This document shows, in pieces, positions 1 to 64,000 of a stretch of 64,000 nt of DNA. The stretch spans positions 35,754 through 99,753 of the IMG/VR virus record IMGVR_UViG_3300011113_000621; one strand, given 5' to 3'. The stretch is from a virus. The position numbers and the translations under genes were made by a program. Every line of letters begins with the position of its first letter. Positions within the stretch are counted from its first letter, which is position 1. The notes beneath the pieces were generated by a model. It saw only the letters and a list, made by a program, of their open reading frames with translations. It made no database searches and was not told the origin of the DNA.

Positions 1-1
1 A

Positions 2-511
2 CTCTGTAGCTAAAACACGAGCTGCTGCCTTACCTGACGCAGGAGGCGGAGCTCCATATGTATACGTAACCTCGATGTTGCAAGGAGCCCAGGAGGTTCC
101 AGCCTTTGCTTGAATGGTAGAGTGATCAACTAGGTAGTAGTTAGCAGGATCAACGATCTTGCCTGCTCTATCACGTACTGAATGAATACGAACAACGGGT
201 CTGCCACGAAGGCGAAGACGCGTTGACGGAGACATGCCGTCTGTAGTTATTTCTGCATAATCGTCAAACTCATCAAAAGGAATGTTATACACGTCTCCAC
301 CAACAAGCTCAGGTGTGTAATTTCGTGAAGATGCTCCAAGACGATACGCACGAGACGCGCAGACGTAGCGCTCTGTTACAGTAGTTATTCCATTAAACTT
401 ACGACCAGACATGGACCAAAGAAGCTGAGATGCAACCTTAACGGCATCATACGCATACTCGTCATCAGCGTAGCTATCGAGCTCATCTACTGTTACCCAA
501 AGATTTGACAC
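2..511 (-). CDS. Head-to-tail adaptor/connector protein (3' end runs off the window)
   Basis: Not in the ORF track; read manually from GTG at 511: MSNLWVTVDELDSYADDEYAYDAVKVASQLLWSMSGRKFNG...IEVTYTYGAPPPASGKAAARVLA. The LWxxSGRxF and VTYTYGxxPP motifs resemble actinophage adaptors; it lies directly downstream of the major tail gene. Confidence 0.7.
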   Translation of the reverse strand, partial: MSNLWVTVDELDSYADDEYAYDAVKVASQLLWSMSGRKFNGITTVTERYVCASRAYRLGASSRNYTPELVGGDVYNIPFDEFDDYAEITTDGMSPSTRLRLRGRPVVRIHSVRDRAGKIVDPANYYLVDHSTIQAKAGTSWAPCNIEVTYTYGAPPPASGKAAARVLATE

Positions 512-546
512 TCGTTATCCCGTCTACTCGTCATTATTATGAAGAC

Positions 547-590
547 GAGCGACATGCCTGTGTAGGTGGTTACACGTTGGCATGTCGCTC
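547..590 (-). terminator. Stem-loop after major tail gene
   Basis: GAGCGACATGCC...GGCATGTCGCTC 12-bp inverted repeat just past the stop at 602; no clear U-tract. Confidence 0.5.
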
Positions 591-601
591 TCTTGTTCTT
601 A

Positions 602-1648
602 TTAGGAGGTTGGATCCTCTGTTGACGCGATGATAAAGTCAGTCGCGTTATCAGCGTTGTAGTTCTCGTTACCAGGGACGTTGTAAGCTGTTGTTGAGCC
701 TTCGCTTGCAAAGTCGGTTACCGCACGGCCATTTGCAGAAACATCAGCTGTTCCTGAATCTGCCGTTGAGGCAATGGTTCCACTTGTTGACGTTGTATAG
801 GTAAACGTTGTTGTTGTTGGAACAGACGCGATGGTGTATGTACCATTAAGCGCAGTTGTGGTAAGACCTGCCACGACGACCTCGTCTCCTGCCTCAAAGT
901 TATGAGCAGCTGATGTAGTAAGTGTAGCAGTCGAGCTTGTGCGAGCAACGTTATTAACAGATGCTGAGAGATCTCCATGCCATCTGTAGAAGCCTTTACG
1001 ACCTGTTGGTGCCCAGCTTGAACGTGCATATGAGTATGGACGCTCTGTAGCTACTGGGAACTCCCAGCGCTCATCAAGACCATCACTAAAGTTAGTGTTT
1101 CCAAGGCCGTAACCTTCGAATGTAGTTGCAAGCATTCCGTTTTCAATTACGCGATCTCCGCTTTGGCGAAGCTTTGCGTATGGGAATACCCAGTGGAAGT
1201 AAGGAAGTGTTGCAGCCTTCTTTCCATCAATGATTGCAAAGGACCAGCACTCAATCGCAACGCCGTTTCCAGCTGGGTCGTCGCCAGTTGCAGGAGAAGA
1301 CCAACCGATTGACTTGCGATCTGGTGAAGCATATGTTCCGAGGTTCTTGCGAAGTAGTAAACCGCCAGAAATTAGCTGAGTAAGTTCTGGATCTGGTTCA
1401 CAGATTGCAAGTTCCATTGTGATACGCTTTAGCGTATCAGGTGACTTGTAGGTAACGCAGACTGTTCCATCTGCGCCCTTCTCTGTCATTTCATCGCCTT
1501 CTTCGTACTCAGGCGTAAATGAAAGGCGTAAAAAGCCTGATGTGGTGTAGCTGTCACCGGCCGCGTTCAGGAGGTTACCAGACGCATCAAGACGAGTTAC
1601 TCGAATTGACACGCCCTGAATGCTGGCGGCGTATTCTTGAGTTGCCAT
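602..1648 (-). CDS. Major tail protein with C-terminal beta-rich appendage
   Basis: N-terminal IRVTRLDASG...F.PEYEEGDE...KGADG.VCV pattern typical of actinophage tail tube proteins; Thr-rich C-terminal domain (TTSAAHNFEAGDEVVVAG). Confidence 0.75.
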   Translation of the reverse strand: MATQEYAASIQGVSIRVTRLDASGNLLNAAGDSYTTSGFLRLSFTPEYEEGDEMTEKGADGTVCVTYKSPDTLKRITMELAICEPDPELTQLISGGLLLRKNLGTYASPDRKSIGWSSPATGDDPAGNGVAIECWSFAIIDGKKAATLPYFHWVFPYAKLRQSGDRVIENGMLATTFEGYGLGNTNFSDGLDERWEFPVATERPYSYARSSWAPTGRKGFYRWHGDLSASVNNVARTSSTATLTTSAAHNFEAGDEVVVAGLTTTALNGTYTIASVPTTTTFTYTTSTSGTIASTADSGTADVSANGRAVTDFASEGSTTAYNVPGNENYNADNATDFIIASTEDPTS

Positions 1649-1693
1649 GTTTTTTATTTTCTCCTTGTTTAGAAGCGGCTATCTAGAGCTATT

Positions 1694-2560
1694 CTATGCC
1701 GTTAGATCAACTCTGACTGCGAGATGAATGGACGGATCAAAGTATACCGCAGCTGGGCGGATAGCCTTGAGACGTACACTATTTGCATTGTTCGACACGT
1801 CATAGCCCTGTGCTAGATTGTCGTTTACGACATCTGGCTTGCCAAGGTATACCTTGACTGTTCCAGTGGCGTACATCCATTTGTTTGCAGCTGTTGCGCT
1901 TTCTCCTGTAGCTCCGGTTGGGCCACTTCCTGGGTAGCCTGATCCAATAATTACTGGAGTTCCTCCAACAGTCTGTAGGTGATCTCTATCACGAGTGTGA
2001 TAGAAAAGGGCACCATCAGCAGCAAGAAGAGCTGCTACGTCGCGTGTCATGTGAATAACACCCTGCTCTCCCGCAGGCGAGTCAGTTCCAATTGTATGTT
2101 CAAGAAGGGCAATTGCACGGCGCGCAGATAAAGCAGTTCCTGAATTTAGAATTGTTGCAGAGGCATCAACCAATGCCTTATTGTCATGTGACTCACCGAT
2201 TCTAATGGCTCCAGCCCATAATTCTTTTTCAAGTGCCTTCTGTGTTACTCCTTCAAGTTGGCGAGTAATGCGGGCAATGCGATCAATTCCAGAAAAACCT
2301 AGTGTTGAGCGGGTCTCATCTACCTCAATAAAAAATGGTTTAATCTCGTCAAAATAGTTGACGGTAGGAGCAGAAATCTGCTCGCTTGTGCTGTCTGTAT
2401 CATCGTAATTTGTAATAAATTGAGGTGTAGTTTCCCATTCCTGCGAGAAACCTCGTACCCATTTGTCCTCATCAACTGAGGTATCTGGCTTTACTACTGT
2501 GAGTAGGCCAAACATCGAAGGGATAATCTTCGGCGCCTCAAAAACTCCTGTGTAAGCCAT
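1694..2560 (-). CDS. Second capsid protein (putative pentamer/minor capsid protein)
   Basis: 288 aa immediately after the major capsid gene; matches the hexamer+pentamer gene arrangement of mycobacteriophage cluster B-like heads. Confidence 0.55.
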   Translation of the reverse strand: MAYTGVFEAPKIIPSMFGLLTVVKPDTSVDEDKWVRGFSQEWETTPQFITNYDDTDSTSEQISAPTVNYFDEIKPFFIEVDETRSTLGFSGIDRIARITRQLEGVTQKALEKELWAGAIRIGESHDNKALVDASATILNSGTALSARRAIALLEHTIGTDSPAGEQGVIHMTRDVAALLAADGALFYHTRDRDHLQTVGGTPVIIGSGYPGSGPTGATGESATAANKWMYATGTVKVYLGKPDVVNDNLAQGYDVSNNANSVRLKAIRPAAVYFDPSIHLAVRVDLTA

Positions 2561-2607
2561 TATTGCTTTCCTAATCTAACTCTCGTTTTAATTACCTTTT
2601 CGTATTG

Positions 2608-2632
2608 GAGGCGCCCGCAAGCGAGCGCCTCC
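2608..2632 (-). terminator. Stem-loop after major capsid gene
   Basis: GAGGCGC-N-GCGCCTC hairpin between the capsid genes. Confidence 0.45.
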
Positions 2633-2650
2633 TCAACGAAGTATCGAATT

Positions 2651-4648
2651 TTAGTATTCGATTGTAGCTGCTGTTGCGCCACCGTTGGTGTCGCGTAGAG
2701 CTGCTGCTGTACCGTTGACTGCGATTGTTGATGCGACCTTGAGAGACTCAACGCCGACCTTTGCAACGCCTTCGAAGGTTTCAACGAACATCTTGTAATC
2801 GTTGGTTCCAACAAGGGTGGAGTCACGGATAATTCCGAGATCCAAGGTACCGCCATCGAGGAACAAGAATGTTCCTTCTGCGAACATGTACCAGGTCAAG
2901 GTGTCTCCGAACTCATTCATTGCACCTGCACCTTGTGCGCCTGTTGGCTCTTCAAGGTGGTAGCAGATGTTTACGTTGCGTGCTGCAAGGTATCCATCAA
3001 TTTCTCCGTATGCGTTAAGCATGTTATCGCCAGGAGCTGCAAGTACTAGGTCTGCTGCCATTGCGTCCTTGATCCATGCTGGAGCAATTACACGAAGTGG
3101 AGCATTAGGCTCTAGACGGTGACGACCGCGGTAAGCGGAAGCAGCGCGTCCAACCTGAACTAGGAAGTCACGAGCAACACCAATGATTGATGCTGATGTG
3201 ACTGCAGTTGACAAGCTTGTCAAGCGAGAAAGGATTTGACCTTCTGCTTCACGAGCATGCTGAATAAGACCAAGCTCGTTGTGACGAGCGATCAATTCAG
3301 GATACGCGCGAGTTAGAAGGTTACCAAACTGTAGCTGTAGGGTTACAGCGTCAGTTGCAACAGTGTTTTCAGTTGCAGCGGTAACAGTCAAGCTGAGCTT
3401 TGAAGCAGGTGATGGTGTTTCAGCTGAATCGTTTGCAGCAGTCCATACACCGACAGCGTTAGCGTAGTCGGAAAGGACTGGTGGAACGATGTAGCGGATA
3501 CCGCCACGATCTGCTTGGAAGCGAGGTAGGCAGTCACGTACTGGACGTGCTGTTGTTCCGATTCCGAAGATGTCGTACTTGACTTCAAATGGAGCCTGGT
3601 GGCCACCAGCAGCAACAAGTGCCTCTGGGCCGACTACATTTTGGATTTTCTTCCAGTTAGATTCTGCATCTGTTGAAAGAGTGCGCTCTTCTGGATATTG
3701 AGTTGTAATAGATGCAACGATGTGCTGTTCACCGTCTCCACCGTTTACACGGCGTAGACCATGAAGACGCTTGGACATTGCCTCTGCGACTTCAGACATG
3801 TTGTTGATTGTGCTGCCCGCTGTGTATCCAGGAATGTCAGCGCCAGCCGTAATAGCTACGGTAGCCGCTGAAGTCTGGAGTGATGGGCGGCGATCCGCTG
3901 GAGCTTCAATTACTTCAGTAACTGTAGCTTCAGTCTCGTTTGCGGCGGCGGTCACTGGTGCCTCCTGCTCCTTCTGCTCAGTTTGAGCAACTTGGGTTGT
4001 TTCTGGGGTAGCTGAAACTTCGATTTCAGCTGAGGCTGCAACAGGTTCTGTCGCAACTTCTGCAGCTGGTGCCTCTACGTTTTCAGTTGGTTCTGCTGAA
4101 AGTTCGGCTTCTGGAGTTACCTCGGCCGCTGCTTCCGCAGGAGTTTCTTCTGCAACAGCAGCTTCTGCAGCTGGTGTTACTTCAGTAGTAGCAACTTCTT
4201 GTGTTGCTACGGGTGTTTCTGCTGGGGTTGAAAGCTCAGATGCCTCTTCCACAGTAGTTGACGCTTCGGCCATTGGCTTATCCTCTTCTTTTTCTTCTTT
4301 GATGACTGGAGCAGCAGGAGCCTCTTCAGGCATTTCCTTCTCCTCTTTATCATCGTCAGAATCGGTTTCGCCTTCAGGCATTTCTTCCTTCATTTCGTCA
4401 CCCTTAACACGCATTGCGGCTTCAGCGGCGCGTGCAGCAAGCTCTTGAGCTTGTGCCTCACGACGTGAAATTTCACCACGTACTGTGTCAAGCATGTCTG
4501 CCAATGAGGTCATGGCGTCTACTGTCTGCGGAGTTGGATCCTCCTTTTCAACCGTTTCGAATTCGCTGACGATAGCACTCTGTAACTCAACAAGCTTTTC
4601 AGCGTCGAGTTCAGAAAGCTGGTCTAGCATTTCTTTTATACGGTCCAC
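2651..4648 (-). CDS. Major capsid (hexamer) protein with N-terminal acidic scaffold-like region
   Basis: Coiled-coil, E/A/P-rich N-terminus followed by AITAGADIPG...ALVAAGG...FLFLDGGTLDLGIIRDSTLVGTNDYKMFVETFE; strong RBS GGAGGAGG upstream of the GTG. Confidence 0.85.
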   Translation of the reverse strand: MDRIKEMLDQLSELDAEKLVELQSAIVSEFETVEKEDPTPQTVDAMTSLADMLDTVRGEISRREAQAQELAARAAEAAMRVKGDEMKEEMPEGETDSDDDKEEKEMPEEAPAAPVIKEEKEEDKPMAEASTTVEEASELSTPAETPVATQEVATTEVTPAAEAAVAEETPAEAAAEVTPEAELSAEPTENVEAPAAEVATEPVAASAEIEVSATPETTQVAQTEQKEQEAPVTAAANETEATVTEVIEAPADRRPSLQTSAATVAITAGADIPGYTAGSTINNMSEVAEAMSKRLHGLRRVNGGDGEQHIVASITTQYPEERTLSTDAESNWKKIQNVVGPEALVAAGGHQAPFEVKYDIFGIGTTARPVRDCLPRFQADRGGIRYIVPPVLSDYANAVGVWTAANDSAETPSPASKLSLTVTAATENTVATDAVTLQLQFGNLLTRAYPELIARHNELGLIQHAREAEGQILSRLTSLSTAVTSASIIGVARDFLVQVGRAASAYRGRHRLEPNAPLRVIAPAWIKDAMAADLVLAAPGDNMLNAYGEIDGYLAARNVNICYHLEEPTGAQGAGAMNEFGDTLTWYMFAEGTFLFLDGGTLDLGIIRDSTLVGTNDYKMFVETFEGVAKVGVESLKVASTIAVNGTAAALRDTNGGATAATIEY

Positions 4649-4776
4649 TGTCCCTCCTCCGGGCCAGTCATGATGAACAAGATTTGTTAGTTCATCTCGC
4701 TAATCAGTCCAAGGCCGAGGGACTCTACGCGGTTTGCGTGGAGGCACTCTACCTGGATTGAATAATACATTATATT

Positions 4777-7700
4777 TTAAGTTAGGAGTCGGAGAAGTTT
4801 ACTCAATTCTGAGGAAATCTCAGCTTGAGAGAAGTAATCTCCACCTGACATAAACGACTTGAGTCCTGTCGTCGCCTTATCAGCCTCATCCTTTCCTATC
4901 TTTTCTTCCACCCTTGGGATCATATCTTCGATAAGACCTTTTAAGGCCGGAGGAAGATCACTATAACGGATCTTCTCCGTGTCGCTTCCAAACGGCAATG
5001 GGAGGTTTGCAATGGTCTCTCCTAAGGCTCGTGCCGAGGTGCGAATATTTTCTAGTGCATCTGGGTTAAGTGCACGGGTATCAATTCTGTCAACTATGGA
5101 GATAACATCGCCTGCGGCGCGTGCTGCCTCGATATAGTTTCCAGCATCATCAAGGTTTTCTGCTTCCTCGATTTTTTCAATTGCTCGATCTAGTCCACTG
5201 TCGCCAAGGTCCTGCTTTATACGAGCTAGAACCTGACGAAACTTACCTTTTGCATCACGCGGCTGAGTCTTGCCAGGCACGTACTTACCTGCCTGAACGT
5301 CTGTTACTTCTCCGAACTCAGCCGCTGATGCTTTTCCCAAATCGTTTGACTCCTCGTTGGAGTAAGCCATTCCACCATGGCATCTTGCGCACGGGCAACC
5401 TGGTGGACACTGGCACTGTTGACCAGCGTATCCAGGGCAAATGCAACCATAGTCCTTGCACATTCCGCAGTCAAATCCAGCGGTCTCAGGAGATGCAACC
5501 ATCGCGATACGCTCACGTAGGTAGGCAACCTCTTCACCAAGCTCTTGGCTTGATAAAGATTTCCACTTATCTGGAATTAAGTCTGGACGGTCAAGTTGAC
5601 GAGCGCGCTTCATGATGTGGCGTCTAACAGCCGCACGCTTGCCTGGCTTTGATCTTCCGTAAGCTTGAATTGAGTCCTTCAAGGAGTCGATGTTTGTAAT
5701 CGGGTATGAACCATCTTTAAGAGCATAGCCCTTCTTAGCAAGTTGCTGACGCTTCTCGCGGGAGATGTAACCAAACTCGTCGTCAAACTTTTGTACTCCA
5801 AAAACTCTAGAATACAGAGCATCTGCACGAGCGGAAAGCTCTGCGGCGTGCGCCTCCTTTAATGCTGTAAAGCGCTCACGAGCGGCGTCCGCTTTAGATG
5901 AAAGTTCAGCTTGTTCTAACTGCTCCAGTTTTTGTACACGAGAGACCAAATCTGCGATTGGATCCGCCTTCATGCGTGCAAGAACTCCTGCGCCAGCCGC
6001 AACAAGTGCCATAACCGCGCCTGAGGCTACACGAGCACGGGCAATAGGGAACCCTGGAACGTTTACCTGGCAAACCGCTACAAGCTCAAGTTTACCGTTA
6101 ATTGGACGCCAGTCACCAGAAGGTGCAGACGCGCGAACTGCGCGAACCTGCTCTGGTGTAGTTCCTGGACGTAAAGCTCCAGATACCCAAATACCAAAGG
6201 AATCTTCTCCAGCGTGAACGTCCGCGAAGGCAGATGCTGTATCGTCATAGTGACGTACCGCCTCTTGTGCGGAAGCTTCAAGTGAGGCGTGTCCGCCTGC
6301 TAAAGTTAGTTGTCCAACAGGAACGTCTGTTCCGTCGTCAGTGCGAACTACACCTGTGTGAAAGTACGCGTAGTTGCTTCTTGAACGTGGTGGCTTTGTG
6401 CCAAATGACATTCCGATGTGATCTACGTGCCACGCCGCGATATGACCAAATACACGACCTTCATCGTCCACGGTCAATGGAGTTGGCTTGTCGAGCTGCG
6501 GATTGTCAAACCACGAACGCGGTGGTACGACTGGGATTGATCCTGCCACTAAGCCACAAGCGACAAGCGCTGAAGCCTCTACAGGATCCATTTCGTCGAC
6601 GTATATGCCGTCCGGGATCACTGTTTCCTCCTGATTCTCGTCTTCGACGAGGTAGATTTGGCACTCTTGGAATGCCGGTTTTGGTACAATTGTTACTGCC
6701 ATAACTCGTGCATGCGAGATCACGAGTTTATCAGTTCCAATCTTACCACTGTCTTTTTCGGCCAGTTCAGGAACTTCTTGACTTGCCTCAAACTGATCGA
6801 GGTCCGCAGAAACTCCACGGATAAAACCATTACGTATTAAACGCTCGGCTTCCTTACCATATTCGCCAGAGTCAAACACGCCGTGCGCGTTGCCAATACC
6901 GCCTTCTACGCGTTCCATATGATCAATACGTCCAACTACAACTGATCCGTTGTGTCCTTCACCAGTTTCAATTTGCCACATCAATGGCAAAGGCAGTTCA
7001 CGAATTTCTATCGCACCTTTCTTAAAGGTACGTCCATCACCAGTCTCAATCTCCTCTGGAATTACAAGAGGAATCTTAAACTTTGCACCTTCTGCTGTTG
7101 TCATCTCTTCTTCAAGATGCCCTGCTGCAGTAAGAACCCGTCTGCGAGCATCTGCTGCTCTAGCTGAAAGAGTCGCCTTATCTATGATCTCTTGCGAGCT
7201 TAGTATTTCATCTACTGCAAAGTTTCCACGACCGCGCTTCATTCCCGGGTTGCGACGATCTCCTGGCCACATGCCAGTCATCTCCTTGTGACGAAGCGAG
7301 CAGTATCCTTTAGCTCTTGGTCCCATGTACTTCTTAAGGTTGCGGTAACAGCGCGTCCAGTCACCTGGAGTATTCCAACGAATCTTTATAACTCCGCCTT
7401 TACCGATTGTCCAGTAGCGACGTAAGTTCTCTGCATTTCCTCGATTACGATCTAGTCCACCAGCCGCAGTTAGGAACATTCCATTTTTACCATTCCAAAG
7501 AACTGTAATAAACTCGAGGTCCTTTACAGATGCAGTTACTGGAGTTATTCCATCAACTTGCTCGATAACTGTTTTGAGAGATGCGCCATCAAGAGGAACT
7601 ACAGGAGGTGGAGTTGCAGACTTCATATCAGCAAGTATTTGCTCGTCACGCACCCACTTCTTATCCTTACGAGTATACGTCATCGCATCAGTTGATGTAG

Positions 7701-9531
7701 AGCTAGCTGGGACTAGCGACACTAACTCATAGACAGCGCTAGGGTCTGTGTCCGAAACGATTGCAAAAAATACAGGCTGAACGTCTGAGGTTTCAGGTGA
7801 CATCTCCTTAGACTCGCCTGGAGAAGCAGCGCTGGTTATAGGCTGGTAGTACATTTTGTTTGGATAGTAGTACTCGCCGTCTGAGCCTTTAACTTTCTTG
7901 TTTAAGAAACTTGCAAGAGCTGGGTGTTTATATGGGTCAAGCTTAAGCTTAACGCCAGTTAACTTTTCTAGCTCTTTAAGGTAAGGACTCTTTGAAACTT
8001 TTTCTATCTGATTTTTTCCAGTAATAACCTTTGGGCCAGATCCGTCCGAGCGAGACTCGAACCCTTCTGTTTTATTTGCATCAAATGCGTCCCGTTGAGA
8101 TTTTACCCAGCCTGGCCAATCACCAAGTACCTTTCCCATATCTTCAGAAGTCATTGCTGGAAGAGTTCCGGGAATCTTAGCTCCAGGACGATCAATTGGA
8201 ACGCGAGGTTCAGCAAGAATACCTGATGTATCAAGAGGAGTTATATCCATGGGCGCAGTTTTTTGTGCGCTAACTGAAGACTCTGGTTCTGTTGCAGTTG
8301 CAGGAACGTCTACTATATCTCCTGAATCAAGTTTTACTCTAACACTTTGCTTTTCAGGATCAATTGCTACTATGCTACCAGACCCACGTTCGGCATCTCC
8401 ACCGATAACTACTCGCGATCCTTGCTTTGAAAATCTGCCAGTTTTGTCGCGTACTTGCTTTGCAGCTTTTTCAGATCTTTCCTCGGGAGTATAATCTCCG
8501 TCTCCTTCGGTTTCGCCTTCAGCGGCAGCGGCTACAAGTGAATCTATAAACTCTAAGTCTAGCTCGCTAGCGGCAGCTGCAAATAACTCGGCTTCCTCTT
8601 CATCAATCTCAAAGATTGAAACTGGTCTAAATGGATCTTCTTGGAAGCAGGCGCTTAAAAAGAATGCAGACTCTGCGTCAATTTCAATGTGAACCTTTTC
8701 TACTGAAAGGTCTTGCTCATCGTCTAATGCCATGTCATAGCTAGTAAGGTCTTGGTTTACGTCGTCTAGTGTGTTCCAAGTTCCACCATCCCAAACCTTA
8801 ACGTCGTAGTTCTCATCAATCTTGTATAGGCGATCAATTCCAGAGCCGTCCATGCGCATACGAGCAATGAACTCAACTGCTTCTAAATTATGCTCAAATG
8901 CACCTAAGTCCGTAGGGTATTGAGTGTTAACTGCATAATCAAATTCGTCCTCGTGGTATGAGCTGTCTGCGTATCCATCTGCCCTTAATGACTTTTTGTT
9001 TTCTCTTTCAACGATGGCACGCGCCCAACGCCACGCGGTGTCGCCACCCCAGAGAGCCCACGCAATACGCCCATTTGACGGAAAACCGTCTTCTCCTGGC
9101 GAGTAGCCTTTTGCCTTCTTATCAACCTCATGACGAGGGAAATACTTTGCAATATGACGGACCTTTTCAATTCCAATTTGTCCTCCTCTTGAAAGAGTGC
9201 GGGCCGTATTAAGACCTACTGGAGTTCCTCCGCGCTTGTGCTCCTTACGCCACTCAAGAGCTCTCTTTGCCTCCTCTTGAGCGCCTTTAGGAATCGTGTA
9301 TAAACGACGAGCGCCACCTACTATGCTTACGTCTAGCGTGGTAAGCGCAGCACTTGCTAATTCAAGTTGTGATTCGGTAACATCTAGATCTTCGTCGCTC
9401 CATGTAACAGAGGCAGTTAGCGAAGATAAGACTCCTTGATTAACAACTAAGTTTTCCTCAGAGTTAATTACAACACCCTGGGTGTCGTTTGAAAAAAGAA
9501 CAAGAGGTCCGCTTTTTCCTACTACATTCAT
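4777..9531 (-). CDS. Multidomain capsid maturation protease protein (1584 aa)
   Basis: Protease-like segment IPEEIETGDGRTF...LPLPLMWQ...GHNGSVVVGRID...GVSADLD...IVPKPAF, then GRVFGHIAAW domain; several extra small domains; directly upstream of the capsid gene. Confidence 0.75.
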   Translation of the reverse strand: MNVVGKSGPLVLFSNDTQGVVINSEENLVVNQGVLSSLTASVTWSDEDLDVTESQLELASAALTTLDVSIVGGARRLYTIPKGAQEEAKRALEWRKEHKRGGTPVGLNTARTLSRGGQIGIEKVRHIAKYFPRHEVDKKAKGYSPGEDGFPSNGRIAWALWGGDTAWRWARAIVERENKKSLRADGYADSSYHEDEFDYAVNTQYPTDLGAFEHNLEAVEFIARMRMDGSGIDRLYKIDENYDVKVWDGGTWNTLDDVNQDLTSYDMALDDEQDLSVEKVHIEIDAESAFFLSACFQEDPFRPVSIFEIDEEEAELFAAAASELDLEFIDSLVAAAAEGETEGDGDYTPEERSEKAAKQVRDKTGRFSKQGSRVVIGGDAERGSGSIVAIDPEKQSVRVKLDSGDIVDVPATATEPESSVSAQKTAPMDITPLDTSGILAEPRVPIDRPGAKIPGTLPAMTSEDMGKVLGDWPGWVKSQRDAFDANKTEGFESRSDGSGPKVITGKNQIEKVSKSPYLKELEKLTGVKLKLDPYKHPALASFLNKKVKGSDGEYYYPNKMYYQPITSAASPGESKEMSPETSDVQPVFFAIVSDTDPSAVYELVSLVPASSTSTDAMTYTRKDKKWVRDEQILADMKSATPPPVVPLDGASLKTVIEQVDGITPVTASVKDLEFITVLWNGKNGMFLTAAGGLDRNRGNAENLRRYWTIGKGGVIKIRWNTPGDWTRCYRNLKKYMGPRAKGYCSLRHKEMTGMWPGDRRNPGMKRGRGNFAVDEILSSQEIIDKATLSARAADARRRVLTAAGHLEEEMTTAEGAKFKIPLVIPEEIETGDGRTFKKGAIEIRELPLPLMWQIETGEGHNGSVVVGRIDHMERVEGGIGNAHGVFDSGEYGKEAERLIRNGFIRGVSADLDQFEASQEVPELAEKDSGKIGTDKLVISHARVMAVTIVPKPAFQECQIYLVEDENQEETVIPDGIYVDEMDPVEASALVACGLVAGSIPVVPPRSWFDNPQLDKPTPLTVDDEGRVFGHIAAWHVDHIGMSFGTKPPRSRSNYAYFHTGVVRTDDGTDVPVGQLTLAGGHASLEASAQEAVRHYDDTASAFADVHAGEDSFGIWVSGALRPGTTPEQVRAVRASAPSGDWRPINGKLELVAVCQVNVPGFPIARARVASGAVMALVAAGAGVLARMKADPIADLVSRVQKLEQLEQAELSSKADAARERFTALKEAHAAELSARADALYSRVFGVQKFDDEFGYISREKRQQLAKKGYALKDGSYPITNIDSLKDSIQAYGRSKPGKRAAVRRHIMKRARQLDRPDLIPDKWKSLSSQELGEEVAYLRERIAMVASPETAGFDCGMCKDYGCICPGYAGQQCQCPPGCPCARCHGGMAYSNEESNDLGKASAAEFGEVTDVQAGKYVPGKTQPRDAKGKFRQVLARIKQDLGDSGLDRAIEKIEEAENLDDAGNYIEAARAAGDVISIVDRIDTRALNPDALENIRTSARALGETIANLPLPFGSDTEKIRYSDLPPALKGLIEDMIPRVEEKIGKDEADKATTGLKSFMSGGDYFSQAEISSELSKLLRLLT

Positions 9532-10478
9532 GCCTGCTCTTTTCCTGTCTCATCAGTGACTGGTCCGCCCGCAATCCATGCATCGCACGTGCGCGAAGCG
9601 GCACACTTAAAGTCAAGGGCCTCGCAATATCCTAATTCGCCTTGAACCACCACGTCATAGGAATCTTCAACGTTTCCGTCCCCTTGTTGTAGGCCCTGAG
9701 CAATGCAGTCCTTCATCTTAGAGGTGACGATAAATGCAGCACAGTTACCACATCTGCTTGTTTTGGCGTCCTCACTGGACACATTCCAACGAGTTGCCTT
9801 TTCCTTCCAAAACTCGTCGTTAGGTTCCTGTGGATTTAGTGGACCATACCCAACGTTGTCAATTGCATTTTGGCGGTTCTTAAGATTTAGTTGAATATCC
9901 TGAGTTGCAGGAGGGCAGGCGTCTCCCTCTGCCGCCGCAACGACTGGCTCTTCAGCTGTCTGCTTATCAAGATATCTAACAATGTGACCATAAGGGCCGT
10001 TAGGATCAATAGGCCCTAGTGCAGCAAAGACAAGCTCCAACATACCTGGAGCAGTTATCTTTTGGTCCGGATCGTCACTTGAAAGCTGGTCATACAAGTC
10101 AGGATAGTCAAAGAATACTTGGTCAATGTCATCATAGGTACCAACATCAATTTGCTGGCTGTTATCATTGTATGTAGCTTCACGAGAACGTCTTAGCTGC
10201 ACCTTCTCAGAGGAAACTGCTAACTTTATATTTGACTCTTCAAATGCCTCAGAAAATCTAAAGGTGCTTAAGTTAACTGTTGCTATTGAAAGAAGATCTT
10301 CTACCTTTAGCTTACGGTCTTTTACAATCTTTTCCATAAGCATCTTTACTCGCCTGGTTGGGTTAAAAATCTCTGCATCTTTGTCTTCAAAGACGTATAC
10401 AAACTTTTTATCATCTGCAACTATAGAAAAAACATGGTTGTTACTAACTAACTCATACGCTCTAATTACCTTTACCAT
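9528..10478 (-). CDS. Head-associated protein with Cys-rich C-terminal domain
   Basis: CPPATQDI...RCGNCAAF...GYCEALDFKCAASRTCDAW; coupled (ATGA overlap) to the protease gene. Confidence 0.6.
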   Translation of the reverse strand: MVKVIRAYELVSNNHVFSIVADDKKFVYVFEDKDAEIFNPTRRVKMLMEKIVKDRKLKVEDLLSIATVNLSTFRFSEAFEESNIKLAVSSEKVQLRRSREATYNDNSQQIDVGTYDDIDQVFFDYPDLYDQLSSDDPDQKITAPGMLELVFAALGPIDPNGPYGHIVRYLDKQTAEEPVVAAAEGDACPPATQDIQLNLKNRQNAIDNVGYGPLNPQEPNDEFWKEKATRWNVSSEDAKTSRCGNCAAFIVTSKMKDCIAQGLQQGDGNVEDSYDVVVQGELGYCEALDFKCAASRTCDAWIAGGPVTDETGKEQA

Positions 10479-10489
10479 AGTGTCTCTCC

Positions 10490-13400
10490 TTAGTTCCAGT
10501 ATCCTAGTCGCAAGGCATTTTCAAGTGCCTTGTACTCTTGGCTGTTCTTAGATATTAAATTATTTAATCGCGAGGATACAGCGTCCTTAAACGCATCATA
10601 GGTTCCCCACTTTTCAATGATCTTATCCATCTCAAAACCTTTAGGTTGGTATAAAGGATTTGAAAGATTATCTGTAATATTCTTGATTTGATGCCTATAG
10701 ATCTTTAGTAAATCTCCCGTTCCGATTTTGTTTATAAGAATAGGCATGTAGTTTTGGTATGCGTCTGACCCCGCGAAACTATCAGAGTCAATTAAAAAGT
10801 CTTCAATGCGTGTTTCATCTTTTTTAATTTCACCTAAAGTATTGTCAACTGGAAACACGCGTAATTTTCCGGTAGACTTATCAAAAGCTATCATGTAATT
10901 TCCGTCGTGACGGTCTACATTGTTTGAAAGAATATCGAATATAGACATTCTTATGATGTCCTCAGGATTGTCTAATAGTTCTACAAATCTTTGTGGATCA
11001 TACTGTAGTCTAGTTATTGTCCCGCTAGCGTCTGGTATACCGTTTCTAGCGCCTGGTCCAGCGTTAACTGCTCTACTAACCAAAGGTACATTTGACCCGG
11101 CTTCACTCATAACAACAAGATTTTGCTGATTCTTTGCAGCACGAACGTCGTGAATTCCTTGCATACCAGCGGCTCTAAAGATTATTGATGCTTCTAACTC
11201 GGTGATTCCAGCAGGAGTTTCTGAGTAGTCTGCAGCGTACTCATCGTTTTTTACGTAGAATTTTTGTCCGCTTGCAATATGTGTAACCTCGAACATACCA
11301 TATTGATCATTTACTCCAAGACCATTAAGTCTCTTCACTTCAAAACCTGCTTCTGCTATTTTTGAAGTTCCTCCACTGGCTGCGGCACTAAAATCGTCAA
11401 CAGTAAATTCTGACAACACGTTTGCAGAGTTAAACGGATCTGAGTATCCATGATCTGCACGATACTCGTTTGAAAGGCCATCACGTAGACGAAATACATC
11501 ATCGAGTGAAAGACTTCTATTCTTGTTCAGCATCTGCCTAGACACGTAATCATTTAAGGCGTTTTTAGCATCTACAGAAAGAACCGCTAGTGACCTGTTA
11601 TTTCGCAGTGCATCTTTGATTTGACTGTAGTACGGAGAAATTACTCCATCGTTTCTAAACTCGTCTGACTCTATAACAGAAAGACCTTGAGATGAAACGC
11701 TAGGGATATTCTGCTTTGACAAAACGCGTTTACGCGCATTTTTTATTTGGTTGTAGTTTATAGCTTGTATCTGTTCGCGCGCCGTGGGATTAAGATGCTT
11801 TACCCCTGACCAGCCAGTGTCCATCATTACAGTTTTACCAAGCCATTTTCCTTTTTCAGGGTCCTTTTCTGGATCCCATCCAACAAGAGCAAACTCTAAA
11901 GGTGTTGGCAGAATAGAAAGATTATAGCTACCATCATTAAGTTTGGCTCTGTCCACGCGATACTTAAGTACATCTAGCTGCACATTTTCTAAGTCTGTTC
12001 GTGCCTGGCGACGCAGTTTTTGCATAATATTTACCACGTCTGTAGAGTTAGTCCAAGTGTATCCTGTAAGTGCCCAAACAAATCCACCTTGATATTCTCC
12101 ACCGCCAGCAGCACCAACGTAAACTTTTTCTATTCCATTTGCAGCATACCAGTTTTCTACCCAGCGATTGTACGCAGATCCAAATCCTTTTTGCTTTAAT
12201 TCCTTGTTGTACAGAGCCATAAATTCTGCATAACCTGACTTAGAAACTTCAGTAACGTTACCGTCTCTGTCAAGTTTACGTTTTATTTTTATAGATCTTT
12301 TAGCTCTACCTATAGGTCTTCCATTAACATCACGTATGTCAAGAGCAATACCAAAAGATACACTTGCCTTTCCATTATCCATATCTTCTTTACTTGGATT
12401 ATTGTATGAATTTTCTAAATCAACATCAATACTAACGTCTCTTACTTTAAGAGTATAAAAGTCGCCTCCAAAAGATATACCAGAGCGGTCACCATAAGCA
12501 TCACCAATAAGTCTTTTAATTTCATCTTTTATTTCGTTTACTTCTTTAGCCGAGCCGTCTTGATCAGCAAGAGAGTACTTATAGGCCAGTTGCTCTAATA
12601 CATCAAGACTAACTCTGTCTTTTCCAGCCTTTGCAATTTCTGCGTCGCGATCTTTCCATGCCGAGAAATTTGACTGCACTGAATCTTCTCTTGTTTTTCC
12701 TTCTAAAAAGTCTGGACGAGTACTTTCATCGTTGACTCCTATAGTGTCACCTGAACGCGCAATTCTTGGAGCTGGAAGAAGTGGTCTGTCAAGACGTTGT
12801 TGTACATCAGTGGATGGCAACATTTCTTCTCGGGTAACAACAGTTGAAGCTCCGCCTGAATCAGTTGATATTGCGCGAACTTTACTTGCTGATCTTACCT
12901 GAGTCGTTCCATCATCAAACTTTATGCGCAGATATTCTGGATTATTTTGTATCGCAGTGACAGTTCCAAGCTTTCCGTCCTTGATGGCTTGAACACGCGC
13001 TCCCTTACCCACCACAACTCCGTCACGAACTATTGTTGTGTTATTAGGTGAGTATCCCGCTTCTTCTGGGCCTGGATACTGATACTGTGGTGTTACAGGC
13101 GCTGGCTCAGAAGTCTCTGTTTCATCCTCTTCTGGCTCAGAAGACGTGTCATATATGCTAGCTCGTTCCTGAGGAGTAAGATCTCTCCATCCAGCCTGGC
13201 CAGCTCCTCTTGGGTCCGAAAACCATTCAGGCGAAACGGTAACTTGTGTAATTGAACCATTACGTGCAACATAAAGGTCTTCCCACGGGTCAATGTATGC
13301 GAGTGACCCATCGGAAGGCAGGTACGAAATCACCTTAACTCCGCTTGGAAATAAGTCGTCGTCAACGTCATAAAAATCCTTAATTGCATCAATGTTTTCA

Positions 13401-16400
13401 TTAAACATATTTGCTACTTGAGCAGGCTCGGGTACTTGAGCAGGCTCGGGCGCTTCTTCAAAATTATTTGACTCGCTAAGGATACGCTCAATTACAGCGT
13501 TTGTATTTACATTTAGACGTTGAAGAGCATCACGAACAGCTTCTACTCTAACTTCATAAAGTCCTTCGTTAGAAGGAGCGTCTGGGTTAAAGTTAAGTAG
13601 TGCAGATCCAGATCCATTAACTATTGCCTTTTCAAATTGTTCCAAAAGGTCTGCCTCTTCAAACTTAGTTGCTATGTATCTTGGATTATCTGAATATCCA
13701 TTCTCATCTGGTTCTTCTGTTGTCCAATTGTATGAATTAGTATCAATGTCATAGTAGTCAGGATTCTTTTCAGTATCCACTGGTATGTTGTAGAGTAGCT
13801 CGCCTTGAGGAGCGGCATCACGCTGTTCATCAGACGCGTTAGCCGCTTTTTCCTCAGTCTCTTTAGGAGTAGAAGCTTCTTTAATTTGAGAAATTTCTTC
13901 AAATATGTCATCGATTAGTGCTTCTTCGTCTGGGTCTGGCGTCCCACCCGCTGCATCATGTAACTTGTTTAGGTTGTTGCGATTTCCGTTAACTGCGTCA
14001 TAGGCATTTGCAATAACACGGTTGGGATCTCCACCTGCTAAGAATATTGCGTTATACAAAGCTTCGGCTGGAACAAATTCATCACCTTTATTAAACTCTA
14101 GCTGCCCTGCCCCGCTGCCATTTGCTCTGCCTGCCGCAGGGGAGGGGGAATCAACAACATCATCTATTTCCTCGAGATCTAATAACTCGCCATCGTCACC
14201 AATACTTGACTCGATGATTTCATTAAAGATTGCATCGTCTTTGTCACCAATTAAAGCTTGAGTAAGCGCGACGCTTAGTTGTGGAAGTGTGTACTTAACC
14301 GCTAAGCGCTCTGGATCATCTGTAAAGTCTGTCGATTCTTCATCCACGCGACCATCTGGCTCGTAGTCGATAGTGCGTAGTTGAAATGCCCCAGCAGGAA
14401 CGTCAAAATCTCTAAAAAGTGAAGGAGTTGACGGAGTGCTAGGGCTTGGTACTTTTGGGGGTGTTCCTCCGCCTCCGTCTGGCGGAGTTGGTGATTCGTC
14501 TGGGCCTTCATCTCTTCCATCCCAAAGATCAGAAAGAAGCTCTCTATACTTTTTCTCAGCGGCGTCCATAAACGCATCTTCGTCAAAGTCAATTTCAAGC
14601 TCGTCGTCGTCTTCTAAGTCACGGCGTTCCTTGTAGGCTCCTTCTAATATATCTGAAAGTTGATTTTTTAATGAATCAACGGCAGCTTGAATAAAGTCTT
14701 CCTTATTAGCTGTTGCAGAAAAATTATTATTAAATTGATCTTGTATGTCAAAGCGCGAGTCAGCTGCATCCCACATCTGCTCGACAATGCTTTCACCGAC
14801 GTCACTTGCATCATTGTCAAGAACTTCTTCAAGTTCCTTTGACATATCGAACTCAGACTCGGCTCCGTCTACAACTGTATTAGTGATGTCTTTACCAAAG
14901 TCATCAGAGTTCGAGAATGGTCCAGTGTACCTACTCGGTGGAGTTGGTGGAACTGCACCACCACCTTCGTCGTCTTCCCACTTGGCAAGTTTACTTTCTA
15001 GCTCTTTAATCAATTCATCTACTTGCTCTTTTGCTTCTTCTATATCTCTGTCTAGTGAATTGTCCTTGTCGTCGCCAGTGTCGATTTCATCTAGCTTCTC
15101 TTTTAACTCTTCTAATGGAGATAGCGCTCGTTCAACCGCTTCGATCACGCCTAATGGCGGATTGTCTAAGTCTGTCCACGTGCCTGCTGCAGGACCATTA
15201 CCATTATCAGTGTACTCACGTGCGTCAGATAGTGGGCTGTATGCGTCGTTTAGTGCGTCCTCTAACTTAGTTGCGTCTGAACCATTTAGTTCTCCACCGT
15301 TAATAAGGTCTTGTACATTGTATAAGTTTACTGTCTCGTTTGACCAGTTTTCTACGTCGGTAACACCAGTAAATGCTGTAGGCGGTTTGTTGTCTGAGTC
15401 ATCGCCGTCTGATGAAGGAGTTGGTGGTTCGTCTGGGCCTTCGCCAGTATCGTTTCCAATTTCCATTTCTTTTTGGCGAGCGTTGTCAATAAATCCACCG
15501 CGATAGTATGGAAGTCCATCTAACTCAAAAAGTCCACTAAGGAACTCATCATTATTTTCTGCATCTAACTCATTAACATTGTCAGCAGGTATCAGATCGT
15601 TTTCATCTGTCGCACCTGTGTCTATATGGTGATACGTGCCATCTGGGAATCTGACAATTAGGCTCTGGCCATCGCCATCTGCAAAGACAACTTCTGCACC
15701 CTTAGGGATGGAAGGGTCTAATGTATTTGGATCTATACCTGGCATGTCCGGTAAAGGCTTTGCAGCATATTTTCTAAGATCTCTGCCTTCTGCACCGTCA
15801 AAGACTGCAGCGTGACGTTCTTGAGCTGACTTACTACTGTCAAGAGCAATTGCCTTAGCAGAATTGTAGTCAAACGTGGTAGGCTCTCTGTCCGGTGAGG
15901 CAGCAGACTTATCTTTAGTTCCGATCTTCTCATCAAGCATATCAATAGCTTTGCCAAGAAGATCTTTAGCCTTCTCTATACGAGGGCCGCCAGGAAATCC
16001 AGGTCTTTCAACTTCATCAAAGAAACTTTTAATGGCGCTACGCGCATTCTTACGATCATCTTGATTATTTGGAATGTCATTCTTTAAGCTGTTACCAAAT
16101 CCTACGTTAGCATCTTTTAATGCTTCTCTAGCATCATAATATCTATTTGAGGCAGCCTCATTTGGAATGTCACCACTACGTCCATGCTCGAGAACTTCAT
16201 TGTATGCCTCTTGAATAACTGCTGCAATCTCATTGTTGTCACCAGCAAATCTTGGAACTTCTCCTCCACCAATACCATCAAGCTGCTCTTTGATAGCATC
16301 AACACTGTTTTGGTGACCGAATAAGGTACTCTTAAGGAAGTTTTTATTCCAGATTTTTTCTGCGTTATTCCACTTAAATCCAAGTCTCTTTATCAACTCT

Positions 16401-17986
16401 CTTTGAGGATATGTGTTTCCAGAAAGCTTTACCTGAACGCCATCAACATTTCCTGGCTCACGGCCAGGGAAAACTCCAACTGGTATTTTCTTACTTTCTG
16501 CAGTGTAGTTTACGCCGTTAGGAAGTGCTCCTGACTCACTAACGCCTTCGGGAAGAAGTTTATCGTCAGTGCTTTCTTTTCTACGCGCCTTGTCTGGGTT
16601 TTTACGAGCGTAGTCTGCCTCAATTCTGCGAACCTGCTCGCGAGTCATATTAAGGTCTTCTGCTACTTCCTCGAGAGACTCGCCGTCCATACGTCTACTA
16701 AAAATTGATTCAGCAAGACGCTCTTGTTGCGCATCGCGAGCAGCCTGTATACCTTTTGCGTTCTCTTCGTCACCGCGGTCTTGGACTCCAACACTTTCCT
16801 TAAACTTGTCATAATCAGGCGAGTCCTTCTCTGCAAGAGATTGCGCCTCTGCCCATGATTTAACATTTCCAACGTTATCGCCAGTGTTTCCGTCTTTATC
16901 AAGACGATGAAGCGCGAAGCCAGACTCGTTTGGAATTAGCTTATAGTCATCGTCAGACATAAACGATCCATCATCTTGCTTTGTCCAACCAGAAGGAGCA
17001 TCAACTCTTGTCTTAAGAAGGTCTGCAAGATTTGGAATATTAGCAGATGATAATTCCTTGGCGGTTGGTTTACGTGCGCCTGTATCTCTTTTTATTCCAG
17101 CTCGTTTTAGTGCTTTTCCAGGAATGCGAGCTTTTATAGGTGTTGCATTTGCACTTTCAATCGAGTAAATTCCATCAGGTAACGAGTTATTTCCACGAAT
17201 TTCAACAAGACCAGCGTTTGCAACTGGCTTGCCGTTCTCTGTCGAGTAACCACGTGCGGCGTTAACGCCAACGTAAGTTCCACCAGCGCTTCCAATGTCT
17301 CCATTGGGAAGTCTAAAGTTAAAATCAATTCCACGTCCCATCTCAACCCAACGTCCCCTACGGTCACGCCACTGCAATGCAACACGAGCGCGACGGGCAG
17401 CACTTGAATTTCCTCCACCAAAACCAAATGCAGCTAATAAAGTTTTGATTGGAGACTCATCAATCTTAAAAAATAAAGGAATGGCCGATGCCAATGTGAC
17501 GCGCAAACGCGCAAATGCATGGCGACGTTGGATTGATCCTGGCTCAAGCGAGTGAGCAGTTGCAATTAAAGGACGAATTGAGTTATCAATAGATGGATCT
17601 GACGAAAGCCATTGAGCATATCTTTCTCGAGCAACGTCACTTGACGCAGTCAAATTTAATGATGATCTAGGGTGGCCAATTGGTAGTAGGTCAGTGTTAG
17701 ATGAATACTCATATGCCTTAAAGGTGTCTTGATGTGCCGTGATAAACTTTGCAACCTCGCGAAGTACACCAAGCTCACGGGACTCATTTGACAACGATGA
17801 AAGACTGGCGTTTGCGCGATTCATGACTGTAAGCGCACTACGAGGAATAACTCTACGCTCAATTGGAGCGTTCTTGTTTGCCTCTACTACAAGAGATAAA
17901 ACTTTTTCACGAAGAGATAAAGGTTTGTAGCCTTTTGGGTAGATTGCCTTACGATCTACCATCTTGCTTACTAATTCTTCGTACAT
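10490..17986 (-). CDS. Giant multidomain head-module protein (2498 aa): sigma70 region-4-like HTH, SH3-like, GNAT-like and C-terminal HipA/PI3K-PI4K-like kinase domains
   Basis: ESLEEVAEDLNMTREQVRRIE (HTH); KQKGFGSAYNRWVENWYAANGIEKVYV...GGFVWALTGY (GNAT-like); FYVK...ELEAS...FDILSNNVDRHDGNYM...PVDN (kinase-like); lies between portal and protease. Confidence 0.7.
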   Translation of the reverse strand: MYEELVSKMVDRKAIYPKGYKPLSLREKVLSLVVEANKNAPIERRVIPRSALTVMNRANASLSSLSNESRELGVLREVAKFITAHQDTFKAYEYSSNTDLLPIGHPRSSLNLTASSDVARERYAQWLSSDPSIDNSIRPLIATAHSLEPGSIQRRHAFARLRVTLASAIPLFFKIDESPIKTLLAAFGFGGGNSSAARRARVALQWRDRRGRWVEMGRGIDFNFRLPNGDIGSAGGTYVGVNAARGYSTENGKPVANAGLVEIRGNNSLPDGIYSIESANATPIKARIPGKALKRAGIKRDTGARKPTAKELSSANIPNLADLLKTRVDAPSGWTKQDDGSFMSDDDYKLIPNESGFALHRLDKDGNTGDNVGNVKSWAEAQSLAEKDSPDYDKFKESVGVQDRGDEENAKGIQAARDAQQERLAESIFSRRMDGESLEEVAEDLNMTREQVRRIEADYARKNPDKARRKESTDDKLLPEGVSESGALPNGVNYTAESKKIPVGVFPGREPGNVDGVQVKLSGNTYPQRELIKRLGFKWNNAEKIWNKNFLKSTLFGHQNSVDAIKEQLDGIGGGEVPRFAGDNNEIAAVIQEAYNEVLEHGRSGDIPNEAASNRYYDAREALKDANVGFGNSLKNDIPNNQDDRKNARSAIKSFFDEVERPGFPGGPRIEKAKDLLGKAIDMLDEKIGTKDKSAASPDREPTTFDYNSAKAIALDSSKSAQERHAAVFDGAEGRDLRKYAAKPLPDMPGIDPNTLDPSIPKGAEVVFADGDGQSLIVRFPDGTYHHIDTGATDENDLIPADNVNELDAENNDEFLSGLFELDGLPYYRGGFIDNARQKEMEIGNDTGEGPDEPPTPSSDGDDSDNKPPTAFTGVTDVENWSNETVNLYNVQDLINGGELNGSDATKLEDALNDAYSPLSDAREYTDNGNGPAAGTWTDLDNPPLGVIEAVERALSPLEELKEKLDEIDTGDDKDNSLDRDIEEAKEQVDELIKELESKLAKWEDDEGGGAVPPTPPSRYTGPFSNSDDFGKDITNTVVDGAESEFDMSKELEEVLDNDASDVGESIVEQMWDAADSRFDIQDQFNNNFSATANKEDFIQAAVDSLKNQLSDILEGAYKERRDLEDDDELEIDFDEDAFMDAAEKKYRELLSDLWDGRDEGPDESPTPPDGGGGTPPKVPSPSTPSTPSLFRDFDVPAGAFQLRTIDYEPDGRVDEESTDFTDDPERLAVKYTLPQLSVALTQALIGDKDDAIFNEIIESSIGDDGELLDLEEIDDVVDSPSPAAGRANGSGAGQLEFNKGDEFVPAEALYNAIFLAGGDPNRVIANAYDAVNGNRNNLNKLHDAAGGTPDPDEEALIDDIFEEISQIKEASTPKETEEKAANASDEQRDAAPQGELLYNIPVDTEKNPDYYDIDTNSYNWTTEEPDENGYSDNPRYIATKFEEADLLEQFEKAIVNGSGSALLNFNPDAPSNEGLYEVRVEAVRDALQRLNVNTNAVIERILSESNNFEEAPEPAQVPEPAQVANMFNENIDAIKDFYDVDDDLFPSGVKVISYLPSDGSLAYIDPWEDLYVARNGSITQVTVSPEWFSDPRGAGQAGWRDLTPQERASIYDTSSEPEEDETETSEPAPVTPQYQYPGPEEAGYSPNNTTIVRDGVVVGKGARVQAIKDGKLGTVTAIQNNPEYLRIKFDDGTTQVRSASKVRAISTDSGGASTVVTREEMLPSTDVQQRLDRPLLPAPRIARSGDTIGVNDESTRPDFLEGKTREDSVQSNFSAWKDRDAEIAKAGKDRVSLDVLEQLAYKYSLADQDGSAKEVNEIKDEIKRLIGDAYGDRSGISFGGDFYTLKVRDVSIDVDLENSYNNPSKEDMDNGKASVSFGIALDIRDVNGRPIGRAKRSIKIKRKLDRDGNVTEVSKSGYAEFMALYNKELKQKGFGSAYNRWVENWYAANGIEKVYVGAAGGGEYQGGFVWALTGYTWTNSTDVVNIMQKLRRQARTDLENVQLDVLKYRVDRAKLNDGSYNLSILPTPLEFALVGWDPEKDPEKGKWLGKTVMMDTGWSGVKHLNPTAREQIQAINYNQIKNARKRVLSKQNIPSVSSQGLSVIESDEFRNDGVISPYYSQIKDALRNNRSLAVLSVDAKNALNDYVSRQMLNKNRSLSLDDVFRLRDGLSNEYRADHGYSDPFNSANVLSEFTVDDFSAAASGGTSKIAEAGFEVKRLNGLGVNDQYGMFEVTHIASGQKFYVKNDEYAADYSETPAGITELEASIIFRAAGMQGIHDVRAAKNQQNLVVMSEAGSNVPLVSRAVNAGPGARNGIPDASGTITRLQYDPQRFVELLDNPEDIIRMSIFDILSNNVDRHDGNYMIAFDKSTGKLRVFPVDNTLGEIKKDETRIEDFLIDSDSFAGSDAYQNYMPILINKIGTGDLLKIYRHQIKNITDNLSNPLYQPKGFEMDKIIEKWGTYDAFKDAVSSRLNNLISKNSQEYKALENALRLGYWN
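13416..13450 (-). repeat. 18-bp-period tandem repeat (PEPAQV x2)
   Basis: acttgagcaggctcggg occurs twice with period 18 in a linker of the giant protein. Confidence 0.7.
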
Positions 17987-19308
17987 TATCTATTTCGCCC
18001 TTTCGGGAGTAGGTCTGCATCATTTGAAGCATAAAGTTTAGTTGCAAGTTGATATGCTCGATCAAACGGAACGTCTCCGTCACGGACACCACGTAACCAT
18101 GCACCGCGTAATGCTGGAATGATCTCGTAGCCAAGACCTGAGTACTCTGCCATCGAGTAAATTGCATGCTCTGGAGAACCATATTCATCAAGTGACTTTA
18201 ATGCAACCTGCATAAGCTCATGCTGCATCATTGAAGCCTCTGCTCTTGAGGACTTTGGATGTGCCTTTGGCAAGAGATCGTTGTCCTGCTTGTAATTTGG
18301 ATTTGCAGGAGACCCTGAGCGCAACAGCTTTAGAAACGCGTTAACGCGAGCCATTGCCCACTGATCACGAGTCTTGCCTGGTCTATGGCTAGATGAAAAT
18401 GCGCCTGACCCTCTACGATACACTGCCTTTAACATTGGTAACGTTGCCTTGCGTCCTGGCTTTGCGTTCTTGTTATGCTCTACTACCTTTTTACGAAGTG
18501 AATTTTCTGTTTTTTGTGAGAATACAATTTTCTTTCCACCTGAGGCTGATCCCTTTGGATTTTTCTTTGATCCGTAGATGCGATCCTTCTTTGGAGCTTT
18601 GCGTGATGCGGCAAACTCTTGAGCTGCAGATGAGTCCTTAGGAACACAGTTAGGAACCATTCTGCCATTTTTCTTTTTCATTCCAACTTGAACGTATCCG
18701 TCCCAACATGGACCAGCGGCTGCAGTTACGACGCCATCTGGGATAAGTGCAAAGCGGCAGTAACCTTCAGGCTCTACCTGTGCATCAATGATCTTGCACT
18801 CACTGCCACCAACATATAAAATGCAGTTGGCACACTTAACACCAATGTCCTTAATATCATTTTTCTCCGCAGGTTCATATCCTGCCCAAACGCCCGTGTC
18901 ATCAGAGTTAAACTTTCCGTATTTTTGAGTAATTTCAATAAGCGCGTCGGCAAGATCTTGTTCCTCGGCAACGACAATTCCTGCAGCTAAGAGAGCGTCC
19001 TCCTGCTCGATTTGAAATGTCTCATACATCTCATCGTGCGCGTGATCATCATAGTCTTCACTGTCAACGTTAATTGAGTTTATGCGCATTGGGCACATGC
19101 AGGTAATCGGGCAAGGGCACTGACTTGATGGGCAGTTCTCGCAAGAGCAGGAATTTTCGTAACAGTAAGGGCAGTCATTTACTTCTGCTTCTACTGGAAG
19201 ATTTGCTGGCTCTTCTTGCTTGTGTGACTTACCATTTATCTTTGAGTATAGATCCGCCATGCGTAGCAGAAGCTCAGCTGCTTCTTGCTTGGTGTTATCG
19301 TCATGCAT
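17986..19308 (-). CDS. Cys-rich multidomain head accessory protein
   Basis: Metallothionein-like CPYCYENSCSCENCPSSQCPCPITCMCP; HiPIP-like KCANC...C...VEPEGYC; GPCWDGYVQVGMKKKNGRMVPNCVP module; KAVYRRGSGAF...QWAMARVNAFL module. Confidence 0.65.
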   Translation of the reverse strand: MHDDNTKQEAAELLLRMADLYSKINGKSHKQEEPANLPVEAEVNDCPYCYENSCSCENCPSSQCPCPITCMCPMRINSINVDSEDYDDHAHDEMYETFQIEQEDALLAAGIVVAEEQDLADALIEITQKYGKFNSDDTGVWAGYEPAEKNDIKDIGVKCANCILYVGGSECKIIDAQVEPEGYCRFALIPDGVVTAAAGPCWDGYVQVGMKKKNGRMVPNCVPKDSSAAQEFAASRKAPKKDRIYGSKKNPKGSASGGKKIVFSQKTENSLRKKVVEHNKNAKPGRKATLPMLKAVYRRGSGAFSSSHRPGKTRDQWAMARVNAFLKLLRSGSPANPNYKQDNDLLPKAHPKSSRAEASMMQHELMQVALKSLDEYGSPEHAIYSMAEYSGLGYEIIPALRGAWLRGVRDGDVPFDRAYQLATKLYASNDADLLPKGRNR

Positions 19309-20983
19309 TTGGAGGTACCTCGTCTTGGGGAGTTACTTGCTCTGGTGTTGCTGGTGGTTGTTGTGCGGCCTGCTCTAAGATTTGTTCAATCTCTGGTGGA
19401 ACTGGCGCTACGGACTGTGCCTGTTGAACCTCGCGAAGCTTATTCATAAGTTCAGGTGATATTGCACCTATCATCTGCTCGGTAAGTTCTGGTGATATTG
19501 AACCCTTTTCTATCAAAAGACGAAGTGCTAGTTCCTTTGACTCTGGAGCATCAGAGCTTGAGAAACCGTGAGCGCGTCTCCAGGCATCAAATGAAACTGC
19601 CATGCGATCAAATCCAGAGTCTGCGTCTGCAGCTCTATCATTACGTGTTGCTACTTGAGATGGGTCATACCAGAGACAGACGCGCTTAACGTCTTCCTCT
19701 CTAAAACCTGCAGAGAGAAGCGCAGGACGAAGATACATAACTGTCAACGCGTCAACGATGATAAGCATCAACGGTTCAATGTGTGCCTTGTAAAGCGCCT
19801 CGTCAATTTGTAGCGCGTTCGAGTATTTAACGTTGGCTAAACCTGTAACAACATCCTTTGGCACGTCTAGACCTTGAAGGATACGCTCTAACACGCGGTC
19901 AGCGCGTTGTGCAAGCGATGGGTCAAACGATCTTTCAAACTTAAATTGCTTGATTCTGTCGCCAAGCTCTGCAGGACCACGAATGATAAGAGGAACAACT
20001 GCAGATGCAGAATCCTCGTCACGAATCGGAGTCGTCATTGCATCAATGAGTTGATCTTCAAACTCGTCGGCTGCCTCCTCGGCAGTCATGCCAGGACTTA
20101 ACTCGTTCTCATCATCATAAGGATAGTCTGGGTCTGGACTTGCTGCAACTGAAAGTCCGTCTGGCAAATAAAGTGCACCAGCGTTGAGTCGCGAGCGCGC
20201 GGTTGCTCTAAACGTGCGATTTAGAAGTAGAAGCTCTGCGCATAGATCTAAGAGACCGCGCATGCTCGAATCTGCTTCCTCGGAGTAACGTGGGTGAGCT
20301 CTCCAAATTCGTCCAACAAAACTTGTGTTGGGAAGCTTTAATGCGGCAGCTGCGTTTTTGCCGCCTGACGTGACAACGTCACGACGTGGAATTATTAGAT
20401 ACTGGTTGCGTGCATCAACTTGAAGCTCGTCTGTTGAGCGAATATCCCAGCTTTCAGGAACGCCCGTTCCTTTACGCTCAGGGAATTGCACAAGATAGCA
20501 CTCACCTGAAACCGATAGGTTTAGGGCTGCATCTCGTAATAGTCCAGCCTGTCCGCCGTATGCAGAGTCTAATCGCGCTAACGCACGCTCTGCAGCAGCA
20601 GCTAATCTCTGGTCAACAACATCGCTGTTGTTAACAGGGACAGGCGACTCCGCGGGATTATCAACCGCGGCTGCATAAAGACGAATACGTGAAACAACTG
20701 ATGCAACAAGGTTAAATGCATACTTAACTTCGCCAATTGCATCATAGTACTCCCAGGCTTCACTCTGCCAATCAGAGGATCCGCCTGTTCTACGTTGCTT
20801 AAATCTTTCAACCTCGCCCTTATCATTTATGGCGATTTGTACTGCCGCTGCAGTTATAGGTCGCGGAGCAGAGTAAGGTAGTGATTGCGCATATGAGATA
20901 TCTGAAATGACAACTGGAGTTGTTACATTACGTTGTGGTCTTTGATTGCGAGGAGGAAATTCCTCGCGACGAAAAATTGCCAC
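19301..20983 (-). CDS. Portal protein
   Basis: WQSEAWEYYDAIGEVKYA...RIWRAHPR...ADSSMR...RSRLNAG motifs of cluster-B-like actinophage portals; 560 aa, just downstream of the terminase. Confidence 0.85.
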   Translation of the reverse strand: MAIFRREEFPPRNQRPQRNVTTPVVISDISYAQSLPYSAPRPITAAAVQIAINDKGEVERFKQRRTGGSSDWQSEAWEYYDAIGEVKYAFNLVASVVSRIRLYAAAVDNPAESPVPVNNSDVVDQRLAAAAERALARLDSAYGGQAGLLRDAALNLSVSGECYLVQFPERKGTGVPESWDIRSTDELQVDARNQYLIIPRRDVVTSGGKNAAAALKLPNTSFVGRIWRAHPRYSEEADSSMRGLLDLCAELLLLNRTFRATARSRLNAGALYLPDGLSVAASPDPDYPYDDENELSPGMTAEEAADEFEDQLIDAMTTPIRDEDSASAVVPLIIRGPAELGDRIKQFKFERSFDPSLAQRADRVLERILQGLDVPKDVVTGLANVKYSNALQIDEALYKAHIEPLMLIIVDALTVMYLRPALLSAGFREEDVKRVCLWYDPSQVATRNDRAADADSGFDRMAVSFDAWRRAHGFSSSDAPESKELALRLLIEKGSISPELTEQMIGAISPELMNKLREVQQAQSVAPVPPEIEQILEQAAQQPPATPEQVTPQDEVPPNA

Positions 20984-21021
20984 TTAAACTCCTGTCATTA
21001 AGATAACGGAACGCATTAACA

Positions 21022-21333
21022 TTACCTGTCAAGTCGTGCGGTTATTAAGCCTGCTATCGCAGACAGGGCAAATATACACCCAATTAGGAATACCGTACTT
21101 GGAAAAAATGCATAAAGAAACATGGTTGGAAGCGCGATCCAAAGGGACATACACCACTCACAGGTAAACAGGTATCCGATTGAACTCGTGTGAGAGGGCT
21201 TCCTGCTAAAGACCCAGTCACGCACGGGCTCAAATATTGTGTCAACTATTACCAGGCGCGTTAGGCGATAAACCATAAGCGCAAGTACAACGAAGTGAAG
21301 GGCTGATATGTTTTCTATCTCGTATAGGTTCAT
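21022..21333 (-). CDS. DUF1360-like membrane protein
   Basis: YRLTRLVIVDTIFEPVRDW...LFTCEWCMSLW signature with hydrophobic helices. Confidence 0.7.
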   Translation of the reverse strand: MNLYEIENISALHFVVLALMVYRLTRLVIVDTIFEPVRDWVFSRKPSHTSSIGYLFTCEWCMSLWIALPTMFLYAFFPSTVFLIGCIFALSAIAGLITARLDR

Positions 21334-21713
21334 GATGTTGGGTCCTTTACTGAGTCCATTGTTTTATAAGGGCTAAATGACCGTAGGCGACTGCCACAGG
21401 TACATCCTTGCACATGCTTAAATGCAACTATCTTCCCAGATAAGGTAAGTGCCTGGGAGTCAAGCTTTTTATCTCCGGACCAGTTTAGGTCCGCGAGTCG
21501 TTCTGAGAATATAAGGCGAGGTCCTCCTGAGGCATCTGCCGCAACAACAAGGACCAAGCTTGAATCATCCTGCATAACTATAGTTCTTACCCTCTCAAGA
21601 TAGCGGCCTCCGTCTGGAACCTTACTTGAGGTTGTTGCTTCCTTAAAGTCCTCCATTACGTTTGCGGGGATTGCAACTATAGTGGATGGAAAGAAGTCAT
21701 GGATAATCTTCAT
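21330..21713 (-). CDS. Hypothetical protein (C-terminal GCTCGS)
   Basis: 127-aa ORF coupled to both neighbours by ATGA overlaps. Confidence 0.6.
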   Translation of the reverse strand: MKIIHDFFPSTIVAIPANVMEDFKEATTSSKVPDGGRYLERVRTIVMQDDSSLVLVVAADASGGPRLIFSERLADLNWSGDKKLDSQALTLSGKIVAFKHVQGCTCGSRLRSFSPYKTMDSVKDPTS

Positions 21714-22198
21714 ACTGTAAGCGCCCGATCTACTCTACGTTTCATTGCTCGATAGGTAACGCCTGAGACGCGGGCGAGCTCTGAGACCGTGACTCCCTTT
21801 AGATATAGGTTCTTGGCGATGTCTGAAAGTTCATGGTTGGCATTAAATGAGGCTGAGGCTGGTGACGTGCGGGAACGATAACGTCTTGCCAGCGGTGATA
21901 ATCTTGCGATGCGTAACTGCTCGTCAATTGGGATTCCTGGGCTTTTAGGACGAACTCTTCTTAGGCGCGGTGACTTTATGGGAGGGCGAGGAACGGGCGA
22001 GATGGACGCTTGCTCCTTGACCTTACGAACTGTCCAGGCGCGAATTGTTGAGCGCGTCTTTACGGGAGTAAAGGCATTTGCAATTGATTGATATGACCAG
22101 CCTACTGCAACAAGCTCCTGAACTCTAAAGCACAAGGCGTCCTTTGTAAGTGTAACGAGCAGATCTCTCTCGCTCTTAGGCAGTAGCGGTGCGGCCAT
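21710..22198 (-). CDS. Double helix-turn-helix DNA-binding protein
   Basis: GWSYQSIANAF and GVTVSELARVSGVTYRAMKRRV HTH-like segments. Confidence 0.65.
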   Translation of the reverse strand: MAAPLLPKSERDLLVTLTKDALCFRVQELVAVGWSYQSIANAFTPVKTRSTIRAWTVRKVKEQASISPVPRPPIKSPRLRRVRPKSPGIPIDEQLRIARLSPLARRYRSRTSPASASFNANHELSDIAKNLYLKGVTVSELARVSGVTYRAMKRRVDRALTV

Positions 22199-22256
22199 GG
22201 AGTTACCTTAACACGCGCTCGTCAAAGCGTGTACAAACTGCTCGGTGTTTTGTACT

Positions 22257-23663
22257 TTATCGTACACGAAACCCGCCTTTTCCTCCGCGAAAGGAGGGAA
22301 GCTTACGATGAGCAAGAGACTTTGCAGTTATATGTCCGCCAAGGAATCCTGCAGGAGGCTTAATGAGAAGCGCTGTTAATGCGTGAACAAGTGCATCAAC
22401 ACGGTCTGGAGATCTTGATGTTTCACCAGGAATCCAACTTGTCATCTGACTTTCAAGCTCAGGAAGATAGTTTATGTGATGAACACGATTTTGCTCGTAG
22501 GCAAGGGTCACAGGCTCCGCGCGTAGTGCCTTGCCATACTTTGAGTGAACCTCTAATACCTTTACGTTTGGATCAATTGTATTTATTGCATTGCGAACTA
22601 AGGCGCCACCTTGATTTACTTCCGCTACGACAGGGCAACCCCACTTGCGTGCCATTTGCACAACCTTGTTTGCCCAAATATCAGGAGAACCATGAACTGT
22701 CGCATCCTCAAGGATCCAGGAGTTGCGCTTATATAAGTCGCGCTCGCCTGTTGATGCGCAAACAACAATTCCACACTCGTCGCGAGGATTCTCTGCAACC
22801 GATGGGTCAACGCCAATTACACGTAGTGGAGCTCCAATTGGAAGTTGCGTTTCACGACCGCGATCTATAAGTTCAATTGTCCAGAGAGCTCCTTCAATAT
22901 CTGAAAGCATCTCTCCGTAGAGTTCCTGTTGTGCAAGACGCGTTCCTTCATATACACCCATAATTGCACTTATATATGACTCAGATAGGTTTCCACGGTT
23001 GTCCATGGTTGAGCCTTTGGTAATAATCACCTTGTCTGGCTGCTTCTTACTTTCATTTATAAGTTGATATAGAAGTGGAACTCGCTTAGGTGTCGTCGTG
23101 ATTAAGATCTTTGGCTTTAGTCCAAGACGTGTACCAACGCGTAAGTTATCAAACGCGGTCATACCCGCCGCGTCGGGAGTTTGACGCCAGGCGGCAACCT
23201 CATCACCCCAGGCATGCGTAAATTGAGGACCGCGAAGCGAGTCAGGCTCATCGGCTGTAAAGAGAGTTGCGGTGTTTCCATTAGGCCAAGTAAGACGACG
23301 CTTTGAAGGTTCGTAGTGTGGGCGCTCGCTTGGTGGCGTGATATTTATGATTCCTGATTCGCCTTCTACGATAACGTCACGAACGTCTGCGGCGGTACGC
23401 GCAACGAGCGCAAAGCGAAGTTGTCCTTTATTCGTGTACCTTGCTTGTTCTCTTACCCACTCTGCGGCAAGTCTTGTCTTACCAAAACCGCGACCTGCAA
23501 GTACAAGCCAGATGTTCCAGTCATCGCCTGGCGGAGCCTGCTGCTCAGGACGGCCCCAAAACGACCAGTCCCAAGGAAGGATCTCTTGATCAAGTCCACT
23601 TAATATCGCATCACGTTCCTCCTCGGAAAGTATTGCGATTTGCTCGGCGATGCTTTTGCCCAT
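22257..23663 (-). CDS. terL: Terminase large subunit
   Basis: Walker A LAGRGFGKT, LRGPQF...WGDE Walker B, nuclease VIGVDPS and SPDRVDALVHA; start chosen at ATG 23663, 6 nt after a TACTAT -10-like box. Confidence 0.95.
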   Translation of the reverse strand: MGKSIAEQIAILSEEERDAILSGLDQEILPWDWSFWGRPEQQAPPGDDWNIWLVLAGRGFGKTRLAAEWVREQARYTNKGQLRFALVARTAADVRDVIVEGESGIINITPPSERPHYEPSKRRLTWPNGNTATLFTADEPDSLRGPQFTHAWGDEVAAWRQTPDAAGMTAFDNLRVGTRLGLKPKILITTTPKRVPLLYQLINESKKQPDKVIITKGSTMDNRGNLSESYISAIMGVYEGTRLAQQELYGEMLSDIEGALWTIELIDRGRETQLPIGAPLRVIGVDPSVAENPRDECGIVVCASTGERDLYKRNSWILEDATVHGSPDIWANKVVQMARKWGCPVVAEVNQGGALVRNAINTIDPNVKVLEVHSKYGKALRAEPVTLAYEQNRVHHINYLPELESQMTSWIPGETSRSPDRVDALVHALTALLIKPPAGFLGGHITAKSLAHRKLPSFRGGKGGFRVR

Positions 23664-23928
23664 GTACAAATAGTACAATAAGATGCGCTCGTTGATTTGT
23701 GTACAAAAGCGCAGATGCAGTACCTTAAGGTTAATTGCCTTGGACGTGAGAAAGCGCCCTGCATTACGGGAGCGCTTTCCTAAAGTGTCTCCAACATTTT
23801 TTACAATTCTTCATATTTTTCTGTTTTTTGTCAAGAGCATAAGGCATTGCCTCTACAAAAAATTATTTTGTAGATTGTTGCAAAGGTATGGTTGCTTGCT
23901 TATTAGTTATTTGTCTTAGAAATACTTC

Positions 23929-23958
23929 AGGCTAGCACCTTTGTAAGATGCTAGCCTG
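23929..23958 (-). terminator. Stem-loop terminator
   Basis: AGGCTAGCA...TGCTAGCCT inverted repeat after the 23976 ORF. Confidence 0.55.
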
Positions 23959-23975
23959 TGACTAGTAGATGTATG

Positions 23976-24488
23976 TTAGTTCAAGTTAATCTCTACGTTG
24001 TTGTCGCCTTCAAACAACTTAGTGAAGGTGTCAGCGTCAACGTTGCCAGTTGCATTAAGTCCCTTGTCAACCTGGAACTTAGTGATTGCTAGTTTTGTAA
24101 GATCACCTAGCCAGCCATCACGATCTGCGTATGCTTCGTTGTAGCCAAGCTCAACGAGGCGGCGTTGTACGTGATGAACGGTTAAGCTCTTACGTGCGAA
24201 CTTGTTCTTGTAGACGCAGTTGCTGAGGAACACTGAGTCCTTTTCACCTGAGGAGACAACGTGGCGTGAACTTGCCTTAGGCTTATCAACCTTTGGTTGT
24301 TCAATAACTTCTACCGCAACCGCAGGTTCAGGCTGTGGTTCTGGTGTTGGTTCAGGTTCAGGAACTACAACTACAACAGGTTCAGGTTCAGGTTCAGGTA
24401 CTACTTCTACTGGAGACTCTACCTCAACAGGAGCTGGTGCCGCAGCATCAACTTCTAGCTCAGTAGGTTGAATGTTTTCTTCGCTCAT
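23976..24488 (-). CDS. Peptidoglycan-binding domain protein with Pro/Glu-rich N-terminus
   Basis: VQRRLVELGY...DGWLGDLTKLAITKFQVDKGLNATGNVDADTF (PG_binding_1 pattern). Confidence 0.75.
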   Translation of the reverse strand: MSEENIQPTELEVDAAAPAPVEVESPVEVVPEPEPEPVVVVVPEPEPTPEPQPEPAVAVEVIEQPKVDKPKASSRHVVSSGEKDSVFLSNCVYKNKFARKSLTVHHVQRRLVELGYNEAYADRDGWLGDLTKLAITKFQVDKGLNATGNVDADTFTKLFEGDNNVEINLN

Positions 24489-24514
24489 GGATTTAATATA
24501 ATCCTATCTCGTGA

Positions 24515-25078
24515 CTATGACTTGGGGAACAGTGGCAGCCATTTGGTTATTGAAGGCTCCTCCGCACTACCATCATAGGCATTTGGTCCTAGTCCCCATG
24601 AGCCCCAGTCAGTTCCACCCTTTGTCATGTGGAATGTAATCTTTGCATTAGTTACTGGGTCAAACAGGTCTGCGTTAGCCGCAAGGTTATATTTCTCACG
24701 ACGGTCTGCACCAAGGCTTCCAATCATGTTAACTTGGAATATGCCATATGAGTTGTCGCCTGTTCTCACATTGTCATTGTGAGCTATAGGTCGACCATTA
24801 CTCTCCCGCATGGCAACTGCCCATGCTAGCTTTAGGGCTTGGCCCTTGAAGCCTACTGCACGAAGTAGCTCTACGAGCTCGTCCTGCTTTAGCTTCCTTG
24901 CGCCCTCTAATCTTTCAAGAGGGTTTCCCTTTACAAGCTCATGTTTATGAGCTGGTATTGGTGTTTGTATGTATTGTACCGCCGCATTGGACGACATGGT
25001 CGTCACCGCGAAGATACCAATTGTCAGTGCTGTTATATAGGCTACGGACGTCATTGCTAGTCCACGTAATGTGAGCAA
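24515..25078 (-). CDS. Secreted lysozyme-like/lytic transglycosylase
   Basis: N-terminal signal/TM segment; AVAMRESNG (catalytic Glu), SYGIFQVN, LFDPVTNAK, WGSW; RBS AAGGAGG. Confidence 0.8.
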   Translation of the reverse strand: MLTLRGLAMTSVAYITALTIGIFAVTTMSSNAAVQYIQTPIPAHKHELVKGNPLERLEGARKLKQDELVELLRAVGFKGQALKLAWAVAMRESNGRPIAHNDNVRTGDNSYGIFQVNMIGSLGADRREKYNLAANADLFDPVTNAKITFHMTKGGTDWGSWGLGPNAYDGSAEEPSITKWLPLFPKS

Positions 25079-25080
25079 CG

Positions 25081-25260
25081 CTAGTTCGCCTCCTTCTTAG
25101 GTTAGGGATGGGATAACTCAATGCAGCCACCGCATTAAGCTTCTTGCTACCCTGCAGCTTCTCAGATTTATGTCTGTCCTCTACCACTTGCACAGGGTTG
25201 GAGATATTAAGGGGCGTTAATAAAATAAACGTACCTCCGTCTCTCCGTATTGAACTTACT
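25081..25260 (-). promoter_or_regulatory. Long structured 5' leader of the transglycosylase gene
   Basis: About 180 nt ORF-free; TGGTATAGT -10-like box at 25266-25274; stems GGAGA/TCTCC, ACCCTGT/GCAGGGT, GCTTAATGC/GCATTGAGT. Confidence 0.45.
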
Positions 25261-25310
25261 GGTAAACTATACCATAATGAAAGTAAAACTTTACCTAAAA
25301 GTAGGCAGTT

Positions 25311-25601
25311 TTACTTATTTTTATTCTTGGCCTTTTCTTCCTCGGCCTTTAGCATTTGAGCCTCGATTTTAAGAAGAAGAGGAGTAAATGCTCTCACTAG
25401 TAATTCAACGTCTCCTTGAGATTTTGCCTCGTGACGTTTCATACGACGGACACCTTTTTGCGCCGCGGTAATGAGTGGGCTGTCATGTACTATTCCGTAG
25501 AGTGGCACTATGACCACCTCCTCTCGTTCTGATGGGTTAATTATATCATCAGAAGGGGGGTCTTGTAAACCCCCCTCGAGAGGAGGCTGGTACCAACTCA
25601 T
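25311..25601 (-). CDS. Hypothetical protein
   Basis: 96-aa ORF co-oriented with its neighbours. Confidence 0.55.
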   Translation of the reverse strand: MSWYQPPLEGGLQDPPSDDIINPSEREEVVIVPLYGIVHDSPLITAAQKGVRRMKRHEAKSQGDVELLVRAFTPLLLKIEAQMLKAEEEKAKNKNK

Positions 25602-25614
25602 AGGTAAGCCTACC

Positions 25615-25767
25615 TTAGCCCCTTTGGGACAGGCAGGCCATTGCGACCGAGGTTAACCCTAGGGCTAGGACCAACGTGCCTTTAGAAGGGTCCAGAAGGG
25701 CAGTAAGAACCGCCAGAACAGAGCTGGCGGCTGATACCACGGCTGGCCACACGATATTGCGCAACAC
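25615..25767 (-). CDS. Small two-helix membrane protein
   Basis: Manual ORF MLRNIVWPAVVSAASSVLAVLTALLDPSKGTLVLALGLTSVAMACLSQRG fills the intergenic gap. Confidence 0.55.
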   Translation of the reverse strand: MLRNIVWPAVVSAASSVLAVLTALLDPSKGTLVLALGLTSVAMACLSQRG

Positions 25768-25779
25768 GGGGTCTAGACC

Positions 25780-25959
25780 TTACTTGCTCTTTCGGGTCTT
25801 ACCCTTAAGGCGATCTGAGGTGTTACGGATTGGGGTGCCTGAGTCTGCGATGAGCTTACGAGCCTTACCGTATGTAATGCCAAGCTCCTGGGCTACCTCA
25901 ACTACGGACTTGCCAGCTGTATAAAGTGCAGCTGCCTGTTGTGATGACGCTGTTGTCAT
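25780..25959 (-). CDS. Small HTH DNA-binding protein
   Basis: ALYTAGKSVVEVAQELGITYGKARKLIADSG; start at ATG 25959 after an AAAGGAAA RBS. Confidence 0.7.
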   Translation of the reverse strand: MTTASSQQAAALYTAGKSVVEVAQELGITYGKARKLIADSGTPIRNTSDRLKGKTRKSK

Positions 25960-26075
25960 TTGTTTTCCTTTTCTCGTTCTCGTTTTTTCCTGTTTGTTTT
26001 TATTACCTTCGAGTGATAGTAATAAGACTCGCGACCGATCGATCAGATCGCGTGCCTCGTTGAGCAGACTACTGC

Positions 26076-26528
26076 TCAAGATTTATTTTTCTTTTCTGGT
26101 TTTGGAGGAACCTTCCCATGCTTATTACATAGCATCTTTCCTCCCCATGCGCTACGAGGTTTGACGTTTAGATCACAGTCAGTTCCATATCCTGCCGCAT
26201 AGCAACGAACTCTGTCCTTGACAAGAATCGCATTGTTAATGGCAGCAATTGCGCGTTTGACAACTGAGTTGTTAATGACAAATCCATTATCCTTATGACA
26301 GCTCCAACACAGGTATTCATTTCTTCGATGTGCTGGATCTCTAAGTGCGTTGGGCGCACCGCAGTTATCGCAATGTTGAATGTTCTTTCGAGTGAATACG
26401 ATGTTGCGATAATCTGATGCACAAATCAACTTGTCATCAAGTTCATAGACGAGTACGTTTGTGTCACCGCACGAGGAACAGGTGTCATAAACGTAAATCT
26501 GTTCTCGTTGAACAGTACCTCTTGTCAT
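26076..26528 (-). CDS. Multi-Cys zinc-finger protein
   Basis: Several CxxC pairs; RBS GGAGG. Confidence 0.65.
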   Translation of the reverse strand: MTRGTVQREQIYVYDTCSSCGDTNVLVYELDDKLICASDYRNIVFTRKNIQHCDNCGAPNALRDPAHRRNEYLCWSCHKDNGFVINNSVVKRAIAAINNAILVKDRVRCYAAGYGTDCDLNVKPRSAWGGKMLCNKHGKVPPKPEKKNKS

Positions 26529-26584
26529 TGATCCTCCGTAATCGTCCTTAGGAAAACTATAATCCTTTTATCTGAACTTGTAAA

Positions 26585-26854
26585 CTATTCCTTAGGGTGA
26601 ACTACTCCAAGCAAGGGAGTTGCCGCAGCCTTGACGAATTGCTTTTCAGCCATGTGGTCATAGGTAGATGCGATTAGTATTGAAGGAAGACAGAAGGCAA
26701 TGAGGCCAGTCATTGCTGCAAAGAAATGAGTCCAGGTTCCTCCAATTGAAAGTGCAATCATTGAGATTGCCCATATTCCGGAGAGTACCTTAAGTGAGAA
26801 GGAGATGCGACGGTATTGAAAACCGCGTCTGCGAATTTCTTTTACTGATTGCAT
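26585..26854 (-). CDS. Membrane protein
   Basis: Two hydrophobic segments; preceded by the GACGAAAGGAC leader. Confidence 0.65.
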   Translation of the reverse strand: MQSVKEIRRRGFQYRRISFSLKVLSGIWAISMIALSIGGTWTHFFAAMTGLIAFCLPSILIASTYDHMAEKQFVKAAATPLLGVVHPKE

Positions 26855-26889
26855 GGAGAAGTCCTTTCGTCATTCTGTAAGGTATTTCC

Positions 26890-27045
26890 TTACAGTGTTG
26901 CTATTCCTATGATTGTGCATAGTGCAATTGCAATAATTGCTGGAAGTGGAGCTGCATCTGGCAAGTTGTCACTTAGCCAATCAGTGATGTTTCCAAAGAA
27001 ATCTACTGTTGAATCCATTGCGTCTCCAAAGAAGTCCATAATCAT
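26890..27045 (-). CDS. Small membrane protein
   Basis: Manual ORF MIMDFFGDAMDSTVDFFGNITDWLSDNLPDAAPLPAIIAIALCTIIGIATL with its own promoter motif and leader. Confidence 0.65.
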   Translation of the reverse strand: MIMDFFGDAMDSTVDFFGNITDWLSDNLPDAAPLPAIIAIALCTIIGIATL

Positions 27046-27117
27046 TTTAGTCCCTTTCGTCGTTACCCAGGTTCCTGGGCATAGGATAATTATATCAGGA
27101 AGGTCCCAGAAATTGGG

Positions 27118-27672
27118 TTAAAACCCAAATTTCTTTCTACATTCCGGTCCAAGCTGGAGGCTACGGCTGGTTGGGTCTGTGAGCTCCGCGCCGCATGACC
27201 CACAGCAAGAGTAGTGGACGCCAAAGAGCTTGGCGTACCCATATTGGTTGGACTTGATGACTCCAACAAGGTCAAGGACGTCCTGAACAGAAAGCTTGTG
27301 GCGTGTAAACCCACCAAGGCTTCCGGTGAGTCGGCGCATGTAAAGAGTACTCATAAACTCACGTACCTCAACGAAAAGGAGGTCGCCATGAATCTCGAAA
27401 TCGAGGTCAAGGTGACTTAGGTCCGCAACAGGAATGGCGTACTTAGACTTTTGAATGGTAGCCAATGGGACTTGGGTTGGGTTTACGCGAGGAGCCTTAG
27501 GAAGCTTAGGGAGGGCTAGCAGCCGCTTGATTAGATCTGATGCTTGAAGCTTATTTAACATCGGTAGGTTTTCGCGAAGCTCATCAGCCTCACCTGTTTC
27601 AATATCACGTTCTTTGAGAAGGCCAAGGATAAAATCAACCTGCTTCTCTGATGGTCCGATTAGTGTCGTCAT
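27118..27672 (-). CDS. DUF6011-like zinc-binding protein
   Basis: C-terminal CCGSCGAELTDPTSRSLQLGPEC; N-terminal PSEKQVDFI. Confidence 0.7.
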   Translation of the reverse strand: MTTLIGPSEKQVDFILGLLKERDIETGEADELRENLPMLNKLQASDLIKRLLALPKLPKAPRVNPTQVPLATIQKSKYAIPVADLSHLDLDFEIHGDLLFVEVREFMSTLYMRRLTGSLGGFTRHKLSVQDVLDLVGVIKSNQYGYAKLFGVHYSCCGSCGAELTDPTSRSLQLGPECRKKFGF

Positions 27673-27719
27673 TTTGGCTCCTTTCCTGAGCTTGGTACTA
27701 TTATATCAGGTAGGTCAGG

Positions 27720-27846
27720 AAAATAAAGGAAGCCAGGCGGGAATGGGACCACCTGGCTTCTTGGAAAGGGTGTCTACAACCTGAACGGATTGGAGGTACG
27801 TCCAGGGAGACCCTTGGCATAAGGTATGAACGGACCTTTACCAAGT
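27720..27846 (-). ncRNA. Candidate small RNA (three hairpins) between promoter variant and terminator
   Basis: TGATATAAT at 27853-27861, no ORF, hairpins CTTGGTAAAGGT/ACCTTATGCCAAG, CCTGGACG/CGTTCAGG, AAGCCAGG/CCTGGCTT followed by a U-rich tail. Confidence 0.5.
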
Positions 27847-27858
27847 AGGACAATTATA

Positions 27859-28791
27859 TCATGCCCAGGAGAATAAACGAACCTCTTCATAGACCGTACC
27901 TACGACCTGACTCCAAATCTGTGGCGTGTGGTCAAACGGCTGATACCCACCGGCTCCTCCGATTAGGACTCGGCCTTGAGAATAGGTGTTGGCAATTTGG
28001 CCTACGACCTTAGCCGCATACTCATATCCAGGGTAATCGAAGTTAAGTGTTGACAACGGATCTGAAATGTGAGCATCAGCTCCAGTAGCTAACAGCACAA
28101 CATCTGGTTGGATCTTGTGTGACAGCTCTGCAACTTGATCTACCGCATCACGAAATACGTCATCACCGGAGCCTGGATCTAACGCCCAGTTATAAATACC
28201 GAACGAAGGTATATGCCCATCAAGACCTGTGCCTGGAAAAATTGCAGAGTCATGAATCGAGCATGTAATGATATCTCTTGAGCTGGCAAGTAGATTCTCA
28301 ACGCCATCGCCATGATGCGCATCCCAGTCGATGTACATAACCTTCATGCCATTACGATGAAATTCCTTTGCAGCCCAAGCCATGTCGTTGAAAACACAAA
28401 ATCCGGAGCTGTGATTACGTTGAGCATGGTGCTTAGCTCCCTGAGGATTAAAGCCAACCTTCAAGTCGCCCGCAAGCATCTTTTCCGTAAGACGAACTGT
28501 TCCGGCAAACATGTGTAATGCAACCTTACCCTTGTGGGTATCATCCGGTCTCCATTCACCGCAATGCCCAAGGTCTAAAACCTTTGAAACATATTCCTTA
28601 TCGTGAATTGACTCTACGAGAGCTCTGTCCGTATCAAGGATGTCTGGTTTTATGACTACGACGTCGTGGTCTTCCTGCAACATCTGCGTTGCATACTTTG
28701 CACGAACTGGATTAGTTGGATGCTCGAAATCTGAGCTACCAAGTTTCCAGTCAAGATACACGTCATCGTATGAGATGTGTAACTTAGTCAT
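27859..28791 (-). CDS. Histone deacetylase family (AcuC-like) Zn-dependent deacetylase
   Basis: GAKHHA, SGFCVFND, IDWDAHHGDG, SIH..IFPGTG, GADAH..DPL, GGAGGY motifs. Confidence 0.92.
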   Translation of the reverse strand: MTKLHISYDDVYLDWKLGSSDFEHPTNPVRAKYATQMLQEDHDVVVIKPDILDTDRALVESIHDKEYVSKVLDLGHCGEWRPDDTHKGKVALHMFAGTVRLTEKMLAGDLKVGFNPQGAKHHAQRNHSSGFCVFNDMAWAAKEFHRNGMKVMYIDWDAHHGDGVENLLASSRDIITCSIHDSAIFPGTGLDGHIPSFGIYNWALDPGSGDDVFRDAVDQVAELSHKIQPDVVLLATGADAHISDPLSTLNFDYPGYEYAAKVVGQIANTYSQGRVLIGGAGGYQPFDHTPQIWSQVVGTVYEEVRLFSWA

Positions 28792-29302
28792 TTAACTTCA
28801 ACTCCCTTAGATATTTCTCAAAGCTTGGATTTATCAAGACAGCGCTTGAGCGCTTTGTCCGCATTAACTCAATAGCTTGCTCAGCTGTATAGCCTTCAAG
28901 CATGAGAACAATTCCCATAGTTAAGCCAGATCTATTGATTCCAGCTTGACACCTAACAAGAACATTCTTGCCAGACTTCCACTGTTCGTGTGCGTATTTA
29001 GCCGCACGCATTAGTGCAGCCTCATCAAAGCTGGAGTTATCATCATAAAATCCGTAGCGAACTTCCTCGACAAACCAGTCAACAGGTCGTGCCCATGCAT
29101 AGAGCGTGACGACTACATCGAACTCTTTTTGTGTTATCTCACGAGTACCGTAAGGGTTTGCCACATAGTCAATCGTGTCAAAATCATCTGTACCACCAAG
29201 CCAAAGCCCTGAAAGGATCTCGCTCCATAGGGGAAAGTTCCAGTCAATTTCATGCTGCGGCGCAGCACCAAATTCCTCTGTACTATAAGTTGCCATTGTC
29301 AT
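28784..29302 (-). CDS. Dual-specificity/tyrosine protein phosphatase
   Basis: CX5R loop VLVRCQAGINRSG, EILSGLWLG, INPSF; start placed after the leader RBS. Confidence 0.88.
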   Translation of the reverse strand: MTMATYSTEEFGAAPQHEIDWNFPLWSEILSGLWLGGTDDFDTIDYVANPYGTREITQKEFDVVVTLYAWARPVDWFVEEVRYGFYDDNSSFDEAALMRAAKYAHEQWKSGKNVLVRCQAGINRSGLTMGIVLMLEGYTAEQAIELMRTKRSSAVLINPSFEKYLRELKLND

Positions 29303-29392
29303 GTGTCCTTTCGTATGGGTGGGCACCCTAGCAACCACTTGTTAGGGTTCCCACGGGTCTATTATATCAGGTTTGTAAACAACTCTAAAACA

Positions 29393-29468
29393 TGGAGCGG
29401 ACGACGGGGGTCGAACCCGCGACCTGAACCTTGGCAAGGTTCCGCGCTACCAACTGCGCTACGTCCGC
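29393..29468 (-). tRNA. tRNA-Gly (GCC), CCA encoded
   Basis: GCGGACG TA GCGC AGTTGGTA GCGC G GAACC TTGCCAA GGTTC AGGTC GCGGG TTCGACC CCCGT CGTCCGC TCCA; 76-nt cloverleaf. Confidence 0.97.
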
Positions 29469-30031
29469 TAGAACTTCTGGGACTTTATAATGATAGGTGC
29501 AGCTGAGTAAATATCCCACTTGATTGCAGCAGCTATCGCTTTTTTTATATTCTCTTCTGCTTGTTTCAGTGTCTTTGCTGGACCTAGAATCTCTAGAGCT
29601 CCAAGCACAACATCTCCTCCTGAACCACCGTAATAAACATTACGAACATCTCTGTCCCAAGAGTAGTCTTCAGAAATTGGATATATGACACCGCGCACTG
29701 CAATTAAAAACATCGAGTCATGCGCTGCCGCATCACCATCTTCCTTCATGTCATAACCAGCTTCAATAAAAGCTCGCCGCATCTCCGGGACAAACTTCTT
29801 AGTCATAAAGGAATCTAAGTTTTCTACGCTGTTAGGCGGTTTTGGTGGAGTCCAACCAAACTGAAGAATGTTAGATCCACGACTTGCACCAGCTCCAGCA
29901 ATTAGGTATGGTCCGTTTTCAATGACCTTATGAGTCGCCATTGTTGTGTATCGACCTGACTCTTCAGAAGCTCTAGAGTCACATCCAATAACACACCAAC
30001 CATTACCTTGTATTGCGGCAAGTGTAGTCAT
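29468..30031 (-). CDS. HslV/proteasome beta-subunit-like Ntn hydrolase
   Basis: Starts M-T-T (N-terminal Thr nucleophile), IGCDSR, K, GGSGG, AIKWDIYS. Confidence 0.8.
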   Translation of the reverse strand: MTTLAAIQGNGWCVIGCDSRASEESGRYTTMATHKVIENGPYLIAGAGASRGSNILQFGWTPPKPPNSVENLDSFMTKKFVPEMRRAFIEAGYDMKEDGDAAAHDSMFLIAVRGVIYPISEDYSWDRDVRNVYYGGSGGDVVLGALEILGPAKTLKQAEENIKKAIAAAIKWDIYSAAPIIIKSQKF

Positions 30032-30097
30032 AAACCTCTCCCTAAAACCCTGGTCACCTGGGGACAAATGTATCCCAGGTGAGAGGGCTACGTCTAA

Positions 30098-30427
30098 TTA
30101 CGCAGGGTCAATTATACTGAGAGGAACCGTAACATTTGAAGATTGAACCTCACCATTAGGAAGATACCTTGCAAACCTTCCTACCGGAGTTTCAAGTCTA
30201 ACCACAACCTTTGTGCGATTCTTTGAGATGATTTGAGCATATTGCCCAACCATATACCGCGTTCCGGTGAGTTCATTAAACCTAACTCTATCACCAACAC
30301 TAAAGTCGGTAATCTTCTTGTTCTTACGAACTTCACTCAGTCTATCTTTGGCAGCCTGTGTGATTTTGTCAAGTGAGTCATCAAATTTGCCTGAGGCTAT
30401 TTGACTCAATACTGTCTCAATATCCAT
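30098..30427 (-). CDS. Hypothetical protein (SH3-like C-terminus)
   Basis: FSVGDRVRF; own promoter variant and leader. Confidence 0.65.
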   Translation of the reverse strand: MDIETVLSQIASGKFDDSLDKITQAAKDRLSEVRKNKKITDFSVGDRVRFNELTGTRYMVGQYAQIISKNRTKVVVRLETPVGRFARYLPNGEVQSSNVTVPLSIIDPA

Positions 30428-30460
30428 GGTACCTTCCTTTCGTCGTTAAGTACTATTATA

Positions 30461-30646
30461 TCATACTTTTGACAGGAATGTAACATCTCCGGGGTAGAAT
30501 CTTTTCCCGTGAAGGTCATCAACCAGCTTTAAGGCAAGAGCTACCGCTGCTGTCTCACTGGAACTGATGACCTCGAGTTCACGAGTATCGTCACTTGTGT
30601 TTCTAGCATTAAGCTTTACCTTGTATCGGTAAGCTTTTGTCATCAA
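30461..30646 (-). CDS. Hypothetical protein
   Basis: Stop TGA lies within the next promoter motif. Confidence 0.6.
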   Translation of the reverse strand: MMTKAYRYKVKLNARNTSDDTRELEVISSSETAAVALALKLVDDLHGKRFYPGDVTFLSKV

Positions 30647-30891
30647 GCATCAACCTCAGCCTTGAGGTATTGAATGCCCTCAGATTTTTGTGCTTCGTCT
30701 TGTTCCCAAGGCAAACGTGTTCTATCAATATCAAGTAAGCTGTTGGTAAACATTACCGCAGTCTTCTTTGCAGCTCCCAATGTTGTATGGGCAGCATAAC
30801 GTTCCTCGCCTGATGCGAGGTCCTTTACCTTTACGAGCCACGCGGATTGCGGAGCTTTATTTTTGAGTAGAGTTGCTACTACACTCATCAT
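30643..30891 (-). CDS. Hypothetical protein
   Basis: Promoter motif at 30923-30935; RBS AGAGGA. Confidence 0.65.
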   Translation of the reverse strand: MMSVVATLLKNKAPQSAWLVKVKDLASGEERYAAHTTLGAAKKTAVMFTNSLLDIDRTRLPWEQDEAQKSEGIQYLKAEVDA

Positions 30892-30936
30892 TTCCTCTTT
30901 TCTTTGTCTTTGTGTTATAAACCTATTATATCAGGT

Positions 30937-31242
30937 TTAGTCATCATCCGAACTGGAGCGAGATCTTACCTTTTCCTGTTGGTCCCACATCTCTTCGCGA
31001 AGAGCACGTTCGTACTCATCACCGCGATACGAGTTAGAGCCAAAGGAGATATCCTCATCTTCATGAAGCTTATCTAAGCTAAGAACCGCAGTGTGCCCTG
31101 AAGCTGCAAACATGATTATGAGCTTTACGTCACCTTCATTTGCATCATCAACTAAAGCTACCGTAAAGGGAAGTCCTGCGACACCATTGCGATGATAAGC
31201 TAGATCAAGTATTTGTAATCTATCTGGGTCGATTCTTGTCAC
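30937..31242 (-). CDS. Hypothetical protein (YHRNGV motif)
   Basis: GTG start after GAAAGGAA RBS. Confidence 0.65.
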   Translation of the reverse strand: MTRIDPDRLQILDLAYHRNGVAGLPFTVALVDDANEGDVKLIIMFAASGHTAVLSLDKLHEDEDISFGSNSYRGDEYERALREEMWDQQEKVRSRSSSDDD

Positions 31243-31400
31243 GAGGCTTTCCTTTCAGCAGTACTTGGTCTTTTCTTTGTAATCGTGCAACCTTCAAGCT
31301 TTTGCTTTGCTATCCAGTCCTTAGCTGTTTTCTCGTCAGAGAACTGGCCTAGCCACTTGTCTCCTTGAAAGACGTTAACGAGTTTGTATAGATTACTCAT
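31239..31400 (-). CDS. Small hypothetical protein
   Basis: Manual ORF MSNLYKLVNVFQGDKWLGQFSDEKTAKDWIAKQKLEG... overlapping both neighbours by 4 nt. Confidence 0.65.
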   Translation of the reverse strand: MSNLYKLVNVFQGDKWLGQFSDEKTAKDWIAKQKLEGCTITKKRPSTAERKAS

Positions 31401-32038
31401 ATCGCAGCTCGATTCTTTTTAATAACTGGTTTGTAAGATCTACTGTTCCCACCAGTCTTCATGTATCCGTATCTTACGAGACGGAAGCGTAATGCTCCAT
31501 GAGTGACGCCAAGCTTCTTAGCAAGATGATAAAGCGTAACCTTTTGCTGGCTGTGAACTTTCCAAATAAGAGCCGCATACTCTTCAGCCTCCTCGCGATA
31601 CCTTGGAGAATGACTACGAACAAGTTGTGCAAAAGGTTGAAGCTCAAGTAGACGAGCTAAGTCCTTGGCATCTGGCTCGTAAGGTTCATATTTATACTTG
31701 ACAACTGTCTCTGTCGGAAGATTTGGAATTGGAAATTCCTCAGGAAACATCTTGATCTGTTCGATTAAGTCCTGGCCAATACTGACGTCAATTTGTCGAA
31801 TTCGTTCTCTAGTTAAGTCTGTTGCGTCCGCAATTGACTGTAGAGTCCAGCCCGCATGTCTTAGTGCAGCAATGTAGGAATTTCTTACCAAGGCATCACT
31901 CTCTTGATCTCTGTGAGGAGAGGCGCCAAATGACTTAAGGATAAGTCTAACGTTCTCAGGTAAAACCTGATTACTTACTACCGTATGAGTTTCCTCGGTG
32001 GCAACAAGCTTGCTAAAGTCTTTTCGTGTTTGTGTCAT
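31397..32038 (-). CDS. Double HTH DNA-binding protein (sigma70 region-4-like)
   Basis: GWTLQSIADATDLTRERIRQI and VTLYHLAKKLGVTHGALRFRL; leaderless start after TTTACT-17-TATAAT. Confidence 0.75.
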   Translation of the reverse strand: MTQTRKDFSKLVATEETHTVVSNQVLPENVRLILKSFGASPHRDQESDALVRNSYIAALRHAGWTLQSIADATDLTRERIRQIDVSIGQDLIEQIKMFPEEFPIPNLPTETVVKYKYEPYEPDAKDLARLLELQPFAQLVRSHSPRYREEAEEYAALIWKVHSQQKVTLYHLAKKLGVTHGALRFRLVRYGYMKTGGNSRSYKPVIKKNRAAI

Positions 32039-32073
32039 GGATATATTATATCATACTTTCTTTAGAAAGTAAA

Positions 32074-32109
32074 ATGGAGCTGGGCCACTTCTCCTTAGCC
32101 CAGCTCCAA
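32074..32109 (-). terminator. Intrinsic terminator
   Basis: TGGAGCTGGGC/GCCCAGCTCCA stem followed by TTTT on the minus strand. Confidence 0.7.
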
Positions 32110-32115
32110 GTGGTG

Positions 32116-32391
32116 CTACTTCTTAGGGAACTTCTTTTGTCCGCGTCTGATTGCAGACATGGTCATCGAAGCTTCCTTCGTGGTGTTTACCTGAATCTTC
32201 TCTCCTGTGGAGGTATTGAAGATCAGATAGTGTGAGCTATCCACCGCACGTAAAACCGCAAGGGTCTTACGCTTACGGAAGTAAGCTGGCTTGTAACCAT
32301 TTGGAAGTTTGACTCCGCGAGCCAAGGGAGGAAGCTGCTCTATGCGAGTTCCAGGCTTGGCACGAGCTGGAGATTTGATCTTCGCAGTCAT
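32116..32391 (-). CDS. Small basic protein
   Basis: Lys/Arg-rich; own promoter, leader and terminator. Confidence 0.7.
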   Translation of the reverse strand: MTAKIKSPARAKPGTRIEQLPPLARGVKLPNGYKPAYFRKRKTLAVLRAVDSSHYLIFNTSTGEKIQVNTTKEASMTMSAIRRGQKKFPKK

Positions 32392-32472
32392 GGTGTCCTT
32401 TCGTCTTTTATGAGCGCCTTGCTCATACTTGCTTATCTATTATATACAGATAAGGCAAATCTGTAAAACTAG

Positions 32473-32673
32473 TTAGGACAGGGCGAGTGGGTTACACTCG
32501 GGTAGAACGTGAGTTCTCCATTCACGGATAATCCTGTCAAAGGTATCCGTATACCCAAACTCCTTAGCTCGAAGGAGAATGGCGTAGTCCGCAAGGGACT
32601 CAGCCCAGACCTCTTCGTGGTCCTTTGAGTTTTGAGCGGAGCAGCTTACGCAGAAATCTTGTTTTGTTTCCAC
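32473..32673 (-). CDS. Hypothetical protein
   Basis: 66-aa ORF with a CxxC pair. Confidence 0.5.
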   Translation of the reverse strand: METKQDFCVSCSAQNSKDHEEVWAESLADYAILLRAKEFGYTDTFDRIIREWRTHVLPECNPLALS

Positions 32674-32771
32674 GACTGGTCCTTGATCTTTTGTTGTAGC
32701 TCGCGATTTGGCACGAGCGCCAGAAGAACTAAACCAAGCTCTTCCTCGGTAAGTGTAATTGTGTATTCCAT
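32646..32771 (-). CDS. Small hypothetical protein (MEYTITLTEEELGLVLLAL...)
   Basis: Start re-assigned downstream of the promoter motif and AAGGAGAGG RBS. Confidence 0.6.
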   Translation of the reverse strand: MEYTITLTEEELGLVLLALVPNRELQQKIKDQSWKQNKISA

Positions 32772-32799
32772 GAGAGTCCTCTCCTTTTGTACTATTATA

Positions 32800-32970
32800 T
32801 CAGGAACGACCGCAAGTTTGCTCTTCTTTTTGGAGAAGAGCTTTAGCCGCGCTGAGGTGTAGATCGCAGGAAGATACCGCACTCGTGATCTGACGCTGGC
32901 TTGATACTCCAGAGCAGACCGCACAATAAGAGACGTGGGTTGCTTTTTTAGAACAGTAGTGGCAAATCAA
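32800..32970 (-). CDS. Small Cys-rich protein
   Basis: TTG start after AGGAGG; stop inside the promoter motif. Confidence 0.55.
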   Translation of the reverse strand: MICHYCSKKATHVSYCAVCSGVSSQRQITSAVSSCDLHLSAAKALLQKEEQTCGRS

Positions 32971-33347
32971 CTTTGAGCCTCCTCTTGCACATCTCCGTAG
33001 GCTTTGCATGTGTCAACTAAGTCTTCAACAAATGACTTAAAAGACATAGGTCCAGCTCCGGCACGTTTAGCTACTACTTCCTCGGCAGTCTTCATGTCAG
33101 CATTTTTAATTAAATGATACAAATGAATGAGATCAGATTTAGAGACCGAATATGGACTAAAGACAAAGTCATCGGATTTCCGCTGTGTCGATTCGGGTTG
33201 TGGTTCGATGCCAGCATACACCGACTCTACGAAATCAAAATCATGAAAATCATCACGAATCTTTGTATAGGCGTAATTCGCATACTCTACATAAGCTTTA
33301 GCAAGCGCCTCCTCGATTCCTACAACTTGTTCTTGTTCGTTACTCAC
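32967..33347 (-). CDS. Hypothetical protein
   Basis: GTG start after AGGAGG. Confidence 0.65.
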   Translation of the reverse strand: MSNEQEQVVGIEEALAKAYVEYANYAYTKIRDDFHDFDFVESVYAGIEPQPESTQRKSDDFVFSPYSVSKSDLIHLYHLIKNADMKTAEEVVAKRAGAGPMSFKSFVEDLVDTCKAYGDVQEEAQS

Positions 33348-33522
33348 TTTGAGCCTCCTCTAACTTACTGAGGAATAACTCGATGTCCTTCTTGATGAAG
33401 TAGAAAGCATTACCGCATGAATAACAATACGCCTCAGTCATTGGGATCTCTCGGCAAAATGCGTCGATACCCGAGTGAATCAGGTCGGTGTTATCGCAAC
33501 CTTGCACTTGGCATTTCTTCAT
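33340..33522 (-). CDS. Small zinc-finger-like protein
   Basis: CQVQGC...CYSC; leader motif upstream. Confidence 0.65.
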   Translation of the reverse strand: MKKCQVQGCDNTDLIHSGIDAFCREIPMTEAYCYSCGNAFYFIKKDIELFLSKLEEAQSE

Positions 33523-33643
33523 TTTCGTCCTTTCGTCGTTTGATTTGGCAGCTCAGAGGACTTACCGCAGACGACCGCTGTAGTGAGCGATGTTCCGCGT
33601 GCCCCTGAACTGTTAGTACTATTATATCAGGTTTGGAGTGAGA

Positions 33644-33670
33644 AGGTACCCTACTCACAAGTAGGGTACC
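33644..33670 (-). terminator. Stem-loop
   Basis: GGTACCCTACT/AGTAGGGTACC perfect 11-bp stem after the 33683 ORF. Confidence 0.6.
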
Positions 33671-33682
33671 CGCAACTTGATT

Positions 33683-34126
33683 TTAGTTTAGTGGGTATGA
33701 ATTAAGGAAGAACTCTTGAAGATCTTTATCAATCCACCAACCTCGGTAGAAGACTAAGGGAGAGTCATCTGTCATTAGAAGATCATCAAAATACATTTGA
33801 GTGCCTTCTGGTTCTTCATCTAGACTAAAAACTGCTATGTGGTCTACACCTTCAATTTCTATGTATAAACCCGCATCAATAAAGTGGTATGAGTTATCTG
33901 GGTATCTGAATGTTAAGATCTGGCCATCTGCACTTACTTCAACAACCTCTGCTTGATCTATCTTTACTGATGGATCAATTGGTGTACTCTGGAACATGGA
34001 CTGTTTTTCTATCCACATTCTTAGAGGTTGTGTTTTTGAGTTTTTGAAGATTTCATGTATCTTCTGTGAAGGTGTGAGGGTGGTGTCCTCGGAAACCTTC
34101 TTTATGTATTCATATGTTGGATACAT
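33683..34126 (-). CDS. Hypothetical protein
   Basis: Promoter TTTACT-17-TATAAT and GGAAAGGA RBS. Confidence 0.7.
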   Translation of the reverse strand: MYPTYEYIKKVSEDTTLTPSQKIHEIFKNSKTQPLRMWIEKQSMFQSTPIDPSVKIDQAEVVEVSADGQILTFRYPDNSYHFIDAGLYIEIEGVDHIAVFSLDEEPEGTQMYFDDLLMTDDSPLVFYRGWWIDKDLQEFFLNSYPLN

Positions 34127-34184
34127 TCATTTTCCTTTCCTTTGGTTAGTATCTATTATAACATAATAGAAAGGAAAAGTAAAC

Positions 34185-34397
34185 TCAGGGTGTGAACTCC
34201 AACATTGCCTTTGCCCAGCTTGCCAGCTTGGGTTCAAACTTGTTTTTGTGGTGGCCGCATAGGTATAGGTCGCCGGAGTCACCGGAGATCTTCCAAAGGG
34301 CGCGAGCAACGCGGCACGCATCACATTGGACATACTCGGAGAAGGTCGAAGGCTCTAAGGGAGCCTGAGCTTCAAGCACCGCACCTGTCTCACTCAC
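34185..34397 (-). CDS. Small zinc-binding protein (CDAC...LCGHH)
   Basis: Same CxxC...CxxH pattern as 58776-58982. Confidence 0.6.
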   Translation of the reverse strand: MSETGAVLEAQAPLEPSTFSEYVQCDACRVARALWKISGDSGDLYLCGHHKNKFEPKLASWAKAMLEFTP

Positions 34398-34401
34398 GAG
34401 A

Positions 34402-34725
34402 TTACTTTATCACGTGAGAGAGATGATTAAGAGCTTCAGTCACGAGATTTGTTACCTCAAAACTGTCTCCTCCGATATGCCACTCATAAAGCTCATTTAA
34501 CCCAGGTCTTCCGAACTCGTATCGCTTCCAATCGTAGATGGTTGCGATTTCTCCGGAGTCAAATTGAATTATCCACTGCGTAGTGACTTTGTCACCCATT
34601 GAGAAAAACTGTGGATCTCCGAAAACCTCGGTAAGTTTTTCACGAGTCGTTTGTACATATCCCCGCAGTGATGTGCCATTGGCATTGATCTCTGAGTCTG
34701 CGAAAAAATTATCTCCGAACTTCAT
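34402..34725 (-). CDS. Hypothetical phage protein (TIYDWK motif)
   Basis: GTSLRGY...FGDP...KVTTQW...TIYDWK...WHIGG; start after AAGGAGG. Confidence 0.7.
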   Translation of the reverse strand: MKFGDNFFADSEINANGTSLRGYVQTTREKLTEVFGDPQFFSMGDKVTTQWIIQFDSGEIATIYDWKRYEFGRPGLNELYEWHIGGDSFEVTNLVTEALNHLSHVIK

Positions 34726-34735
34726 TTCATCCTCC

Positions 34736-34975
34736 TTAAGCTGAGAAAGCGAGAACGTAACCTTTATCCTGCTTTTCCCAAATTCTTTTGTTAGCGGCAA
34801 AGAGTGCTGCTTGCTCGTTTGAGAAGAGCTCAGTCTTCATTTGGCGATTACGCTTTTCAGCCATTCCCCAAAATACAGTCATACGATTTCCAATGACTTC
34901 AATTTCATACATCTTCTTCTTACCAATGAGTCCGCGATTTCCATCGCTCTCTTTTATTAGGCACCAGCGTTTCAT
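34736..34975 (-). CDS. WGR-domain-like protein
   Basis: KMYEIEVIGNRMTVFWG...EKQDKGY pattern; start after promoter plus leader. Confidence 0.65.
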   Translation of the reverse strand: MKRWCLIKESDGNRGLIGKKKMYEIEVIGNRMTVFWGMAEKRNRQMKTELFSNEQAALFAANKRIWEKQDKGYVLAFSA

Positions 34976-35015
34976 TTTTATCCTTTCGTCGTTTAGTACT
35001 ATTATATCAGGAAGA

Positions 35016-35312
35016 TTAACAGAAGCAAACTCCAGTTTTGGATGGAATTGTGTGGCAAATTGAGCAGAACAGTATTTCTGCTTTTGGTTGGTTTGATTTC
35101 TTTTGAACATTGGCTAGACCAAGTTCAATTAGTTTTGAAGATACAGAGTAGTAAGAGCGATTTAATTGGACCGCAATTTCTCTGATTGATTTATTAAGAC
35201 CTTTAAGAGTCTCAAGAGTGCGGATGTCAGAATGTAGCCATTCTTCATTCGCGCGGGTCGCTGTGACCAATGTGAAGCTTTGGGCTTCTCTCGTCCATTC
35301 CATTGCGTTCAT
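35016..35312 (-). CDS. HTH protein with C-terminal Cys cluster
   Basis: SIREIAVQLNRSYYSVSSKL; CSICHTIPSKTGVCFC. Confidence 0.65.
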   Translation of the reverse strand: MNAMEWTREAQSFTLVTATRANEEWLHSDIRTLETLKGLNKSIREIAVQLNRSYYSVSSKLIELGLANVQKKSNQPKAEILFCSICHTIPSKTGVCFC

Positions 35313-35415
35313 TTAGGGTGTCCTTTCGTCGTTATGGAACTATTATATCAGGTTTAGAGCGAACTCGTAAACTTTTATAAAGTAAAGGCGCCTTTCGGCG
35401 CCCTATCTCTAACTT

Positions 35416-35601
35416 TTAAACGTCAAGAGACTCTGGTTCCAATTCCAAGTCCCAAGAAGCATCGGGCCAACTTAAGTCGTGTTTCGTAGAGTCTACTTTT
35501 CCTAGTTCACTTAAGTGAGCATTTAATTTTGCTTCCGCTTGGTCGTAGCTTTCTGCTTCAACCTCGCCAGCCAGCTTTATTACAAATGAATAGGTTTTCA
35601 T
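35416..35601 (-). CDS. Small acidic protein
   Basis: MKTYSFVIKLAGEVEAESYDQAE...; own promoter, leader and downstream hairpin at 35385-35402. Confidence 0.7.
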   Translation of the reverse strand: MKTYSFVIKLAGEVEAESYDQAEAKLNAHLSELGKVDSTKHDLSWPDASWDLELEPESLDV

Positions 35602-35647
35602 TTTCGTCCTTTCGTCGTTTGGTACTATTATAACATATACCCGTCTA

Positions 35648-35916
35648 AAAGTAAACAAGCCAGCCCGAAGGCTGGCCTGTTTACGGACTAGCAGATTTTC
35701 AACTCGGAATTACGGTACCGCGCCTGATTCCAGTTTGCGCACCCGTGTCGATGTTGCTACGGAGTTTTTACCGAGGCTAGCTTTGCTATTACCGAGGCTG
35801 AGATACTTATATCTGCTTCGTTTCCTAGACCGCATAAACGTCAGCTTTTCGGGAGTAGTGTCCCCACGGGATACCCTTACGCTCCAAGGTCTAGTAAGTC
35901 CTCTATATTTAGTTGT
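35648..35916 (-). ncRNA. Candidate structured non-coding RNA (about 270 nt)
   Basis: Own promoter motif (35918-35933) and C(UUCG)G terminator (35651-35684); no RBS-led ORF; nested stems GGACT/AGTCC, CTAGACC/GGTCTAG, AGCAGAT/ATCTGCT. Confidence 0.6.
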
Positions 35917-35928
35917 GGTGCTATTATA

Positions 35929-36126
35929 TCAGGAAGATGGTGTGTCTTCCCAGTCCGTCAGGTAGCGAGCTTCAAAATCAGAGGCTGGCCTTTTGAGTCC
36001 AAGCTCCGCCATCTTTAGGTAGCGGTCAACGTCTGCTCGCTTGCGGGCTCTGAACTTTGAGATTCTTTCGCCCGTCTTGACATCTATAATTTCCCACACG
36101 CCTGCTGCAACATTGCGATTACGCAT
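35929..36126 (-). CDS. Hypothetical protein
   Basis: MRNRNVAAGVWEIIDVKTGE...; stop inside the promoter motif. Confidence 0.6.
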   Translation of the reverse strand: MRNRNVAAGVWEIIDVKTGERISKFRARKRADVDRYLKMAELGLKRPASDFEARYLTDWEDTPSS

Positions 36127-36469
36127 ACACTTGCCGTCTGACTCTTTCGGCAAACTCCTGGAGCTGCACAACCCAAGCGTGTGAAAGCTCTATGGTCTCG
36201 CCTTCTTCGTCCGTGCCGCCTGTAAATACACAGTCACCCACGATTACGTCGGTTTGTCCAAAGGAGCGTTCCCACATGTGCGTGCTGATGAGATTCACCG
36301 GTAAGCCAATGAGCTTGCCTTCATCATTGCACCAAAGTGTAAGATCTGGCTTCAAGCTTACCGCTTGAATTAGTCCACCTACCGTGCCTGAAAGCTGATT
36401 GTACTCGTCGGTGGAAAGATCAAGTACCTCGGTTGTTAAGTCTGTGTTTACTCGTAGTGCTGTTTTCAT
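36119..36469 (-). CDS. DUF3846-like protein
   Basis: VGGLIQAV...LWCNDEGKLIGLPVN...DVIVGDCVFTG..DEEG. Confidence 0.75.
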   Translation of the reverse strand: MKTALRVNTDLTTEVLDLSTDEYNQLSGTVGGLIQAVSLKPDLTLWCNDEGKLIGLPVNLISTHMWERSFGQTDVIVGDCVFTGGTDEEGETIELSHAWVVQLQEFAERVRRQVYA

Positions 36470-36648
36470 TTAGCTAACTCCACTTCTGGAAACCACTTCA
36501 ATAAAGTTTGAAGTAGGTGGTCGTAGTCGCCTGCAGTCATTTCCGCAGTAAACGTGGCAACCTCATCGCGGCGCCCTTGCTTTTCTAACTCACGGCGTCC
36601 TGCGCCAATTATAGCGAAGGCATTGCCATCTGTAATACTAATTGCCAT
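36466..36648 (-). CDS. Small phage protein (DGNAFAIIG...GDYDHLL)
   Basis: Start after ACGAAAGGACACCC leader. Confidence 0.7.
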   Translation of the reverse strand: MAISITDGNAFAIIGAGRRELEKQGRRDEVATFTAEMTAGDYDHLLQTLLKWFPEVELAK

Positions 36649-36668
36649 TGGGTGTCCTTTCGTAGATT

Positions 36669-36803
36669 CTAACCCTTGTGCCAACAGGTGCAGCCGCAAG
36701 GAAATGACGAGCCATTATTTCTTGGGCAGTAGTCGTGTTCATCCTCTGTGCAAGAACCGCACTTAGGATGCACCACTGTCTTGCCTTCAAGTTTAATTTC
36801 CAT
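36669..36803 (-). CDS. Small Cys/His-rich protein (leaderless)
   Basis: ATG 7 nt after TATAAT; CGSC...H..C...CGCTCWH. Confidence 0.6.
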   Translation of the reverse strand: MEIKLEGKTVVHPKCGSCTEDEHDYCPRNNGSSFPCGCTCWHKG

Positions 36804-36816
36804 AGGTACTATTATA

Positions 36817-37068
36817 TCAGGAAGAGTGTGGATATTGCAGACCTCGTGAAGCAAGTCTTTCACCAGCTTCATTTAGTGACGTGATAATTTCAAACACGTC
36901 CATTCCGGTGTCCCAGCTATCAAACATTGAAACTGCTAGGTCCCAGTGTTCATTGGTGTATTCCTCACCTGTGTTGCTTTCAACGTCTTCTTTTGTGAAC
37001 CATTGAACCATAATCTCTGAGTTTGGGTCCTCCTGTTGGAGAGCCGCAAGTACTGTTGATACTTTCAT
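36817..37068 (-). CDS. Acidic hypothetical protein
   Basis: Promoter plus leader upstream; stop inside the next motif. Confidence 0.7.
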   Translation of the reverse strand: MKVSTVLAALQQEDPNSEIMVQWFTKEDVESNTGEEYTNEHWDLAVSMFDSWDTGMDVFEIITSLNEAGERLASRGLQYPHSS

Positions 37069-37114
37069 TGGATGTCCTTTCGTCGTTGTTGGTACTATTA
37101 TATCAGGAAGAACG

Positions 37115-37255
37115 TTATTCCTGAACTACTGGCTCTAGCTTATGTGCGTCTACACAACTAAAGCACACAGGATAGTTGAATCGGTAATCAAAGGTATCAT
37201 CACTAAAGTTGCCTAAACACTTCTCGCAGTAAGTTAAGTCGCGCATTTGGTTCAT
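37115..37255 (-). CDS. Small zinc-finger-like protein
   Basis: Manual ORF MNQMRDLTYCEKCLG...VCFSCVDAHKLEPVVQE. Confidence 0.55.
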   Translation of the reverse strand: MNQMRDLTYCEKCLGNFSDDTFDYRFNYPVCFSCVDAHKLEPVVQE

Positions 37256-37470
37256 CCTACTTGGAGTAGCTCATTACAAAGTCCGCACCAATACGAATCT
37301 CCGAGCACACTTGACTCGTCATACTCGTGAAGTATTTCTTCAGTAGGGTGTTTGCAGTCATTTACAATAGGGTTTCCAAAGTACGTGCCCATAACTTGTT
37401 CGTGGGTTGGTTCCTTGCCTTCAGGCATTGAGTACGCCAACATTTCCATTCTTTCAACATAACCGCGCAT
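37252..37470 (-). CDS. Hypothetical protein
   Basis: Promoter plus leader; CKH...CGLC. Confidence 0.65.
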   Translation of the reverse strand: MRGYVERMEMLAYSMPEGKEPTHEQVMGTYFGNPIVNDCKHPTEEILHEYDESSVLGDSYWCGLCNELLQVG

Positions 37471-37502
37471 TAGATTTCCTTTCCGTCGTTGGTACTATTA
37501 TA

Positions 37503-37703
37503 TCAGGAATCGAGTACGCTCGCAAGATCTTCGTAAAGATTTTCTATTACCGTGCCGTGTTCCATTATGGTCTGCTCGAACTTGTCGTCCAGGTCTGAGG
37601 CACCCGCTGGAATCTTGTCGGTGCGCATTACGTAAATGACATCTCCTGGAGACATAAGCCACCAGTCACCATTCTCGTTGGCTACATATAAATTACTCAT
37701 CAT
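37503..37703 (-). CDS. Hypothetical protein
   Basis: Stop inside the promoter motif. Confidence 0.6.
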   Translation of the reverse strand: MMSNLYVANENGDWWLMSPGDVIYVMRTDKIPAGASDLDDKFEQTIMEHGTVIENLYEDLASVLDS

Positions 37704-37866
37704 CTTGTCCTAGAGGATAAAGATAGTTGCCAAGGTCAATGCCGCAACCAGTTTTGATGACAACCTCGCCGGAGTCATCTACAATTACCGTCGAGCCGTT
37801 TAGTCTTTCATTTACCCATTCCCTTAGGTGTTCTAAGGTTTGCAGGTCTGCAACTTTAAGTTCCAT
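37693..37866 (-). CDS. Small hypothetical protein
   Basis: Manual ORF MELKVADLQTLEHLREWVNERLNGSTVIVDDSGEVVIKTG... after the leader motif. Confidence 0.65.
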   Translation of the reverse strand: MELKVADLQTLEHLREWVNERLNGSTVIVDDSGEVVIKTGCGIDLGNYLYPLGQDDE

Positions 37867-37978
37867 GTTTGTCCTTTCGTCGTTTAGGCAACCAGTGGAA
37901 GAAAGTCTGGCGGTTGCTAGATGCTGTGCTACCTAGCTTCCGCGGTTTCATGTCCACCGGTTGTTAGTATCTATTATA

Positions 37979-38884
37979 TCAGGAATTGGAGACCGAATAC
38001 AGCTTATCCACAACCTCTTTGAGTGAGATATACGCTTTGCCAAGGTTTTGGGTCAGGCTAGCCAAGGTCCCGCCTTGTGAGAGGGACTGAGCGGTCTTGG
38101 TCGCCACGGCAACCGCCGCGTTGCTAGTGCCAAGTGTTAAGAGCTTGCGACCCGTCAAGTCCTGGGTCGTCCAGCGCCCGTGAGCATAAAGGTCAAGGTC
38201 TTGCCCGCCGTTGCTTGAAGGCATCACCGGAGTGACCCAACCGGTCACGCCGCGCATGCTATAACGAACGTCCGTCGCACCAACGGAAATAACTTCAGGG
38301 GTACAGGCTGGGTAATCAACCTTAAGTTTGTTTCCACCATTACCAGCGGAAGCTACAACTCCGATGCCTGCGCCCGTCAACTTCCGAACTGTTGCCTGGA
38401 AGCTAGCTTCGATGGGGCATCCCACTTCCGTGTAGGAACGACCTACGGATAGTGAAACGGCTCCGACGTTTAGTCGGGCTGCATTCGAATCTACCCAGTC
38501 CATTGCCTGTTGAACCGAACGCATGGTGTAGCTATTGGCAAAGCCTTTGGCGGACATGCCGACAATACGAATAAACACAACACGAACGTTTGGGTCAACC
38601 TGCACAGCTACGGAATACATCTGTGACCCGTGATGCATTGCCTTGTCCTTTACGTCCTGGTATCGCACATGAGCTGCGCCTGGCCCGTTCATAAACTTTT
38701 GTCCATTAGGGCACGTGCCGTATTCGATGATGCACACTTCCTCAACGAGAGTTGACTTGACCCAGTCAAGCTCGGTGTTAACTCCGGAGTCGATAATCAC
38801 CAACGTCTTTTGTGTGTTGGCACTTGCTGGTACCGCAAGCAGAGAGGCTGCAAGGGCAAGTATAAGTAGTAGTTTAGTTTTCAT
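37979..38884 (-). CDS. Secreted subtilisin-like S8 peptidase
   Basis: Signal peptide; catalytic IIDSG, HHGSQM, ASAGN oxyanion, GTSNA. Confidence 0.88.
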   Translation of the reverse strand: MKTKLLLILALAASLLAVPASANTQKTLVIIDSGVNTELDWVKSTLVEEVCIIEYGTCPNGQKFMNGPGAAHVRYQDVKDKAMHHGSQMYSVAVQVDPNVRVVFIRIVGMSAKGFANSYTMRSVQQAMDWVDSNAARLNVGAVSLSVGRSYTEVGCPIEASFQATVRKLTGAGIGVVASAGNGGNKLKVDYPACTPEVISVGATDVRYSMRGVTGWVTPVMPSSNGGQDLDLYAHGRWTTQDLTGRKLLTLGTSNAAVAVATKTAQSLSQGGTLASLTQNLGKAYISLKEVVDKLYSVSNS

Positions 38885-39011
38885 TGTCGTTACGTCCTTT
38901 GTGTTTGTTCTTGCGGGTATACTTTCTTTTGTTCCTTACGGGTAGGGAAGCGGAGGAACGACGAAGTTCGAGTAGCCTTCTAAGCTGCTCTGCAGTTTTG
39001 CTTAGCTTCAT
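38874..39011 (-). CDS. Small basic protein
   Basis: MKLSKTAEQLRRLLELRRSSASLPVRNKRKYTRKNKHK; AAGGAGG RBS. Confidence 0.65.
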   Translation of the reverse strand: MKLSKTAEQLRRLLELRRSSASLPVRNKRKYTRKNKHKGRNDNEN

Positions 39012-39022
39012 CGTTCCTCCTT

Positions 39023-39048
39023 TGTTGCTCTTTGACGGAAGGGCAACA
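39023..39048 (-). promoter_or_regulatory. Hairpin after VWA gene; loop antisense to that gene's leader
   Basis: Minus strand TGTTGCCC-TTCCGTCAAA-GAGCAACA; plus-strand tgacggaagg (39033-39042) is identical to the VWA leader (reverse complement of 40856-40865). Confidence 0.6.
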
Positions 39049-39051
39049 TCT

Positions 39052-40848
39052 TTAAGCAGCGTTCTTGCTGCCAATCTTTGTAAGTGCGTTTGCCGCAGCA
39101 GTACCAATTCTGATTGCCGCGTCTGCAGGATCCATGACGTCGGAGAGTAGAACTGTGTTCGTGCCTCGTGTAAGTTCCATTGCATCATGTAGATACGGAC
39201 TCCTACAGAATGGTAACCACAGAACTGCAACGCCTTTGTCATCGCATTCCTTAAGCCAATATTTAGCGCGTTCAGTCTCAACGGAAGTGTAGCGTGCGTC
39301 ACTTACTACTACGAGCAAGCGTGCACCATTTCCATAGAGCAAGTTTAAAGAACCATCAAGTGCCTTAAACGCCTTATCGAACTTCTCAGTTGAATCAGGC
39401 GCAGTGTACACATTGATCTGATCAAGATGTTGCCCTGGCTTTAGAGTAGGAAACACGTCCTGCCCAAAGTAAACCATTGCCGCACGAGCTTGAACTCGAC
39501 GTGCTGCCTCTGACATTGCCCAGGCAGTGACTGCCATAGGGTTCATGGCACTGCCCATTGAACCTGAGATATCAACCATGACACCAATACTTAGTGTTGG
39601 GTCATCAGTGTGCTTGCGCACAGTGCGACGCCATGGATTGGCTACCTGCATTGAACCTTGAGCTTTATACGCAGCATTTTGTACAATGGCACGAGTGCGT
39701 AAACGTCCAGGTGGAAGTATGGACTGAATCTCGTGTTCATCACGCTCACGATACTTTGCTTTCTCAAGCATCTGTGCAATCTTGACTGCGGCAGCTCTTT
39801 CGTTCGCCTCAGGTTTACGAATCTTCTCAAGACGAGAGTTGCTGCCATTAGTGTTGCCTGCCTCAGAAGTATTCTTGAATATCTCTTCTGCGATCTTTTT
39901 GTGCTCACGATCTTGGCGGGCAGCCTTTGAGCGAACTTCTACCTCTTGCTTCCACTCCTCAGATTGCTGTTGGTCCTGAGCATCATCTGCCACAGCGATG
40001 GCAATCATGTCAATCGCATCTTCGATTTCCTTGATGATGTCGCTAATCACGGCTTGGATGATCTGCATATCTGTTGGCTTATCAAGTTCTTCGCCACGCT
40101 CGTTTGCAAGGTCACGTAGAATCTTATCCCACTCACGAGCAAGATTGTATAGAGGCAGAGGGTTAAGCGCATTTTCAATACCTTGGAAACGACGCCATAC
40201 ACTTTGCAACTTTTCAAATGTATCCGCACCTAGAAAGTCAATGACAACTGTGTTGATGCCAACGACATCATCTGCGTCAAGTGAACCTGCGTCAACGCGG
40301 GCACTCAATAGGGCAGCAATTGTTGCGATTGATCTGATGTTATCTGCCTTCTCGATATTCTCATTTATGTCGTGAAGTACAAGGTCAAGTGCACAGGAGC
40401 GAAGAAAGATCCTGTTCATTGGAAAGTTAGTGACGCCAAGGCGCTCAATGCGAGTTTCCTCAAGAGACATGAAGGCATTAAACTCACTAGGAGTCAATTC
40501 CTTACTTGCCATTGACAAGTCCATCTTTGAGTAGCGAGCGTGTAGTGCCTCATGAAAGATGGCACCTGCTGCCTTTGGCCAGTTAAATAGTGAATCGCGA
40601 TCTAAAAGATCACCAATGCTTGAAGGGGAAACTCCCTTACCGAATGATAAGTCTACATTGACCTCAACCTCAGATAGGGCTGGGTTAAAGCATGCAGGGG
40701 TTGGACCTCCTGCGCCTGGTCCTACGTAGGCAACGATGTCTGAGCGTCCTGCCCAGGTGTTTACCAAGGAGCCAATCTGAGCTCCGACCGGCAGCCATTC
40801 GGCTGGGGTCTGTTCCGCGCGGGTCGCGGATACCTTTATATGTCCCAT
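39052..40848 (-). CDS. VWA-domain protein with N-terminal HExxH (CobT/MoxR-partner-like)
   Basis: FHEALHA...LEETRIE; MIDAS VDISGSM; VVVSD. Confidence 0.85.
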   Translation of the reverse strand: MGHIKVSATRAEQTPAEWLPVGAQIGSLVNTWAGRSDIVAYVGPGAGGPTPACFNPALSEVEVNVDLSFGKGVSPSSIGDLLDRDSLFNWPKAAGAIFHEALHARYSKMDLSMASKELTPSEFNAFMSLEETRIERLGVTNFPMNRIFLRSCALDLVLHDINENIEKADNIRSIATIAALLSARVDAGSLDADDVVGINTVVIDFLGADTFEKLQSVWRRFQGIENALNPLPLYNLAREWDKILRDLANERGEELDKPTDMQIIQAVISDIIKEIEDAIDMIAIAVADDAQDQQQSEEWKQEVEVRSKAARQDREHKKIAEEIFKNTSEAGNTNGSNSRLEKIRKPEANERAAAVKIAQMLEKAKYRERDEHEIQSILPPGRLRTRAIVQNAAYKAQGSMQVANPWRRTVRKHTDDPTLSIGVMVDISGSMGSAMNPMAVTAWAMSEAARRVQARAAMVYFGQDVFPTLKPGQHLDQINVYTAPDSTEKFDKAFKALDGSLNLLYGNGARLLVVVSDARYTSVETERAKYWLKECDDKGVAVLWLPFCRSPYLHDAMELTRGTNTVLLSDVMDPADAAIRIGTAAANALTKIGSKNAA

Positions 40849-40880
40849 AGTTTGTCCTTCCGTCAGTAGGTACTATTATA

Positions 40881-41423
40881 TCAGGTTTTCTGGGACTTTA
40901 GAACCCTTCTTTTTGCCGCGAGAGACATTTTCTTTCTAGTCTCTTCTGAGAAAGTTCTTCCCTTTTGCGACTCAGATATTCTTTTCTTAGTCTCTAAAGA
41001 GTGCTTTCTTCCAACCCACACCTGCCGTAGGTTTTCTAAGTGCTCTGCAGTAAACTGTTTACCAGTGTGAGAAGCACTTAGCTTACTTCTATACTTTGCA
41101 GATCTAACTACGCCTACTGAGCCTTCGCCTCCATCTGTCATATTTGTTAGATCATACCCCTCTAACTTAAATTTTTTAATGTAGTAAACTTCTCTTGTGC
41201 CAGACTCTTCCCAAGACAGATTATTTTCTAAAACTGTAATAACTATGTTTGACCCGATGGAACGTACTTGCCGTATCCAGTTATACACATGGTAAGGCTT
41301 ATCTTTTTTAGCATTCCAAAGATGATCCTTTAAGCGTTTAATCGACTCTTCATGCTTCGATCTTCCTACATACCTGATAACCTCAGGTGAATCACTAGAA
41401 GATAGAGTATAGACGATAGCCAC
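40881..41423 (-). mobile_element. Free-standing GIY-YIG homing endonuclease with NUMOD3 repeats
   Basis: IVYTL...RYVGRS...R...H, E..YI, LTNMTDGGEG, then HSLETKKRISESQKG and FSEETRKKMS; lower GC than flanks; leaderless GTG 6 nt after TATAAT. Confidence 0.88.
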
Positions 41424-41444
41424 AAATAAATTATATTACAGAAT

Positions 41445-41545
41445 AATTATGGTGAGAAGAGCAGGACACCCATGACCTGCTCTTCTCCACGCGCCCAGGG
41501 GATTAGTCTGGGTCTATCCGAGCAACGACGAGCTCGGAAGGTTTA
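41445..41545 (-). promoter_or_regulatory. Three-hairpin 3' element/terminator after the AAA+ gene with anti-leader loops
   Basis: TCCGAGC-TCGTCGTT-GCTCGGA; CCCAG-ACTAATCCC-CTGGG; GAGAAGAGCAGG-TCATGGGTGT-CCTGCTCTTCTC. Confidence 0.7.
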
Positions 41546-42541
41546 TTAGATTTTGGCCGGACGGCATTCCTCGCCGTAGACTCTGGTAAAGACGTCTGCG
41601 ACTACTGGCCTGTCTAACTCAGGTGCAGCGGCAATTATGTTCGCGATTGCGAACTTAGTGCCGAAGGTTTTAGAGATATCGCGGAACGCGAGTAGCTCAC
41701 GCATTTGTGGTGCCCAACCGCATTCACCAGATTGTTGGCGACGTGATAGGTTTTGAGCAACTACAACTATCTGTTGTGGCGCTCCAAGCTTTTTAGCAAG
41801 CATGAAGTCAGTTGACATCTCAACTTGAAGTACGAAGCGAGATAGTAAAGCTTCTGAAAGTCTTACTCCAGGAGCGTTTGGATTTGTAGCAGCGATGACA
41901 TAGAAGCCTTCCTTGGCTTTGATGGTACCGCGCTCTGGATTGGCAGTGATAGTTAACTCATTAGTTCCATCCATGAGTGAATAGACACCTGAGAGAACCT
42001 TTGGATCGATGAGACCAATCTCATCAATGAACAGTGGGCGACCTTCCTCGGCAGCTTTTACAAGTGGACCATCTTCCCAGGTGAAACCACCTGAAGGAGT
42101 TTGGACGTATCCACCAATGAAGTCTGCAAGTTCAGCGTCACCTGTACCAAGTACAGAGATCACATTTGGAAATGCTGCCTGCACAAGCGCAGTCTTACCA
42201 CAACCAGGAGCACCATAGAGCAAGATGAATTGCATCTCTTGATGCGCCTTACGTAGAACTTGCACGTCATCGTGCTCGCCCCACTTGCGGGCATGGTACT
42301 TCTCGCCATTAGGGCGCATGTATGTCTCGTCACCGACGAGTGCATCTGCTGACACTACAGGGACCACCTTCTTGACTGTTGCACGAACGGCAACCTTACC
42401 CTGAGGTGTAACCATTGATTTAAGTTCAGAGGACACATCTTCATTGAGATGCTGACCTGCTGCCTTTAAGAATAGATCGCTAAGTTTAGGTGACGCACCT
42501 GGCGCCATTGAATCTAACTTATCTAATACTACTGTTGACAT
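41546..42541 (-). CDS. MoxR-family AAA+ ATPase (CbbQ/NirQ/NorQ/CobS-like)
   Basis: Walker A GAPGCGKT, WEDGPL, Walker B LFIDE, AATNP, SEALLSRF. Confidence 0.92.
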   Translation of the reverse strand: MSTVVLDKLDSMAPGASPKLSDLFLKAAGQHLNEDVSSELKSMVTPQGKVAVRATVKKVVPVVSADALVGDETYMRPNGEKYHARKWGEHDDVQVLRKAHQEMQFILLYGAPGCGKTALVQAAFPNVISVLGTGDAELADFIGGYVQTPSGGFTWEDGPLVKAAEEGRPLFIDEIGLIDPKVLSGVYSLMDGTNELTITANPERGTIKAKEGFYVIAATNPNAPGVRLSEALLSRFVLQVEMSTDFMLAKKLGAPQQIVVVAQNLSRRQQSGECGWAPQMRELLAFRDISKTFGTKFAIANIIAAAPELDRPVVADVFTRVYGEECRPAKI

Positions 42542-42568
42542 GTGGGTGTTTTCCTTTCGTCGTTGTTG

Positions 42569-43024
42569 TTAAGCGAATAACTTATCGCCGAAGCCTAAGG
42601 CTTTGCGAACACGGGTGATGCGACCTAGAACCTTGTAAGGGGTTCTTGAGTTGCGGATGTCTTCGAGATCTGCCAGTGATACCTCAACCACGAGTGGCTG
42701 CTTGAATAACTTATAACTGTGACTCTCAAGACGTGAGACTATAGTCTCAAGAAATGCTAGGCGAGACTCTGTAACTGATTTAGTATCCTCAAGAGAATAC
42801 TTTTTGAAGTTTCCGAACTCATCCTTTGCAAGAACTGGAAGCGCATATGTCTTCCACCCCCTGCGTGGGTGAAGGCTGGAAATTTGGCGGCGATACATCG
42901 TAGCGGGTACGTTGCGACCATCGCTGGTAAGCCCATCTGGAGTTAGAAGCATTTGGTATGTTTGAACACCAAGGCGAAACTCCATGTATAAGGCACTACC
43001 TATAACCTTGTCTTTATCCAACAT
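42569..43024 (-). CDS. Hypothetical protein co-transcribed with the AAA+ ATPase
   Basis: Promoter plus leader upstream; no promoter between it and the ATPase gene. Confidence 0.7.
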   Translation of the reverse strand: MLDKDKVIGSALYMEFRLGVQTYQMLLTPDGLTSDGRNVPATMYRRQISSLHPRRGWKTYALPVLAKDEFGNFKKYSLEDTKSVTESRLAFLETIVSRLESHSYKLFKQPLVVEVSLADLEDIRNSRTPYKVLGRITRVRKALGFGDKLFA

Positions 43025-43059
43025 GGGTGTATCCTTTCGTCGTTTGAAGTACTATTATA

Positions 43060-43248
43060 TCAGGAACGTAGGTCCTGAATGAAACTTGTTAGAGCGTCAG
43101 TGACCGCGTCACCGAGGTAGGCATTGAGTTCATCAAGTTGCTCTTGAGTAAGCTCTTCGATTTCTTCCTCATCGTTCATATAGTTGACCATGTCAATAAG
43201 GTCACCGAACGTGAGCTTGAACTCGTAGACTATTGAGTCGTTGTTCAT
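43060..43248 (-). CDS. Small acidic protein
   Basis: Very D/E-rich; promoter plus leader; stop inside the next motif. Confidence 0.7.
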   Translation of the reverse strand: MNNDSIVYEFKLTFGDLIDMVNYMNDEEEIEELTQEQLDELNAYLGDAVTDALTSFIQDLRS

Positions 43249-43299
43249 TGGGCATCCTTTCGTCGTTTGGAAATACTATTATATCAGGTATAAGCTTTA

Positions 43300-43382
43300 G
43301 AGATACGCAGGGGACCGGAATTGTTTCCGACCCTCTAGAGTCTTAAGTCGTTCAGGTGACCACCGGGTCGACCCTGCGTATA
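43300..43382 (-). ncRNA. Candidate small RNA between two promoter motifs
   Basis: Closing stem ATACGCAGGG/CCCTGCGTAT starts at the predicted TSS; internal CGGAA/TTCCG; no ORF or RBS. Confidence 0.5.
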
Positions 43383-43515
43383 GTACTATTATATCAGGTT
43401 AGAAGCGTACTCGCGAGTAATATAGGGTTTTGCTATTCCTATATACCTGATATAATAGATACCACGGGAAACCAGCCGGCCAACCGAAGACACAGAGACG
43501 AAGGGTAGGGACCAA

Positions 43516-43848
43516 ATGTCCAGCACCGCAGTTCGTACTACAGTGACCGAGGTCACTGTTACAAAGACAGTGCGCCACCTCAATAAGAGCGTGGATGCAA
43601 TTGTCAAGGCATTCGCCAAAACCAAAGAGGACTTGAAAGTTCTCGAAGCACAGAAGAAAGCTCTTGAAGAGCAGATTCGCAATCTGATGGACGGCGCTTC
43701 AGTCGGATACATCAATGGAGTAAAGCGTGTTGAGATTCTTGACCGCAAGCTCACCAAGGTCGACCGCAAGAAGCTTCAGGAAGCTTATCCAGAAGCATAC
43801 GAGGCGACTCTTACAACAACTGAATATACAATTGTTGACGCTGAATAA
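43516..43848 (+). CDS. Coiled-coil phage protein (Gam/Gp157-like, tentative)
   Basis: Divergent copy of the promoter motif at 43446; LEAQKKALEEQIRNLM...VDRKKLQEAYPEAY. Confidence 0.65.
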   Translation: MSSTAVRTTVTEVTVTKTVRHLNKSVDAIVKAFAKTKEDLKVLEAQKKALEEQIRNLMDGASVGYINGVKRVEILDRKLTKVDRKKLQEAYPEAYEATLTTTEYTIVDAE

Positions 43849-43862
43849 TCTCAGCTAAAACT

Positions 43863-43898
43863 AAGAAACCCCTAGCGAAAGCTAGGGGTTTTCTTTTT
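43863..43898. terminator. Bidirectional intrinsic terminator
   Basis: AAGAAACCCCTAGC-GAAA-GCTAGGGGTTTTCTTTTT between convergent genes. Confidence 0.85.
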
Positions 43899-43903
43899 AC
43901 TTC

Positions 43904-44128
43904 TTACTCTCCGGGGTTTATAACACCTGACGCACAGTCGAGACAAACAAGCCAAACGTCTTCTTCGTCTTCAATGCAGATAACGCAGGGAAAGAACTTT
44001 CGCATTTCAAATCCAACAACCACATCGCAATTAGCACACTGCGCATCAACAAGAAACTCCGCTAGTCCTTCAGAGCCAGTGGCGCGCACTGCATCTGGAG
44101 TCTCCGCTACGTATAGCTCAATTGCCAT
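43904..44128 (-). CDS. Small Cys-rich protein
   Basis: Three CxxC pairs. Confidence 0.6.
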   Translation of the reverse strand: MAIELYVAETPDAVRATGSEGLAEFLVDAQCANCDVVVGFEMRKFFPCVICIEDEEDVWLVCLDCASGVINPGE

Positions 44129-44147
44129 ACGTCAAACCGTAATTGGT

Positions 44148-44840
44148 TTATACGTCTCCAACTAGGTTACGGATCTTCCTTTGCAGGAGCTCAAGCTCTG
44201 CCTTGGTTGCTGCAAGCTCTTCCTGTAGGGAAGATGTTCGCTCTGTCACGAGCTTTTCAATTAGGTAATCAATCACGGGGCTTTTTGATAGTTCCTCGTT
44301 AGATTGAGTAATCTCTTGCTTAACGATCTTCCTATTTTTAGAGTTTCTAACTCCAGGCTTACGTCCGCTTGTGTCCGTGAGTATGATTCCTGGGACTGCT
44401 TCAGTAATGGTTCTCTCCGGAACCTCACCTGCAGGAGCCCACCACAACATTGCCTGTAAGGCTCTAACCTTTAAGCCATTGGCTCTAACAGTGCGTTCCT
44501 TTTGTGTTTCAGCTCGAGTGGAAACTCTACCTTGCTTGTTAAGCTCCATTAGATAAAGTCGAACTTGATTTACGTCGAGTGTTTTGCCAAGCTTAGTTTC
44601 AATAAGCTTAGTTATTTCTATAGTGGTAAGTGGTTGAGCACTTTCCTCAAGAATTATAGCTATCAAATCAACAAGTAAAACCTTATCGCTCTTAACTTGC
44701 TCGATATGGTTCCTGAGCTTTTCAGGAAGCGATCTGCGAATCGGAGTTGTCTCCTGTTCATTGGTAGCCTGCAATATTGGTTGACTCGATGAGAGTTCAA
44801 CCGGAGTAGTGAATCTTGCTATGTGTTTTATTTTCGGCAT
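44148..44840 (-). CDS. Winged-HTH/coiled-coil protein
   Basis: PLTTIEITKLIETKLGKTLDVNQVRLYLMELNKQGRV; leaderless ATG 7 nt after CCTGTTATAAT. Confidence 0.65.
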   Translation of the reverse strand: MPKIKHIARFTTPVELSSSQPILQATNEQETTPIRRSLPEKLRNHIEQVKSDKVLLVDLIAIILEESAQPLTTIEITKLIETKLGKTLDVNQVRLYLMELNKQGRVSTRAETQKERTVRANGLKVRALQAMLWWAPAGEVPERTITEAVPGIILTDTSGRKPGVRNSKNRKIVKQEITQSNEELSKSPVIDYLIEKLVTERTSSLQEELAATKAELELLQRKIRNLVGDV

Positions 44841-45042
44841 GAGATCAATTATAACAGGAAAGGTGCTCAAAATTCGGCAAGGCCAAAAAAATAGTTTTAG
44901 GGGTTTTAGGGGTTTAGAGGCTTTGGAGGCTTTAGCCCGGAGACTTCTTAGTTCTTACACGGAAGTAAATTTTTGCAACTTGCAAAAATTCTACAGCCTA
45001 TTTGGACAAAAGTAAAATTACGGAACAAAACGGACACTGCAG

Positions 45043-45813
45043 CTAAGCATCGAGCTTGAACTTCCGTGTTCGTTCGCCAAGAAGTTGCAAGCTGGCCCGA
45101 TCGGGAATTCCTGATGCGTCAGCTCCAACCCGTCCGGTGATTCGTTGCCAGCGTGCATAGGCGCTCTTAGTTTGTCCGTCGAACATGTCGGGAGTTTCCC
45201 CTATGAGACCCGTCACCTGTTTTAGGGCAAGCTGTACCAGACCGATGTCCTTGTTACGTCGTCCAGGCGTTACCCGTCTCACATCTACTATAGGGGCAGG
45301 CTGACCCGTCTCTTGTTTTATTGTTGGGGCAGGCTGCACTCTCGCAAACGCGAGAATCTCATGCCCGTCACGTATCCGTCTAAATACACCCCGCAGGCTG
45401 GGGTCTGATTTGGCAAGCCCGCTTGACACATCACCCTCAATGGTTCCGACCAGGCCTGCGGTCTCCCACTCCCTAACGTCAGCTACCAGGCCAACGTGCA
45501 TAGTCTGAAAAGGCGAGCCCGTCGCAAACACAAAGAACACGATGTCACCAGGCTGGGGTTTTTCTACGACCCGTCTGGCTTTTATAAACTCCGCAAGCCC
45601 GCTGGCTGGGTATGTCACACTTGGAATGATCAAGCCTGCGTCATGAAACACGCAGTCAATAAACGCGCCCGCCCATGTTACTCCGGAGTAACCAACACGC
45701 TCGGAGAACTCCGCCCGTCCTCCTTGAGGGACGTAGCCTAACCAGGCTGCTGCCGTCTCAAGTTGAGGAGCGTCAGGCTGCGTAGTGCGTAAGAAGAATT
45801 TTTTCCAGTTCAT
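45043..45813 (-). CDS. CHAP-like domain plus peptidoglycan-binding domain protein (endolysin-like)
   Basis: WAGAFID, PQPGDIVFF, HVGLV, TIEGD; C-terminal VQLAL...FDGQTKSAYARWQ...ASGIP. Confidence 0.7.
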   Translation of the reverse strand: MNWKKFFLRTTQPDAPQLETAAAWLGYVPQGGRAEFSERVGYSGVTWAGAFIDCVFHDAGLIIPSVTYPASGLAEFIKARRVVEKPQPGDIVFFVFATGSPFQTMHVGLVADVREWETAGLVGTIEGDVSSGLAKSDPSLRGVFRRIRDGHEILAFARVQPAPTIKQETGQPAPIVDVRRVTPGRRNKDIGLVQLALKQVTGLIGETPDMFDGQTKSAYARWQRITGRVGADASGIPDRASLQLLGERTRKFKLDA

Positions 45814-45955
45814 TAACAAGTGTCTCTGCCTCATTTGCTCTAGCCGTTAGGCGAATGTGCTCTTCACGAGTTGCAGCAAGCTCAACGTCATTGATAAGTT
45901 TAGCCGCATGTTCACGCATTAGAAATAGGGTCTCCTCAAGCTGGGTTATCGTCAT
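45773..45955 (-). CDS. Small hypothetical protein
   Basis: Helical 60-aa ORF overlapping both neighbours. Confidence 0.5.
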   Translation of the reverse strand: MTITQLEETLFLMREHAAKLINDVELAATREEHIRLTARANEAETLVNELEKILLTHYAA

Positions 45956-46868
45956 CGCCTGTGATCTCCTGTGCGTCCTCTATATTTGAGTTGTCACTTG
46001 CCGTCTCTGGGTCTAACGCTCGATCAACGATCTCTCCTGCAACGATAAGAGCGCCCGCCTTTAATCGCTCGAGTCTCTCGGCGATAATCTCAGACGCTGG
46101 CCTGTCGTTAGTTAAAACCGTCGCGTCTAACTCTATACCGCCGCGGACTCCCGCGCGATCTAGAATCTCCGTAGATGCTTTTAATCTTACTGGCTCACTG
46201 GTGGCGTATTGCATTAACTCCTCGAGAGCATCAACCGCATATGGAGCGGATTGCACCAGCTTCTTACGAGCACGCTCAATCTCGTCACTCGGTCTCTTGG
46301 CGACATGACGTAGGTGAACACGACACATGCCGGAGTCCTTGGGGCGTCCGCTTGTCCAGAGCATGCAGCGTATCCCGTCATCTTTAATATACGTGCAGCG
46401 AGTTGGAAGCGCGGTCGGTCTTCTCTTCTCGGTGGCAATTGGGTTATCCTGCTCGGCCATCCACATCTTGGTGGCACCAAGGACCCAGGTAGGAACAAGG
46501 TTATCCGAGGCAGGCTCTGCAATTAGGTCCATGCCTGAAAGGTAATCTGAGTTGATGTTGCCTGGATCAACCATGATCGGTTTCTTCTCCGCTAGGGAGA
46601 GAAGGCGACGCTGCTTAACCATGTCCTTTGATCTCGCCATGATGAGACCAGTGGGTACGCCGTTGGATGCATAGACCGTATCCCAGCCAAGTTGGTTGGA
46701 TCTTAGGATGGATCTGTTTTCAAAGGTATCCTCACAAACACCGCGCTCTGACTCGATGATTCCAAGTGAGCCGAGATCCGGGCGAAGGTTTACACCTTCC
46801 TCAAGAATTAAAAAGTCAGGAGCGTCTTCGCTATCGCTACTCTGTGATGCAAGTTCTCTGCTGCTCAT
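45936..46868 (-). CDS. Putative terminase small subunit-like protein
   Basis: RCTYIKDDGIRC...MCRVH zinc knuckle followed by AVDALEELM...EPVRLKASTEILDRAG helical motif seen in TerS-like proteins. Confidence 0.5.
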   Translation of the reverse strand: MSSRELASQSSDSEDAPDFLILEEGVNLRPDLGSLGIIESERGVCEDTFENRSILRSNQLGWDTVYASNGVPTGLIMARSKDMVKQRRLLSLAEKKPIMVDPGNINSDYLSGMDLIAEPASDNLVPTWVLGATKMWMAEQDNPIATEKRRPTALPTRCTYIKDDGIRCMLWTSGRPKDSGMCRVHLRHVAKRPSDEIERARKKLVQSAPYAVDALEELMQYATSEPVRLKASTEILDRAGVRGGIELDATVLTNDRPASEIIAERLERLKAGALIVAGEIVDRALDPETASDNSNIEDAQEITGDDDNPA

Positions 46869-46889
46869 AGTTCAATTGTACATATGAGT

Positions 46890-46941
46890 TAAAAAAGAGA
46901 CAGTCTCCAACTCAGGGGGAGAGGACTAGAGCTGGAGACTG
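46890..46941 (-). terminator. Intrinsic terminator after holin
   Basis: CAGTCTCCAGCTC/GAGTTGGAGACTG stem then TCTCTTTTTT on the minus strand. Confidence 0.75.
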
Positions 46942-46961
46942 CCTGTTCTAGATTTTGAGGC

Positions 46962-47147
46962 TTACGCCTTCTTACCGAATGCGGTGTCGCTTGGATTTAG
47001 GTAGCGAAGAATTACTGGAAGGACAGCCGCGAGGCCAGCCTTAGCAATGTCCGCTGGATCAGTGACGCCAGCCATGTAGACTGCAATTCCTGCGGCAAGA
47101 AATGAACGTGCCCAGGATGCTGCCATAGCTTTTAGTTCTTTTGACAT
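46962..47147 (-). CDS. Holin
   Basis: SWARSFLAAGIAVYMAG...AAVLPVILRYLNPSDTAFG; two TM segments; near the CHAP-like gene. Confidence 0.75.
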   Translation of the reverse strand: MSKELKAMAASWARSFLAAGIAVYMAGVTDPADIAKAGLAAVLPVILRYLNPSDTAFGKKA

Positions 47148-47274
47148 GTAGTCTCCTTTTGAGTCAGGGGATTGACTCAGGGAAATTCTACATGGGTGTT
47201 GGAAAGTTTATTTGGGAAGTCGAATCAGAAACCCGCGCTTTTAAGGTATGTAGAAACAGTATAATGAAACTGCT

Positions 47275-47547
47275 TCAAACACCCGCCGGGAGTATGGGAT
47301 CATCTCCGTTTATCACGTCAATGGCTCTGCGCAACCCCAAGGTATAAAGCGAGTCATCGTTAGGTACTTCCGTCTCCCAGTCAACCATCATCTTTGATAA
47401 CTCAGAGCTAAGATACTCCTGCCACTTGTCAAAGGCAGCAAATATCTCAAGCTCAAGTTCACCTGGGTGGACTGGTGGATCACTGAGCTGCTTAGAGATC
47501 TTGGCGTAAAGCTCAAGAGCAATTACGTCTTTCTTCTTTGGTGTCAT
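47275..47547 (-). CDS. Hypothetical protein
   Basis: AAGGAG RBS; YTLGLRRAIDVI. Confidence 0.65.
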   Translation of the reverse strand: MTPKKKDVIALELYAKISKQLSDPPVHPGELELEIFAAFDKWQEYLSSELSKMMVDWETEVPNDDSLYTLGLRRAIDVINGDDPILPAGV

Positions 47548-47756
47548 TTTTTCTCCTTGTTTTTAGTAACCGTCACGTCCTTGGGTTTCCATGACTTATT
47601 ACATGAACACCCACATATCCACAACTTATCAAACCACGCGATTTCGTGAGCGCAGTTTTCGTGAATCCCCTCCTGGCAAAAACCACAAGGCTTCTCTCGG
47701 TGGATAATCTCTCTGGTGCCAAACCACTCGTTGTGATTATTAGGTTCTCTACTCAA
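47544..47756 (-). CDS. Small Cys/His-rich protein
   Basis: CGFC..GIHENC...CGCSC. Confidence 0.6.
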   Translation of the reverse strand: MSREPNNHNEWFGTREIIHREKPCGFCQEGIHENCAHEIAWFDKLWICGCSCNKSWKPKDVTVTKNKEKK

Positions 47757-48462
47757 CGCGCAACACCGTCCCCTTATGATGAAGAACCTTTACCTGAGGA
47801 TCCAGCATTATCTTGAATCCGGCCTCCTTAGCATTTTCACACCAGGCATAGTCCTCACCCATGTTTACCTCAAAACCAATTTCCTCCTGCCAAAGCATGT
47901 GGCGAATCTTGAACCAGGGGCGAGGCATCTTTTCAAAGACTCCCTGCTTCATTGCAACAAACCCAAAGCCAACGCCGCCGACCTCGATTGGATCCCAGTC
48001 AATGAGTAGATCTTTCTTGTTGGTCTTTTGTGGTCGACCAAACTTGTCTGGAAAGTTCACCGCGACCGTCCCATTAGGGTGCGTCTGGTAGACTCCAGAG
48101 ATGATGTCATGCTCTGACTCGTAGATCTGTAAGAACTGTTCAGGCGTCCACTCAATATCTGAGTCAATCCAAAAGATCTTCCTGTAGGTGTATTTTCCGC
48201 CGCCAATGTCTCTCGTCTTCCAGTTATGTCCAAAGGAATCAGTTGCAACCATCTCACGAGTGCTAGGGATAAACGAACCTGATTTATGAAGCAGGTGATA
48301 TGAAATCCCCTTCTCATTGAGAACCTTGGTCGTCTCAACCAGACTTGTCACATACTCGGGGACAAAGGAAAATGCAGGTGTCGCAATCAGAACGTCATAG
48401 TGAACTACGTCCGCCTTGACTATGGGAAGCTCATTTATCTGACTCACACTGATACTCTGCAC
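47749..48462 (-). CDS. Glycosyltransferase (GT-A fold)
   Basis: VLIATP, FWIDSDI (DxD), GFGFVAM, GEDYAWC, KVLHHK. Confidence 0.8.
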   Translation of the reverse strand: MQSISVSQINELPIVKADVVHYDVLIATPAFSFVPEYVTSLVETTKVLNEKGISYHLLHKSGSFIPSTREMVATDSFGHNWKTRDIGGGKYTYRKIFWIDSDIEWTPEQFLQIYESEHDIISGVYQTHPNGTVAVNFPDKFGRPQKTNKKDLLIDWDPIEVGGVGFGFVAMKQGVFEKMPRPWFKIRHMLWQEEIGFEVNMGEDYAWCENAKEAGFKIMLDPQVKVLHHKGTVLRVE

Positions 48463-48908
48463 TCATCACAAAGCAACGCGTCAAACCCAGTTGCATAATC
48501 CGCACTAAAGCCATTTTGAGTCACAGGCACGGGAGTAACCCGTTTATCCGAGGAACCGCAACGTGCACACTCTAATGAAACAATCCACTCAACCTTACGA
48601 CCAGCCTCAAGGCAGGCAGAGATCCCACGGGTTAATGCATGCATCGGTCCTGCGCCCTCAGTCTTACGTAGGAACATTCTTGTGTCCTCTGCCTCAAGGA
48701 CAGGTGTGATCTTCTTGCAAGGGCACATCATGGCACTGGGCTTACACACAAGTATTCCATTGTAGGTTGTGTGCTTGCTTACCGCATGACCACAGACGCA
48801 AACCCGTCTATCCCTCTTGGTCTTACTCTTGCGTGTAAGTTTTTGATCTACCTCTCGAGCTTCCTCGACAGATATTCCCATTGCCTCAAGGGCGTTTTTC
48901 TTAGACAC
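48444..48908 (-). CDS. Multi-Cys zinc-binding protein
   Basis: CVCGH...H...C...CPC, CARC, CDEC; start re-assigned to GTG 48908. Confidence 0.65.
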   Translation of the reverse strand: MSKKNALEAMGISVEEAREVDQKLTRKSKTKRDRRVCVCGHAVSKHTTYNGILVCKPSAMMCPCKKITPVLEAEDTRMFLRKTEGAGPMHALTRGISACLEAGRKVEWIVSLECARCGSSDKRVTPVPVTQNGFSADYATGFDALLCDECRVSV

Positions 48909-49080
48909 TAAACCACATCCAGCCAAATGAAACCCAGCAAAATGAAAGCATAGCCGCGATGGCATAAAGCATTCTACTCATCATTTTGTTCTCGTCTTTG
49001 ACTGGCCAAGCATAGAAAAATAGAATTCCAGCCGCGATAGTTCCTAGTACCAAAGCAATCAAAACTCCAGTATCTCTCAT
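48901..49080 (-). CDS. Small two-TM membrane protein
   Basis: Manual ORF MRDTGVLIALVLGTIAAGILFFYAWP...LYAIAAMLSFCWVSFGWMWFSV with AGAGGA RBS. Confidence 0.6.
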   Translation of the reverse strand: MRDTGVLIALVLGTIAAGILFFYAWPVKDENKMMSRMLYAIAAMLSFCWVSFGWMWFSV

Positions 49081-49149
49081 GTAAAATTCCTCTCTGTGTC
49101 CTCGGGTTAAATCTTCCTGTAATTATATAACTATTTCTACTGAAAAGTA

Positions 49150-49520
49150 CAACCATACTCAACCATAGTTCAACTATAATTCATAATTCTTTAATACTCA
49201 ACTATATTTATCGTCGCCCCTAGGAGAAACTCTATACGCGTATACTAAATATAGTAGAGTATTAAAGAATTAAGATATACAGAATATTATAAATATGGGG
49301 CTTACTAGGTCATTTTGAACTTTTTGAACTACTTTTTTGACCTAGTATGTCTCCAATAGCCTACTAGGTCTCTTTGACGTTTTCGAACTACTTTTCTCAC
49401 CTAGTATGTCAAGAAGGTGCCGTCTCCTTCGTCACCTAATAATAAACCCCGAGATCTTCATTTATATAATAGCAATATAGTTGAGTATAGTTGACTATTA
49501 TAAGTGGTTGAGCATTATAA
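49150..49520. repeat. AT-rich region with 27-bp inverted repeat and 59-bp-period direct repeat (candidate replication origin)
   Basis: Inverted repeat 49184-49210/49246-49272 (one mismatch); direct repeat units 49303-49351 and 49362-49410; short CAAC(C/T)ATA copies and their inverses; located at the strand switch. Confidence 0.7.
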
Positions 49521-49607
49521 ATATACAAACAATTATATCTTTTTTCGCCCTAAAATCACCGCTCTCAAAGCCTCATCACGCTCCTATTTACAGGTTAAGA
49601 TTTCATC

Positions 49608-49856
49608 ATGTTATCGCACGGAGTACCAAACTACTCGCCGCATGCTCAGGCGATGTTACGCCTTACAGCTTGCTCTACTACTCTGCGCTCTCTAATTCTC
49701 AACCTCGAGGATCCTCAGGACGAGGACCTTCGCGTTGATCTTCTCATATCCTGTGACGAGGTAATAAATCAGGCAAATCAGCTCTACCTTCAAATCTCAG
49801 AGATGACTTGGAAAGAGCTTGACCGTCGTAATCACCCCTCGTCTGACATCGCTTAA
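49608..49856 (+). CDS. Hypothetical protein
   Basis: 82-aa helical ORF; start uncertain. Confidence 0.45.
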   Translation: MLSHGVPNYSPHAQAMLRLTACSTTLRSLILNLEDPQDEDLRVDLLISCDEVINQANQLYLQISEMTWKELDRRNHPSSDIA

Positions 49857-49894
49857 CTTTAATCGTGTTCCCTTGCATATGATAGAATTGTCAT

Positions 49895-50812
49895 ATGGCA
49901 AGGCTACTTGGCACAGCTGCATCTCACGGTAGCGGTAATCGCCAAACTATAGATGTAACCTACCTCGTCTTAGCAGGTGGCGGTGGCGGTGGAGGCTCGT
50001 ATCCTAGCTACGGTAGCATGGGTGGCGGCGGAGCTGGCGGTTACAGAACGTCTTTTGGAAGTGGAAACATCTCTGGCGGAAACTCCGCAGTTGAATCTCC
50101 AGCGCCTATCAATAAGGGTGCCAACTATACAGTAACAGTTGGTGCAGCAGGTCCAGGCGCAGGAGCAGGTGGCGGTGGTGGAACTCCTGGAAATAACTCC
50201 GTGTTTGGTTCTATCACATCTCTTGGTGGAGCAACAGTTGGTGGTAATGGTGGTTCAGGTGGCGGTGGACTTTGGGCTGGTGGAGTAGACAATGGAAGTA
50301 ACTGGCCAACAGGATTTGGAAATGGAACTACAGGTCAAGGTTCTAACGGCGGCAATGGACGAAACGGTTACGGTTGCGCTGGTGCAGGCGGAGGTGGCGG
50401 TGGTGCAGGCTCAGTAGGTGGTGACGCATCTTGCGGAAGTGGCGGAGCTGGTGGTTCAGGTTTAGCAAATTCAATTACAGGTACCTCAGTAACTCGTGCA
50501 GCGGGCGGAGGCGGTGGAGCATGCTCCGGAGGAGCTGGTGGCTCTAGCGGTCTTGGCGGTGCTGGTGGCTCTGGTGGAAATGGTGGCAATGCATCAACAG
50601 TGAACACTGGCTCAGGTGGCGGTGGCGGTGGAAACTGTGGCAGCGGAACTCAGTCAGGTGGAAATGGAAGTTCAGGTGTCGTTATTCTTCGTTGGCCAAC
50701 TGCCTCTGCAACAATTACAATTGGCGCTGGCCTGACAGGTTCTACTAGCACGTCTGGATCTGATACAATAGCGACTATTACTTCTGGCACGGGAACGGTG
50801 AGCTTCGCATAA
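49895..50812 (+). CDS. Glycine-rich domain protein (virion fibre/adhesin-like)
   Basis: YLVLAGGGGGG...GGGGAGGYRT...GGNGSSGVVILRW; leaderless start after TGATAGAAT. Confidence 0.75.
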   Translation: MARLLGTAASHGSGNRQTIDVTYLVLAGGGGGGGSYPSYGSMGGGGAGGYRTSFGSGNISGGNSAVESPAPINKGANYTVTVGAAGPGAGAGGGGGTPGNNSVFGSITSLGGATVGGNGGSGGGGLWAGGVDNGSNWPTGFGNGTTGQGSNGGNGRNGYGCAGAGGGGGGAGSVGGDASCGSGGAGGSGLANSITGTSVTRAAGGGGGACSGGAGGSSGLGGAGGSGGNGGNASTVNTGSGGGGGGNCGSGTQSGGNGSSGVVILRWPTASATITIGAGLTGSTSTSGSDTIATITSGTGTVSFA

Positions 50813-51168
50813 TGGCACATTACGCATTTTTAGATAACAACAATATTGTTACTGAAGTAATTACTGGCATTGATGAAGACCAGCTAATTGAAGGGAAGTC
50901 TCCTGAAGTTTGGTACGGAGAATTTAGAAATCAACGCTGTGTAAGAACTTCTTACAACAACAATATTCGTAAAAACTTTGCTGGCGTAGGATACACATAT
51001 GATGAAGAAAAAGACGCATTCATTCCACCAAAACCATTTAATTCTTGGACGCTAAACGAAGACACATATTGGTGGGAACCTCCCGTCCCGTATCCATTAG
51101 ACGCCGAGATGGCGCATATCTGGGACGAAAACACCCTTAGCTGGGTTAAGCAATCTCTTTCTCTTTAA
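50812..51168 (+). CDS. Partner of Gly-rich protein (MAHYA...TSYN..RKNFAG.GYTYD...DAFIPPKP)
   Basis: Coupled TAATG; paralogous to 57024-57356. Confidence 0.75.
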   Translation: MAHYAFLDNNNIVTEVITGIDEDQLIEGKSPEVWYGEFRNQRCVRTSYNNNIRKNFAGVGYTYDEEKDAFIPPKPFNSWTLNEDTYWWEPPVPYPLDAEMAHIWDENTLSWVKQSLSL

Positions 51169-51237
51169 TCACCTGTATCATTTTCAGGAAAATAAGATAA
51201 AATAACCGTTTGGGGAGACTTCTCATTGGAGTCTTAG

Positions 51238-54200
51238 TTGTCACCGAAGCACCGCGCTCAAAAACTTGCGCTCGCTACTTTTCTTGCGACTGGCTATATA
51301 GCCTTTACGCCTTCTTCGTCTTACGCCGAGGAGACTCAAGCTTCGCCTTCACCCGCGCCAAGTCAGACTCAGCAGCCAGAACCTTCGCCTTCTCCCACTT
51401 CAGAAGCATCTCAAGCTCCAACACCTGCTTCTTCAACGGCTCCTTCGTCCACACCCACCCAAGAACAATCCCAGAGCACAAGCAATACGCAGCAAACAAC
51501 ATCTCAAGAATCGACATCTTCTACTCCTCCAAGTCCTGGTCCCACTGCATCTCAGACTTCTCAAGAACCTTCGACAAGTTCAGCACCAACAGGTACGTCG
51601 CCAGAGCCATCGTCAGGATCGACACAAACGCAGCAGCAAGAATCTTCTTCACCAAATAATCCTACACCTGCGGTGACAAGTTCGACTGAGCCTACTACGC
51701 CACCGCCTCCTCCCACAAACCAGGATCTCGTTAACCAAGCACAGGCAACCGTAACCGCACAAAGTACAATACTTACCGAGGTTTCCAACACATCCGCGTC
51801 TCTTTCAACTGAGCCCAACCCCTCGACTACCGCGGCAATAACTACTGCTCAAGCAGCTATCACCGACGCTCAAACGGCTGTGACTGCCGCTCAAACCGCG
51901 GTGACAAACGAGCAAACCGCACAAACGACCCTAACCCAAACACAGCAAACCTTAACCACCGCAACTCAAGCAGTTGCCACTACGACCCAAACTTTAACAA
52001 CGGCCCAGGCAGAAAGCACTCAAGCCCAAACGGCAGTGACAACTCAGACAGCAGTTGTTGCAACGGCCCAGGCAGACGTTACTGAAAAGACAGAAGTTCT
52101 TACCCAGGCAACTCAGGCAGTGACAACACAAACTGCGGTTGTAACTCAGGTAACTGAAACTGCTGCGTCTGCTCAACAGGCAGCTGCCACTGCAACCACC
52201 ACTGATGTAACTACACACACATTTCAAACTTCTCCTAATGATAACTTGGCTAATCCTCCTGCAGGTGCGATAACTGTAGCGACTGTATTAGCAAAGGATA
52301 GCAATGGAAACGTAACGTCTGAGCAGGCAGTTGTTGCTGGAGACAGCTTTAACACAACGGTAATTTCATCTGCTGGCTCTAGCCAGGCAGGAGCAAATAA
52401 TCCAAACGTGTCTGGAAATGCAGTTGAAATTAGAGCTAACCCAAACGAGACAATGATACGTGTTGCCAACTGGTCTGATGCATCAGTCGTCAAGGTTGAG
52501 TTTAACGTATGGGCTAAAAACGGTCAACAGGTTGGCACCGTGCGTCACGTTGATGGGACTACCTTTGAGTTTATAATGAAGGATCTTGCAGGTCTTCCAA
52601 ACTACGGTGAGAAGATAACACTCAACGCTAACGTTGGAAACAAGATTCATGAGATCTTTTTCCCAGCAACAAATGACTGGTACACAGTTGATAACTTAAC
52701 AATCACGACAAATATGACAAACTCTACGCTAGTTGCCGCTGCCCAACAGGCACAGGCAACTGTTGTCACAGAGACTCAGACTTTGACAACACTGCAAACA
52801 CAACAGGCGACTGCCCAAACAAACCTTACTACTGCTCAAACAACGTTGACCACTGAGACCAATACTTTAACAACGTTGCAGGCAACCGCCACTGAAAAGG
52901 AGGCGGTAGTCGTTACCGCTCAAACTGCGGTTGTAGCTGCGCAAACTGAGGCAGCTCAGGCAACGGTTGCAGTTGCCACCGCGCAGACAAATTTAACCGC
53001 TGCCCAGGACGCGACTGCAAATGCAATCACGACCATGCAGGAAAAGGTTGAGTTAGCTCAACAGGCCGTGACAGTTGCAGATGTTCAAACAGACCTTGAC
53101 GTTGCGCAAAAACAAATCAACACTCAAACACAACAGGCACAAGCAAATAACACCGCAACCGAGGCAGCTCCAGTTATTGCAAACGCACAGGCGGCGGTTG
53201 ATACAGCTCGCGTTATTGCGGACGCCGCGTTAACTGCAGTTCAAACAGCGATCTCTCAAAACGCATCAGCTCCAACTGAGGCAGCAGCTCAAGCTCAAGT
53301 AACTCAAGCACAGGAAAACGTTACAACAACTCAAACGGCAGTAGTGACAGCTCAAACTGCGGTGACAAGCGCTCAAGCGGTTGTAGCCTCAGAGCAAACA
53401 GATGTTACGACTGCACAGGCAGCGGTTGCAACTGCGCAGGCAGCGGTTGACGCGGCAACAACATCTGGTGTTCAGGCAAAGGTCTATAACAACTTAGGAT
53501 ATAACAACGCTCCTCCGCTTCCTGGCGATAACCGTCTTATCTCAACAACTACGGTTAACAACATTCAATTTAGCTGGGGAGGCGGACCCGTTCTTAATAC
53601 ATTGTCCGAGGACGTTGCAGTCAAGTTTACAGGTCAACTAACTGCACCGGTGTCCGGAACAATTTACTTCTACGCTCCCGCGGATGACGGAACCATCCTG
53701 CAACTTGATGGCAACACCGTGATAAATGACTGGTATGACAAGGGAGGTGGCGGCTCAGTTCAAACCTACAACGTTGTTGCAGGTGATCCTATGGATCTCA
53801 CATTTTGGTTCTATGAAAACGGTGGCGGAGCTCACGTTAACCTTATGTGGAATATTGGTAACGGCTGGCAGACAATTCCTGCAAGTGCCTTTACTCAATC
53901 CAACGCTACGTTAGAGCAAATAACCGCGCTCTCAACTGCAAATAATAACTTAACCCTTGAGACTCAACAACTCTCTCAAGCACAAGGTACACTCACCAGT
54001 GCACAGTCAACTTTAACAACTACGCAGTCTAGTTTAACAATTGCACAAACAAATCTTGCATCTGCACAAACAACTCTTACCTCTGCCCAAACGGCTGATA
54101 CGGCGGTTGATACATCTGCAACTGCGGTAATCGCGGCGGTCAATGCAATTAACGTTGCGGAGACATATACCAATTCTCTTAGTTCAGATATTCATGCAAC

Positions 54201-55656
54201 ATTAACTCCGACCATTACACAAACCGAAACATCCAATGGATCAATTACCGTTACGGTAACTCCTCCTTTAGGCTATGAGGCAAACACCTGGTTTTATCAA
54301 GTTGTATCATCAAACTCATCTGCCTCTAACCCTTATGTAAATGGAACCTGGAATACAGATGGAGCTCCTGCGTCATTCACAATCTCAGGTTTATCAAATG
54401 GAGTAACCTACACAGTTCGTGTTGCTCACTGGAATGGTGCAGTTAGCTCATATGCAGAAACCACTGCAACTCCAATCTCTCCAGCAACTACACCCGTCTA
54501 CGTTCCAGAGGAACCTGATTTAGGTCCAGCTTTTGACTTAGAGCCTGAAGACGATGTAGAGCCAGAAACAGAAGAGGAAACAGAAGAGCCTGAAGAAGAA
54601 GAAGAAGAGCCTGAAGAGGAAATAGAAGAAGAGGAAACAGAAGAGCCTGAAGACTCAGAAGAAGAAGAAGAAGAAGAAGAAGAAGAAGAAGAAGACTCTA
54701 CTTCTGAGCAGGACGAATCTGAGCCAGACGTTGAAGACCCTGAAATAGAAACTCCACAAGACGAAGAAGACCTTGACCCAGAAACACCAGAAGACCCCCA
54801 GACAGACCCAGAAACAGAGCAACCAGAAGAACCGGCAGACCCAGAGCCAGAAGAGGAATCACCAGAAGAAGAGCAAGAAGACGACGAAGAGCCAATAACA
54901 CCTGAACCTCCTAAGGAAGAGACAAAACCTAACGAGCCAGATACTACACCAAAAGAGGAAAAAGTAAACAACCTACAGGACGCTCTTTCAGATGGTAAGG
55001 TCTCAAAGGAGGAGGCAGCCTCAATAATTGAGTCTGTAACTCAAAACTCAGGTGAAACCTTATCTGCAAGTGAAAAGGCCGTCGTTGCAACAGTCTTAGT
55101 TGCAGCTTATGTTTCTGCCAGCGGTGACGGTGCGGTTCCCGCATCAGTTATGGCCGAGGCAGGAATTGCAGCAAAGGATCTTCCACCTGATACACCCGTT
55201 GAGTTAGAAAACGGTGTTGTTATCGTTGCCGAGGTTCAAGCAGCATTTGAGGTCCTCGCAGATCCAGGAGAATTACTTGCGGCTGCGTTTTCAGATCCAG
55301 GACAGGTATTAACTGCGCTTACGAATTTAGGTGCAGACATGTCTGAGGAAGAGCGTGAGGAATCACAAAAGGTTGTTGTTGCATCTGTAGTTGCGGCTGG
55401 TGTTGCAGTTCAAGCAGCTGCGGCAGCGGCAACCACAGCGGCAGCTGCAGCGGCAACTACTTCATCATCCTCTTCATCGTCATCATCAAGTCGCGGTGGC
55501 GGTGACGCGGGAGCACCTGGCGGTCGCGAAGGTGGAACTGTAAAGCGTCGTCGCACGGCATCAAAGTCAAAGACAAAACCTAAGGCAAAAACCAAGAAGG
55601 CAGTTAAAAAGTCCGGTAGAATACGCCGTATCAGCATAAGGAGAAAGCCAGTATGA
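51238..55656 (+). CDS. Large secreted/surface protein with A/T/Q coiled coils, PA14-like and FN3-like domains and an acidic tract
   Basis: Signal peptide (..SSSYA|EE); PA14-like ADDGTILQLDGNTVINDW...FYENGGGA; FN3-like ISGLSNGVTYTVRVA; Glu-rich linker; hydrophobic then basic C-terminus. Confidence 0.75.
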   Translation: MSPKHRAQKLALATFLATGYIAFTPSSSYAEETQASPSPAPSQTQQPEPSPSPTSEASQAPTPASSTAPSSTPTQEQSQSTSNTQQTTSQESTSSTPPSPGPTASQTSQEPSTSSAPTGTSPEPSSGSTQTQQQESSSPNNPTPAVTSSTEPTTPPPPPTNQDLVNQAQATVTAQSTILTEVSNTSASLSTEPNPSTTAAITTAQAAITDAQTAVTAAQTAVTNEQTAQTTLTQTQQTLTTATQAVATTTQTLTTAQAESTQAQTAVTTQTAVVATAQADVTEKTEVLTQATQAVTTQTAVVTQVTETAASAQQAAATATTTDVTTHTFQTSPNDNLANPPAGAITVATVLAKDSNGNVTSEQAVVAGDSFNTTVISSAGSSQAGANNPNVSGNAVEIRANPNETMIRVANWSDASVVKVEFNVWAKNGQQVGTVRHVDGTTFEFIMKDLAGLPNYGEKITLNANVGNKIHEIFFPATNDWYTVDNLTITTNMTNSTLVAAAQQAQATVVTETQTLTTLQTQQATAQTNLTTAQTTLTTETNTLTTLQATATEKEAVVVTAQTAVVAAQTEAAQATVAVATAQTNLTAAQDATANAITTMQEKVELAQQAVTVADVQTDLDVAQKQINTQTQQAQANNTATEAAPVIANAQAAVDTARVIADAALTAVQTAISQNASAPTEAAAQAQVTQAQENVTTTQTAVVTAQTAVTSAQAVVASEQTDVTTAQAAVATAQAAVDAATTSGVQAKVYNNLGYNNAPPLPGDNRLISTTTVNNIQFSWGGGPVLNTLSEDVAVKFTGQLTAPVSGTIYFYAPADDGTILQLDGNTVINDWYDKGGGGSVQTYNVVAGDPMDLTFWFYENGGGAHVNLMWNIGNGWQTIPASAFTQSNATLEQITALSTANNNLTLETQQLSQAQGTLTSAQSTLTTTQSSLTIAQTNLASAQTTLTSAQTADTAVDTSATAVIAAVNAINVAETYTNSLSSDIHATLTPTITQTETSNGSITVTVTPPLGYEANTWFYQVVSSNSSASNPYVNGTWNTDGAPASFTISGLSNGVTYTVRVAHWNGAVSSYAETTATPISPATTPVYVPEEPDLGPAFDLEPEDDVEPETEEETEEPEEEEEEPEEEIEEEETEEPEDSEEEEEEEEEEEEDSTSEQDESEPDVEDPEIETPQDEEDLDPETPEDPQTDPETEQPEEPADPEPEEESPEEEQEDDEEPITPEPPKEETKPNEPDTTPKEEKVNNLQDALSDGKVSKEEAASIIESVTQNSGETLSASEKAVVATVLVAAYVSASGDGAVPASVMAEAGIAAKDLPPDTPVELENGVVIVAEVQAAFEVLADPGELLAAAFSDPGQVLTALTNLGADMSEEEREESQKVVVASVVAAGVAVQAAAAAATTAAAAAATTSSSSSSSSSSRGGGDAGAPGGREGGTVKRRRTASKSKTKPKAKTKKAVKKSGRIRRISIRRKPV
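54658..54693 (+). repeat. (GAA)12 microsatellite encoding poly-Glu
   Basis: Twelve perfect GAA units. Confidence 0.9.
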
Positions 55657-55847
55657 ACCTATTAAAAGATATCTTTAGAGATATTACCGATCAAGCCTGG
55701 ACACTTTTGGGCATGTTCGTAGCCTGGCTTGTCCTTGACGGATCCGCCCGCACCATGACGGGTTATGCCATTATTGCAACAACTTTCTTTTGGATCTTAA
55801 CTTATCCTTTACGTAACCCTAAGGACTCAGAAGACGCCGAAGAATAA
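55653..55847 (+). CDS. Small two-TM membrane protein
   Basis: QAWTLLGMFVAWLVLDGSA; ATGA-coupled to the large surface protein. Confidence 0.7.
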   Translation: MNLLKDIFRDITDQAWTLLGMFVAWLVLDGSARTMTGYAIIATTFFWILTYPLRNPKDSEDAEE

Positions 55848-55863
55848 GTGTTAAAATAGCCTC

Positions 55864-57024
55864 ATGCGTCTTATAGGTAACTCAAGCTCAGGTGGTAAAG
55901 GTATTGCTCCAGTAGCTCCTACAATTGGAACGGCCACCGTAACAAACTCAACAACAGTATCTTTGACTTTTACGGCTCCCTTCTCTAAACTTCCAATTAC
56001 CTCTTATACAGTAACAAGCAGTCCAAGCATTGCTCTTTCGACTTCTGGCACGTCATCTCCAGTAACTGTAACTGGAACATTTGCTGCTAATCAGGCGTAC
56101 ACATTTACAATAGCAGCAGTTAACGCGAATGGAACTTCAGCTGCGTCTTCAGCAAGTAATTCCGTAAGCCCACTGGTTTCAAACCCACCTTCTAGCATAG
56201 AAGTTTTAGTCGTAGGCGGTGGCGGAGGTGGCGGTAGCGGTGATGCAACCTACGGCCCACCCGCTGGCGGTGGCGGAGGTGCAGGTGGATTTAGATTTAA
56301 TTCATCATTTGCTGTTACGTCTGGGACTAATTACACAGTAGGTATTGGTGGTGGAGGCAGCCGCGGTACTTTTGGAAGTGATGGAAGTAATGGCGGTGGA
56401 AGTAGCTTTGGTTCTTACTCTTGCAGCGGCGGTGGCGGTGGAGGCCTTGCAAACGGAAGAGCAAATGGAAAAAGCGGAGGATCAGGTGGCGGTGGTGGAA
56501 ATAACGGTGGGTCCGGTAATGCTGGAGGATTTACTCCAGTCGAAGGATATAGTGGTGGAACTCAGTCAGTAGTTCAAGGATCAGACGCTGGCGGCGGTGG
56601 CGGCGCTGGCGGAAGTGGATCTGCTGGACAATATAACGCTGGAAATGGTCTAGGTGGCAATGGCGGAGGTGGGGCTTCTAGCTCTATTTCTGGCTCATCA
56701 GTAACCTACGCAGGTGGCGGTGGCGGTGGCGGCGCATTTGGTGGCGGTGGCGGTGGAGGTGGCGGCGGAGGCAACGGAAGTACATGGCAGCCATACTCCC
56801 CTTCAGGCGGAGGTGCTGGAGGCTACGGCGGTGGCGGCGGCGGTGGCTCTAATCAAAGTCAAAGCTGGGGAGCTAATGGTGGATCTGGAGTAGTTATTAT
56901 TGCCTATTCAAATATCTATGACGCCCCGACAATAGCAGCTGGGCTATCTTATGACCAGCCAAGTCGCAGTGGCTACAGGGTGTATAGATTCAACAGCGGC
57001 AGCGGAAATGTGAGTTGGTCATAA
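55864..57024 (+). CDS. FN3 plus glycine-rich domain protein
   Basis: APTIGTAT...YTFTIAAVNANGTSAASSASNSV (FN3-like) then Gly-rich domain ending GGSGVVIIAY. Confidence 0.75.
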   Translation: MRLIGNSSSGGKGIAPVAPTIGTATVTNSTTVSLTFTAPFSKLPITSYTVTSSPSIALSTSGTSSPVTVTGTFAANQAYTFTIAAVNANGTSAASSASNSVSPLVSNPPSSIEVLVVGGGGGGGSGDATYGPPAGGGGGAGGFRFNSSFAVTSGTNYTVGIGGGGSRGTFGSDGSNGGGSSFGSYSCSGGGGGGLANGRANGKSGGSGGGGGNNGGSGNAGGFTPVEGYSGGTQSVVQGSDAGGGGGAGGSGSAGQYNAGNGLGGNGGGGASSSISGSSVTYAGGGGGGGAFGGGGGGGGGGGNGSTWQPYSPSGGGAGGYGGGGGGGSNQSQSWGANGGSGVVIIAYSNIYDAPTIAAGLSYDQPSRSGYRVYRFNSGSGNVSWS

Positions 57025-57356
57025 TGGCGCACTATGCATTACTAAATGAAAATAACGTTGTAGTAAATGTTATTAAAGGCAGAGATGAAAACGAAACTAT
57101 TGAAGGAATCTCCAACTGGGAACAGTATTATGGTGAGTTTTACAACGCGACATGTAAAAGAACATCCTACAACTCTGCTGCGGGAAAAAGAATAAACCCT
57201 GAAACAAATGAAACGGTAGACCAACCAGGATATAGAAAAAACTATGCTGGGATTGGATTTACATATGATTTTGAAAGAGATGCTTTTATTCCTCCAAAAC
57301 CAGAAGGCGACTGGGTCTTAAATGAAGATACCTGTCTCTGGGAACCTGCTGTTTAA
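57024..57356 (+). CDS. Partner of Gly-rich protein (paralog of 50812-51168)
   Basis: MAHYALLNENNVV...RTSYN...RKNYAGIGFTYD..RDAFIPPKP. Confidence 0.75.
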   Translation: MAHYALLNENNVVVNVIKGRDENETIEGISNWEQYYGEFYNATCKRTSYNSAAGKRINPETNETVDQPGYRKNYAGIGFTYDFERDAFIPPKPEGDWVLNEDTCLWEPAV

Positions 57357-57437
57357 CTATCACTTCAATTTCACATTATTTATAATTCACGTATATAATA
57401 CTTCCCTGCGCTAAGATGCGTTTAAGGGAGAATATAC

Positions 57438-57764
57438 ATGAAGAAGCTTGTCACCTATGTTACCAATGTAGATGAGGATATTGCCGAGAAGGCATATCGC
57501 TCATCAATTGACATCATCGCCAAGTCAATGCCTAATGTTCTTGTTAACCTTAAATCAATAGATTTAGAGCCTTATGACGATTACCGCGGTATCGTTGCAA
57601 GCTTTGAGTTTAGCTACGTAGATGTTTCAGAGGACAAGCAGCGTCGTGCCTCAATGTCAATACAGGATTCAATAGCCGCGCTTATCAAAATGCACTTGTG
57701 GTATGTCACCACACTCAACGTAATCTCAGAACCAGGAGTATTAAATGCCAAAGGCAAAAAGTAA
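57438..57764 (+). CDS. Hypothetical protein
   Basis: TATAAT upstream; AAGGGAG RBS. Confidence 0.6.
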   Translation: MKKLVTYVTNVDEDIAEKAYRSSIDIIAKSMPNVLVNLKSIDLEPYDDYRGIVASFEFSYVDVSEDKQRRASMSIQDSIAALIKMHLWYVTTLNVISEPGVLNAKGKK

Positions 57765-58236
57765 GACCACCGATGATCTAACTCTAAGGTATGCAAAAAA
57801 GATCGAGCCCTTCCTTAGTCTTGCAAAGAAGGCATATGGATTACGTAACCAGGATACACCTGCTCATAGGGCATCAACCAAGTACACCTTACTTGTTAAG
57901 GAATACTATGAAAAGGGCGGATCTCTCGTGGCACTTGCCGAGGAGTTAGGTGTTGCCTACTCCGGCCTGCGGCGAAGAATTTTCACCTTATCCACCTCGT
58001 CCGATACGCGTAAACCCCGCTCTAAGGCGAGTGAGGAAGCCACTCAAAAGGCGCTCACTGTCATTCTCAAGGCACGCGATACGTCAACCGAAAGGTATCA
58101 CGCTGAGCTTTATAAGGCCTATCACGCAGGCGTTTCCCTGGCAAAGATTAGCAAGGGGTTAAAGCTTTCATCGTCCGCTCCGTTATATTATGCAGTTCAA
58201 CGTCACGAAATTCGCATCAACTCGAAGGGTAGGTAA
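57745..58236 (+). CDS. Double HTH DNA-binding protein
   Basis: GGSLVALAEELGVAYSGLRRRI and GVSLAKISKGLKLSS. Confidence 0.7.
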   Translation: MPKAKSKTTDDLTLRYAKKIEPFLSLAKKAYGLRNQDTPAHRASTKYTLLVKEYYEKGGSLVALAEELGVAYSGLRRRIFTLSTSSDTRKPRSKASEEATQKALTVILKARDTSTERYHAELYKAYHAGVSLAKISKGLKLSSSAPLYYAVQRHEIRINSKGR

Positions 58237-58244
58237 GATAGAGC

Positions 58245-58391
58245 ATGTATAAGGAAGTCCACTTTGGAAAGCGCAGGTATCTCTACTACGGGTATGACTT
58301 TAAGCGAGTTGCCCTTGGTTTTGAGTTAGCCTTTAGGGCTAGGCAGGTAGGTTTAGATCTTGTCTTCTTTTGGGTGAACTTTGAGTGGTAA
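58245..58391 (+). CDS. Small aromatic-rich protein
   Basis: Manual ORF MYKEVHFGKRRYLYYGYDFKRVALGFELAFRARQVGLDLVFFWVNFEW. Confidence 0.55.
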   Translation: MYKEVHFGKRRYLYYGYDFKRVALGFELAFRARQVGLDLVFFWVNFEW

Positions 58392-58573
58392 GACAAAGCT
58401 TAATTGAATACACGTTAATTTGTCCATCGTGTAACTATAAGGTGCAAGGTCTTGCGCTTTCAAAGGTAAGCTTAAATAAGGATAATGATTGCTACGTGTG
58501 TAGCTTTCCTTGGGAAAAGGTTATCGTTAAAAGAAAGGTTAGTGATGGCAAAAAGGAAGATGCAGTTAGATAA
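58385..58573 (+). CDS. Small zinc-ribbon protein
   Basis: CPSC...CYVC. Confidence 0.55.
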   Translation: MVRQSLIEYTLICPSCNYKVQGLALSKVSLNKDNDCYVCSFPWEKVIVKRKVSDGKKEDAVR

Positions 58574-58766
58574 AGATATTGAAATCGCAATAACGATAGT
58601 TGAGCTTCCTCGCTGGCGAGATAGAATTGCTCGCATATTACTGGCGCTCGTTGGATTGCGTCACGTCTTATTTATATCCGCAAAGGATCCAATTCAATAC
58701 GTTAAATACGAACCCAAGCCCAAGCCTAAACCTAAACCCAAGAGGAAGCCTAAGAAAGCAGTTTAG
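58545..58766 (+). CDS. Small basic protein
   Basis: GAAAGG RBS; PK repeat tail. Confidence 0.55.
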   Translation: MAKRKMQLDKDIEIAITIVELPRWRDRIARILLALVGLRHVLFISAKDPIQYVKYEPKPKPKPKPKRKPKKAV

Positions 58767-58775
58767 AATAGCTTA

Positions 58776-58982
58776 GTGCCCTTAACCTACGGTCCTGCAA
58801 CTCCAATAGAGCCAGATCGTATATGTGATCTTTGCCCTCACGTTGCGCGTGTTAAGGTTGATTTAGCAGATAAGACAGTTTACTTTTGTGACATTCATGC
58901 GTTTGTTCACTCAGACTTAATTTGGGAAAACGCGCTCGCGATTTATGACGCGGCAGATATTCTCCCTCCGCAACCAGAATAA
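58776..58982 (+). CDS. Small zinc-binding protein (CDLC...FCDIH)
   Basis: Pattern shared with 34185-34397. Confidence 0.6.
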   Translation: MPLTYGPATPIEPDRICDLCPHVARVKVDLADKTVYFCDIHAFVHSDLIWENALAIYDAADILPPQPE

Positions 58983-58983
58983 A

Positions 58984-59016
58984 TAAAAACGGGCCCGCTT
59001 TCGCGAGCCCGTCTTC
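58984..59016. terminator. Bidirectional terminator
   Basis: AAAAACGGGCCCGC-TTTC-GCGAGCCCGTCTT between convergent genes. Confidence 0.75.
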
Positions 59017-59028
59017 TATTAAGTTGTA

Positions 59029-60168
59029 CTACTTGATAGGTGCAAACTTGTGCTTTGCAGCCTTTACGTTGTAGCGTGCCTTTAACGTAGCAAGAGCCTT
59101 ATCCGCTGCAGTCTTTGCGGCGGTCATATCAGCAATTGCCTTATCAAAGGAAGCCTTAGCATCTGCCATTGCCTTTGCAGCAACGTCAGCTGCTGCCTTA
59201 GCCTTTGCAGACTCTGCGGCGATTGCATCAGCCACTGCCTTTGCCTTATCGGCATCTGCGGTTGCCTTTGCAATCAATGCATCAGCCTTAGCCTTTGCAT
59301 CTGCATCTGCCATTGCCTTCTTGGTCGCGTCATGCGCGGCCTTTTCAGCAGTCAATTGAGCAGCTAGATCATTTAACGGTGTTACTGCAGCAACGGTTGA
59401 AACCGGAGCGGCAAGACCCGATACAGCATTAGCAACAGTTGCGGTCATAACAACGGTGATTGAAGATCCTGCAGCTTGTGCAAGAACTGCCAACTCAGCG
59501 TTGCCAAGTCCTACGGTTGCAGTCTCAACTGCGGTTGTAAGTGTTGCGGTGTTTGCACCAGTCGCGGCGACAGTTGCGCCTGCAACTGTTGCATTAACTG
59601 TAAGGCCAGAGACCTTGTTACCGAACACGTCAACTGCACTTACGACATACTTTGCAATAGTTCCTACTGCAACTGAAGAAGGTGAAACTAGTGAAATTGC
59701 GTTTGCAGCTCCAGCAGTTCCCTTCATGTAGATTGTGTTTGTCACACCGAGGTTTGAAACAGTAACGGTACCCGCTGCGGTCGTTGTAGTGAACGCATAC
59801 ACGGTCGCGGTTGTTCCTGTTCCTGTAGCTACGGCGAGTGCTTGAACTCCGTCAGCTGCACGAACGCGTGCACCTGCTGGATTATCAAGAGCAGCAACGA
59901 GCTTGATAGCACCCGTTGCGGTGAAAGTAACGACTGTACCTGTATCAACTGTTGCAACAAGACGGACTACGTCTGCCTCGTCAACTGTGTTATCTGCAGG
60001 TACTGTTACGGCAGCAGGGGCAGCGGCTGTGGTTGCATTTGAACCAGCGGTTGCAGCTCCTACCTTTACTGATAGGGTCATGTCCGCTGCCTTAGCAGGT
60101 GCAGTTGTAACTACACCTAATGCAAGGGCAAGAGAACATGCCATGGCGATCTTACGTACTAACTTCAT
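59029..60168 (-). CDS. Secreted Ala/Thr/Val-rich surface protein (Ig-like core, Ala/Lys helical tail)
   Basis: Signal peptide (..APAKA|AD); VDVFGN Ig-like motif; AKA-rich C-terminal coil. Confidence 0.7.
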   Translation of the reverse strand: MKLVRKIAMACSLALALGVVTTAPAKAADMTLSVKVGAATAGSNATTAAAPAAVTVPADNTVDEADVVRLVATVDTGTVVTFTATGAIKLVAALDNPAGARVRAADGVQALAVATGTGTTATVYAFTTTTAAGTVTVSNLGVTNTIYMKGTAGAANAISLVSPSSVAVGTIAKYVVSAVDVFGNKVSGLTVNATVAGATVAATGANTATLTTAVETATVGLGNAELAVLAQAAGSSITVVMTATVANAVSGLAAPVSTVAAVTPLNDLAAQLTAEKAAHDATKKAMADADAKAKADALIAKATADADKAKAVADAIAAESAKAKAAADVAAKAMADAKASFDKAIADMTAAKTAADKALATLKARYNVKAAKHKFAPIK

Positions 60169-60194
60169 TTGTCTCCTAAGTTGACAATAGATAG

Positions 60195-60326
60195 CTACTG
60201 TTTAGTAGCTAGGTGTTTGTCCTCACAAAGGCGTGCTAGTGACGTGACGACAAACGTCTTGCCACATATTGCACATTGCCATCGTGACAGTTTTTCGTTT
60301 GAAAAACCGTAATCTAGCGTTGACAT
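60195..60326 (-). CDS. Small zinc-finger-like protein
   Basis: Manual ORF ...WQCAICGKTFVVTSLARLCEDKH. Confidence 0.55.
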   Translation of the reverse strand: MSTLDYGFSNEKLSRWQCAICGKTFVVTSLARLCEDKHLATKQ

Positions 60327-60577
60327 GAGTCTACGCTCGCTCCTGGTTAACTCCAATCATTAAGAAATCCACGTGCTGACTTTTTGATAACGGAAGTTAC
60401 TAGTTAATTCATGATCCGCTCGTTCGAGATACCCACTCATATTCGCGCTCACAAAGGCAGACCCGGATGTCTCCAAGTAAGCATTTAAGTACAAGATTTT
60501 GGTATCTGCGATTCTTGCGGTTACTTTCATGTCTCTCCTAGAATAGGTTTATAGCCTCCCCCAGTAGCAGGACAATT

Positions 60578-60865
60578 CTATCTTATATCTTTACGTTTTA
60601 CCGAGTTTCTCATTCGCCGAATTCTTGACCTCTCGCGCTCGGTAGTTCCTCCCCAGATTCCTAGCTCCTTGTTTTCAATGGCCCACTCACGACAAGCTCC
60701 AATAAGCATGCAGGACTCACATACCTTTTTGGCAATATCAACCTCCCAACGGGCGGATCCTCTTTCTAGAAAAAATGCCTCTGGATCTGTAGTTGCACAA
60801 TTTGGAGTTCCATTGTTAAAGAACGTCGGGTATCTAGTTGATATTTTTATGTCTAATGATGCCAT
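60578..60865 (-). CDS. whiB: WhiB-family transcription factor
   Basis: C...DPEAFF...CESC.....C...GIWGGTTERER. Confidence 0.92.
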   Translation of the reverse strand: MASLDIKISTRYPTFFNNGTPNCATTDPEAFFLERGSARWEVDIAKKVCESCMLIGACREWAIENKELGIWGGTTERERSRIRRMRNSVKRKDIR

Positions 60866-60915
60866 GGATAGACCATATACAAAACGTTAATTCTTGTAAA
60901 CTGTAAATCTTTAGT

Positions 60916-61206
60916 TTAATGTAGTCTTATTCTTAGCATAGCGCGTCTTTGATCCTCGGTGGTCGCACCCCACACGCCATAAATCTCTGGGACCTTTAAT
61001 GCATGTTCAAGACATTTATTAACTACAGGACATCTTCTGCAAATACTTATTGCCTTTTGTTCCTTTTTTCTTTTGGTTGTAGATCTTTCTCCATGCTCTA
61101 AAAAGAAAATGCTAGGATCAACCTTTGTGCACTCACCTTGATACTGCCACTCCCAATCTTCTATAATTGGAGATATTGCAGGCGGCTTACGACTCGAGTA
61201 ACTCAC
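60916..61206 (-). CDS. whiB: WhiB-family transcription factor (WhiB3-like)
   Basis: WEWQYQGEC..VDPSIFF...CRRCPVVNKCLEHAL..PEIYGVWG. Confidence 0.92.
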   Translation of the reverse strand: MSYSSRKPPAISPIIEDWEWQYQGECTKVDPSIFFLEHGERSTTKRKKEQKAISICRRCPVVNKCLEHALKVPEIYGVWGATTEDQRRAMLRIRLH

Positions 61207-61242
61207 GAGAATGATAGTATACTTTTTACAACAAAAAGTAAA

Positions 61243-61416
61243 CTACCTTAAGGTAGAGTAAAAGCCAGTTCCCTTAAATTGTATAGCTGGTGTATTGTAG
61301 ATCCTCTTTAGGTTAGTATTACACTTAGGGCAAACAGGATTACCTTCTGGCTCAGTCATTGGCCTTTGTATCGAGATGTTGTGCTTGTTCTCGCACACGT
61401 ATTCATACACTGCCAT
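61243..61416 (-). CDS. FmdB-family zinc-ribbon protein
   Basis: Manual ORF MAVYEYVCENKH...CPKC...LKRIYNTPAIQFKGTGFYST. Confidence 0.8.
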   Translation of the reverse strand: MAVYEYVCENKHNISIQRPMTEPEGNPVCPKCNTNLKRIYNTPAIQFKGTGFYSTLR

Positions 61417-63452
61417 TACTGATTATCCTTAATTAGTTTAATCTCACATGAGTCCGTTGTGCAATACGCCTCGCCGATTGCGTCCGCTGCCATTCCTGCG
61501 TAGACTCCTGAGAAGTCAATTGGAAACAACTTCATGGTTGCATCATCATATTCATCTGAGGTGATTTGAGTATATGGCATTTGCGGATACGTGAAGTTAC
61601 CCTGCGGCAAAAACGAAACTGTCTTCAATTGACCATCATACATATGTAGGACGGTTCCAATATGCTCTGCCTCCTTTTCGGAGTCAAATGATACGGTTAC
61701 GGATACAGAGTTATCAGACCAATAACGTTGCGCGGTTGCAGCAAGCGACATCTTCTCAAAGATTGATACGTCCTTCTCTGAGCGCTTTGCCCCTGACTTA
61801 ATTGGAAAGAAGACAACCGAGGTTGTATCTGGAGATTCACTCGCAGGCTCAACTCGATAATTTGCCATCTTAAATAATGGAAGCATTGGGTCAGAGTTTG
61901 CAAATCTAATTGCTCTATCAAAGTACTCGCCACCAACTGTCCAGTGTACTCCTGGCGACTCACCTGCAAGAATTGAAACTGTTCCTGATGGCTTAACGGT
62001 CGTCATCTTAATTGACTCACGAATACCTAGCCACTCTGAGTAGACGTTGTCGTGTCCCTTTACAACCTTATATCCTTCGTCCATCCACTCACGTAAAACA
62101 GGTAATCCCTTAGTGTCTGCAAAGTTTGCAACACCTGAGATTGAAGTTCCAATGCGGCGATTACGTTGCATAATCGCGTTTGTCTCCTCCCAGTGCGTCG
62201 GAAGAAGTGTTACGCTTTTTGCATATAGATAAGCAAACTTAAGCGTTCTTTTAAAGTCGTCTAAGTCATCATGACGATTTAGATATGTCTCAACGAGAGT
62301 ACAGCACTCATAGCTTTCTAAACTTTGCTCAGCACACGGATTATACCCAGCCACTCTCCAGTCCTTATTATTTGCTGGATCAGCTAAGCGACCATACTTA
62401 CGAGATACATCTAGCCAAATTACTCCAGGTTCTCCATTACGCGCAATACCTTGAACTATTGCGGATAGGTCTTTTCCAACCTCGGTTTCAACAGAGTTAT
62501 TTGACATCCAACCCCAGCCAGGAGCAGCTGGATCATATGAGTTACGCTCTGGATACCTTTCAGAGTTTTTAAGATTTAGGAAGTTATCGTCTTCTATGCG
62601 CCCGATAAGAAGCTCAGCAGAGCGCCGAACGTTGCCGCTAACAACACAAACACCAATGAGATTACCAATATCAGCGATGTCAACACGCGTAAGTTTTTCA
62701 CCAGCACGATCCTTAAATAGTTTGTGTATGTAGTTGTGTAATTTTTCTAACGGCTCTGACCCCGCCGCTGTACCACCGAATGTTTTGATGGGCGCACCCG
62801 CTGGGCGGATTTCTTTGTAGTCAAATACTGGAGCTTTCGTATCTGCTCGTAGGTAGGAATTGATGAGGGCGGCAACTGATTCGACCCACCCTTCTCTGGT
62901 GTCTGGGATGACATAAGTATCTCCTTGCGTAGGTGCGTATATTGTAAACTCTTTGTCTGCACCCTTATCGTCGAATCCTACACCAACGCCAAGCATTGAT
63001 GCCTCCATTAAAAACGCAAATGGACGAGATGGATTTTGCTTTGTCATCTCCATTGTTGAGACAAATGCGCAGTTTTGTAACGCGGCTGAGTTTTTATGTT
63101 GATTTACTAAAGGCGTTCCCATTACCCATAACCCACGTCCAGGTGGAGTCCACTTTAAGTTAAATAGTCTATCAAATGCTTCCTTAGCGGACGCCTGAGC
63201 CTTTGCGTCATTCCAAGGTAAACGTTGACTCTTGCAGTGATCCTTTTGAATTGAGTACATGCCATTGATGACTCGCTCGCAAACGTCACTCCAAGTTTCC
63301 TTGGTTCCGTCTTCCTTTAAGCGTGAGTATGTGCGTAAGAAGGTAATTTCACCTACAGAGTTACCTGCAGCGTCCGTATATCCAAACGGAGCTTTCTTAC
63401 CTTTGTATCCTGCTACAAAGTCCTCATTTAACTTAAAAGACAGAAAACTCAC
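61416..63452 (-). CDS. nrdJ: Class II (adenosylcobalamin-dependent) ribonucleotide reductase
   Basis: RTYSR, PPGRGLW, NCAF, VVSGNVRRSAE, NPCAEQSL...CTLVE, TTVKPSGTVS, C-terminal CTTDSC. Confidence 0.95.
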   Translation of the reverse strand: MSFLSFKLNEDFVAGYKGKKAPFGYTDAAGNSVGEITFLRTYSRLKEDGTKETWSDVCERVINGMYSIQKDHCKSQRLPWNDAKAQASAKEAFDRLFNLKWTPPGRGLWVMGTPLVNQHKNSAALQNCAFVSTMEMTKQNPSRPFAFLMEASMLGVGVGFDDKGADKEFTIYAPTQGDTYVIPDTREGWVESVAALINSYLRADTKAPVFDYKEIRPAGAPIKTFGGTAAGSEPLEKLHNYIHKLFKDRAGEKLTRVDIADIGNLIGVCVVSGNVRRSAELLIGRIEDDNFLNLKNSERYPERNSYDPAAPGWGWMSNNSVETEVGKDLSAIVQGIARNGEPGVIWLDVSRKYGRLADPANNKDWRVAGYNPCAEQSLESYECCTLVETYLNRHDDLDDFKRTLKFAYLYAKSVTLLPTHWEETNAIMQRNRRIGTSISGVANFADTKGLPVLREWMDEGYKVVKGHDNVYSEWLGIRESIKMTTVKPSGTVSILAGESPGVHWTVGGEYFDRAIRFANSDPMLPLFKMANYRVEPASESPDTTSVVFFPIKSGAKRSEKDVSIFEKMSLAATAQRYWSDNSVSVTVSFDSEKEAEHIGTVLHMYDGQLKTVSFLPQGNFTYPQMPYTQITSDEYDDATMKLFPIDFSGVYAGMAADAIGEAYCTTDSCEIKLIKDNQ

Positions 63453-63540
63453 GTAAGGCTCCCTACTTATATAATTAGTTTCTAATTAGAAATGCTGGTC
63501 AAATTATACTGATTTGTTGATTTATATAGCAATGAATCAC

Positions 63541-63768
63541 TTACTCGAACAGTAACTTAAATAACTCTTTACAGGTAGGGCAAATTGGAAACTTCTCCGG
63601 ATCGCGGTGAGGAACCCATACTTTGCCACACAAGGCCTTTACGGGCGTTCCTTCAATAAGTGCTTTAGTCATTTCGACCTTGTCTACATAATGAGCAAAT
63701 CGGTCGTGGTCTCCCGATCCTTGACTTGTATTGACCTCAGAATCTACCTCAACAATTACATCGCTCAT
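63541..63768 (-). CDS. DUF3039 domain protein
   Basis: GDHDRFAHYV...GTPVKALCGKVWVP.RDP.KFPICPTCKE; leaderless ATG 7 nt after TATAAT. Confidence 0.88.
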   Translation of the reverse strand: MSDVIVEVDSEVNTSQGSGDHDRFAHYVDKVEMTKALIEGTPVKALCGKVWVPHRDPEKFPICPTCKELFKLLFE

Positions 63769-63822
63769 GACGCTAATTATAATAACTTCCCTATATATTG
63801 TCACCCTACTTAAGGAGAGGCC

Positions 63823-64000
63823 ATGGCACTACACAACCACATTCTTATCAACGGACGCGTTAATTACCCACCCCAGGACATTGATCAAGCTATCCAATGG
63901 TTGCGTGATCTCGTTGATGCCATTGATATGAAAATTGTCCAAGGTCCCTTTGCCTCATACGTTGACAAGGAGGGTAATCGCGGTCTCACCGCTGCGGTGA
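63823..64000 (+). CDS. speD: S-adenosylmethionine decarboxylase proenzyme-like (partial)
   Basis: MALHNHILING...WLRDLVDAIDMKIVQGPFASYVDKEGNRGLTAAV; AAGGAG RBS; truncated before the expected SH cleavage motif. Confidence 0.7.
   Translation, partial: MALHNHILINGRVNYPPQDIDQAIQWLRDLVDAIDMKIVQGPFASYVDKEGNRGLTAAV

Follow-up and report, generated by a model that had tools for sequence, protein, structure and literature searches.

A giant phage head-region protein with candidate acyltransferase and kinase domains, and a phosphatase/deacetylase unit that may encode the matching erasers

Phage polyvalent proteins combine several (2-15) domains including conflict-type enzymes, and both GNATs and kinases are listed among them (Iyer, Burroughs, Anand, de Souza, Aravind 2017, PMC5512222). 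The GNATs of polyvalent proteins often accompany ADP-ribosyltransferases and two of their families have been placed in the protein-modifying RimI-like clade, while the kinase is either a truncated Ser/Thr/Tyr-type enzyme of Verrucomicrobia/Bacteroidetes phages or a zeta-toxin kinase (PMC5512222). The words "phosphatase" and "deacetylase" have no match in the text of PMC5512222, and therefore no eraser partners are described there. In the MuF polymorphic toxins a head-associated protein with an N-terminal MuF (SPP1 gp7-like) domain carries a variable C-terminal enzyme domain, and a small immunity gene follows directly downstream (PMC5576092, Jamet et al. 2017; PMC10083569). Enzymatic immunity has been described here: the enzyme Aph1 counteracts Apk2, a toxin fused to MuF, by destroying the Apk2 product, and ADP-ribosylhydrolase genes adjoin the MuF toxin Bxa (PMC10083569). 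Moreover, T4 Alt, the T7 Gp0.7 kinase and the phiKMV Rac GNAT are enzymes that modify proteins of the host as infection begins (PMC7552054). No matching erasers are known for these three enzymes, and the head does not carry Gp0.7 or Rac, which are produced after entry. Pairs of a writer and an eraser are well established elsewhere, such as the toxin-antitoxin system DarT-DarG and the Legionella effector/metaeffector pairs DrrA-SidD and AnkX-Lem3, and the kinase-kinase-phosphatase system of Pf phages is said to be a further pair of this kind. All of them join a modifier with the remover of the same mark, for self-protection or for a timed pulse, as we propose for the locus presented here; however, these pairs were shown experimentally and are usually adjacent, whereas our proposal comes from comparative genomics.

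Many phage head-region proteins bear toxin-like enzyme domains, and their part in infection is an open question. To our knowledge, no role has been assigned to the HDAC-family enzymes and CX5R phosphatases of phages either. The survey presented here joins both problems, as the deacetylase travels with one head-associated GNAT-like domain in two distant clades and the phosphatase travels with one kinase. We analysed a stretch of 64,000 nucleotides, called the window in the following, and its relevant features are collected in Table 1. The phage is uncultured and comes from a lake, and its hosts are actinobacteria. Our main reading, to which we give about an even chance (roughly 0.5) on the basis of sequence comparisons, is that a giant polyvalent protein would contribute two writers and that the phosphatase and the HDAC-family deacetylase would be the matching erasers, acting as antidotes or timers.

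Table 1. Features of the giant-protein gene and of the phosphatase/HDAC unit in the window.
Feature	Position	Strand	Remarks
Gene of the giant head-region (polyvalent-type) protein	10490..17986	-	ORF and translation, 2498 aa
Conserved N-terminal domain, common to giant proteins of related phages	16787..17986	-	aa 1-400
Second segment kept with the DSL-LC01 giant protein	13958..14407	-	aa ~1194-1343; BLASTP 34% identity, E 9e-17
GNAT-like acyltransferase domain	11789..12469	-	aa ~1840-2066; motif A = KQKGFGSA
Helical linker, GNAT-like to kinase	11444..11788	-	aa ~2067-2181; helices modelled at high confidence, part of the compact 719-aa model
Atypical protein-kinase-like domain, CotH / PI3-4K / HipA / Fam20 kind	10493..11443	-	aa 2182-2498
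Kinase catalytic loop DRHDGN	10898-10915	-	
Sigma-70-type promoter, extended -10	29361..29389	-	TTTAGA-17-TGnTATAAT, promoter scan; one copy of repeated early-region motif
CX5R dual-specificity-type phosphatase gene	28784..29302	-	Alternative GTG start at 29338; P-loop 28931-28951
HDAC-family (zinc) deacetylase gene	27859..28791	-	8-nt overlap with the phosphatase gene
Terminator-like hairpin at the end of the phosphatase/HDAC unit	27729..27760	-	12-bp GC-rich stem, then T-rich tail

The gene of the giant protein is embedded in the head region, with the portal gene (19301-20983) and a 440-aa ORF as 5' neighbours and a 1584-aa protease/MuF-like protein and the major head protein as 3' neighbours; a 316-aa ORF downstream of it (9528-10478) had no match in Pfam, PHROGs or NCBIfam. 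Giant proteins fill the equivalent slot in DSL-LC01, Zooman, Pumpernickel and Magritte, and the slot is kept in five phage lineages. Over aa 23-398 the protein is 31% identical to a 3289-aa protein of DSL-LC01, and tblastn detected the N-terminal domain in the Microbacterium phages Zooman, Cece, Big4, Pumpernickel and A3Wally, while searches of Pfam, PHROG and the protein Atlas gave no match for it. What the DSL-LC01 orthologue has in common with the giant protein is limited to the first 400 aa and a single internal segment and does not include the C-terminal cassette, so that the comparison of both proteins reveals the same combination of a conserved N-terminal part and a variable C-terminal domain that is typical of MuF toxins. 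Unlike in MuF toxins, no MuF or head-morphogenesis domain was detected in the giant protein by the sequence profiles of Pfam and PHROGs, with the head-morphogenesis/MuF PHROG matches falling on the adjoining 1584-aa protein, and two writers and two erasers would be involved. The conserved N-terminal part probably places the giant protein in the head. Judged from sequence and structural model, it is a phage polyvalent protein that combines the N-terminal, the GNAT-like and the kinase domain in one polypeptide, and it has in common with the described polyvalent proteins that a very large multidomain protein encoded beside virion genes combines putative protein-modifying domains.

The C-terminus of the giant protein gave no matches in DNA and protein BLAST searches against 50,697 cultured phage records, which made profile methods necessary, and a sequence search against solved structures returned noise alone. 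Modelling of the last 719 aa with AlphaFold gave a confident result (pLDDT 93, pTM 0.88). The GNAT-kinase cassette also occurs elsewhere, in proteins down to about 520-990 aa as well as in other giant proteins, and the linker between both domains is conserved in about 20 homologues which cover the whole cassette. As the DSL-LC01 orthologue lacks the cassette and the cassette is found in proteins of other sizes, the C-terminus is exchangeable cargo. Homologues found here also carry ADPrib_exo_Tox.

The GNAT-like domain has the alpha/beta fold and the CoA-pyrophosphate-binding motif A (Q/R-x-x-G-x-G/A) of the GNAT superfamily in sequence and model. Its fold matches include NatD (Z 7.4, 152 aligned), PA3270 (7.2), several acetyltransferases and TacT2 (6.8); these scores are middling, yet in the model comparisons they consistently point to GNATs. 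Across 33 homologues motif A reads Q/R-G-x-G-F/I-A/G, a motif-A-like Q/K-G-x-G-F/I-A/G is kept in the family, and G1934, W1971, A1972 and W2059 are invariant in the family alignment (A2). Six of these 33 homologues match Acetyltransf_1 of Pfam weakly at motif A (best E 1.7e-4), and the family profile matches solved GNATs weakly, again at motif A. The first-pass annotation had already recognised a GNAT-like domain, which is upheld by fold and motif A, but its boundaries (about 12050-12240) have to be revised, since they take in the core around motif A, and the domain as a whole is larger (Table 1).

The gene that follows the portal gene in other phages encodes the GNAT-like domain as well, and one such protein joins it to a head-morphogenesis domain of the MuF type. 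This agrees with our main reading and resembles the MuF systems with enzymatic immunity, and database records call these proteins head-morphogenesis or minor head protein. This widespread position directly after the portal and the annotation would suit a role of the GNAT-like and kinase domains in head assembly or DNA packaging, in which they modify phage proteins or packaged polyamines, are not injected and have nothing to do with the early enzymes. We consider this very improbable, as the cassette is exchangeable and missing from close relatives with the same head genes, which speaks more for an accessory role in conflicts than for assembly, and as the link to the HDAC and the phosphatase would be left unexplained.

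The kinase-like domain was matched in Pfam by PI3_PI4_kinase alone, and only weakly (E 0.007). Comparison of model residues 403-719 with VIA-align yielded CotH (Z 12.1, 258 aligned), PI4KIIalpha (11.5), MavQ (10.8), CtkA (10.5) and HipA (10.2), and Foldseek returned PI3K and CtkA at a probability of 1.00. The bilobal fold is accompanied by the ATP-binding Lys (K2246), the helix-C Glu (E2263), the D-x-H-x-x-N loop (D2358-R-H-x-x-N2363) and the metal-binding Asp (D2381), which are kept in 17-22 homologues. In contrast to the kinases described in PMC5512222, this one is CotH/PI3-4K/HipA-like and shares one cassette with a GNAT.

The putative erasers are encoded 10-17 kb away from the writers in the window, a distance that does not favour a pairing. 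The phosphatase matches DSPc (PF00782; E 3e-10, 40.3 bits at a cut-off of 33.5), phrog_10650 (1e-18) and solved archaeal/DUSP22-type phosphatases. Its P-loop RCQAGINRS includes C118 and R124 (CX5R), which, like the general-acid Asp D87, do not vary among 50 distinct homologues. The deacetylase matches PF00850 (E 6e-54, 183.8 bits at a cut-off of 27.9) and the solved HDAC6, HDAH and HDAC8; the His-His dyad, the Asp/His/Asp zinc ligands and the catalytic Tyr of the family are present (H121, H122, D157, H159, D239, Y283) and invariant in 56 distinct homologues. The predicted promoter ahead of both genes contains the 12-nt motif CTGATATAATAG, which occurs 27 times in the window compared to 4.5 expected occurrences, nearly all of them on the minus strand and from 27 to 45 kb, and the next promoter motif after the terminator-like hairpin is located at 27698-27709. 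From this arrangement we infer that the unit is expressed early and from one promoter. Several proposals of the first-pass annotation are therefore borne out, namely the HipA/PI3K-like kinase with its DRHDGN loop, the overlapping pair of a CX5R phosphatase and an HDAC-family deacetylase, and the predicted promoter in front of the pair; the catalytic residues are intact in the kinase (K/E/DRHxxN/D), the HDAC and the phosphatase.

The appearance of lipid kinases, PI4KIIalpha and MavQ, among the top fold matches of the kinase raises the question whether all four enzymes might work in one pathway on a common non-protein substrate without opposing each other. The HDAC family takes in acetylpolyamine amidohydrolases, and the deacetylase could, for example, act on a polyamine, an amino-sugar or a cell-envelope component that the GNAT-like enzyme re-acylates, while the PI4K/MavQ-like kinase and the phosphatase could act on a lipid or small molecule, given that actinobacteria contain phosphatidylinositol. 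The co-oriented neighbourhood of the HDAC and a GNAT-like gene in three phage records, described below, would also be compatible with such a pathway. However, the P-loop CQAGINRS of the phosphatase is of the protein dual-specificity type, the protein kinases CotH, CtkA and HipA score as well as the lipid kinases, and the polyvalent-protein GNAT families of PMC5512222 belong to the protein-modifying RimI-like clade, although the membership of our GNAT-like domain there is putative. Thus, we regard a common non-protein pathway as improbable.

Returning to our main reading, the GNAT-like acyltransferase and the atypical kinase would be two protein-modifying writers in the exchangeable C-terminal cassette, and the phosphatase/HDAC unit, probably transcribed by the host RNA polymerase from the early promoter, would encode the matching erasers. 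The HDAC would undo the acylation by the GNAT and the CX5R phosphatase the phosphorylation by the kinase. As enzymatic antidotes or timers they might end a short modification burst caused by injected writers and/or protect the infected cell against freshly synthesised writers until these are packaged. A more specific version, a self-limiting circuit with two channels in which injected GNAT and kinase acylate and phosphorylate host proteins within the first minutes and the deacetylase and phosphatase of the first host-transcribed operon remove the marks, seems possible to us but doubtful. In contrast to MuF immunity genes, the erasers are not located directly downstream but in a separate predicted early unit, and the chemistry would be acyl and phosphate groups on presumed proteins instead of (p)ppApp or ADP-ribose as in the MuF systems.

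The distribution of the four domains is in line with a connection between both loci. The phosphatase is followed by an adjacent HDAC in 78 of 80 related contigs, and all four domains are present in each of the 13 related records that cover both regions. GNAT and HDAC without kinase and phosphatase are found in two related lineages (G019/G021 and G020) and in Magritte, an unrelated phage of Microbacterium, and all four domains are missing from the close relative DSL-LC01, which carries a WhiB gene in the syntenic slot. The kinase-anchored contigs G024-G030 are fragments that end before the expected position of the eraser unit, so that the missing HDAC and phosphatase are uninformative there, and the same holds for the fragments G008, G016-G018 and G023. 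Based on a tree of the concatenated major head protein and terminase, the AU test rejects a single clade of the phages with all four domains (p 0.021); consequently, the kinase/phosphatase state needs two concordant changes. The backbone is unresolved in the single-gene trees of terminase and major head protein, and the AU test is usable on the concatenated tree alone. Independent concordant events are few (about 2-4) on a weak tree backbone and in mosaic phage genomes, and an independent-pairs test had too few pairs to reach significance.

A similar picture emerges from a second, deeply divergent clade of HDACs, the E3-like clade. In three of its members (G073, G074 and G075) a GNAT-like gene directly follows the HDAC in the same orientation, an adjacency that again resembles MuF enzymatic immunity. 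The order in G074, the one contig of the three with a phosphatase, is phosphatase, HDAC, GNAT-like, and G074 alone also has the kinase. The GNAT-like domain accompanies the HDAC in nearly all phages that have an HDAC, with E3 and the complete G072 as exceptions, and among the HDAC-carrying phages of the two divergent clades the GNAT pairs with the HDAC and the kinase with the phosphatase. The reverse does not apply: an HDAC was found in none of 41 other GNAT-bearing viral records and in none of the 14 that are at least 90% complete, and a DSP phosphatase was found in none of Pumpernickel, G031, G050 and G051, all of which have related kinase domains. Furthermore, Wildcat, Rey, Yvonnetastic, NiceHouse and many mycobacteriophages carry a phosphatase of this family on its own. 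Hence, the earlier idea of writers and erasers as one set holds for the fixed phosphatase-HDAC pair and for the association of GNAT with HDAC and of kinase with phosphatase in HDAC-bearing phages, whereas the independent distribution that would speak against it is observed in one direction, with writers widespread without erasers and the phosphatase often on its own.

It is conceivable that these patterns merely reflect common descent and common hosts of functionally independent enzymes. In this case, the phosphatase and the HDAC would be early host-takeover or counter-defence enzymes that strip phosphate and acetyl marks from the host, with actinobacterial Ser/Thr/Tyr kinase signalling and lysine acetylation as candidate targets; kinase- or acetyltransferase-type toxins and abortive-infection systems are further ones, similar to the host toxin-type defences that the first-pass annotation had offered as an alternative. 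The writers in the head protein would have unrelated targets. The presence of the phosphatase in many actinophages without this kinase, the frequent writers without erasers, the HDAC without a GNAT-like domain in E3 and G072 and the small number of independent events all agree with functional independence, but it does not predict that HDAC and GNAT genes are adjacent in the second clade, that the kinase is found exactly where the phosphatase is in both clades, or that all four domains are jointly absent from DSL-LC01 at two unlinked loci. We therefore judge independence to be rather unlikely. Since most of the phages with erasers, related and unrelated ones alike, also carry the matching writers, writers and erasers probably work as pairs; the link is one-sided, as writers do not need erasers, and in the best reading the erasers would be optional enzymatic antidotes or timers for head-associated writers.

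Should this pairing prove correct, the enzymatic immunity that accompanies effectors delivered by phages would take in, beside (p)ppApp and ADP-ribose, the reversible acylation and phosphorylation of proteins, and phage evolution would have modular sets of writers and erasers among its units. The circuit with two channels, if true, would amount to a viral "pulse generator" whose writer/eraser pairs can be gained and lost as matched modules, and the HDAC-family enzymes of phages would have a defined role for the first time.

In addition, an RNA-related role of the phosphatase was considered because of a tRNA-Gly upstream, the neighbouring RtcB in Rey and a tRNA nucleotidyltransferase near the NiceHouse gene; it was ranked low, as the phosphatase co-varies with the kinase. 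NiceHouse was also checked for a phosphatase/HDAC pair, since its relative E3 has an HDAC, and it contains the phosphatase only. Cultured Microbacterium phages with partial sets are Magritte, with gp17 (GNAT-like) and gp204 (HDAC), and Pumpernickel, with gp82 (kinase alone).

The window derives from a 99.7-kb IMG/VR viral contig estimated to be 72% complete, and the nearest named relative of this uncultured phage is Actinomycetia phage DSL-LC01 (major head protein 72-79% identical), which was assembled from a Dishui Lake metagenome (PMC10611076). Downstream of the giant ORF, the minus-strand order continues with a 316-aa ORF, the 1584-aa protein, the major head protein and the major tail protein. 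A giant gene fills the same slot in DSL-LC01 (3289 aa), Zooman (gp70, 1764 aa), Pumpernickel (gp82, 2235 aa) and Magritte (gp17, 1991 aa). Using Pfam and PHROGs, a MuF domain was not detected in the window's giant protein. Judged by its matches, the 1584-aa protein is probably a protease/MuF-type fusion and, therefore, a MuF-like function may reside there rather than in the giant protein.

Features of the head module and of the eraser region (window coordinates)
Feature	Position	Strand	Remark
Large terminase	22257-23678	-	first in head-module order
Portal	19301-20983	-	after terminase
440-aa gene with DUF5824	17986-19308	-	between portal and giant ORF; kept in relatives
Giant ORF, 2498 aa	10490-17986	-	after 440-aa ORF
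1584-aa protein	4777-9531	-	PHROG matches annotated portal, head maturation protease, virion structural protein
199-aa gene	29468-30067	-	just 5' of tRNA-Gly and eraser unit; conserved across whole phage group
tRNA-Gly (GCC)	29393-29468	-	sole tRNA of window; directly before phosphatase/HDAC promoter
DSP-type phosphatase	28784-29302	-	
HDAC-family deacetylase	27859-28791	-	
Gene after HDAC, DUF6011	27118-27672	-	kept in relatives

Pfam returned almost nothing for the giant protein except a weak PI3_PI4_kinase match (aa 2346-2382) and a weak HTH-like match. When 1.84 billion representative proteins were scanned in full with HMMER, 330 relatives of its last 719 aa emerged; about 20 span the whole region, some giant and some as short as ~520-860 aa, and many more cover the first part alone (query ~100-290), a part that giant proteins often contain more than once. 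For the 719 aa, AlphaFold gave a confident model (pLDDT 93, pTM 0.88) from 52 of these sequences. Its residues 403-719 match CotH (Z 12.1), PI4KIIalpha (11.5), MavQ (10.8), CtkA (10.5) and HipA (10.2) as well as Fam20C, HipT and actin-fragmin kinase, and Foldseek returned PI3K catalytic domains and CtkA. This is in agreement with the HipA/PI3K-like kinase of the first-pass annotation, and because K2246, E2263, D2358-R-H-x-x-N2363 and D2381 are kept across homologues, the domain looks active. Protein and lipid substrates are indistinguishable by fold comparison; that all these enzymes serve a shared non-protein pathway seems quite improbable to us. Model residues ~14-290 resemble GNAT enzymes with middling scores (NatD 7.4, PA3270 7.2, TacT2 6.8), and the family signature consists of a motif-A-like Q/K-G-x-G-F-A, an invariant GG(Y/F)xWA and a C-terminal extension, PTPxE...W.GK...W.GVK. 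The family profile matches solved GNATs weakly at motif A, and 6 of the 33 members give weak Acetyltransf_1 matches; an ADP-ribosyltransferase domain is present in two members and a minor-capsid domain in one. We accept the annotated domain as a putative GNAT-like acyltransferase, with less confidence than for the kinase.

The GNAT-kinase cassette is cargo of the giant protein. The DSL-LC01 protein has only aa 23-398 and ~1194-1343 in common with that of the window, and profile search detected neither domain in it. Elsewhere among phages, the GNAT-like domain, a member of phrog_25452, forms the end of the gene immediately after the portal, and in one phage it is fused behind a MuF-type head-morphogenesis domain. 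Cultured carriers include CP-51, JL, Shanette, Jera, Lucjan and R7M, with annotations as hypothetical, minor head or morphogenesis protein, or capsid maturation protease; a purely structural role of the head domains is nevertheless the explanation we find hardest to credit. Viral structure matches are concordant, among them PI3K/PI4K-annotated proteins of uncultured and haloarchaeal tailed viruses. The cassette fits the concept of polyvalent proteins, in which GNATs, often alongside ADP-ribosyltransferases, and kinases have been described (PMC5512222), although those kinases are of a different type. A weak sigma-70 region 4/HTH-like segment at aa 431-457 (16616-16696, minus strand; Pfam E 7.5e-4, phrog_351 sigma factor E 0.004) hints at a candidate DNA- or RNA-polymerase-binding element. 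The complete 59.6-kb phage G039 has another stacked-effector head module; the 1384-aa protein encoded next after its GNAT-like gene (L317:3209-7363) has PHROG matches to RNA-ligase/protease-like proteins and a C-terminal ADP-ribosyltransferase toxin.

The overlapping CX5R phosphatase and deacetylase of the first-pass annotation were confirmed by family matches. The deacetylase matches PF00850 at 6e-54 and can be aligned with HDAC6, HDAH and HDAC8, the phosphatase matches DSPc and phrog_10650 with the P-loop RCQAGINRS, and the catalytic residues are unchanged throughout sets of 56 HDAC and 50 phosphatase homologues, counting distinct sequences only. There is an 8-nt overlap between the two genes, and the phosphatase lies immediately 5' of the HDAC in 78 of 80 related contigs, the remaining two ending at the contig edge there. 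The unit is preceded by the tRNA and a promoter-like TTTAGA-17-TGnTATAAT, whose -10 region is one copy of CTGATATAATAG (27 occurrences versus 4.5 expected, nearly all on the minus strand at 27-45 kb), and is followed by a hairpin with a T-rich tail. The DSL-LC01 homologue of the 199-aa gene is annotated as HslV-type ATP-dependent protease subunit; an NCBIfam search of the 199-aa gene gave no match. A homologous phosphatase adjoins the RtcB RNA ligase in mycobacteriophage Rey and lies near a tRNA nucleotidyltransferase in NiceHouse; given these RNA-related neighbours, an RNA-end substrate of the family is conceivable.

Presence of the domains was scored with the family profiles A2 (GNAT-like) and A3 (kinase), PF00850 and PF00782 on contigs of which many are fragments, and such searches may overlook divergent or non-homologous erasers. 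All four domains occur in 13 records (the window's contig, G002, G005-G007, G009-G015, G022), and the GNAT-like domain and HDAC alone in G019/G021, in G020 (terminal repeats; 2283-aa giant protein with the GNAT-like domain at its end) and in the unrelated cultured Microbacterium phage Magritte (gp17 C-terminus against A2, hhalign 88%, E 3e-6; gp204 is the HDAC). DSL-LC01 contains none of the four by profile search, and its syntenic slot after the 199-aa-gene homologue holds a WhiB gene in place of the eraser unit. Zooman lacks GNAT-like domain, kinase and DSP phosphatase by profile and is absent among the HDAC tblastn matches. A single clade of all-four phages was rejected on the concatenated major-head-protein and terminase tree (AU test, p 0.021), which needs two changes for the kinase/phosphatase state and one for the GNAT/HDAC state. 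Given its weak backbone and the placement of G019 with G020 in the HDAC tree, only one to two independent events were counted in the window's phage group, and the number of such events behind the co-occurrence pattern is small. In the more distant all-four phages G009, G010 and G011 (L099-L103, L106-L108) the giant ORF reaches 3838-4130 aa; about 60 kb separate the terminase gene from the head genes, and the genome order is unlike that of the window.

The proposed matching of writers by erasers held in one direction: erasers occur mostly where a writer is present, but writers often lack erasers, and the link is one-sided. HDAC was found in none of 41 other viral records (30 kb or longer) that bear the GNAT-like domain, including the 14 that are at least 90% complete. 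In the complete G031, G050 and G051 a distant kinase adjoins the GNAT-like gene without a DSP phosphatase, and a related kinase (hhalign 95%, E 2e-8) forms the C-terminal end of gp82 of Pumpernickel, a phage with no DSP phosphatase or GNAT-like domain by profile and absent among the HDAC tblastn matches. The phosphatase family stands alone in Wildcat, Rey (beside RtcB), Yvonnetastic and NiceHouse, and HDAC occurs without the GNAT-like domain in E3 and the complete 37-kb G072; erasers that act on the host independently of the writers are conceivable, if on the whole unlikely. This one-sided pattern would be expected if erasers were optional accessories of writers, and we give the writer/eraser reading a probability of about 0.5. 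The erasers could then end the pulse of injected writers or shield the cell from newly made ones. The pattern parallels an experimentally established case, the MuF-fused toxin Apk2: Aph1, the enzyme that destroys its product, is not always present, and genes for ADP-ribosylhydrolases adjoin the MuF toxin Bxa (PMC10083569).

Furthermore, a second HDAC clade, kin of Rhodococcus phage E3 gp202, is separated from that of the window by very long branches. Its contigs G073, G074 and G075 each have a GNAT-like gene (402, 590 or 972 aa long) immediately after the HDAC gene. The start of the HDAC in G074 is overlapped by a CX5R phosphatase (HCHAGMSRS), giving the order phosphatase, HDAC, GNAT-like, and G074 alone has, in addition, a kinase match (E 5e-12). 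G075 shows neither a phosphatase 5' of HDAC nor a kinase, the latter absence not being firm at 46% completeness. G075 has a further GNAT-like match, weaker than the first (E 3e-10), within a 2603-aa giant ORF (L341:5006-12817) and, therefore, one phage may have two copies, a shorter one next to the HDAC and another inside a giant protein.

Follow-up and report, generated by a model that had tools for sequence, protein, structure and literature searches.

The closest described parallel to the element reported here is the icaR mRNA of Staphylococcus aureus, in which a UCCCC motif within the 390-nt 3' UTR pairs with the Shine-Dalgarno (SD) region (Ruiz de los Mozos et al. 2013, PMC3868564). This pairing stops formation of the initiation complex and creates a substrate for RNase III (PMC3868564); conservation of the motif does not extend even to S. 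epidermidis (PMC7821165). A comparable arrangement is found at a gene for a NorD-like VWA protein in the phage DNA analysed here, a stretch of 64,000 nucleotides referred to as the window. As in icaR, the sequence past the stop codon includes an anti-SD stretch that is complementary to the SD region of the same mRNA. Unlike icaR, the phage anti-leader sequence is 8–14 nt long and forms part of the apical loop of a hairpin whose distance from the stop codon ranges from a few to about 35 nt, the predicted pairing extends to the 5'-terminal nucleotides, and the element is present on both genes of a MoxR/VWA pair. A further difference is that covariation maintains the phage complementarity among phages with proteins less than 50% identical; its function is a prediction.

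In the hbs mRNA of Bacillus subtilis, an interaction of the 5' and 3' UTRs protects against cleavage by RNase Y (Braun et al. 2017, PMC5737220) instead of masking the SD, as is proposed for the VWA gene; the interaction is not shared by close relatives (PMC7821165). Also in B. subtilis, pyrimidine-rich anti-SD-like 8-mers located hundreds of nucleotides downstream pair with the ribosome binding site in vivo and reduce both translation and stability (Gill et al. 2025, preprint, PMC12697547). These 8-mers had been inserted artificially, and natural genes are depleted of sequences of this kind (PMC12697547), whereas the VWA anti-leader is natural, positively maintained and 1.8 kb away. OppZ/CarZ of Vibrio cholerae are RNAs from the 3' end of an operon that pair with its own translation start region, acting in trans after RNase E processing and with Rho-dependent termination (Hoyos et al. 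2020, as cited in PMC7821165). The RNA behind the VWA gene is likewise complementary to the region where translation of its own message starts.

Self-control of an mRNA by contact between its leader and a 3' loop is documented for few bacterial genes, and the literature searched contains no phage case. Phages do offer two looser precedents. Retroregulation of int in phage lambda depends on sib, an RNA element far downstream that is an RNase III site and involves no leader pairing, and in the MS2-type RNA phages the Min Jou interaction occludes a ribosome binding site over a long distance in the genomic RNA until translation of the upstream gene opens it. The VWA gene would resemble them as a phage gene controlled by a distant downstream RNA or by a long-range helix that hides a ribosome binding site. 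Natural long-range intramolecular pairings that control translation are very few in bacteria (icaR, hbs), and they lack evolutionary proof because they are not conserved beyond a species. New at the phage locus are a predicted pairing that spans a 1.8-kb gene, compensatory change across more than 15 sequence types and more than 100 phage genomes, and repetition on the partner gene.

The MoxR/VWA unit and its hairpins

The minus strand is the coding strand for all genes of the region (Table 1). The VWA protein consists of a C-terminal VWA/MIDAS domain of the NorD-like type and an N-terminal helical domain with an invariant HExxH motif; H99, E100 and H103 as well as DISGS (the DxSxS motif) are invariant across its relatives. 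Sequence-profile searches in Pfam, PHROGs, NCBIfam and PDB sequences gave no match, so the protein is identified only by its predicted fold: the best PDB match of an AF2 model (pLDDT 82) is the VWA domain of NorD in the NorQ-NorD complex (E 1.8e-6). The MoxR gene lies directly upstream of and adjacent to the VWA gene in all loci, and by the AAA_5 match, the DxSxS motif, the model and this adjacency the two qualify as a MoxR AAA+/VWA partner pair of the NorQ-NorD, CbbQ-CbbO or CobS-CobT type.

Table 1. Features of the VWA gene and its MoxR partner (positions refer to the window)
Feature	Position	Strand	Characteristics
Extended -10 promoter CCTGATATAAT of VWA unit	40885-40875	minus	motif common to ~13 other window genes
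5' leader segment TGACGGAAGG, partner of 3' loop	40865-40856	minus	conserved or covarying in relatives
VWA gene, 598 aa	40848 (ATG) to 39052; stop TAA 39054-39052	minus	translation
3' stem-loop of VWA gene	39048-39023	minus	UGUUGC / apical CCUUCCGUCAAAGA / GCAACA; 6-bp stem, 14-nt apical region
Anti-leader CCUUCCGUCA in apical region of VWA hairpin	39042-39033	minus	perfect reverse complement of leader 10-mer TGACGGAAGG
MoxR-class AAA+ ATPase gene, partner of VWA	41546..42541	minus	Pfam AAA_5, E 2.6e-17
Hairpin 1 after MoxR stop	41518..41537	minus	CCGAGC / loop UCGUCGUU / GCUCGG
Terminator-like hairpin after MoxR	41454..41487	minus	12-bp stem; loop UCAUGGGUGU

The VWA leader segment TGACGGAAGG starts 9 nt past the -10 hexamer and about 2–3 nt from the predicted transcript start, and it contains most (GGAAGG) of the SD sequence GGAAGGA at 40861-40855. 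A TGA inside the promoter (40883-40881) is the stop codon of an upstream homing-endonuclease gene. The consensus scan for promoters and terminators misses the extended -10 promoters of this phage and predicts no terminator inside the VWA gene; a promoter-like -10 precedes the leader segment by 9 nt. As stated in the preliminary description, the VWA leader is a variant: about 13 other window genes carry CGACGAAAGG behind the same promoter.

The same description had noted a perfect 10-nt complement of this variant in a hairpin 3 nt past the VWA stop codon, mostly in the loop, and the match is indeed exact. The hairpin begins 4 nt after the stop codon, and CCUUCCGUCA occupies nucleotides 10–19 past the stop on the sense strand of the gene, the leader and the loop being separated by 1.8 kb that include the whole gene. 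In the minimum-free-energy fold, seven of the ten nucleotides are unpaired and three take part in a weak inner CUU/AAG helix. Counted per strand, this 10-mer has a single copy in the window and a single copy in the whole 99,753-base record. Within the window the loop fits its own leader at 10 of 10 positions and the generic leaders at 8 of 10, with two mismatches. The consensus scan found no intrinsic terminator at 39023-39048 on the minus strand, where the stem of only 6 bp is followed by AAAGGAGG, and a search of 38700-43300 with Rfam 15 covariance models yielded nothing relevant at E<=1. A general terminator property of this phage was ruled out, the other intergenic hairpins of the window having plain small loops.

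That both partners end in a hairpin complementary to a ribosome binding site holds as well: the paired VWA segment covers the SD, and the MoxR gene displays the same principle. In its hairpin 1, the loop plus an adjoining base of the stem (UCGUCGUUG) is complementary to CAACGACGA in the MoxR leader (42565-42557), and the 8-nt loop complements AACGACGA in the first leader of the operon (43044-43037), a generic leader half common to about 15 genes. The loop of the terminator-like hairpin is complementary to ACACCCAUG, located at the first leader and start codon of this operon (43030-43022). Loops like that of hairpin 1 also occur behind MoxR in loci L018, L020/21/27 and L125. Among relatives, loops of the GGGUG type show covariation with boxes of the CACCC type in the MoxR leaders, and permutation of own against cross leader/tail pairs gave p ~1e-5. 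In distant clades the MoxR anti-SD lies directly behind the stop codon, without a hairpin of its own.

Among 92 crude gene calls in the window, complementarity between own leader and own tail is longest for VWA (10 nt), followed by AAA+ (9 nt). Mismatched leader/tail pairs reach at least 10 nt in 0.7% of cases, and because about 0.6 such matches are therefore expected per window, the 10-nt match singled out in the preliminary description is not beyond chance in the window alone. Its significance is supplied by the relatives.

Covariation of leader and loop in related phages

The element occurs in a large family of lake phages, all of them uncultured, and was compared in at least 120 non-identical related loci with a NorD-like VWA gene. 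Complementarity is present in the orthologous loci: among the matches listed, the leader matches its own apical loop over at least 8 nt in 95 of 120 VWA loci and over at least 10 nt in 52 of 120. The matches listed also comprise more than 15 different leader/loop sequence pairs, for example CGACGGAAGG/CCUUCCGUCG and GGACAACAACAG/CUGUUGUUGUCC. The VWA proteins of phages with the feature are down to about 46% identical. The covariation suspected from the window is thereby borne out as a selected, covarying feature of VWA loci that extends across many phage lineages.

When the loci were conservatively lumped into 23 sequence types, the mean match was 8.3 nt for own pairs and 5.9 nt across types, and none of 200,000 type-level permutations reached the observed sum (p<=5e-6). 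A tree-aware test on 35 branch-independent sister pairs found the own match longer than the swapped one in 17 pairs, shorter in 3 and tied in 15 (p=0.0013). Within loci, the leader match averaged 8.8 nt as compared with 5.3–6.3 nt for neighbouring 35-nt windows or same-sense matches, and the leader beat these controls in 100–110 of 119 loci. Compensation at single positions is exemplified by TGACGG../..CCGUCA versus CGACGG../..CCGUCG (L153) and by GGAC/GUCC versus GGAU/AUCC, and the base 5' of AAGGA pairs as G:C in 23 loci but as A:U in another 11. Four loci (L096, L025, L022, L208) have two-segment versions of leader and loop in which the antiparallel order is kept.

Other tests were less decisive. 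An energy-based comparison of own and swapped pairs (RNAduplex, whole tails) gave 14 better and 7 worse (p=0.09), a test that is noisy because leaders pair with the stem arms too; a stricter pairing rule applied to the apical regions only gave 8:2:3 (p=0.055), several of the failures being hairpin-picking errors. Per-column tree tests counted only 3–4 changes per column, all in the same direction, which is too few for significance alone.

The downstream partner lies in the apical loop of a stem that itself covaries. In the main clade, 11 of the 12 pairs of the VWA hairpin show compensatory changes, and the loop core CUUCCGUCA is invariant in 26 sequences; homologous hairpins in relatives have long, GC-rich stems of 11–19 bp. 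On the leader side, the paired segment starts 7–35 nt past the -10 hexamer (mode 9–13) and in most loci stops 3–8 nt short of the start codon, and the SD core is always inside the duplex. Mimicry of the 16S tail was discarded as the origin of the loop, since complementarity runs 4–8 nt past the SD core on either side in a clade-dependent manner. Behind VWA and MoxR the element retains its position in all clades, including those with unrelated sequences. The clade L020/21/23/27 has no VWA hairpin, and a clear leader/loop match is missing in L125 and L089. The window and many relatives have neither a promoter nor a U-tract after the hairpin, the stems of most relatives being long and free of a U-run, so the element may be intercistronic and not a true 3' end.

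Proposed pairing of the two mRNA ends

On balance, and by a modest degree, we favour a model in which the finished VWA mRNA conceals its SD and its 5' end by long-range 5'-3' pairing of the icaR type. The stem-loop behind the NorD-like gene would be a cis-regulatory RNA element whose apical loop pairs with the extreme 5' leader including the SD. While the 1.8-kb gene is being transcribed, the leader would be free and ribosomes could load; once the 3' loop has been transcribed, the two ends of the mRNA would pair. The predicted duplex has 8–14 bp with -11 to -21 kcal/mol; once the costs of opening are deducted, about -5 to -17 kcal/mol are left. By masking the SD and the 5' end, pairing would limit further initiation and probably alter mRNA decay, and the adjacent MoxR gene may follow the same principle. 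Setting of the ATPase:VWA stoichiometry, limitation of re-initiation and control of decay, as suggested in the preliminary description, would be conceivable purposes of such a contact. By analogy with hbs, pairing could also stabilise the mRNA and not repress it.

It is tempting to speculate, although we regard this extension as tentative, that such messages are 'self-closing', that is, translatable only as long as they are being transcribed. Their own 3' loop would clamp the 5' end and the SD and thereby switch the message off or change its mode of decay; output per transcript would be set by gene length, not by mRNA lifetime, and the clamps on MoxR and VWA would set the ratio of the partners. 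If true, self-closing would be a general design principle for protein dosing in bacteria and phages, encoded in the sequence and kept by covariation. The VWA element could in any case be an exceptionally clean natural system for testing 5'-3' communication in prokaryotic mRNAs and the recent claim that expression is shaped by distal anti-SD sequences, and leader plus loop might be used as a compact, portable part for tuning expression. The NorQ/NorD-like pair is at the same time flagged as a set of genes whose dose is apparently under tight phage control.

Gene specificity and alternative readings

The feature is limited to the VWA gene and the adjacent MoxR gene. Own matches of at least 8 nt were found for 52 of 70 VWA genes as against 35 of 596 other genes of the same loci, and 13 of the 17 other genes with a match of at least 9 nt are MoxR genes. 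The pairing itself had been called gene-specific, which applies in part: in addition to the better fit of the window loop to its own leader, this leader is the strict best partner of the VWA loop in 39 of 70 loci. On the other hand, the leader of another early gene ties with it in 22 of 70 loci, and the paired segment recurs at leaders of other genes in 16 of 55. The VWA pairing is thus gene-specific only in part, since many relatives have the leader type at other early genes too.

Partial specificity would fit a trans or multi-target role as well as a role in cis. In the main competing reading, the hairpin might be processed or terminated into a stable 3'-derived small RNA. Its loop would form intermolecular pairs with VWA leaders, and also with other early leaders in phages whose genes share the leader type, providing feedback or a global brake on early translation in the manner of OppZ/CarZ. 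Antisense and small RNAs typically have such a layout of stable stem and exposed loop, the loop has a seed for its own and, in the loci just mentioned, for other leaders, and the MoxR hairpin loops of the window complement the generic half AACGACGA. Small RNAs derived from 3' UTRs that regulate their own operon are documented (reviewed in PMC7821165). We nevertheless hold this reading to be rather unlikely. The window loop tracks the VWA-specific variant and not the generic leader, the own leader is so often the strict best partner, and the element stays behind VWA and MoxR in every clade despite unrelated sequences; moreover, the hairpin-less MoxR anti-SD of distant clades is unlike a small-RNA module.

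An improbable variant of the favoured cis pairing is that the same contact between the two ends serves mainly to protect the mRNA from 5'-end-dependent RNases and 3' exonucleases, as hbs is protected from RNase Y (PMC5737220; summarised in PMC7821165). The paired segment begins a few nucleotides from the predicted 5' end and the stems are long and GC-rich, as protection would call for. The duplex, however, always contains the SD core, a part that protection of the ends does not require and whose pairing would compete with ribosome binding, and distal anti-SD-like sequences lowered both mRNA level and translation in B. subtilis (PMC12697547).

A role at the DNA level, with the 10-mers acting as inverted repeats for a recombinase that inverts the gene or as sites for one DNA-binding protein at both gene ends, is very improbable even though an exact inverted repeat flanks the gene. 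In oriented searches MoxR is followed by VWA on the same strand in every locus with both genes and no inverted copy was seen, which led us to reject an invertible segment. The downstream copy always lies in the apical loop of the covarying stem, the upstream copy always overlaps the SD, and the length and sequence of the repeat vary freely, a freedom better suited to base pairing than to a protein site. Coincidence amplified by purine-rich leaders and pyrimidine-rich loops, compatible with the number of matches expected from the window, has a practically negligible probability because the permutation, tree-aware and within-locus controls and the gene-specific enrichment all contradict it.

Outside the set of related loci, a megablast search of GenBank phages returned one weak match, DSL-LC01, and a collection of species genomes contained only two loci; the only close relative there, a contig binned with a Limnocylindrus MAG, is without a VWA match. 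In a search of RNA libraries, one metatranscriptome had 65% of the sampled words. Its assembled contigs, which give neither transcript ends nor strand nor level, span MoxR-VWA in the form without the endonuclease gene and continue through the 3' hairpin, and the region is hence present in RNA libraries.

A variant leader and its complement behind the VWA gene

All relevant genes of the window lie on the minus strand. The leader of the NorD-like VWA gene contains a 10-mer that is separated from the AUG by ACAAACU, and the exact reverse complement of this 10-mer is enclosed by a hairpin past the stop codon, with a 6-bp stem (UGUUGC/GCAACA) around CCUUCCGUCAAAGA. Fold prediction leaves seven of the ten anti-leader bases unpaired and puts three in a weak inner helix. 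The leader is a true variant, as about thirteen other genes (27-43 kb of the window) are headed by the same promoter followed by CGACGAAAGG. The window contains a single copy of the 10-mer and a single copy of its complement, and so does the entire viral record (99,753 bases). Given the exact complement, the variant leader and this uniqueness, the preliminary description of a loop complementary to the gene's own leader was correct as it stood.

Features of the VWA region in the window
Feature	Position	Strand	Basis or remark
VWA gene, 598 codons	40848 to 39052	-	open reading frame
Promoter motif before VWA gene, CCTGATATAAT	40885-40875	-	sequence
VWA leader 10-mer TGACGGAAGG	40865-40856	-	nine bases past promoter motif
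Hairpin 3' of VWA gene	39048-39023	-	starts three bases past stop codon
Leader complement	39042-39033	-	first ten enclosed hairpin bases
HEALH motif, VWA residues 99-103	40540-40554	-
Homing-endonuclease gene (GIY-YIG/NUMOD3)	40881-41423	-	between MoxR and VWA
Extra segment, ~43 nt	41503-41545	-	past MoxR stop
MoxR stop region	41546-41550		stop followed by conserved UCCCCUUGGCG in main clade
Perfect 15-bp helix, GGAGGAACGAUGAAG with CUUCGUCGUUCCUCC	38952-39020	-	downstream of VWA hairpin
45-codon open reading frame	39011-38874

The 15-bp helix buries the Shine-Dalgarno (SD) sequence and AUG of the 45-codon frame, which may be a structured RNA instead. Its 3' arm is also anti-leader-like (complement AACGACGAAG) and recurs in two related loci, L130 and L169.

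The name MoxR/VWA pair is borne out by both proteins. Upstream of VWA lies the gene of a MoxR-class AAA+ ATPase (Pfam AAA_5). Profile searches with the 598-aa VWA protein gave no match; its AlphaFold model (pLDDT 82) resembles VWA/MIDAS domains, most closely that of NorD in the NorQ-NorD complex. VWA orthologs share an invariant DxSxS motif and, near the N terminus, an invariant HExxH motif; the latter (HEALH) is unchanged in 13 diverse orthologs. It sits in an N-terminal helical domain without family match, perhaps a metallopeptidase-like module that is fused to the VWA domain.

For 92 crude gene calls in the window, leaders (35 nt before the gene) were compared with tails (100 nt past the stop); in own leader/tail complementarity the VWA gene came first with 10 nt and the AAA+ gene second with 9 nt. 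Matches of at least 10 nt are found in 0.7% of mismatched pairs, so that about 0.6 hits of this kind would be expected in one window. The window alone thus does not exceed chance, and the decision must come from relatives.

Leader and loop pairs in related phages

Three collection scans yielded at least 207 related VWA loci, many being the same contig fetched twice: 124 from two viral-contig scans, 81 from environmental or genome contigs, the window and DSL-LC01 (PMC10611076), a GenBank phage assembled from a Dishui Lake metagenome. Once loci identical in leader plus tail are merged, 120 of the 207 listed remain. In nearly all lineages, DSL-LC01 included, a stem-loop trails the VWA gene and its apical region complements the gene's own leader; the sequences of both differ from lineage to lineage. 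Several clades pair in two segments with antiparallel order kept, for example GUUUGGACACG...UGGAAGGA with UCCUUCCA...CGUGUCCAAAC in L096. In L201 and L127 (DSL-LC01), the loop GUUUACUUGUCCUUUA has two alternative leader targets: GGACAAGUAAAC, which lies upstream, and AAAGGACAA, at the SD.

Leader and loop pairs of VWA genes; further pairs occur
Leader	Loop	Source
TGACGGAAGG(AUA)	(UAU)CCUUCCGUCA	main clade, 8-13 nt
CGACGGAAGG	CCUUCCGUCG	L153
GACGAAAGGAC	GUCCUUUCGUC	VWA relatives
CAAAGGACAAACA	UGUUUGUCCUUUG	VWA relatives
UAAAGGACAA	UUGUCCUUUA	VWA relatives
GAAAGGAACG	CGUUCCUUUC	VWA relatives
GGACAACAACAG	CUGUUGUUGUCC	VWA relatives
GGAGAAGA	UCUUCUCC	VWA relatives
GGAGACAC	GUGUCUCC	VWA relatives
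GGAAACGA	UCGUUUCC	VWA relatives
GAAAAGGGG	CCCCUUUUC	VWA relatives
CAAAGGGG	CCCCUUUG	VWA relatives

Of the 120 loci, 95 have an own leader/tail match of 8 nt or more, and 52 one of 10 nt or more. Lumped conservatively into 23 sequence types, with failures kept in, they gave a mean match of 8.3 nt for own versus 5.9 nt for cross-type partners, and none of 200,000 permutations reached the observed sum. In 35 sister pairs sharing no branch of the protein tree, own partners won over swapped ones 17 times and lost 3 times, with 15 ties (p=0.0013, one-sided sign test); a smaller first set gave 11:2:10 (p=0.011) and a stricter pairing rule 8:2:3 (p=0.055). Within loci, where phylogeny is held fixed, the leader window reached 8.8 nt and the controls (35 nt further upstream, two coding windows, same-sense match) 5.3-6.3 nt; the leader outscored them in 100-110 of 119 loci. 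The permutations, the tree-aware test and these controls all speak against a chance match, and the compensatory change expected from the preliminary description is seen among the relatives. When 37 sequences were anchored on AAGGA/UCCUU, 23 had G:C and 11 A:U at the position 5' of the anchor; at the position 3' of it, 16 had C:G, 5 U:A and 1 A:U. Single-column tree tests are underpowered at 3-4 changes per column, all of them concordant.

For 25 main-clade sequences plus the window, RNAalifold predicted a 12-pair stem with double compensatory changes at 11 pairs and an invariant CUUCCGUCA in the loop. Stems of relatives measure 11-19 bp; that of the window has decayed to 6 bp with its loop retained. 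The hairpin has no Rfam match, and a canonical terminator was rejected because no U-run is present in the window or in most relatives. It may be either a terminal or an intercistronic element, as the next promoter directly follows the hairpin in some phages (L018, L072, L073, L078) whereas in others the next gene comes without one.

The paired leader segment contains the SD core, stops 3-8 nt short of the start codon in most loci and starts 7-35 nt (mode 9-13) past a -10 hexamer (extended TGnTATAAT in the main clade), which puts it only a few nucleotides from the predicted 5' end and in no case upstream of that end. Leaders otherwise lack structure (predicted opening cost 0.2-4.2 kcal/mol); predicted duplex energies range from -11 to -21 kcal/mol, net values from -5 to -17 kcal/mol.

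Gene specificity and possible modes of action

A match of at least 8 nt is present in 52 of 70 VWA genes, compared with 35 of the 596 further co-directional genes in these loci, and 13 of the 17 other genes matching over at least 9 nt are the MoxR gene. Analysed separately, MoxR also shares the complementarity, as the preliminary description had it (own 7.2 nt, cross 5.7 nt; permutation p ~1e-5). It comes in two modes: an anti-SD directly past the stop codon (for example GACAUAGGG/CCCUAUGUC and CACAGGGAG/CUCCCUGUG), or hairpin loops of GGGUG or UUCGUCGUU type matching leader CACCC-type boxes or AACGACGAA. The two MoxR hairpin loops of the window are complementary to two leaders, that of MoxR and the first one of the MoxR operon; other intergenic hairpins of the window have ordinary small loops. 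The conserved UCCCCUUGGCG that follows the MoxR stop in the main clade has no complementarity to the MoxR leader. Taken together, the observation is real, and comparison supports covariation of leader and loop on both partner genes.

A regulatory role, action in cis and the sign of the effect are proposals. Best supported by the sequences is an intramolecular pairing in which the anti-SD displayed in the loop past the VWA stop would bind the SD of its own message and reach the message's 5' end. Downstream anti-SD pairing within one mRNA is likewise found in icaR (PMC3868564); unlike there, the phage anti-SD would be presented in a hairpin loop and pairing would extend to the 5' end. Distal anti-SD-like sequences pair with ribosome-binding sites in vivo and lower translation and stability, few natural long-range cases being known (PMC12697547). 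The literature searched contained no phage precedent for leader/3'-loop pairing.

The foremost alternative is a 3'-derived RNA acting in trans, of OppZ/CarZ type (PMC7821165), or on several targets. It is a possible one because leaders of TGACGGAAGG or AAAGGACAAG type head other early genes too in many relatives, and because another leader ties with the own one in 22 of 70 loci and beats it in 9. The gene specificity claimed earlier therefore stands in part: the own leader is strictly best in 39 of the 70, the paired segment is unique within the fetched locus in 39 of 55, and the window's loop matches its own leader at 10/10 positions and generic leaders only with two mismatches. This tracking of a variant leader favours cis action, as do the constant place of the element behind VWA and MoxR in every clade and the MoxR anti-SD without hairpin in distant clades. 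By analogy with hbs (PMC5737220), cis pairing of the 5' and 3' ends might instead be protective. An inverted repeat acting at the DNA level is much less likely.

Genes and hairpins in the MoxR-VWA spacer

The homing-endonuclease gene, whose stop codon falls within the VWA promoter motif, is missing from a 99%-identical contig (L001; MoxR-VWA gap 93 nt versus 697) and also from an RNA-library contig, in which 41545 is followed directly by 40885. Relative to L001, which encodes an identical MoxR protein, the window carries the extra segment past the MoxR stop; it is bordered by TAAT on both sides, holds a UCGUCGUU hairpin and probably arrived together with the endonuclease gene. One subclade (L015, L017, L030, L040) has a tRNA-Met (CAT) gene here, between MoxR terminator hairpin and VWA promoter (L030, 1809-1883). 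A clade of four loci (L020, L021, L023, L027) has no VWA 3' hairpin; its spacer holds two tandem hairpins past MoxR with UUCGUCGUU-type loops, UUUCUUCGUCGUUU being identical in the first three and the second loop of L027 slightly different.

Follow-up and report, generated by a model that had tools for sequence, protein, structure and literature searches.

Why do two of the three hairpins that follow an AAA+ ATPase gene in a phage expose, in their loops, the complement of the leaders from which the gene's own operon is translated, and what would such loops pair with? The window analysed here is a stretch of 64,000 nt from the record of a ~99.7-kb uncultured phage that is related to Actinomycetia phage DSL-LC01 (lake water). 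The operon lies on the minus strand, in the order promoter motif, leader, 151-aa gene and AAA+ ATPase gene, with the following elements:

43054-43064, minus strand: promoter motif CCTGATATAAT (extended -10) of the two-gene operon (151-aa gene and AAA+ gene), its function taken from the consensus alone.
43022-43044, minus strand: leader of gene 43024, full form AACGACGAAAGGAUACACCCAUG, with AACGACGA at 43037-43044, the SD AAGGA, and ACACCCAUG at 43022-43030, which includes the start codon.
42569-43024, minus strand: 151-aa gene (ORF), first cistron of the operon.
42539-42564, minus strand: leader of the AAA+ gene, AACGACGAAAGGAAAACACCCACAUG, without a promoter of its own, with AACGACGA at 42557-42564, an SD, ACACCCA at 42543-42549 and the AUG.
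41546-42541, minus strand: AAA+ ATPase (AAA_5; CobS/MoxR-like; Pfam E = 2.6e-17; PHROG 16448 and 249, E = 7.6e-57).
41546-41548, minus strand: stop codon of the AAA+ gene.

The CCTGATATAAT motif precedes most leader cassettes. Pfam and PHROG profile searches gave no match for the 151-aa gene and placed it in no known family. Directly past the AAA+ stop codon, the sense strand can form three hairpins:

41517-41538, minus strand: hairpin B (hairpin 1 of the first-pass annotation), 7-bp stem UCCGAGC/GCUCGGA, loop UCGUCGUU at 41524-41531, antisense to AACGACGA.
41494-41512, minus strand: hairpin 2, stem CCCAG/CUGGG, with a relic stop codon TAA (41503-41505) in the loop.
41454-41487, minus strand: hairpin A (hairpin 3 of that annotation), 12-bp GC-rich stem, loop UCAUGGGUGU at 41466-41475, antisense to ACACCCAUGA.

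Folding of 41424-41560 with RNAfold gave these three hairpins at -45.1 kcal/mol (z = -3.7), and none of 200 shuffled sequences was equally stable. The first-pass annotation had described the loop of hairpin B as complementary to the 5' half of the leader and that of hairpin A as complementary to the half from RBS to start codon. Both descriptions were accurate: loop B is the exact complement of AACGACGA, and loop A that of ACACCCAUG, extending to ACACCCAUG(A), in leaders of the same two-gene operon. The leaders that the annotation had quoted for genes 43024, 42541, 35312 and 36648 were also exact. In the leader of gene 43024, AACGACGA is the target of loop B and ACACCCAUG that of loop A. Target B ends 1 nt 5' of the SD AAGGA, and target A comprises the spacer and AUG of gene 43024 and the spacer of gene 42541. 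The two loops sit 8-92 nt past the AAA+ stop, no strong hairpin lies between targets and loops, and loops and both target leaders would share one transcript unit downstream of one promoter motif. Since targets and loops are in parallel order in the window, one continuous duplex is impossible. RNAfold also closes the pairs CA/UG within loop A, so that a UGGG tetraloop alone stays open, which counts against its pairing with the leaders. An Rfam search of 40500-43500 with E values up to 10 returned chance matches only, the best being mir-627 with 26 bits against a gathering score of 86.

The motif AACGACGA has 15 copies in the window, against 1.6 expected. Twelve lie on the minus strand; all but one of these (11/12) read AACGACGAAAGG before a start codon, all within 27057-43267, and a plus-strand copy, at 41524, is loop B itself. 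The minus strand has eight 7-mers complementary to loop A, and four of these (43030, 42549, 36655 and 29322) fall in RBS regions, which make up ~2% of the sequence. The 11 AACGACGAAAGG leaders match loop B, while the leaders of genes 36648 and 29302 match loop A. The earlier claim that the loops are antisense to a phage-wide motif thus stands for loop B; loop A has its target in four or five leaders, the best of them in its own operon. When duplex energies with loops A and B were summed for 55 candidate leaders, that of gene 43024 ranked first at -25.6 kcal/mol (-10.9 with loop B and -14.7 with loop A, the best of the 55), and that of gene 42541 was joint second at -21.9 kcal/mol, tied with gene 35312. 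Duplex energies of the loops alone were used because RNAcofold is unable to represent loop-loop (pseudoknotted) complexes; its values for leaders with the 3' UTR (ddG -1.5 to -5.6 kcal/mol, with controls no worse) are blind to them.

A search of viral contigs with the AAA+ protein yielded 80 related loci at 55-100% identity, and 51 distinct related contigs and their loops were compared. A long GC-rich hairpin occupies the same position in most of the 80 loci, past the AAA+ stop codon and before the promoter of a VWA/CobT-like gene, which in the window reads as follows:

40836-40885, minus strand: promoter CCTGATATAAT (40875-40885) and variant leader CUACUGACGGAAGGAC of the VWA/CobT-like gene, not targeted by loops A or B.

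When the hairpins were aligned with MAFFT, the stems of hairpin A had no sequence common to different clades, and the loop alone was conserved. The GG of the aligned loop is invariant and the flanking T's are nearly so, giving a core T(G/A)GGT. The comparison with the related locus L010 is the simplest case: the AAA+ proteins are identical and so are the 10-nt loops of hairpin A, whereas the stems are wholly different. Because loop lengths differ by 1-6 nt, no single consensus structure fits all rows, and stems were scored per sequence. In 60 distinct hairpins there were 591 Watson-Crick pairs, and the isolated non-Watson-Crick pairs were 29 G.U (read on the gene strand), 1 A.C and 11 others. 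This excess of G.U over A.C indicates that the selected structure is the sense-strand RNA (or single strand). The first-pass annotation had named stems kept with randomised loops as the pattern that would speak against it; the opposite was seen, with stems that vary and loops that are either kept or change together with the leaders.

The reverse complement of each phage's loop recurs beside the SD or start codon of the phage's own genes, and the word differs between clades:

L038, six leaders: loop GUAGGUG, leader word CACCUAC.
L031, L037 and L039: loop GUAGGUUG, leader word CAACCUAC.
L052: loop GUAGUGGGU, leader word ACCCACUAC.
L046: loop UGUGGUGG, leader word CCACCACA.
L048: loop UGGUAGGU, leader word ACCUACCA.
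L019, L021 and L024: loop CAUUGGGUG, leader word CACCCAAUG.
L014: loop GUAUGGGUG, leader word CACCCAUA.
L022: loop UGGCUGGU, leader word ACCAGCCA.
L056: loop GUCGUCC, leader word GGACGAC.
L025: loop UUUGGGU, leader word ACCCAAA.

With the 51 distinct loops, a loop complement of at least 7 nt was present in 13.5% of own-locus leaders, against 3.6% when loops were permuted (none of 20000 permutations was as high), and reversed and same-sense controls gave a match of at least 7 nt in 0.3% of leaders. A 12 x 12 matrix of specificity groups had a mean match of 7.9 nt on the diagonal and 5.0 nt off it. The switch between UGGGU and UAGGU loops was concordant with that between ACCCA and ACCUA leaders in 24 of 24 cases, yet the AAA+ tree shows just one such event, so that a tree-aware sign test, with one independent pair only, has no power. 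At the finer level of 6-mers there were 1-4 changes per word, and for 26 of 37 locus-by-6-mer incidences the complement was present in own-operon leaders. Since relatedness inflates the counts and the main switch is one tree event, the data amount to about ten independent co-changes, not fifty. Targets border on or overlap with the SD or AUG also where no promoter precedes them, the AAA+ leader being an example. The covariation of loop and leader in related contigs that the first-pass annotation had suggested looking for is therefore present across 51 distinct contigs, with one event behind its main switch. This pattern, as read from the aligned loci, suggests that loop-leader pairing is maintained by compensatory change. 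The clade-specific change of partner also argues for a phage-encoded partner, over mimicry of 16S rRNA or the SD-likeness (AGGUG/GGGUG) of the loop.

Pairing could take place within the message or with other genes, and the distribution of matches bears on this. Of 84 leaders that belong to the AAA+ gene or to its preceding gene, 31 contain a complement of hairpin A of at least 7 nt, against 32 of 346 other leaders at the same loci. In L010, matches within 9 kb are confined to the own-operon leaders. Across the relatives, loop A most consistently matches the leader of the AAA+ gene itself; in the most distant ones, the match moves to the first gene of the operon, and no loop match was found in the AAA+ leader itself of the distant relatives L055, L060, L083 and L087. 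The loop-A word is a general leader motif in several clades, for example in L038, L052 and L046, where it occurs at 5-6 genes within 9 kb, and cis and trans action are therefore inseparable there.

A second pair of this kind is found at the VWA/CobT-like gene. Its 3' UTR (39023-39052) has a small hairpin whose loop includes CCUUCCGUCA, the exact complement of the gene's private leader variant UGACGGAAGG, and a 3' UTR sequence of at least 7 nt antisense to the own leader is present in 31 of 51 loci (14 nt in one). Other 3' hairpins of the early region (43891, 35676, 33670, 32108, 27760, 27134 and 25576) had no convincing anti-own-leader loop; with no convincing case among these seven, the design seems limited to the AAA+ and VWA genes. 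Together, the own-operon preference and the private VWA pair favour pairing within one message. The idea of the first-pass annotation that the 3' UTR kisses its own 5' leaders gains support from the same preference and from the first and joint second ranks of the operon's leaders among the 55 candidates.

A further candidate partner of loop A was the 5' terminus of the cobT-like message downstream (ACCUAC past the -10 box), which we rejected: a match of at least 7 nt was found in 2 of 47 cobT-like leaders, fewer than in unrelated leaders. Separately, the sequence ACCUUCC directly past the AAA+ stop (41538-41545) is complementary to GGAAGG, the SD variant of the cobT-like gene, and not to the common leader. 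Words resembling CCUUUCC occur at the same spot in several other clades; for L045, a duplex of 17 bp with the cobT RBS is predicted.

Between hairpin A and the cobT-like promoter stands a further gene:

40881-41423, minus strand: GIY-YIG/NUMOD3 homing endonuclease gene, 180 aa (Pfam NUMOD3, 3.8e-7; PHROG 314, 1.5e-14).
41430-41458, minus strand: promoter of the endonuclease gene, TTCTCA, 17 nt, TATAAT (promoter scan 10/12).

The -35 element TTCTCA falls within the 3' arm of hairpin A, and the GTG start codon follows 6 nt past TATAAT with no SD; the message is probably leaderless, judging by this spacing. Leaderless messages are common in actinobacteria. At the other end (40881-40885), the TGA stop of the ORF belongs to the next CCTGATATAAT promoter motif.

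The closest relatives, L010 and L011, have neither hairpin B nor the endonuclease gene, and hairpin B is thus dispensable. Compared with L010, the AAA+ gene has 22 nucleotide differences and no amino acid difference, and 18 of the 22, all silent, fall in the last 73 nt; the last ~75 nt of the gene (41546-41621) are synonymously recoded. This clustering at the gene end indicates that a block, 40886-41621 (~735 bp), was replaced as a unit. It holds, in order, the recoded gene end, hairpin B, a relic gene end (with its stop in hairpin 2), hairpin A with a new stem, and the endonuclease gene. The layout resembles that of a tract formed by homing or co-conversion, with an allele immune to cleavage, and the comparison with the closest relatives indicates that hairpin B came in with it. 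L016 has a homologous endonuclease, with hairpin B and a relic gene end located after it. Four metatranscriptomes were searched. A 4-kb contig from them, possibly derived from DNA, represents an endonuclease-less relative that skips 40885-41545 and has 52 other letters there; short contigs cover just coding parts of the two genes, and all of these are assembled contigs with possible DNA carry-over.

Loops of the hairpin B type, (UUUC)UUCGUCGUU(UC), are found on unrelated stems in L025, L049-51 (two copies), L076 (two copies), L016 and L087. Those of L025, L049-51, L076 and L087 occur without the endonuclease, and there they match AACGACGAA(G) leaders. In two of three larger genomes that were searched, G002 and G003, the anti-leader B site occurs once, behind the AAA+ gene; the third, G004, has a second match on the same strand at 90819.

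The relic in hairpin 2 relates to another conserved element. In 28 of 53 relatives, the last AAA+ codons (Ala-Lys-Ile) pair with a complement of at least 6 nt located at most 28 nt downstream, forming a "stop-codon hairpin". Its arms have changed by compensatory synonymous pairs: GCCAAG/CTTGGC, GCTAAGA/TCTTAGC, GCGAAGAT/ATCTTCGC, GCAAGAA/TTCTTGC and others. Hairpin 2 of the window, by its likeness to these, is a relic of the conserved stop-codon hairpin around the old stop, and the remnant resembles the gene end of L010. A terminating ribosome could open the stop-codon hairpin and thereby possibly gate the neighbouring loops.

Our preferred reading, which we consider probable on this comparative evidence, is that the 3' tail of the message for the 151-aa gene and the AAA+ ATPase pairs by kissing loops with its own translation-initiation regions, in the manner of icaR, and probably represses them; pairing in vivo and the direction of the effect are both inferred. 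Loop B would pair with AACGACGA just 5' of the SD, and loop A with ACACCCAUG, that is, with the spacer and start codon. The two targets would thus flank the SD of both cistrons, inside the footprint of the 30S subunit. Kissing by either loop would hinder initiation, leading to less ribosome loading and possibly creating an RNase target, as in icaR (initiation is also blocked by distant anti-SD-like 8-mers, PMC12697547); a stabilising role, as in hbs, would be the alternative effect of pairing. Many early genes appear to be driven by one strong cassette of promoter and leader, and a 3' anti-leader would lower the expression of this enzyme pair, acting as a gene-specific brake. In addition, stable 3' fragments might act in trans on further messages that bear the leader.

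Action in trans may also be the main function. A small RNA derived from the 3' UTR, resembling c4 of P1/P7 or CI of P4, would then accumulate after transcription of the AAA+ operon and silence or time the leader-bearing early genes by pairing beside the SD. The 11 leaders that match loop B, the spread of the loop-A complement as a general leader motif over 5-6 genes within 9 kb in L038, L052 and L046, and the single anti-leader site in G002 and G003 (G004 having its further same-strand match at 90819), as expected of one regulator locus, are all in line with such an RNA, to which the long GC stems would give a stable end. However, the match is four times commoner in own-operon leaders than in others, the matches of L010 do not extend beyond its own operon within 9 kb, and a shared trans regulator does not explain why the VWA gene has both a private leader and a private anti-leader. 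We regard this as a serious but doubtful alternative. The motif might instead be bound by a phage protein, as a dsDNA operator or as a site on RNA, and occur in both orientations, with loop and leader covarying because both follow the specificity of that protein. Many targets are located shortly past the -10 box, where operators typically sit, and hairpins bound by proteins, such as boxB, are likewise marked by a conserved loop on a stem that varies. Yet the antisense copy is always at the apex of a long hairpin, which dsDNA recognition does not need; the targets hold a fixed relation to the SD and AUG even without a promoter; and the G.U asymmetry shows selection on RNA structure. A protein that binds ssRNA would see different sequences in loop and leader, since these are complements and not copies of each other, as reflected in the 0.3% of the same-sense control. 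A protein site therefore appears improbable to us.

The hairpins could also be ordinary terminators or 3'-end stabilisers, with complementarity that arose by chance or from an inverted duplication. Their position between a stop codon and the next promoter suits this function, the hairpin of L010 is followed by a U-rich tail, and the original motif search was post hoc. The tails of endonuclease-less relatives are U-richer (e.g., UUUCCUCUUUUCC), and many clades have no U tail; in the window, hairpin A with its tail ACCAUAAUUAUUC was not scored as terminator-like in a terminator scan, and the other terminator-like hairpins have unrelated loops, such as UUCG, UUUC and UUGUGA. Conserved loops on stems that turn over, clade-specific co-change and own-operon preference would not be expected of plain terminators, and we find this explanation highly improbable. 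The first-pass annotation had also offered a plus-strand transcript that displays leader-like motifs in its loops as a CsrB-like decoy, which would attract a factor that binds leaders. Read on the plus strand, hairpin B has a T-rich tail behind it and a terminator-like score, and loop A reads AGGACACCCAUGA, which looks like an RBS plus start codon. The stem wobbles, however, form G.U pairs 29 times on the minus strand and only once on the plus strand, an asymmetry that disfavours the decoy; the RBS-like context is absent from L010 and from clades without ATG in the loop complement, as is the 25-codon ORF that starts with the ATG at 41472, which we rejected as a plus-strand small gene for this lack of conservation; and no phage-type plus-strand promoter is located nearby. 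The decoy is scarcely credible on these grounds.

A wider version of the kissing-loop reading can be put forward tentatively, and we hold it to be rather unlikely as a whole. The phages of this lake actinophage family would use an addressable RNA code, in which short, variable "address" words by the SD of standard promoter-and-leader cassettes are read by 3' hairpin loops in cis and in trans for gene-specific translation. Loops imported by homing-endonuclease blocks, hairpin B for example, would retune the recipient operon, and the stop-codon hairpin would gate the loops, resulting in a translation-sensing feedback.

The principle of pairing between 3' and 5' UTRs is known. In Staphylococcus aureus, the 3' UTR of the icaR mRNA contains an anti-RBS motif that pairs with the SD region of the same mRNA, blocks the initiation complex and makes a substrate for RNase III (PMC3868564). 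The likeness lies in a complementary motif in the 3' UTR of the mRNA that carries the target RBS; in contrast to icaR, the phage message has two hairpin loops, which would kiss and flank rather than cover the SD, and it is bicistronic, with two RBSs. The phage case also rests on family-wide evolutionary covariation, whereas that of icaR rests on experiments. In the hbs mRNA of B. subtilis, a 14-bp duplex of the 5' and 3' UTRs modulates cleavage by RNase Y and stabilises the message (PMC5737220); this is likewise a long-range pairing of both UTRs of one bacterial mRNA, but the phage targets are RBS-proximal. Experiments have shown that anti-SD-like 8-mers hundreds of nucleotides downstream can pair with an RBS, promote decay and block initiation (PMC12697547). 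Those elements are pyrimidine-rich mimics of the anti-SD and are generally selected against, whereas the phage elements are selected for, are presented in loops and recognise the flanks of the leader rather than the SD core.

Among phage and plasmid systems, the antisense RNAs c4 of P1/P7 and CI of P4 originate, by processing, upstream of their targets and serve immunity in trans, and the specificities of P1 and P7 differ by sequences that changed together. The hok mRNA folds back by linear pairing of its 5' and 3' ends (fbi-tac), and the 3' site sib of lambda controls the upstream gene via RNase III and not by RBS pairing. These systems resemble the hairpins described here in that short loop or 3'-end sequences pair with complementary sites near an RBS on transcripts of the same element, or in 3' control, but there is no sequence or structural homology. 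Experimental cases of 3'-5' UTR pairing in bacteria number a handful, including icaR and hbs, and to our knowledge none has such comparative support and none is from a phage. What is new is the phage setting, the bipartite kissing-loop layout, the two-cistron target, the family-wide covariation and a loop that was acquired with a homing-endonuclease block.

A related concept is found in cluster K mycobacteriophages, in which the SAS/ESAS, a conserved motif that contains the RBS, stands before a subset of genes and has no known function (PMC3203893). Like the leader described here, the SAS is repeated, includes the RBS and belongs to actinobacteriophages; the sequences are unrelated, and no antisense partner has been described for the SAS. 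The K1 phages Adephagia, Angelica and CrimD have a single SAS copy each on the complementary strand (PMC3203893, Fig. S3 legend), and by analogy with the hairpin loops this copy could be an anti-SAS. If confirmed, our finding would suggest looking for a partner of these unexplained start-associated sequences.

This abundant freshwater phage family offers about ten natural compensatory-mutation experiments on one element, with a second example in the partner gene, and the targets are short, defined and portable, so that direct reporter tests would be easy. If the preferred reading is true, loop and leader pairs of this family would be a source of orthogonal parts for synthetic biology, and the AAA+ operon would show how a phage with one uniform strong expression cassette gives single genes their own set-point.
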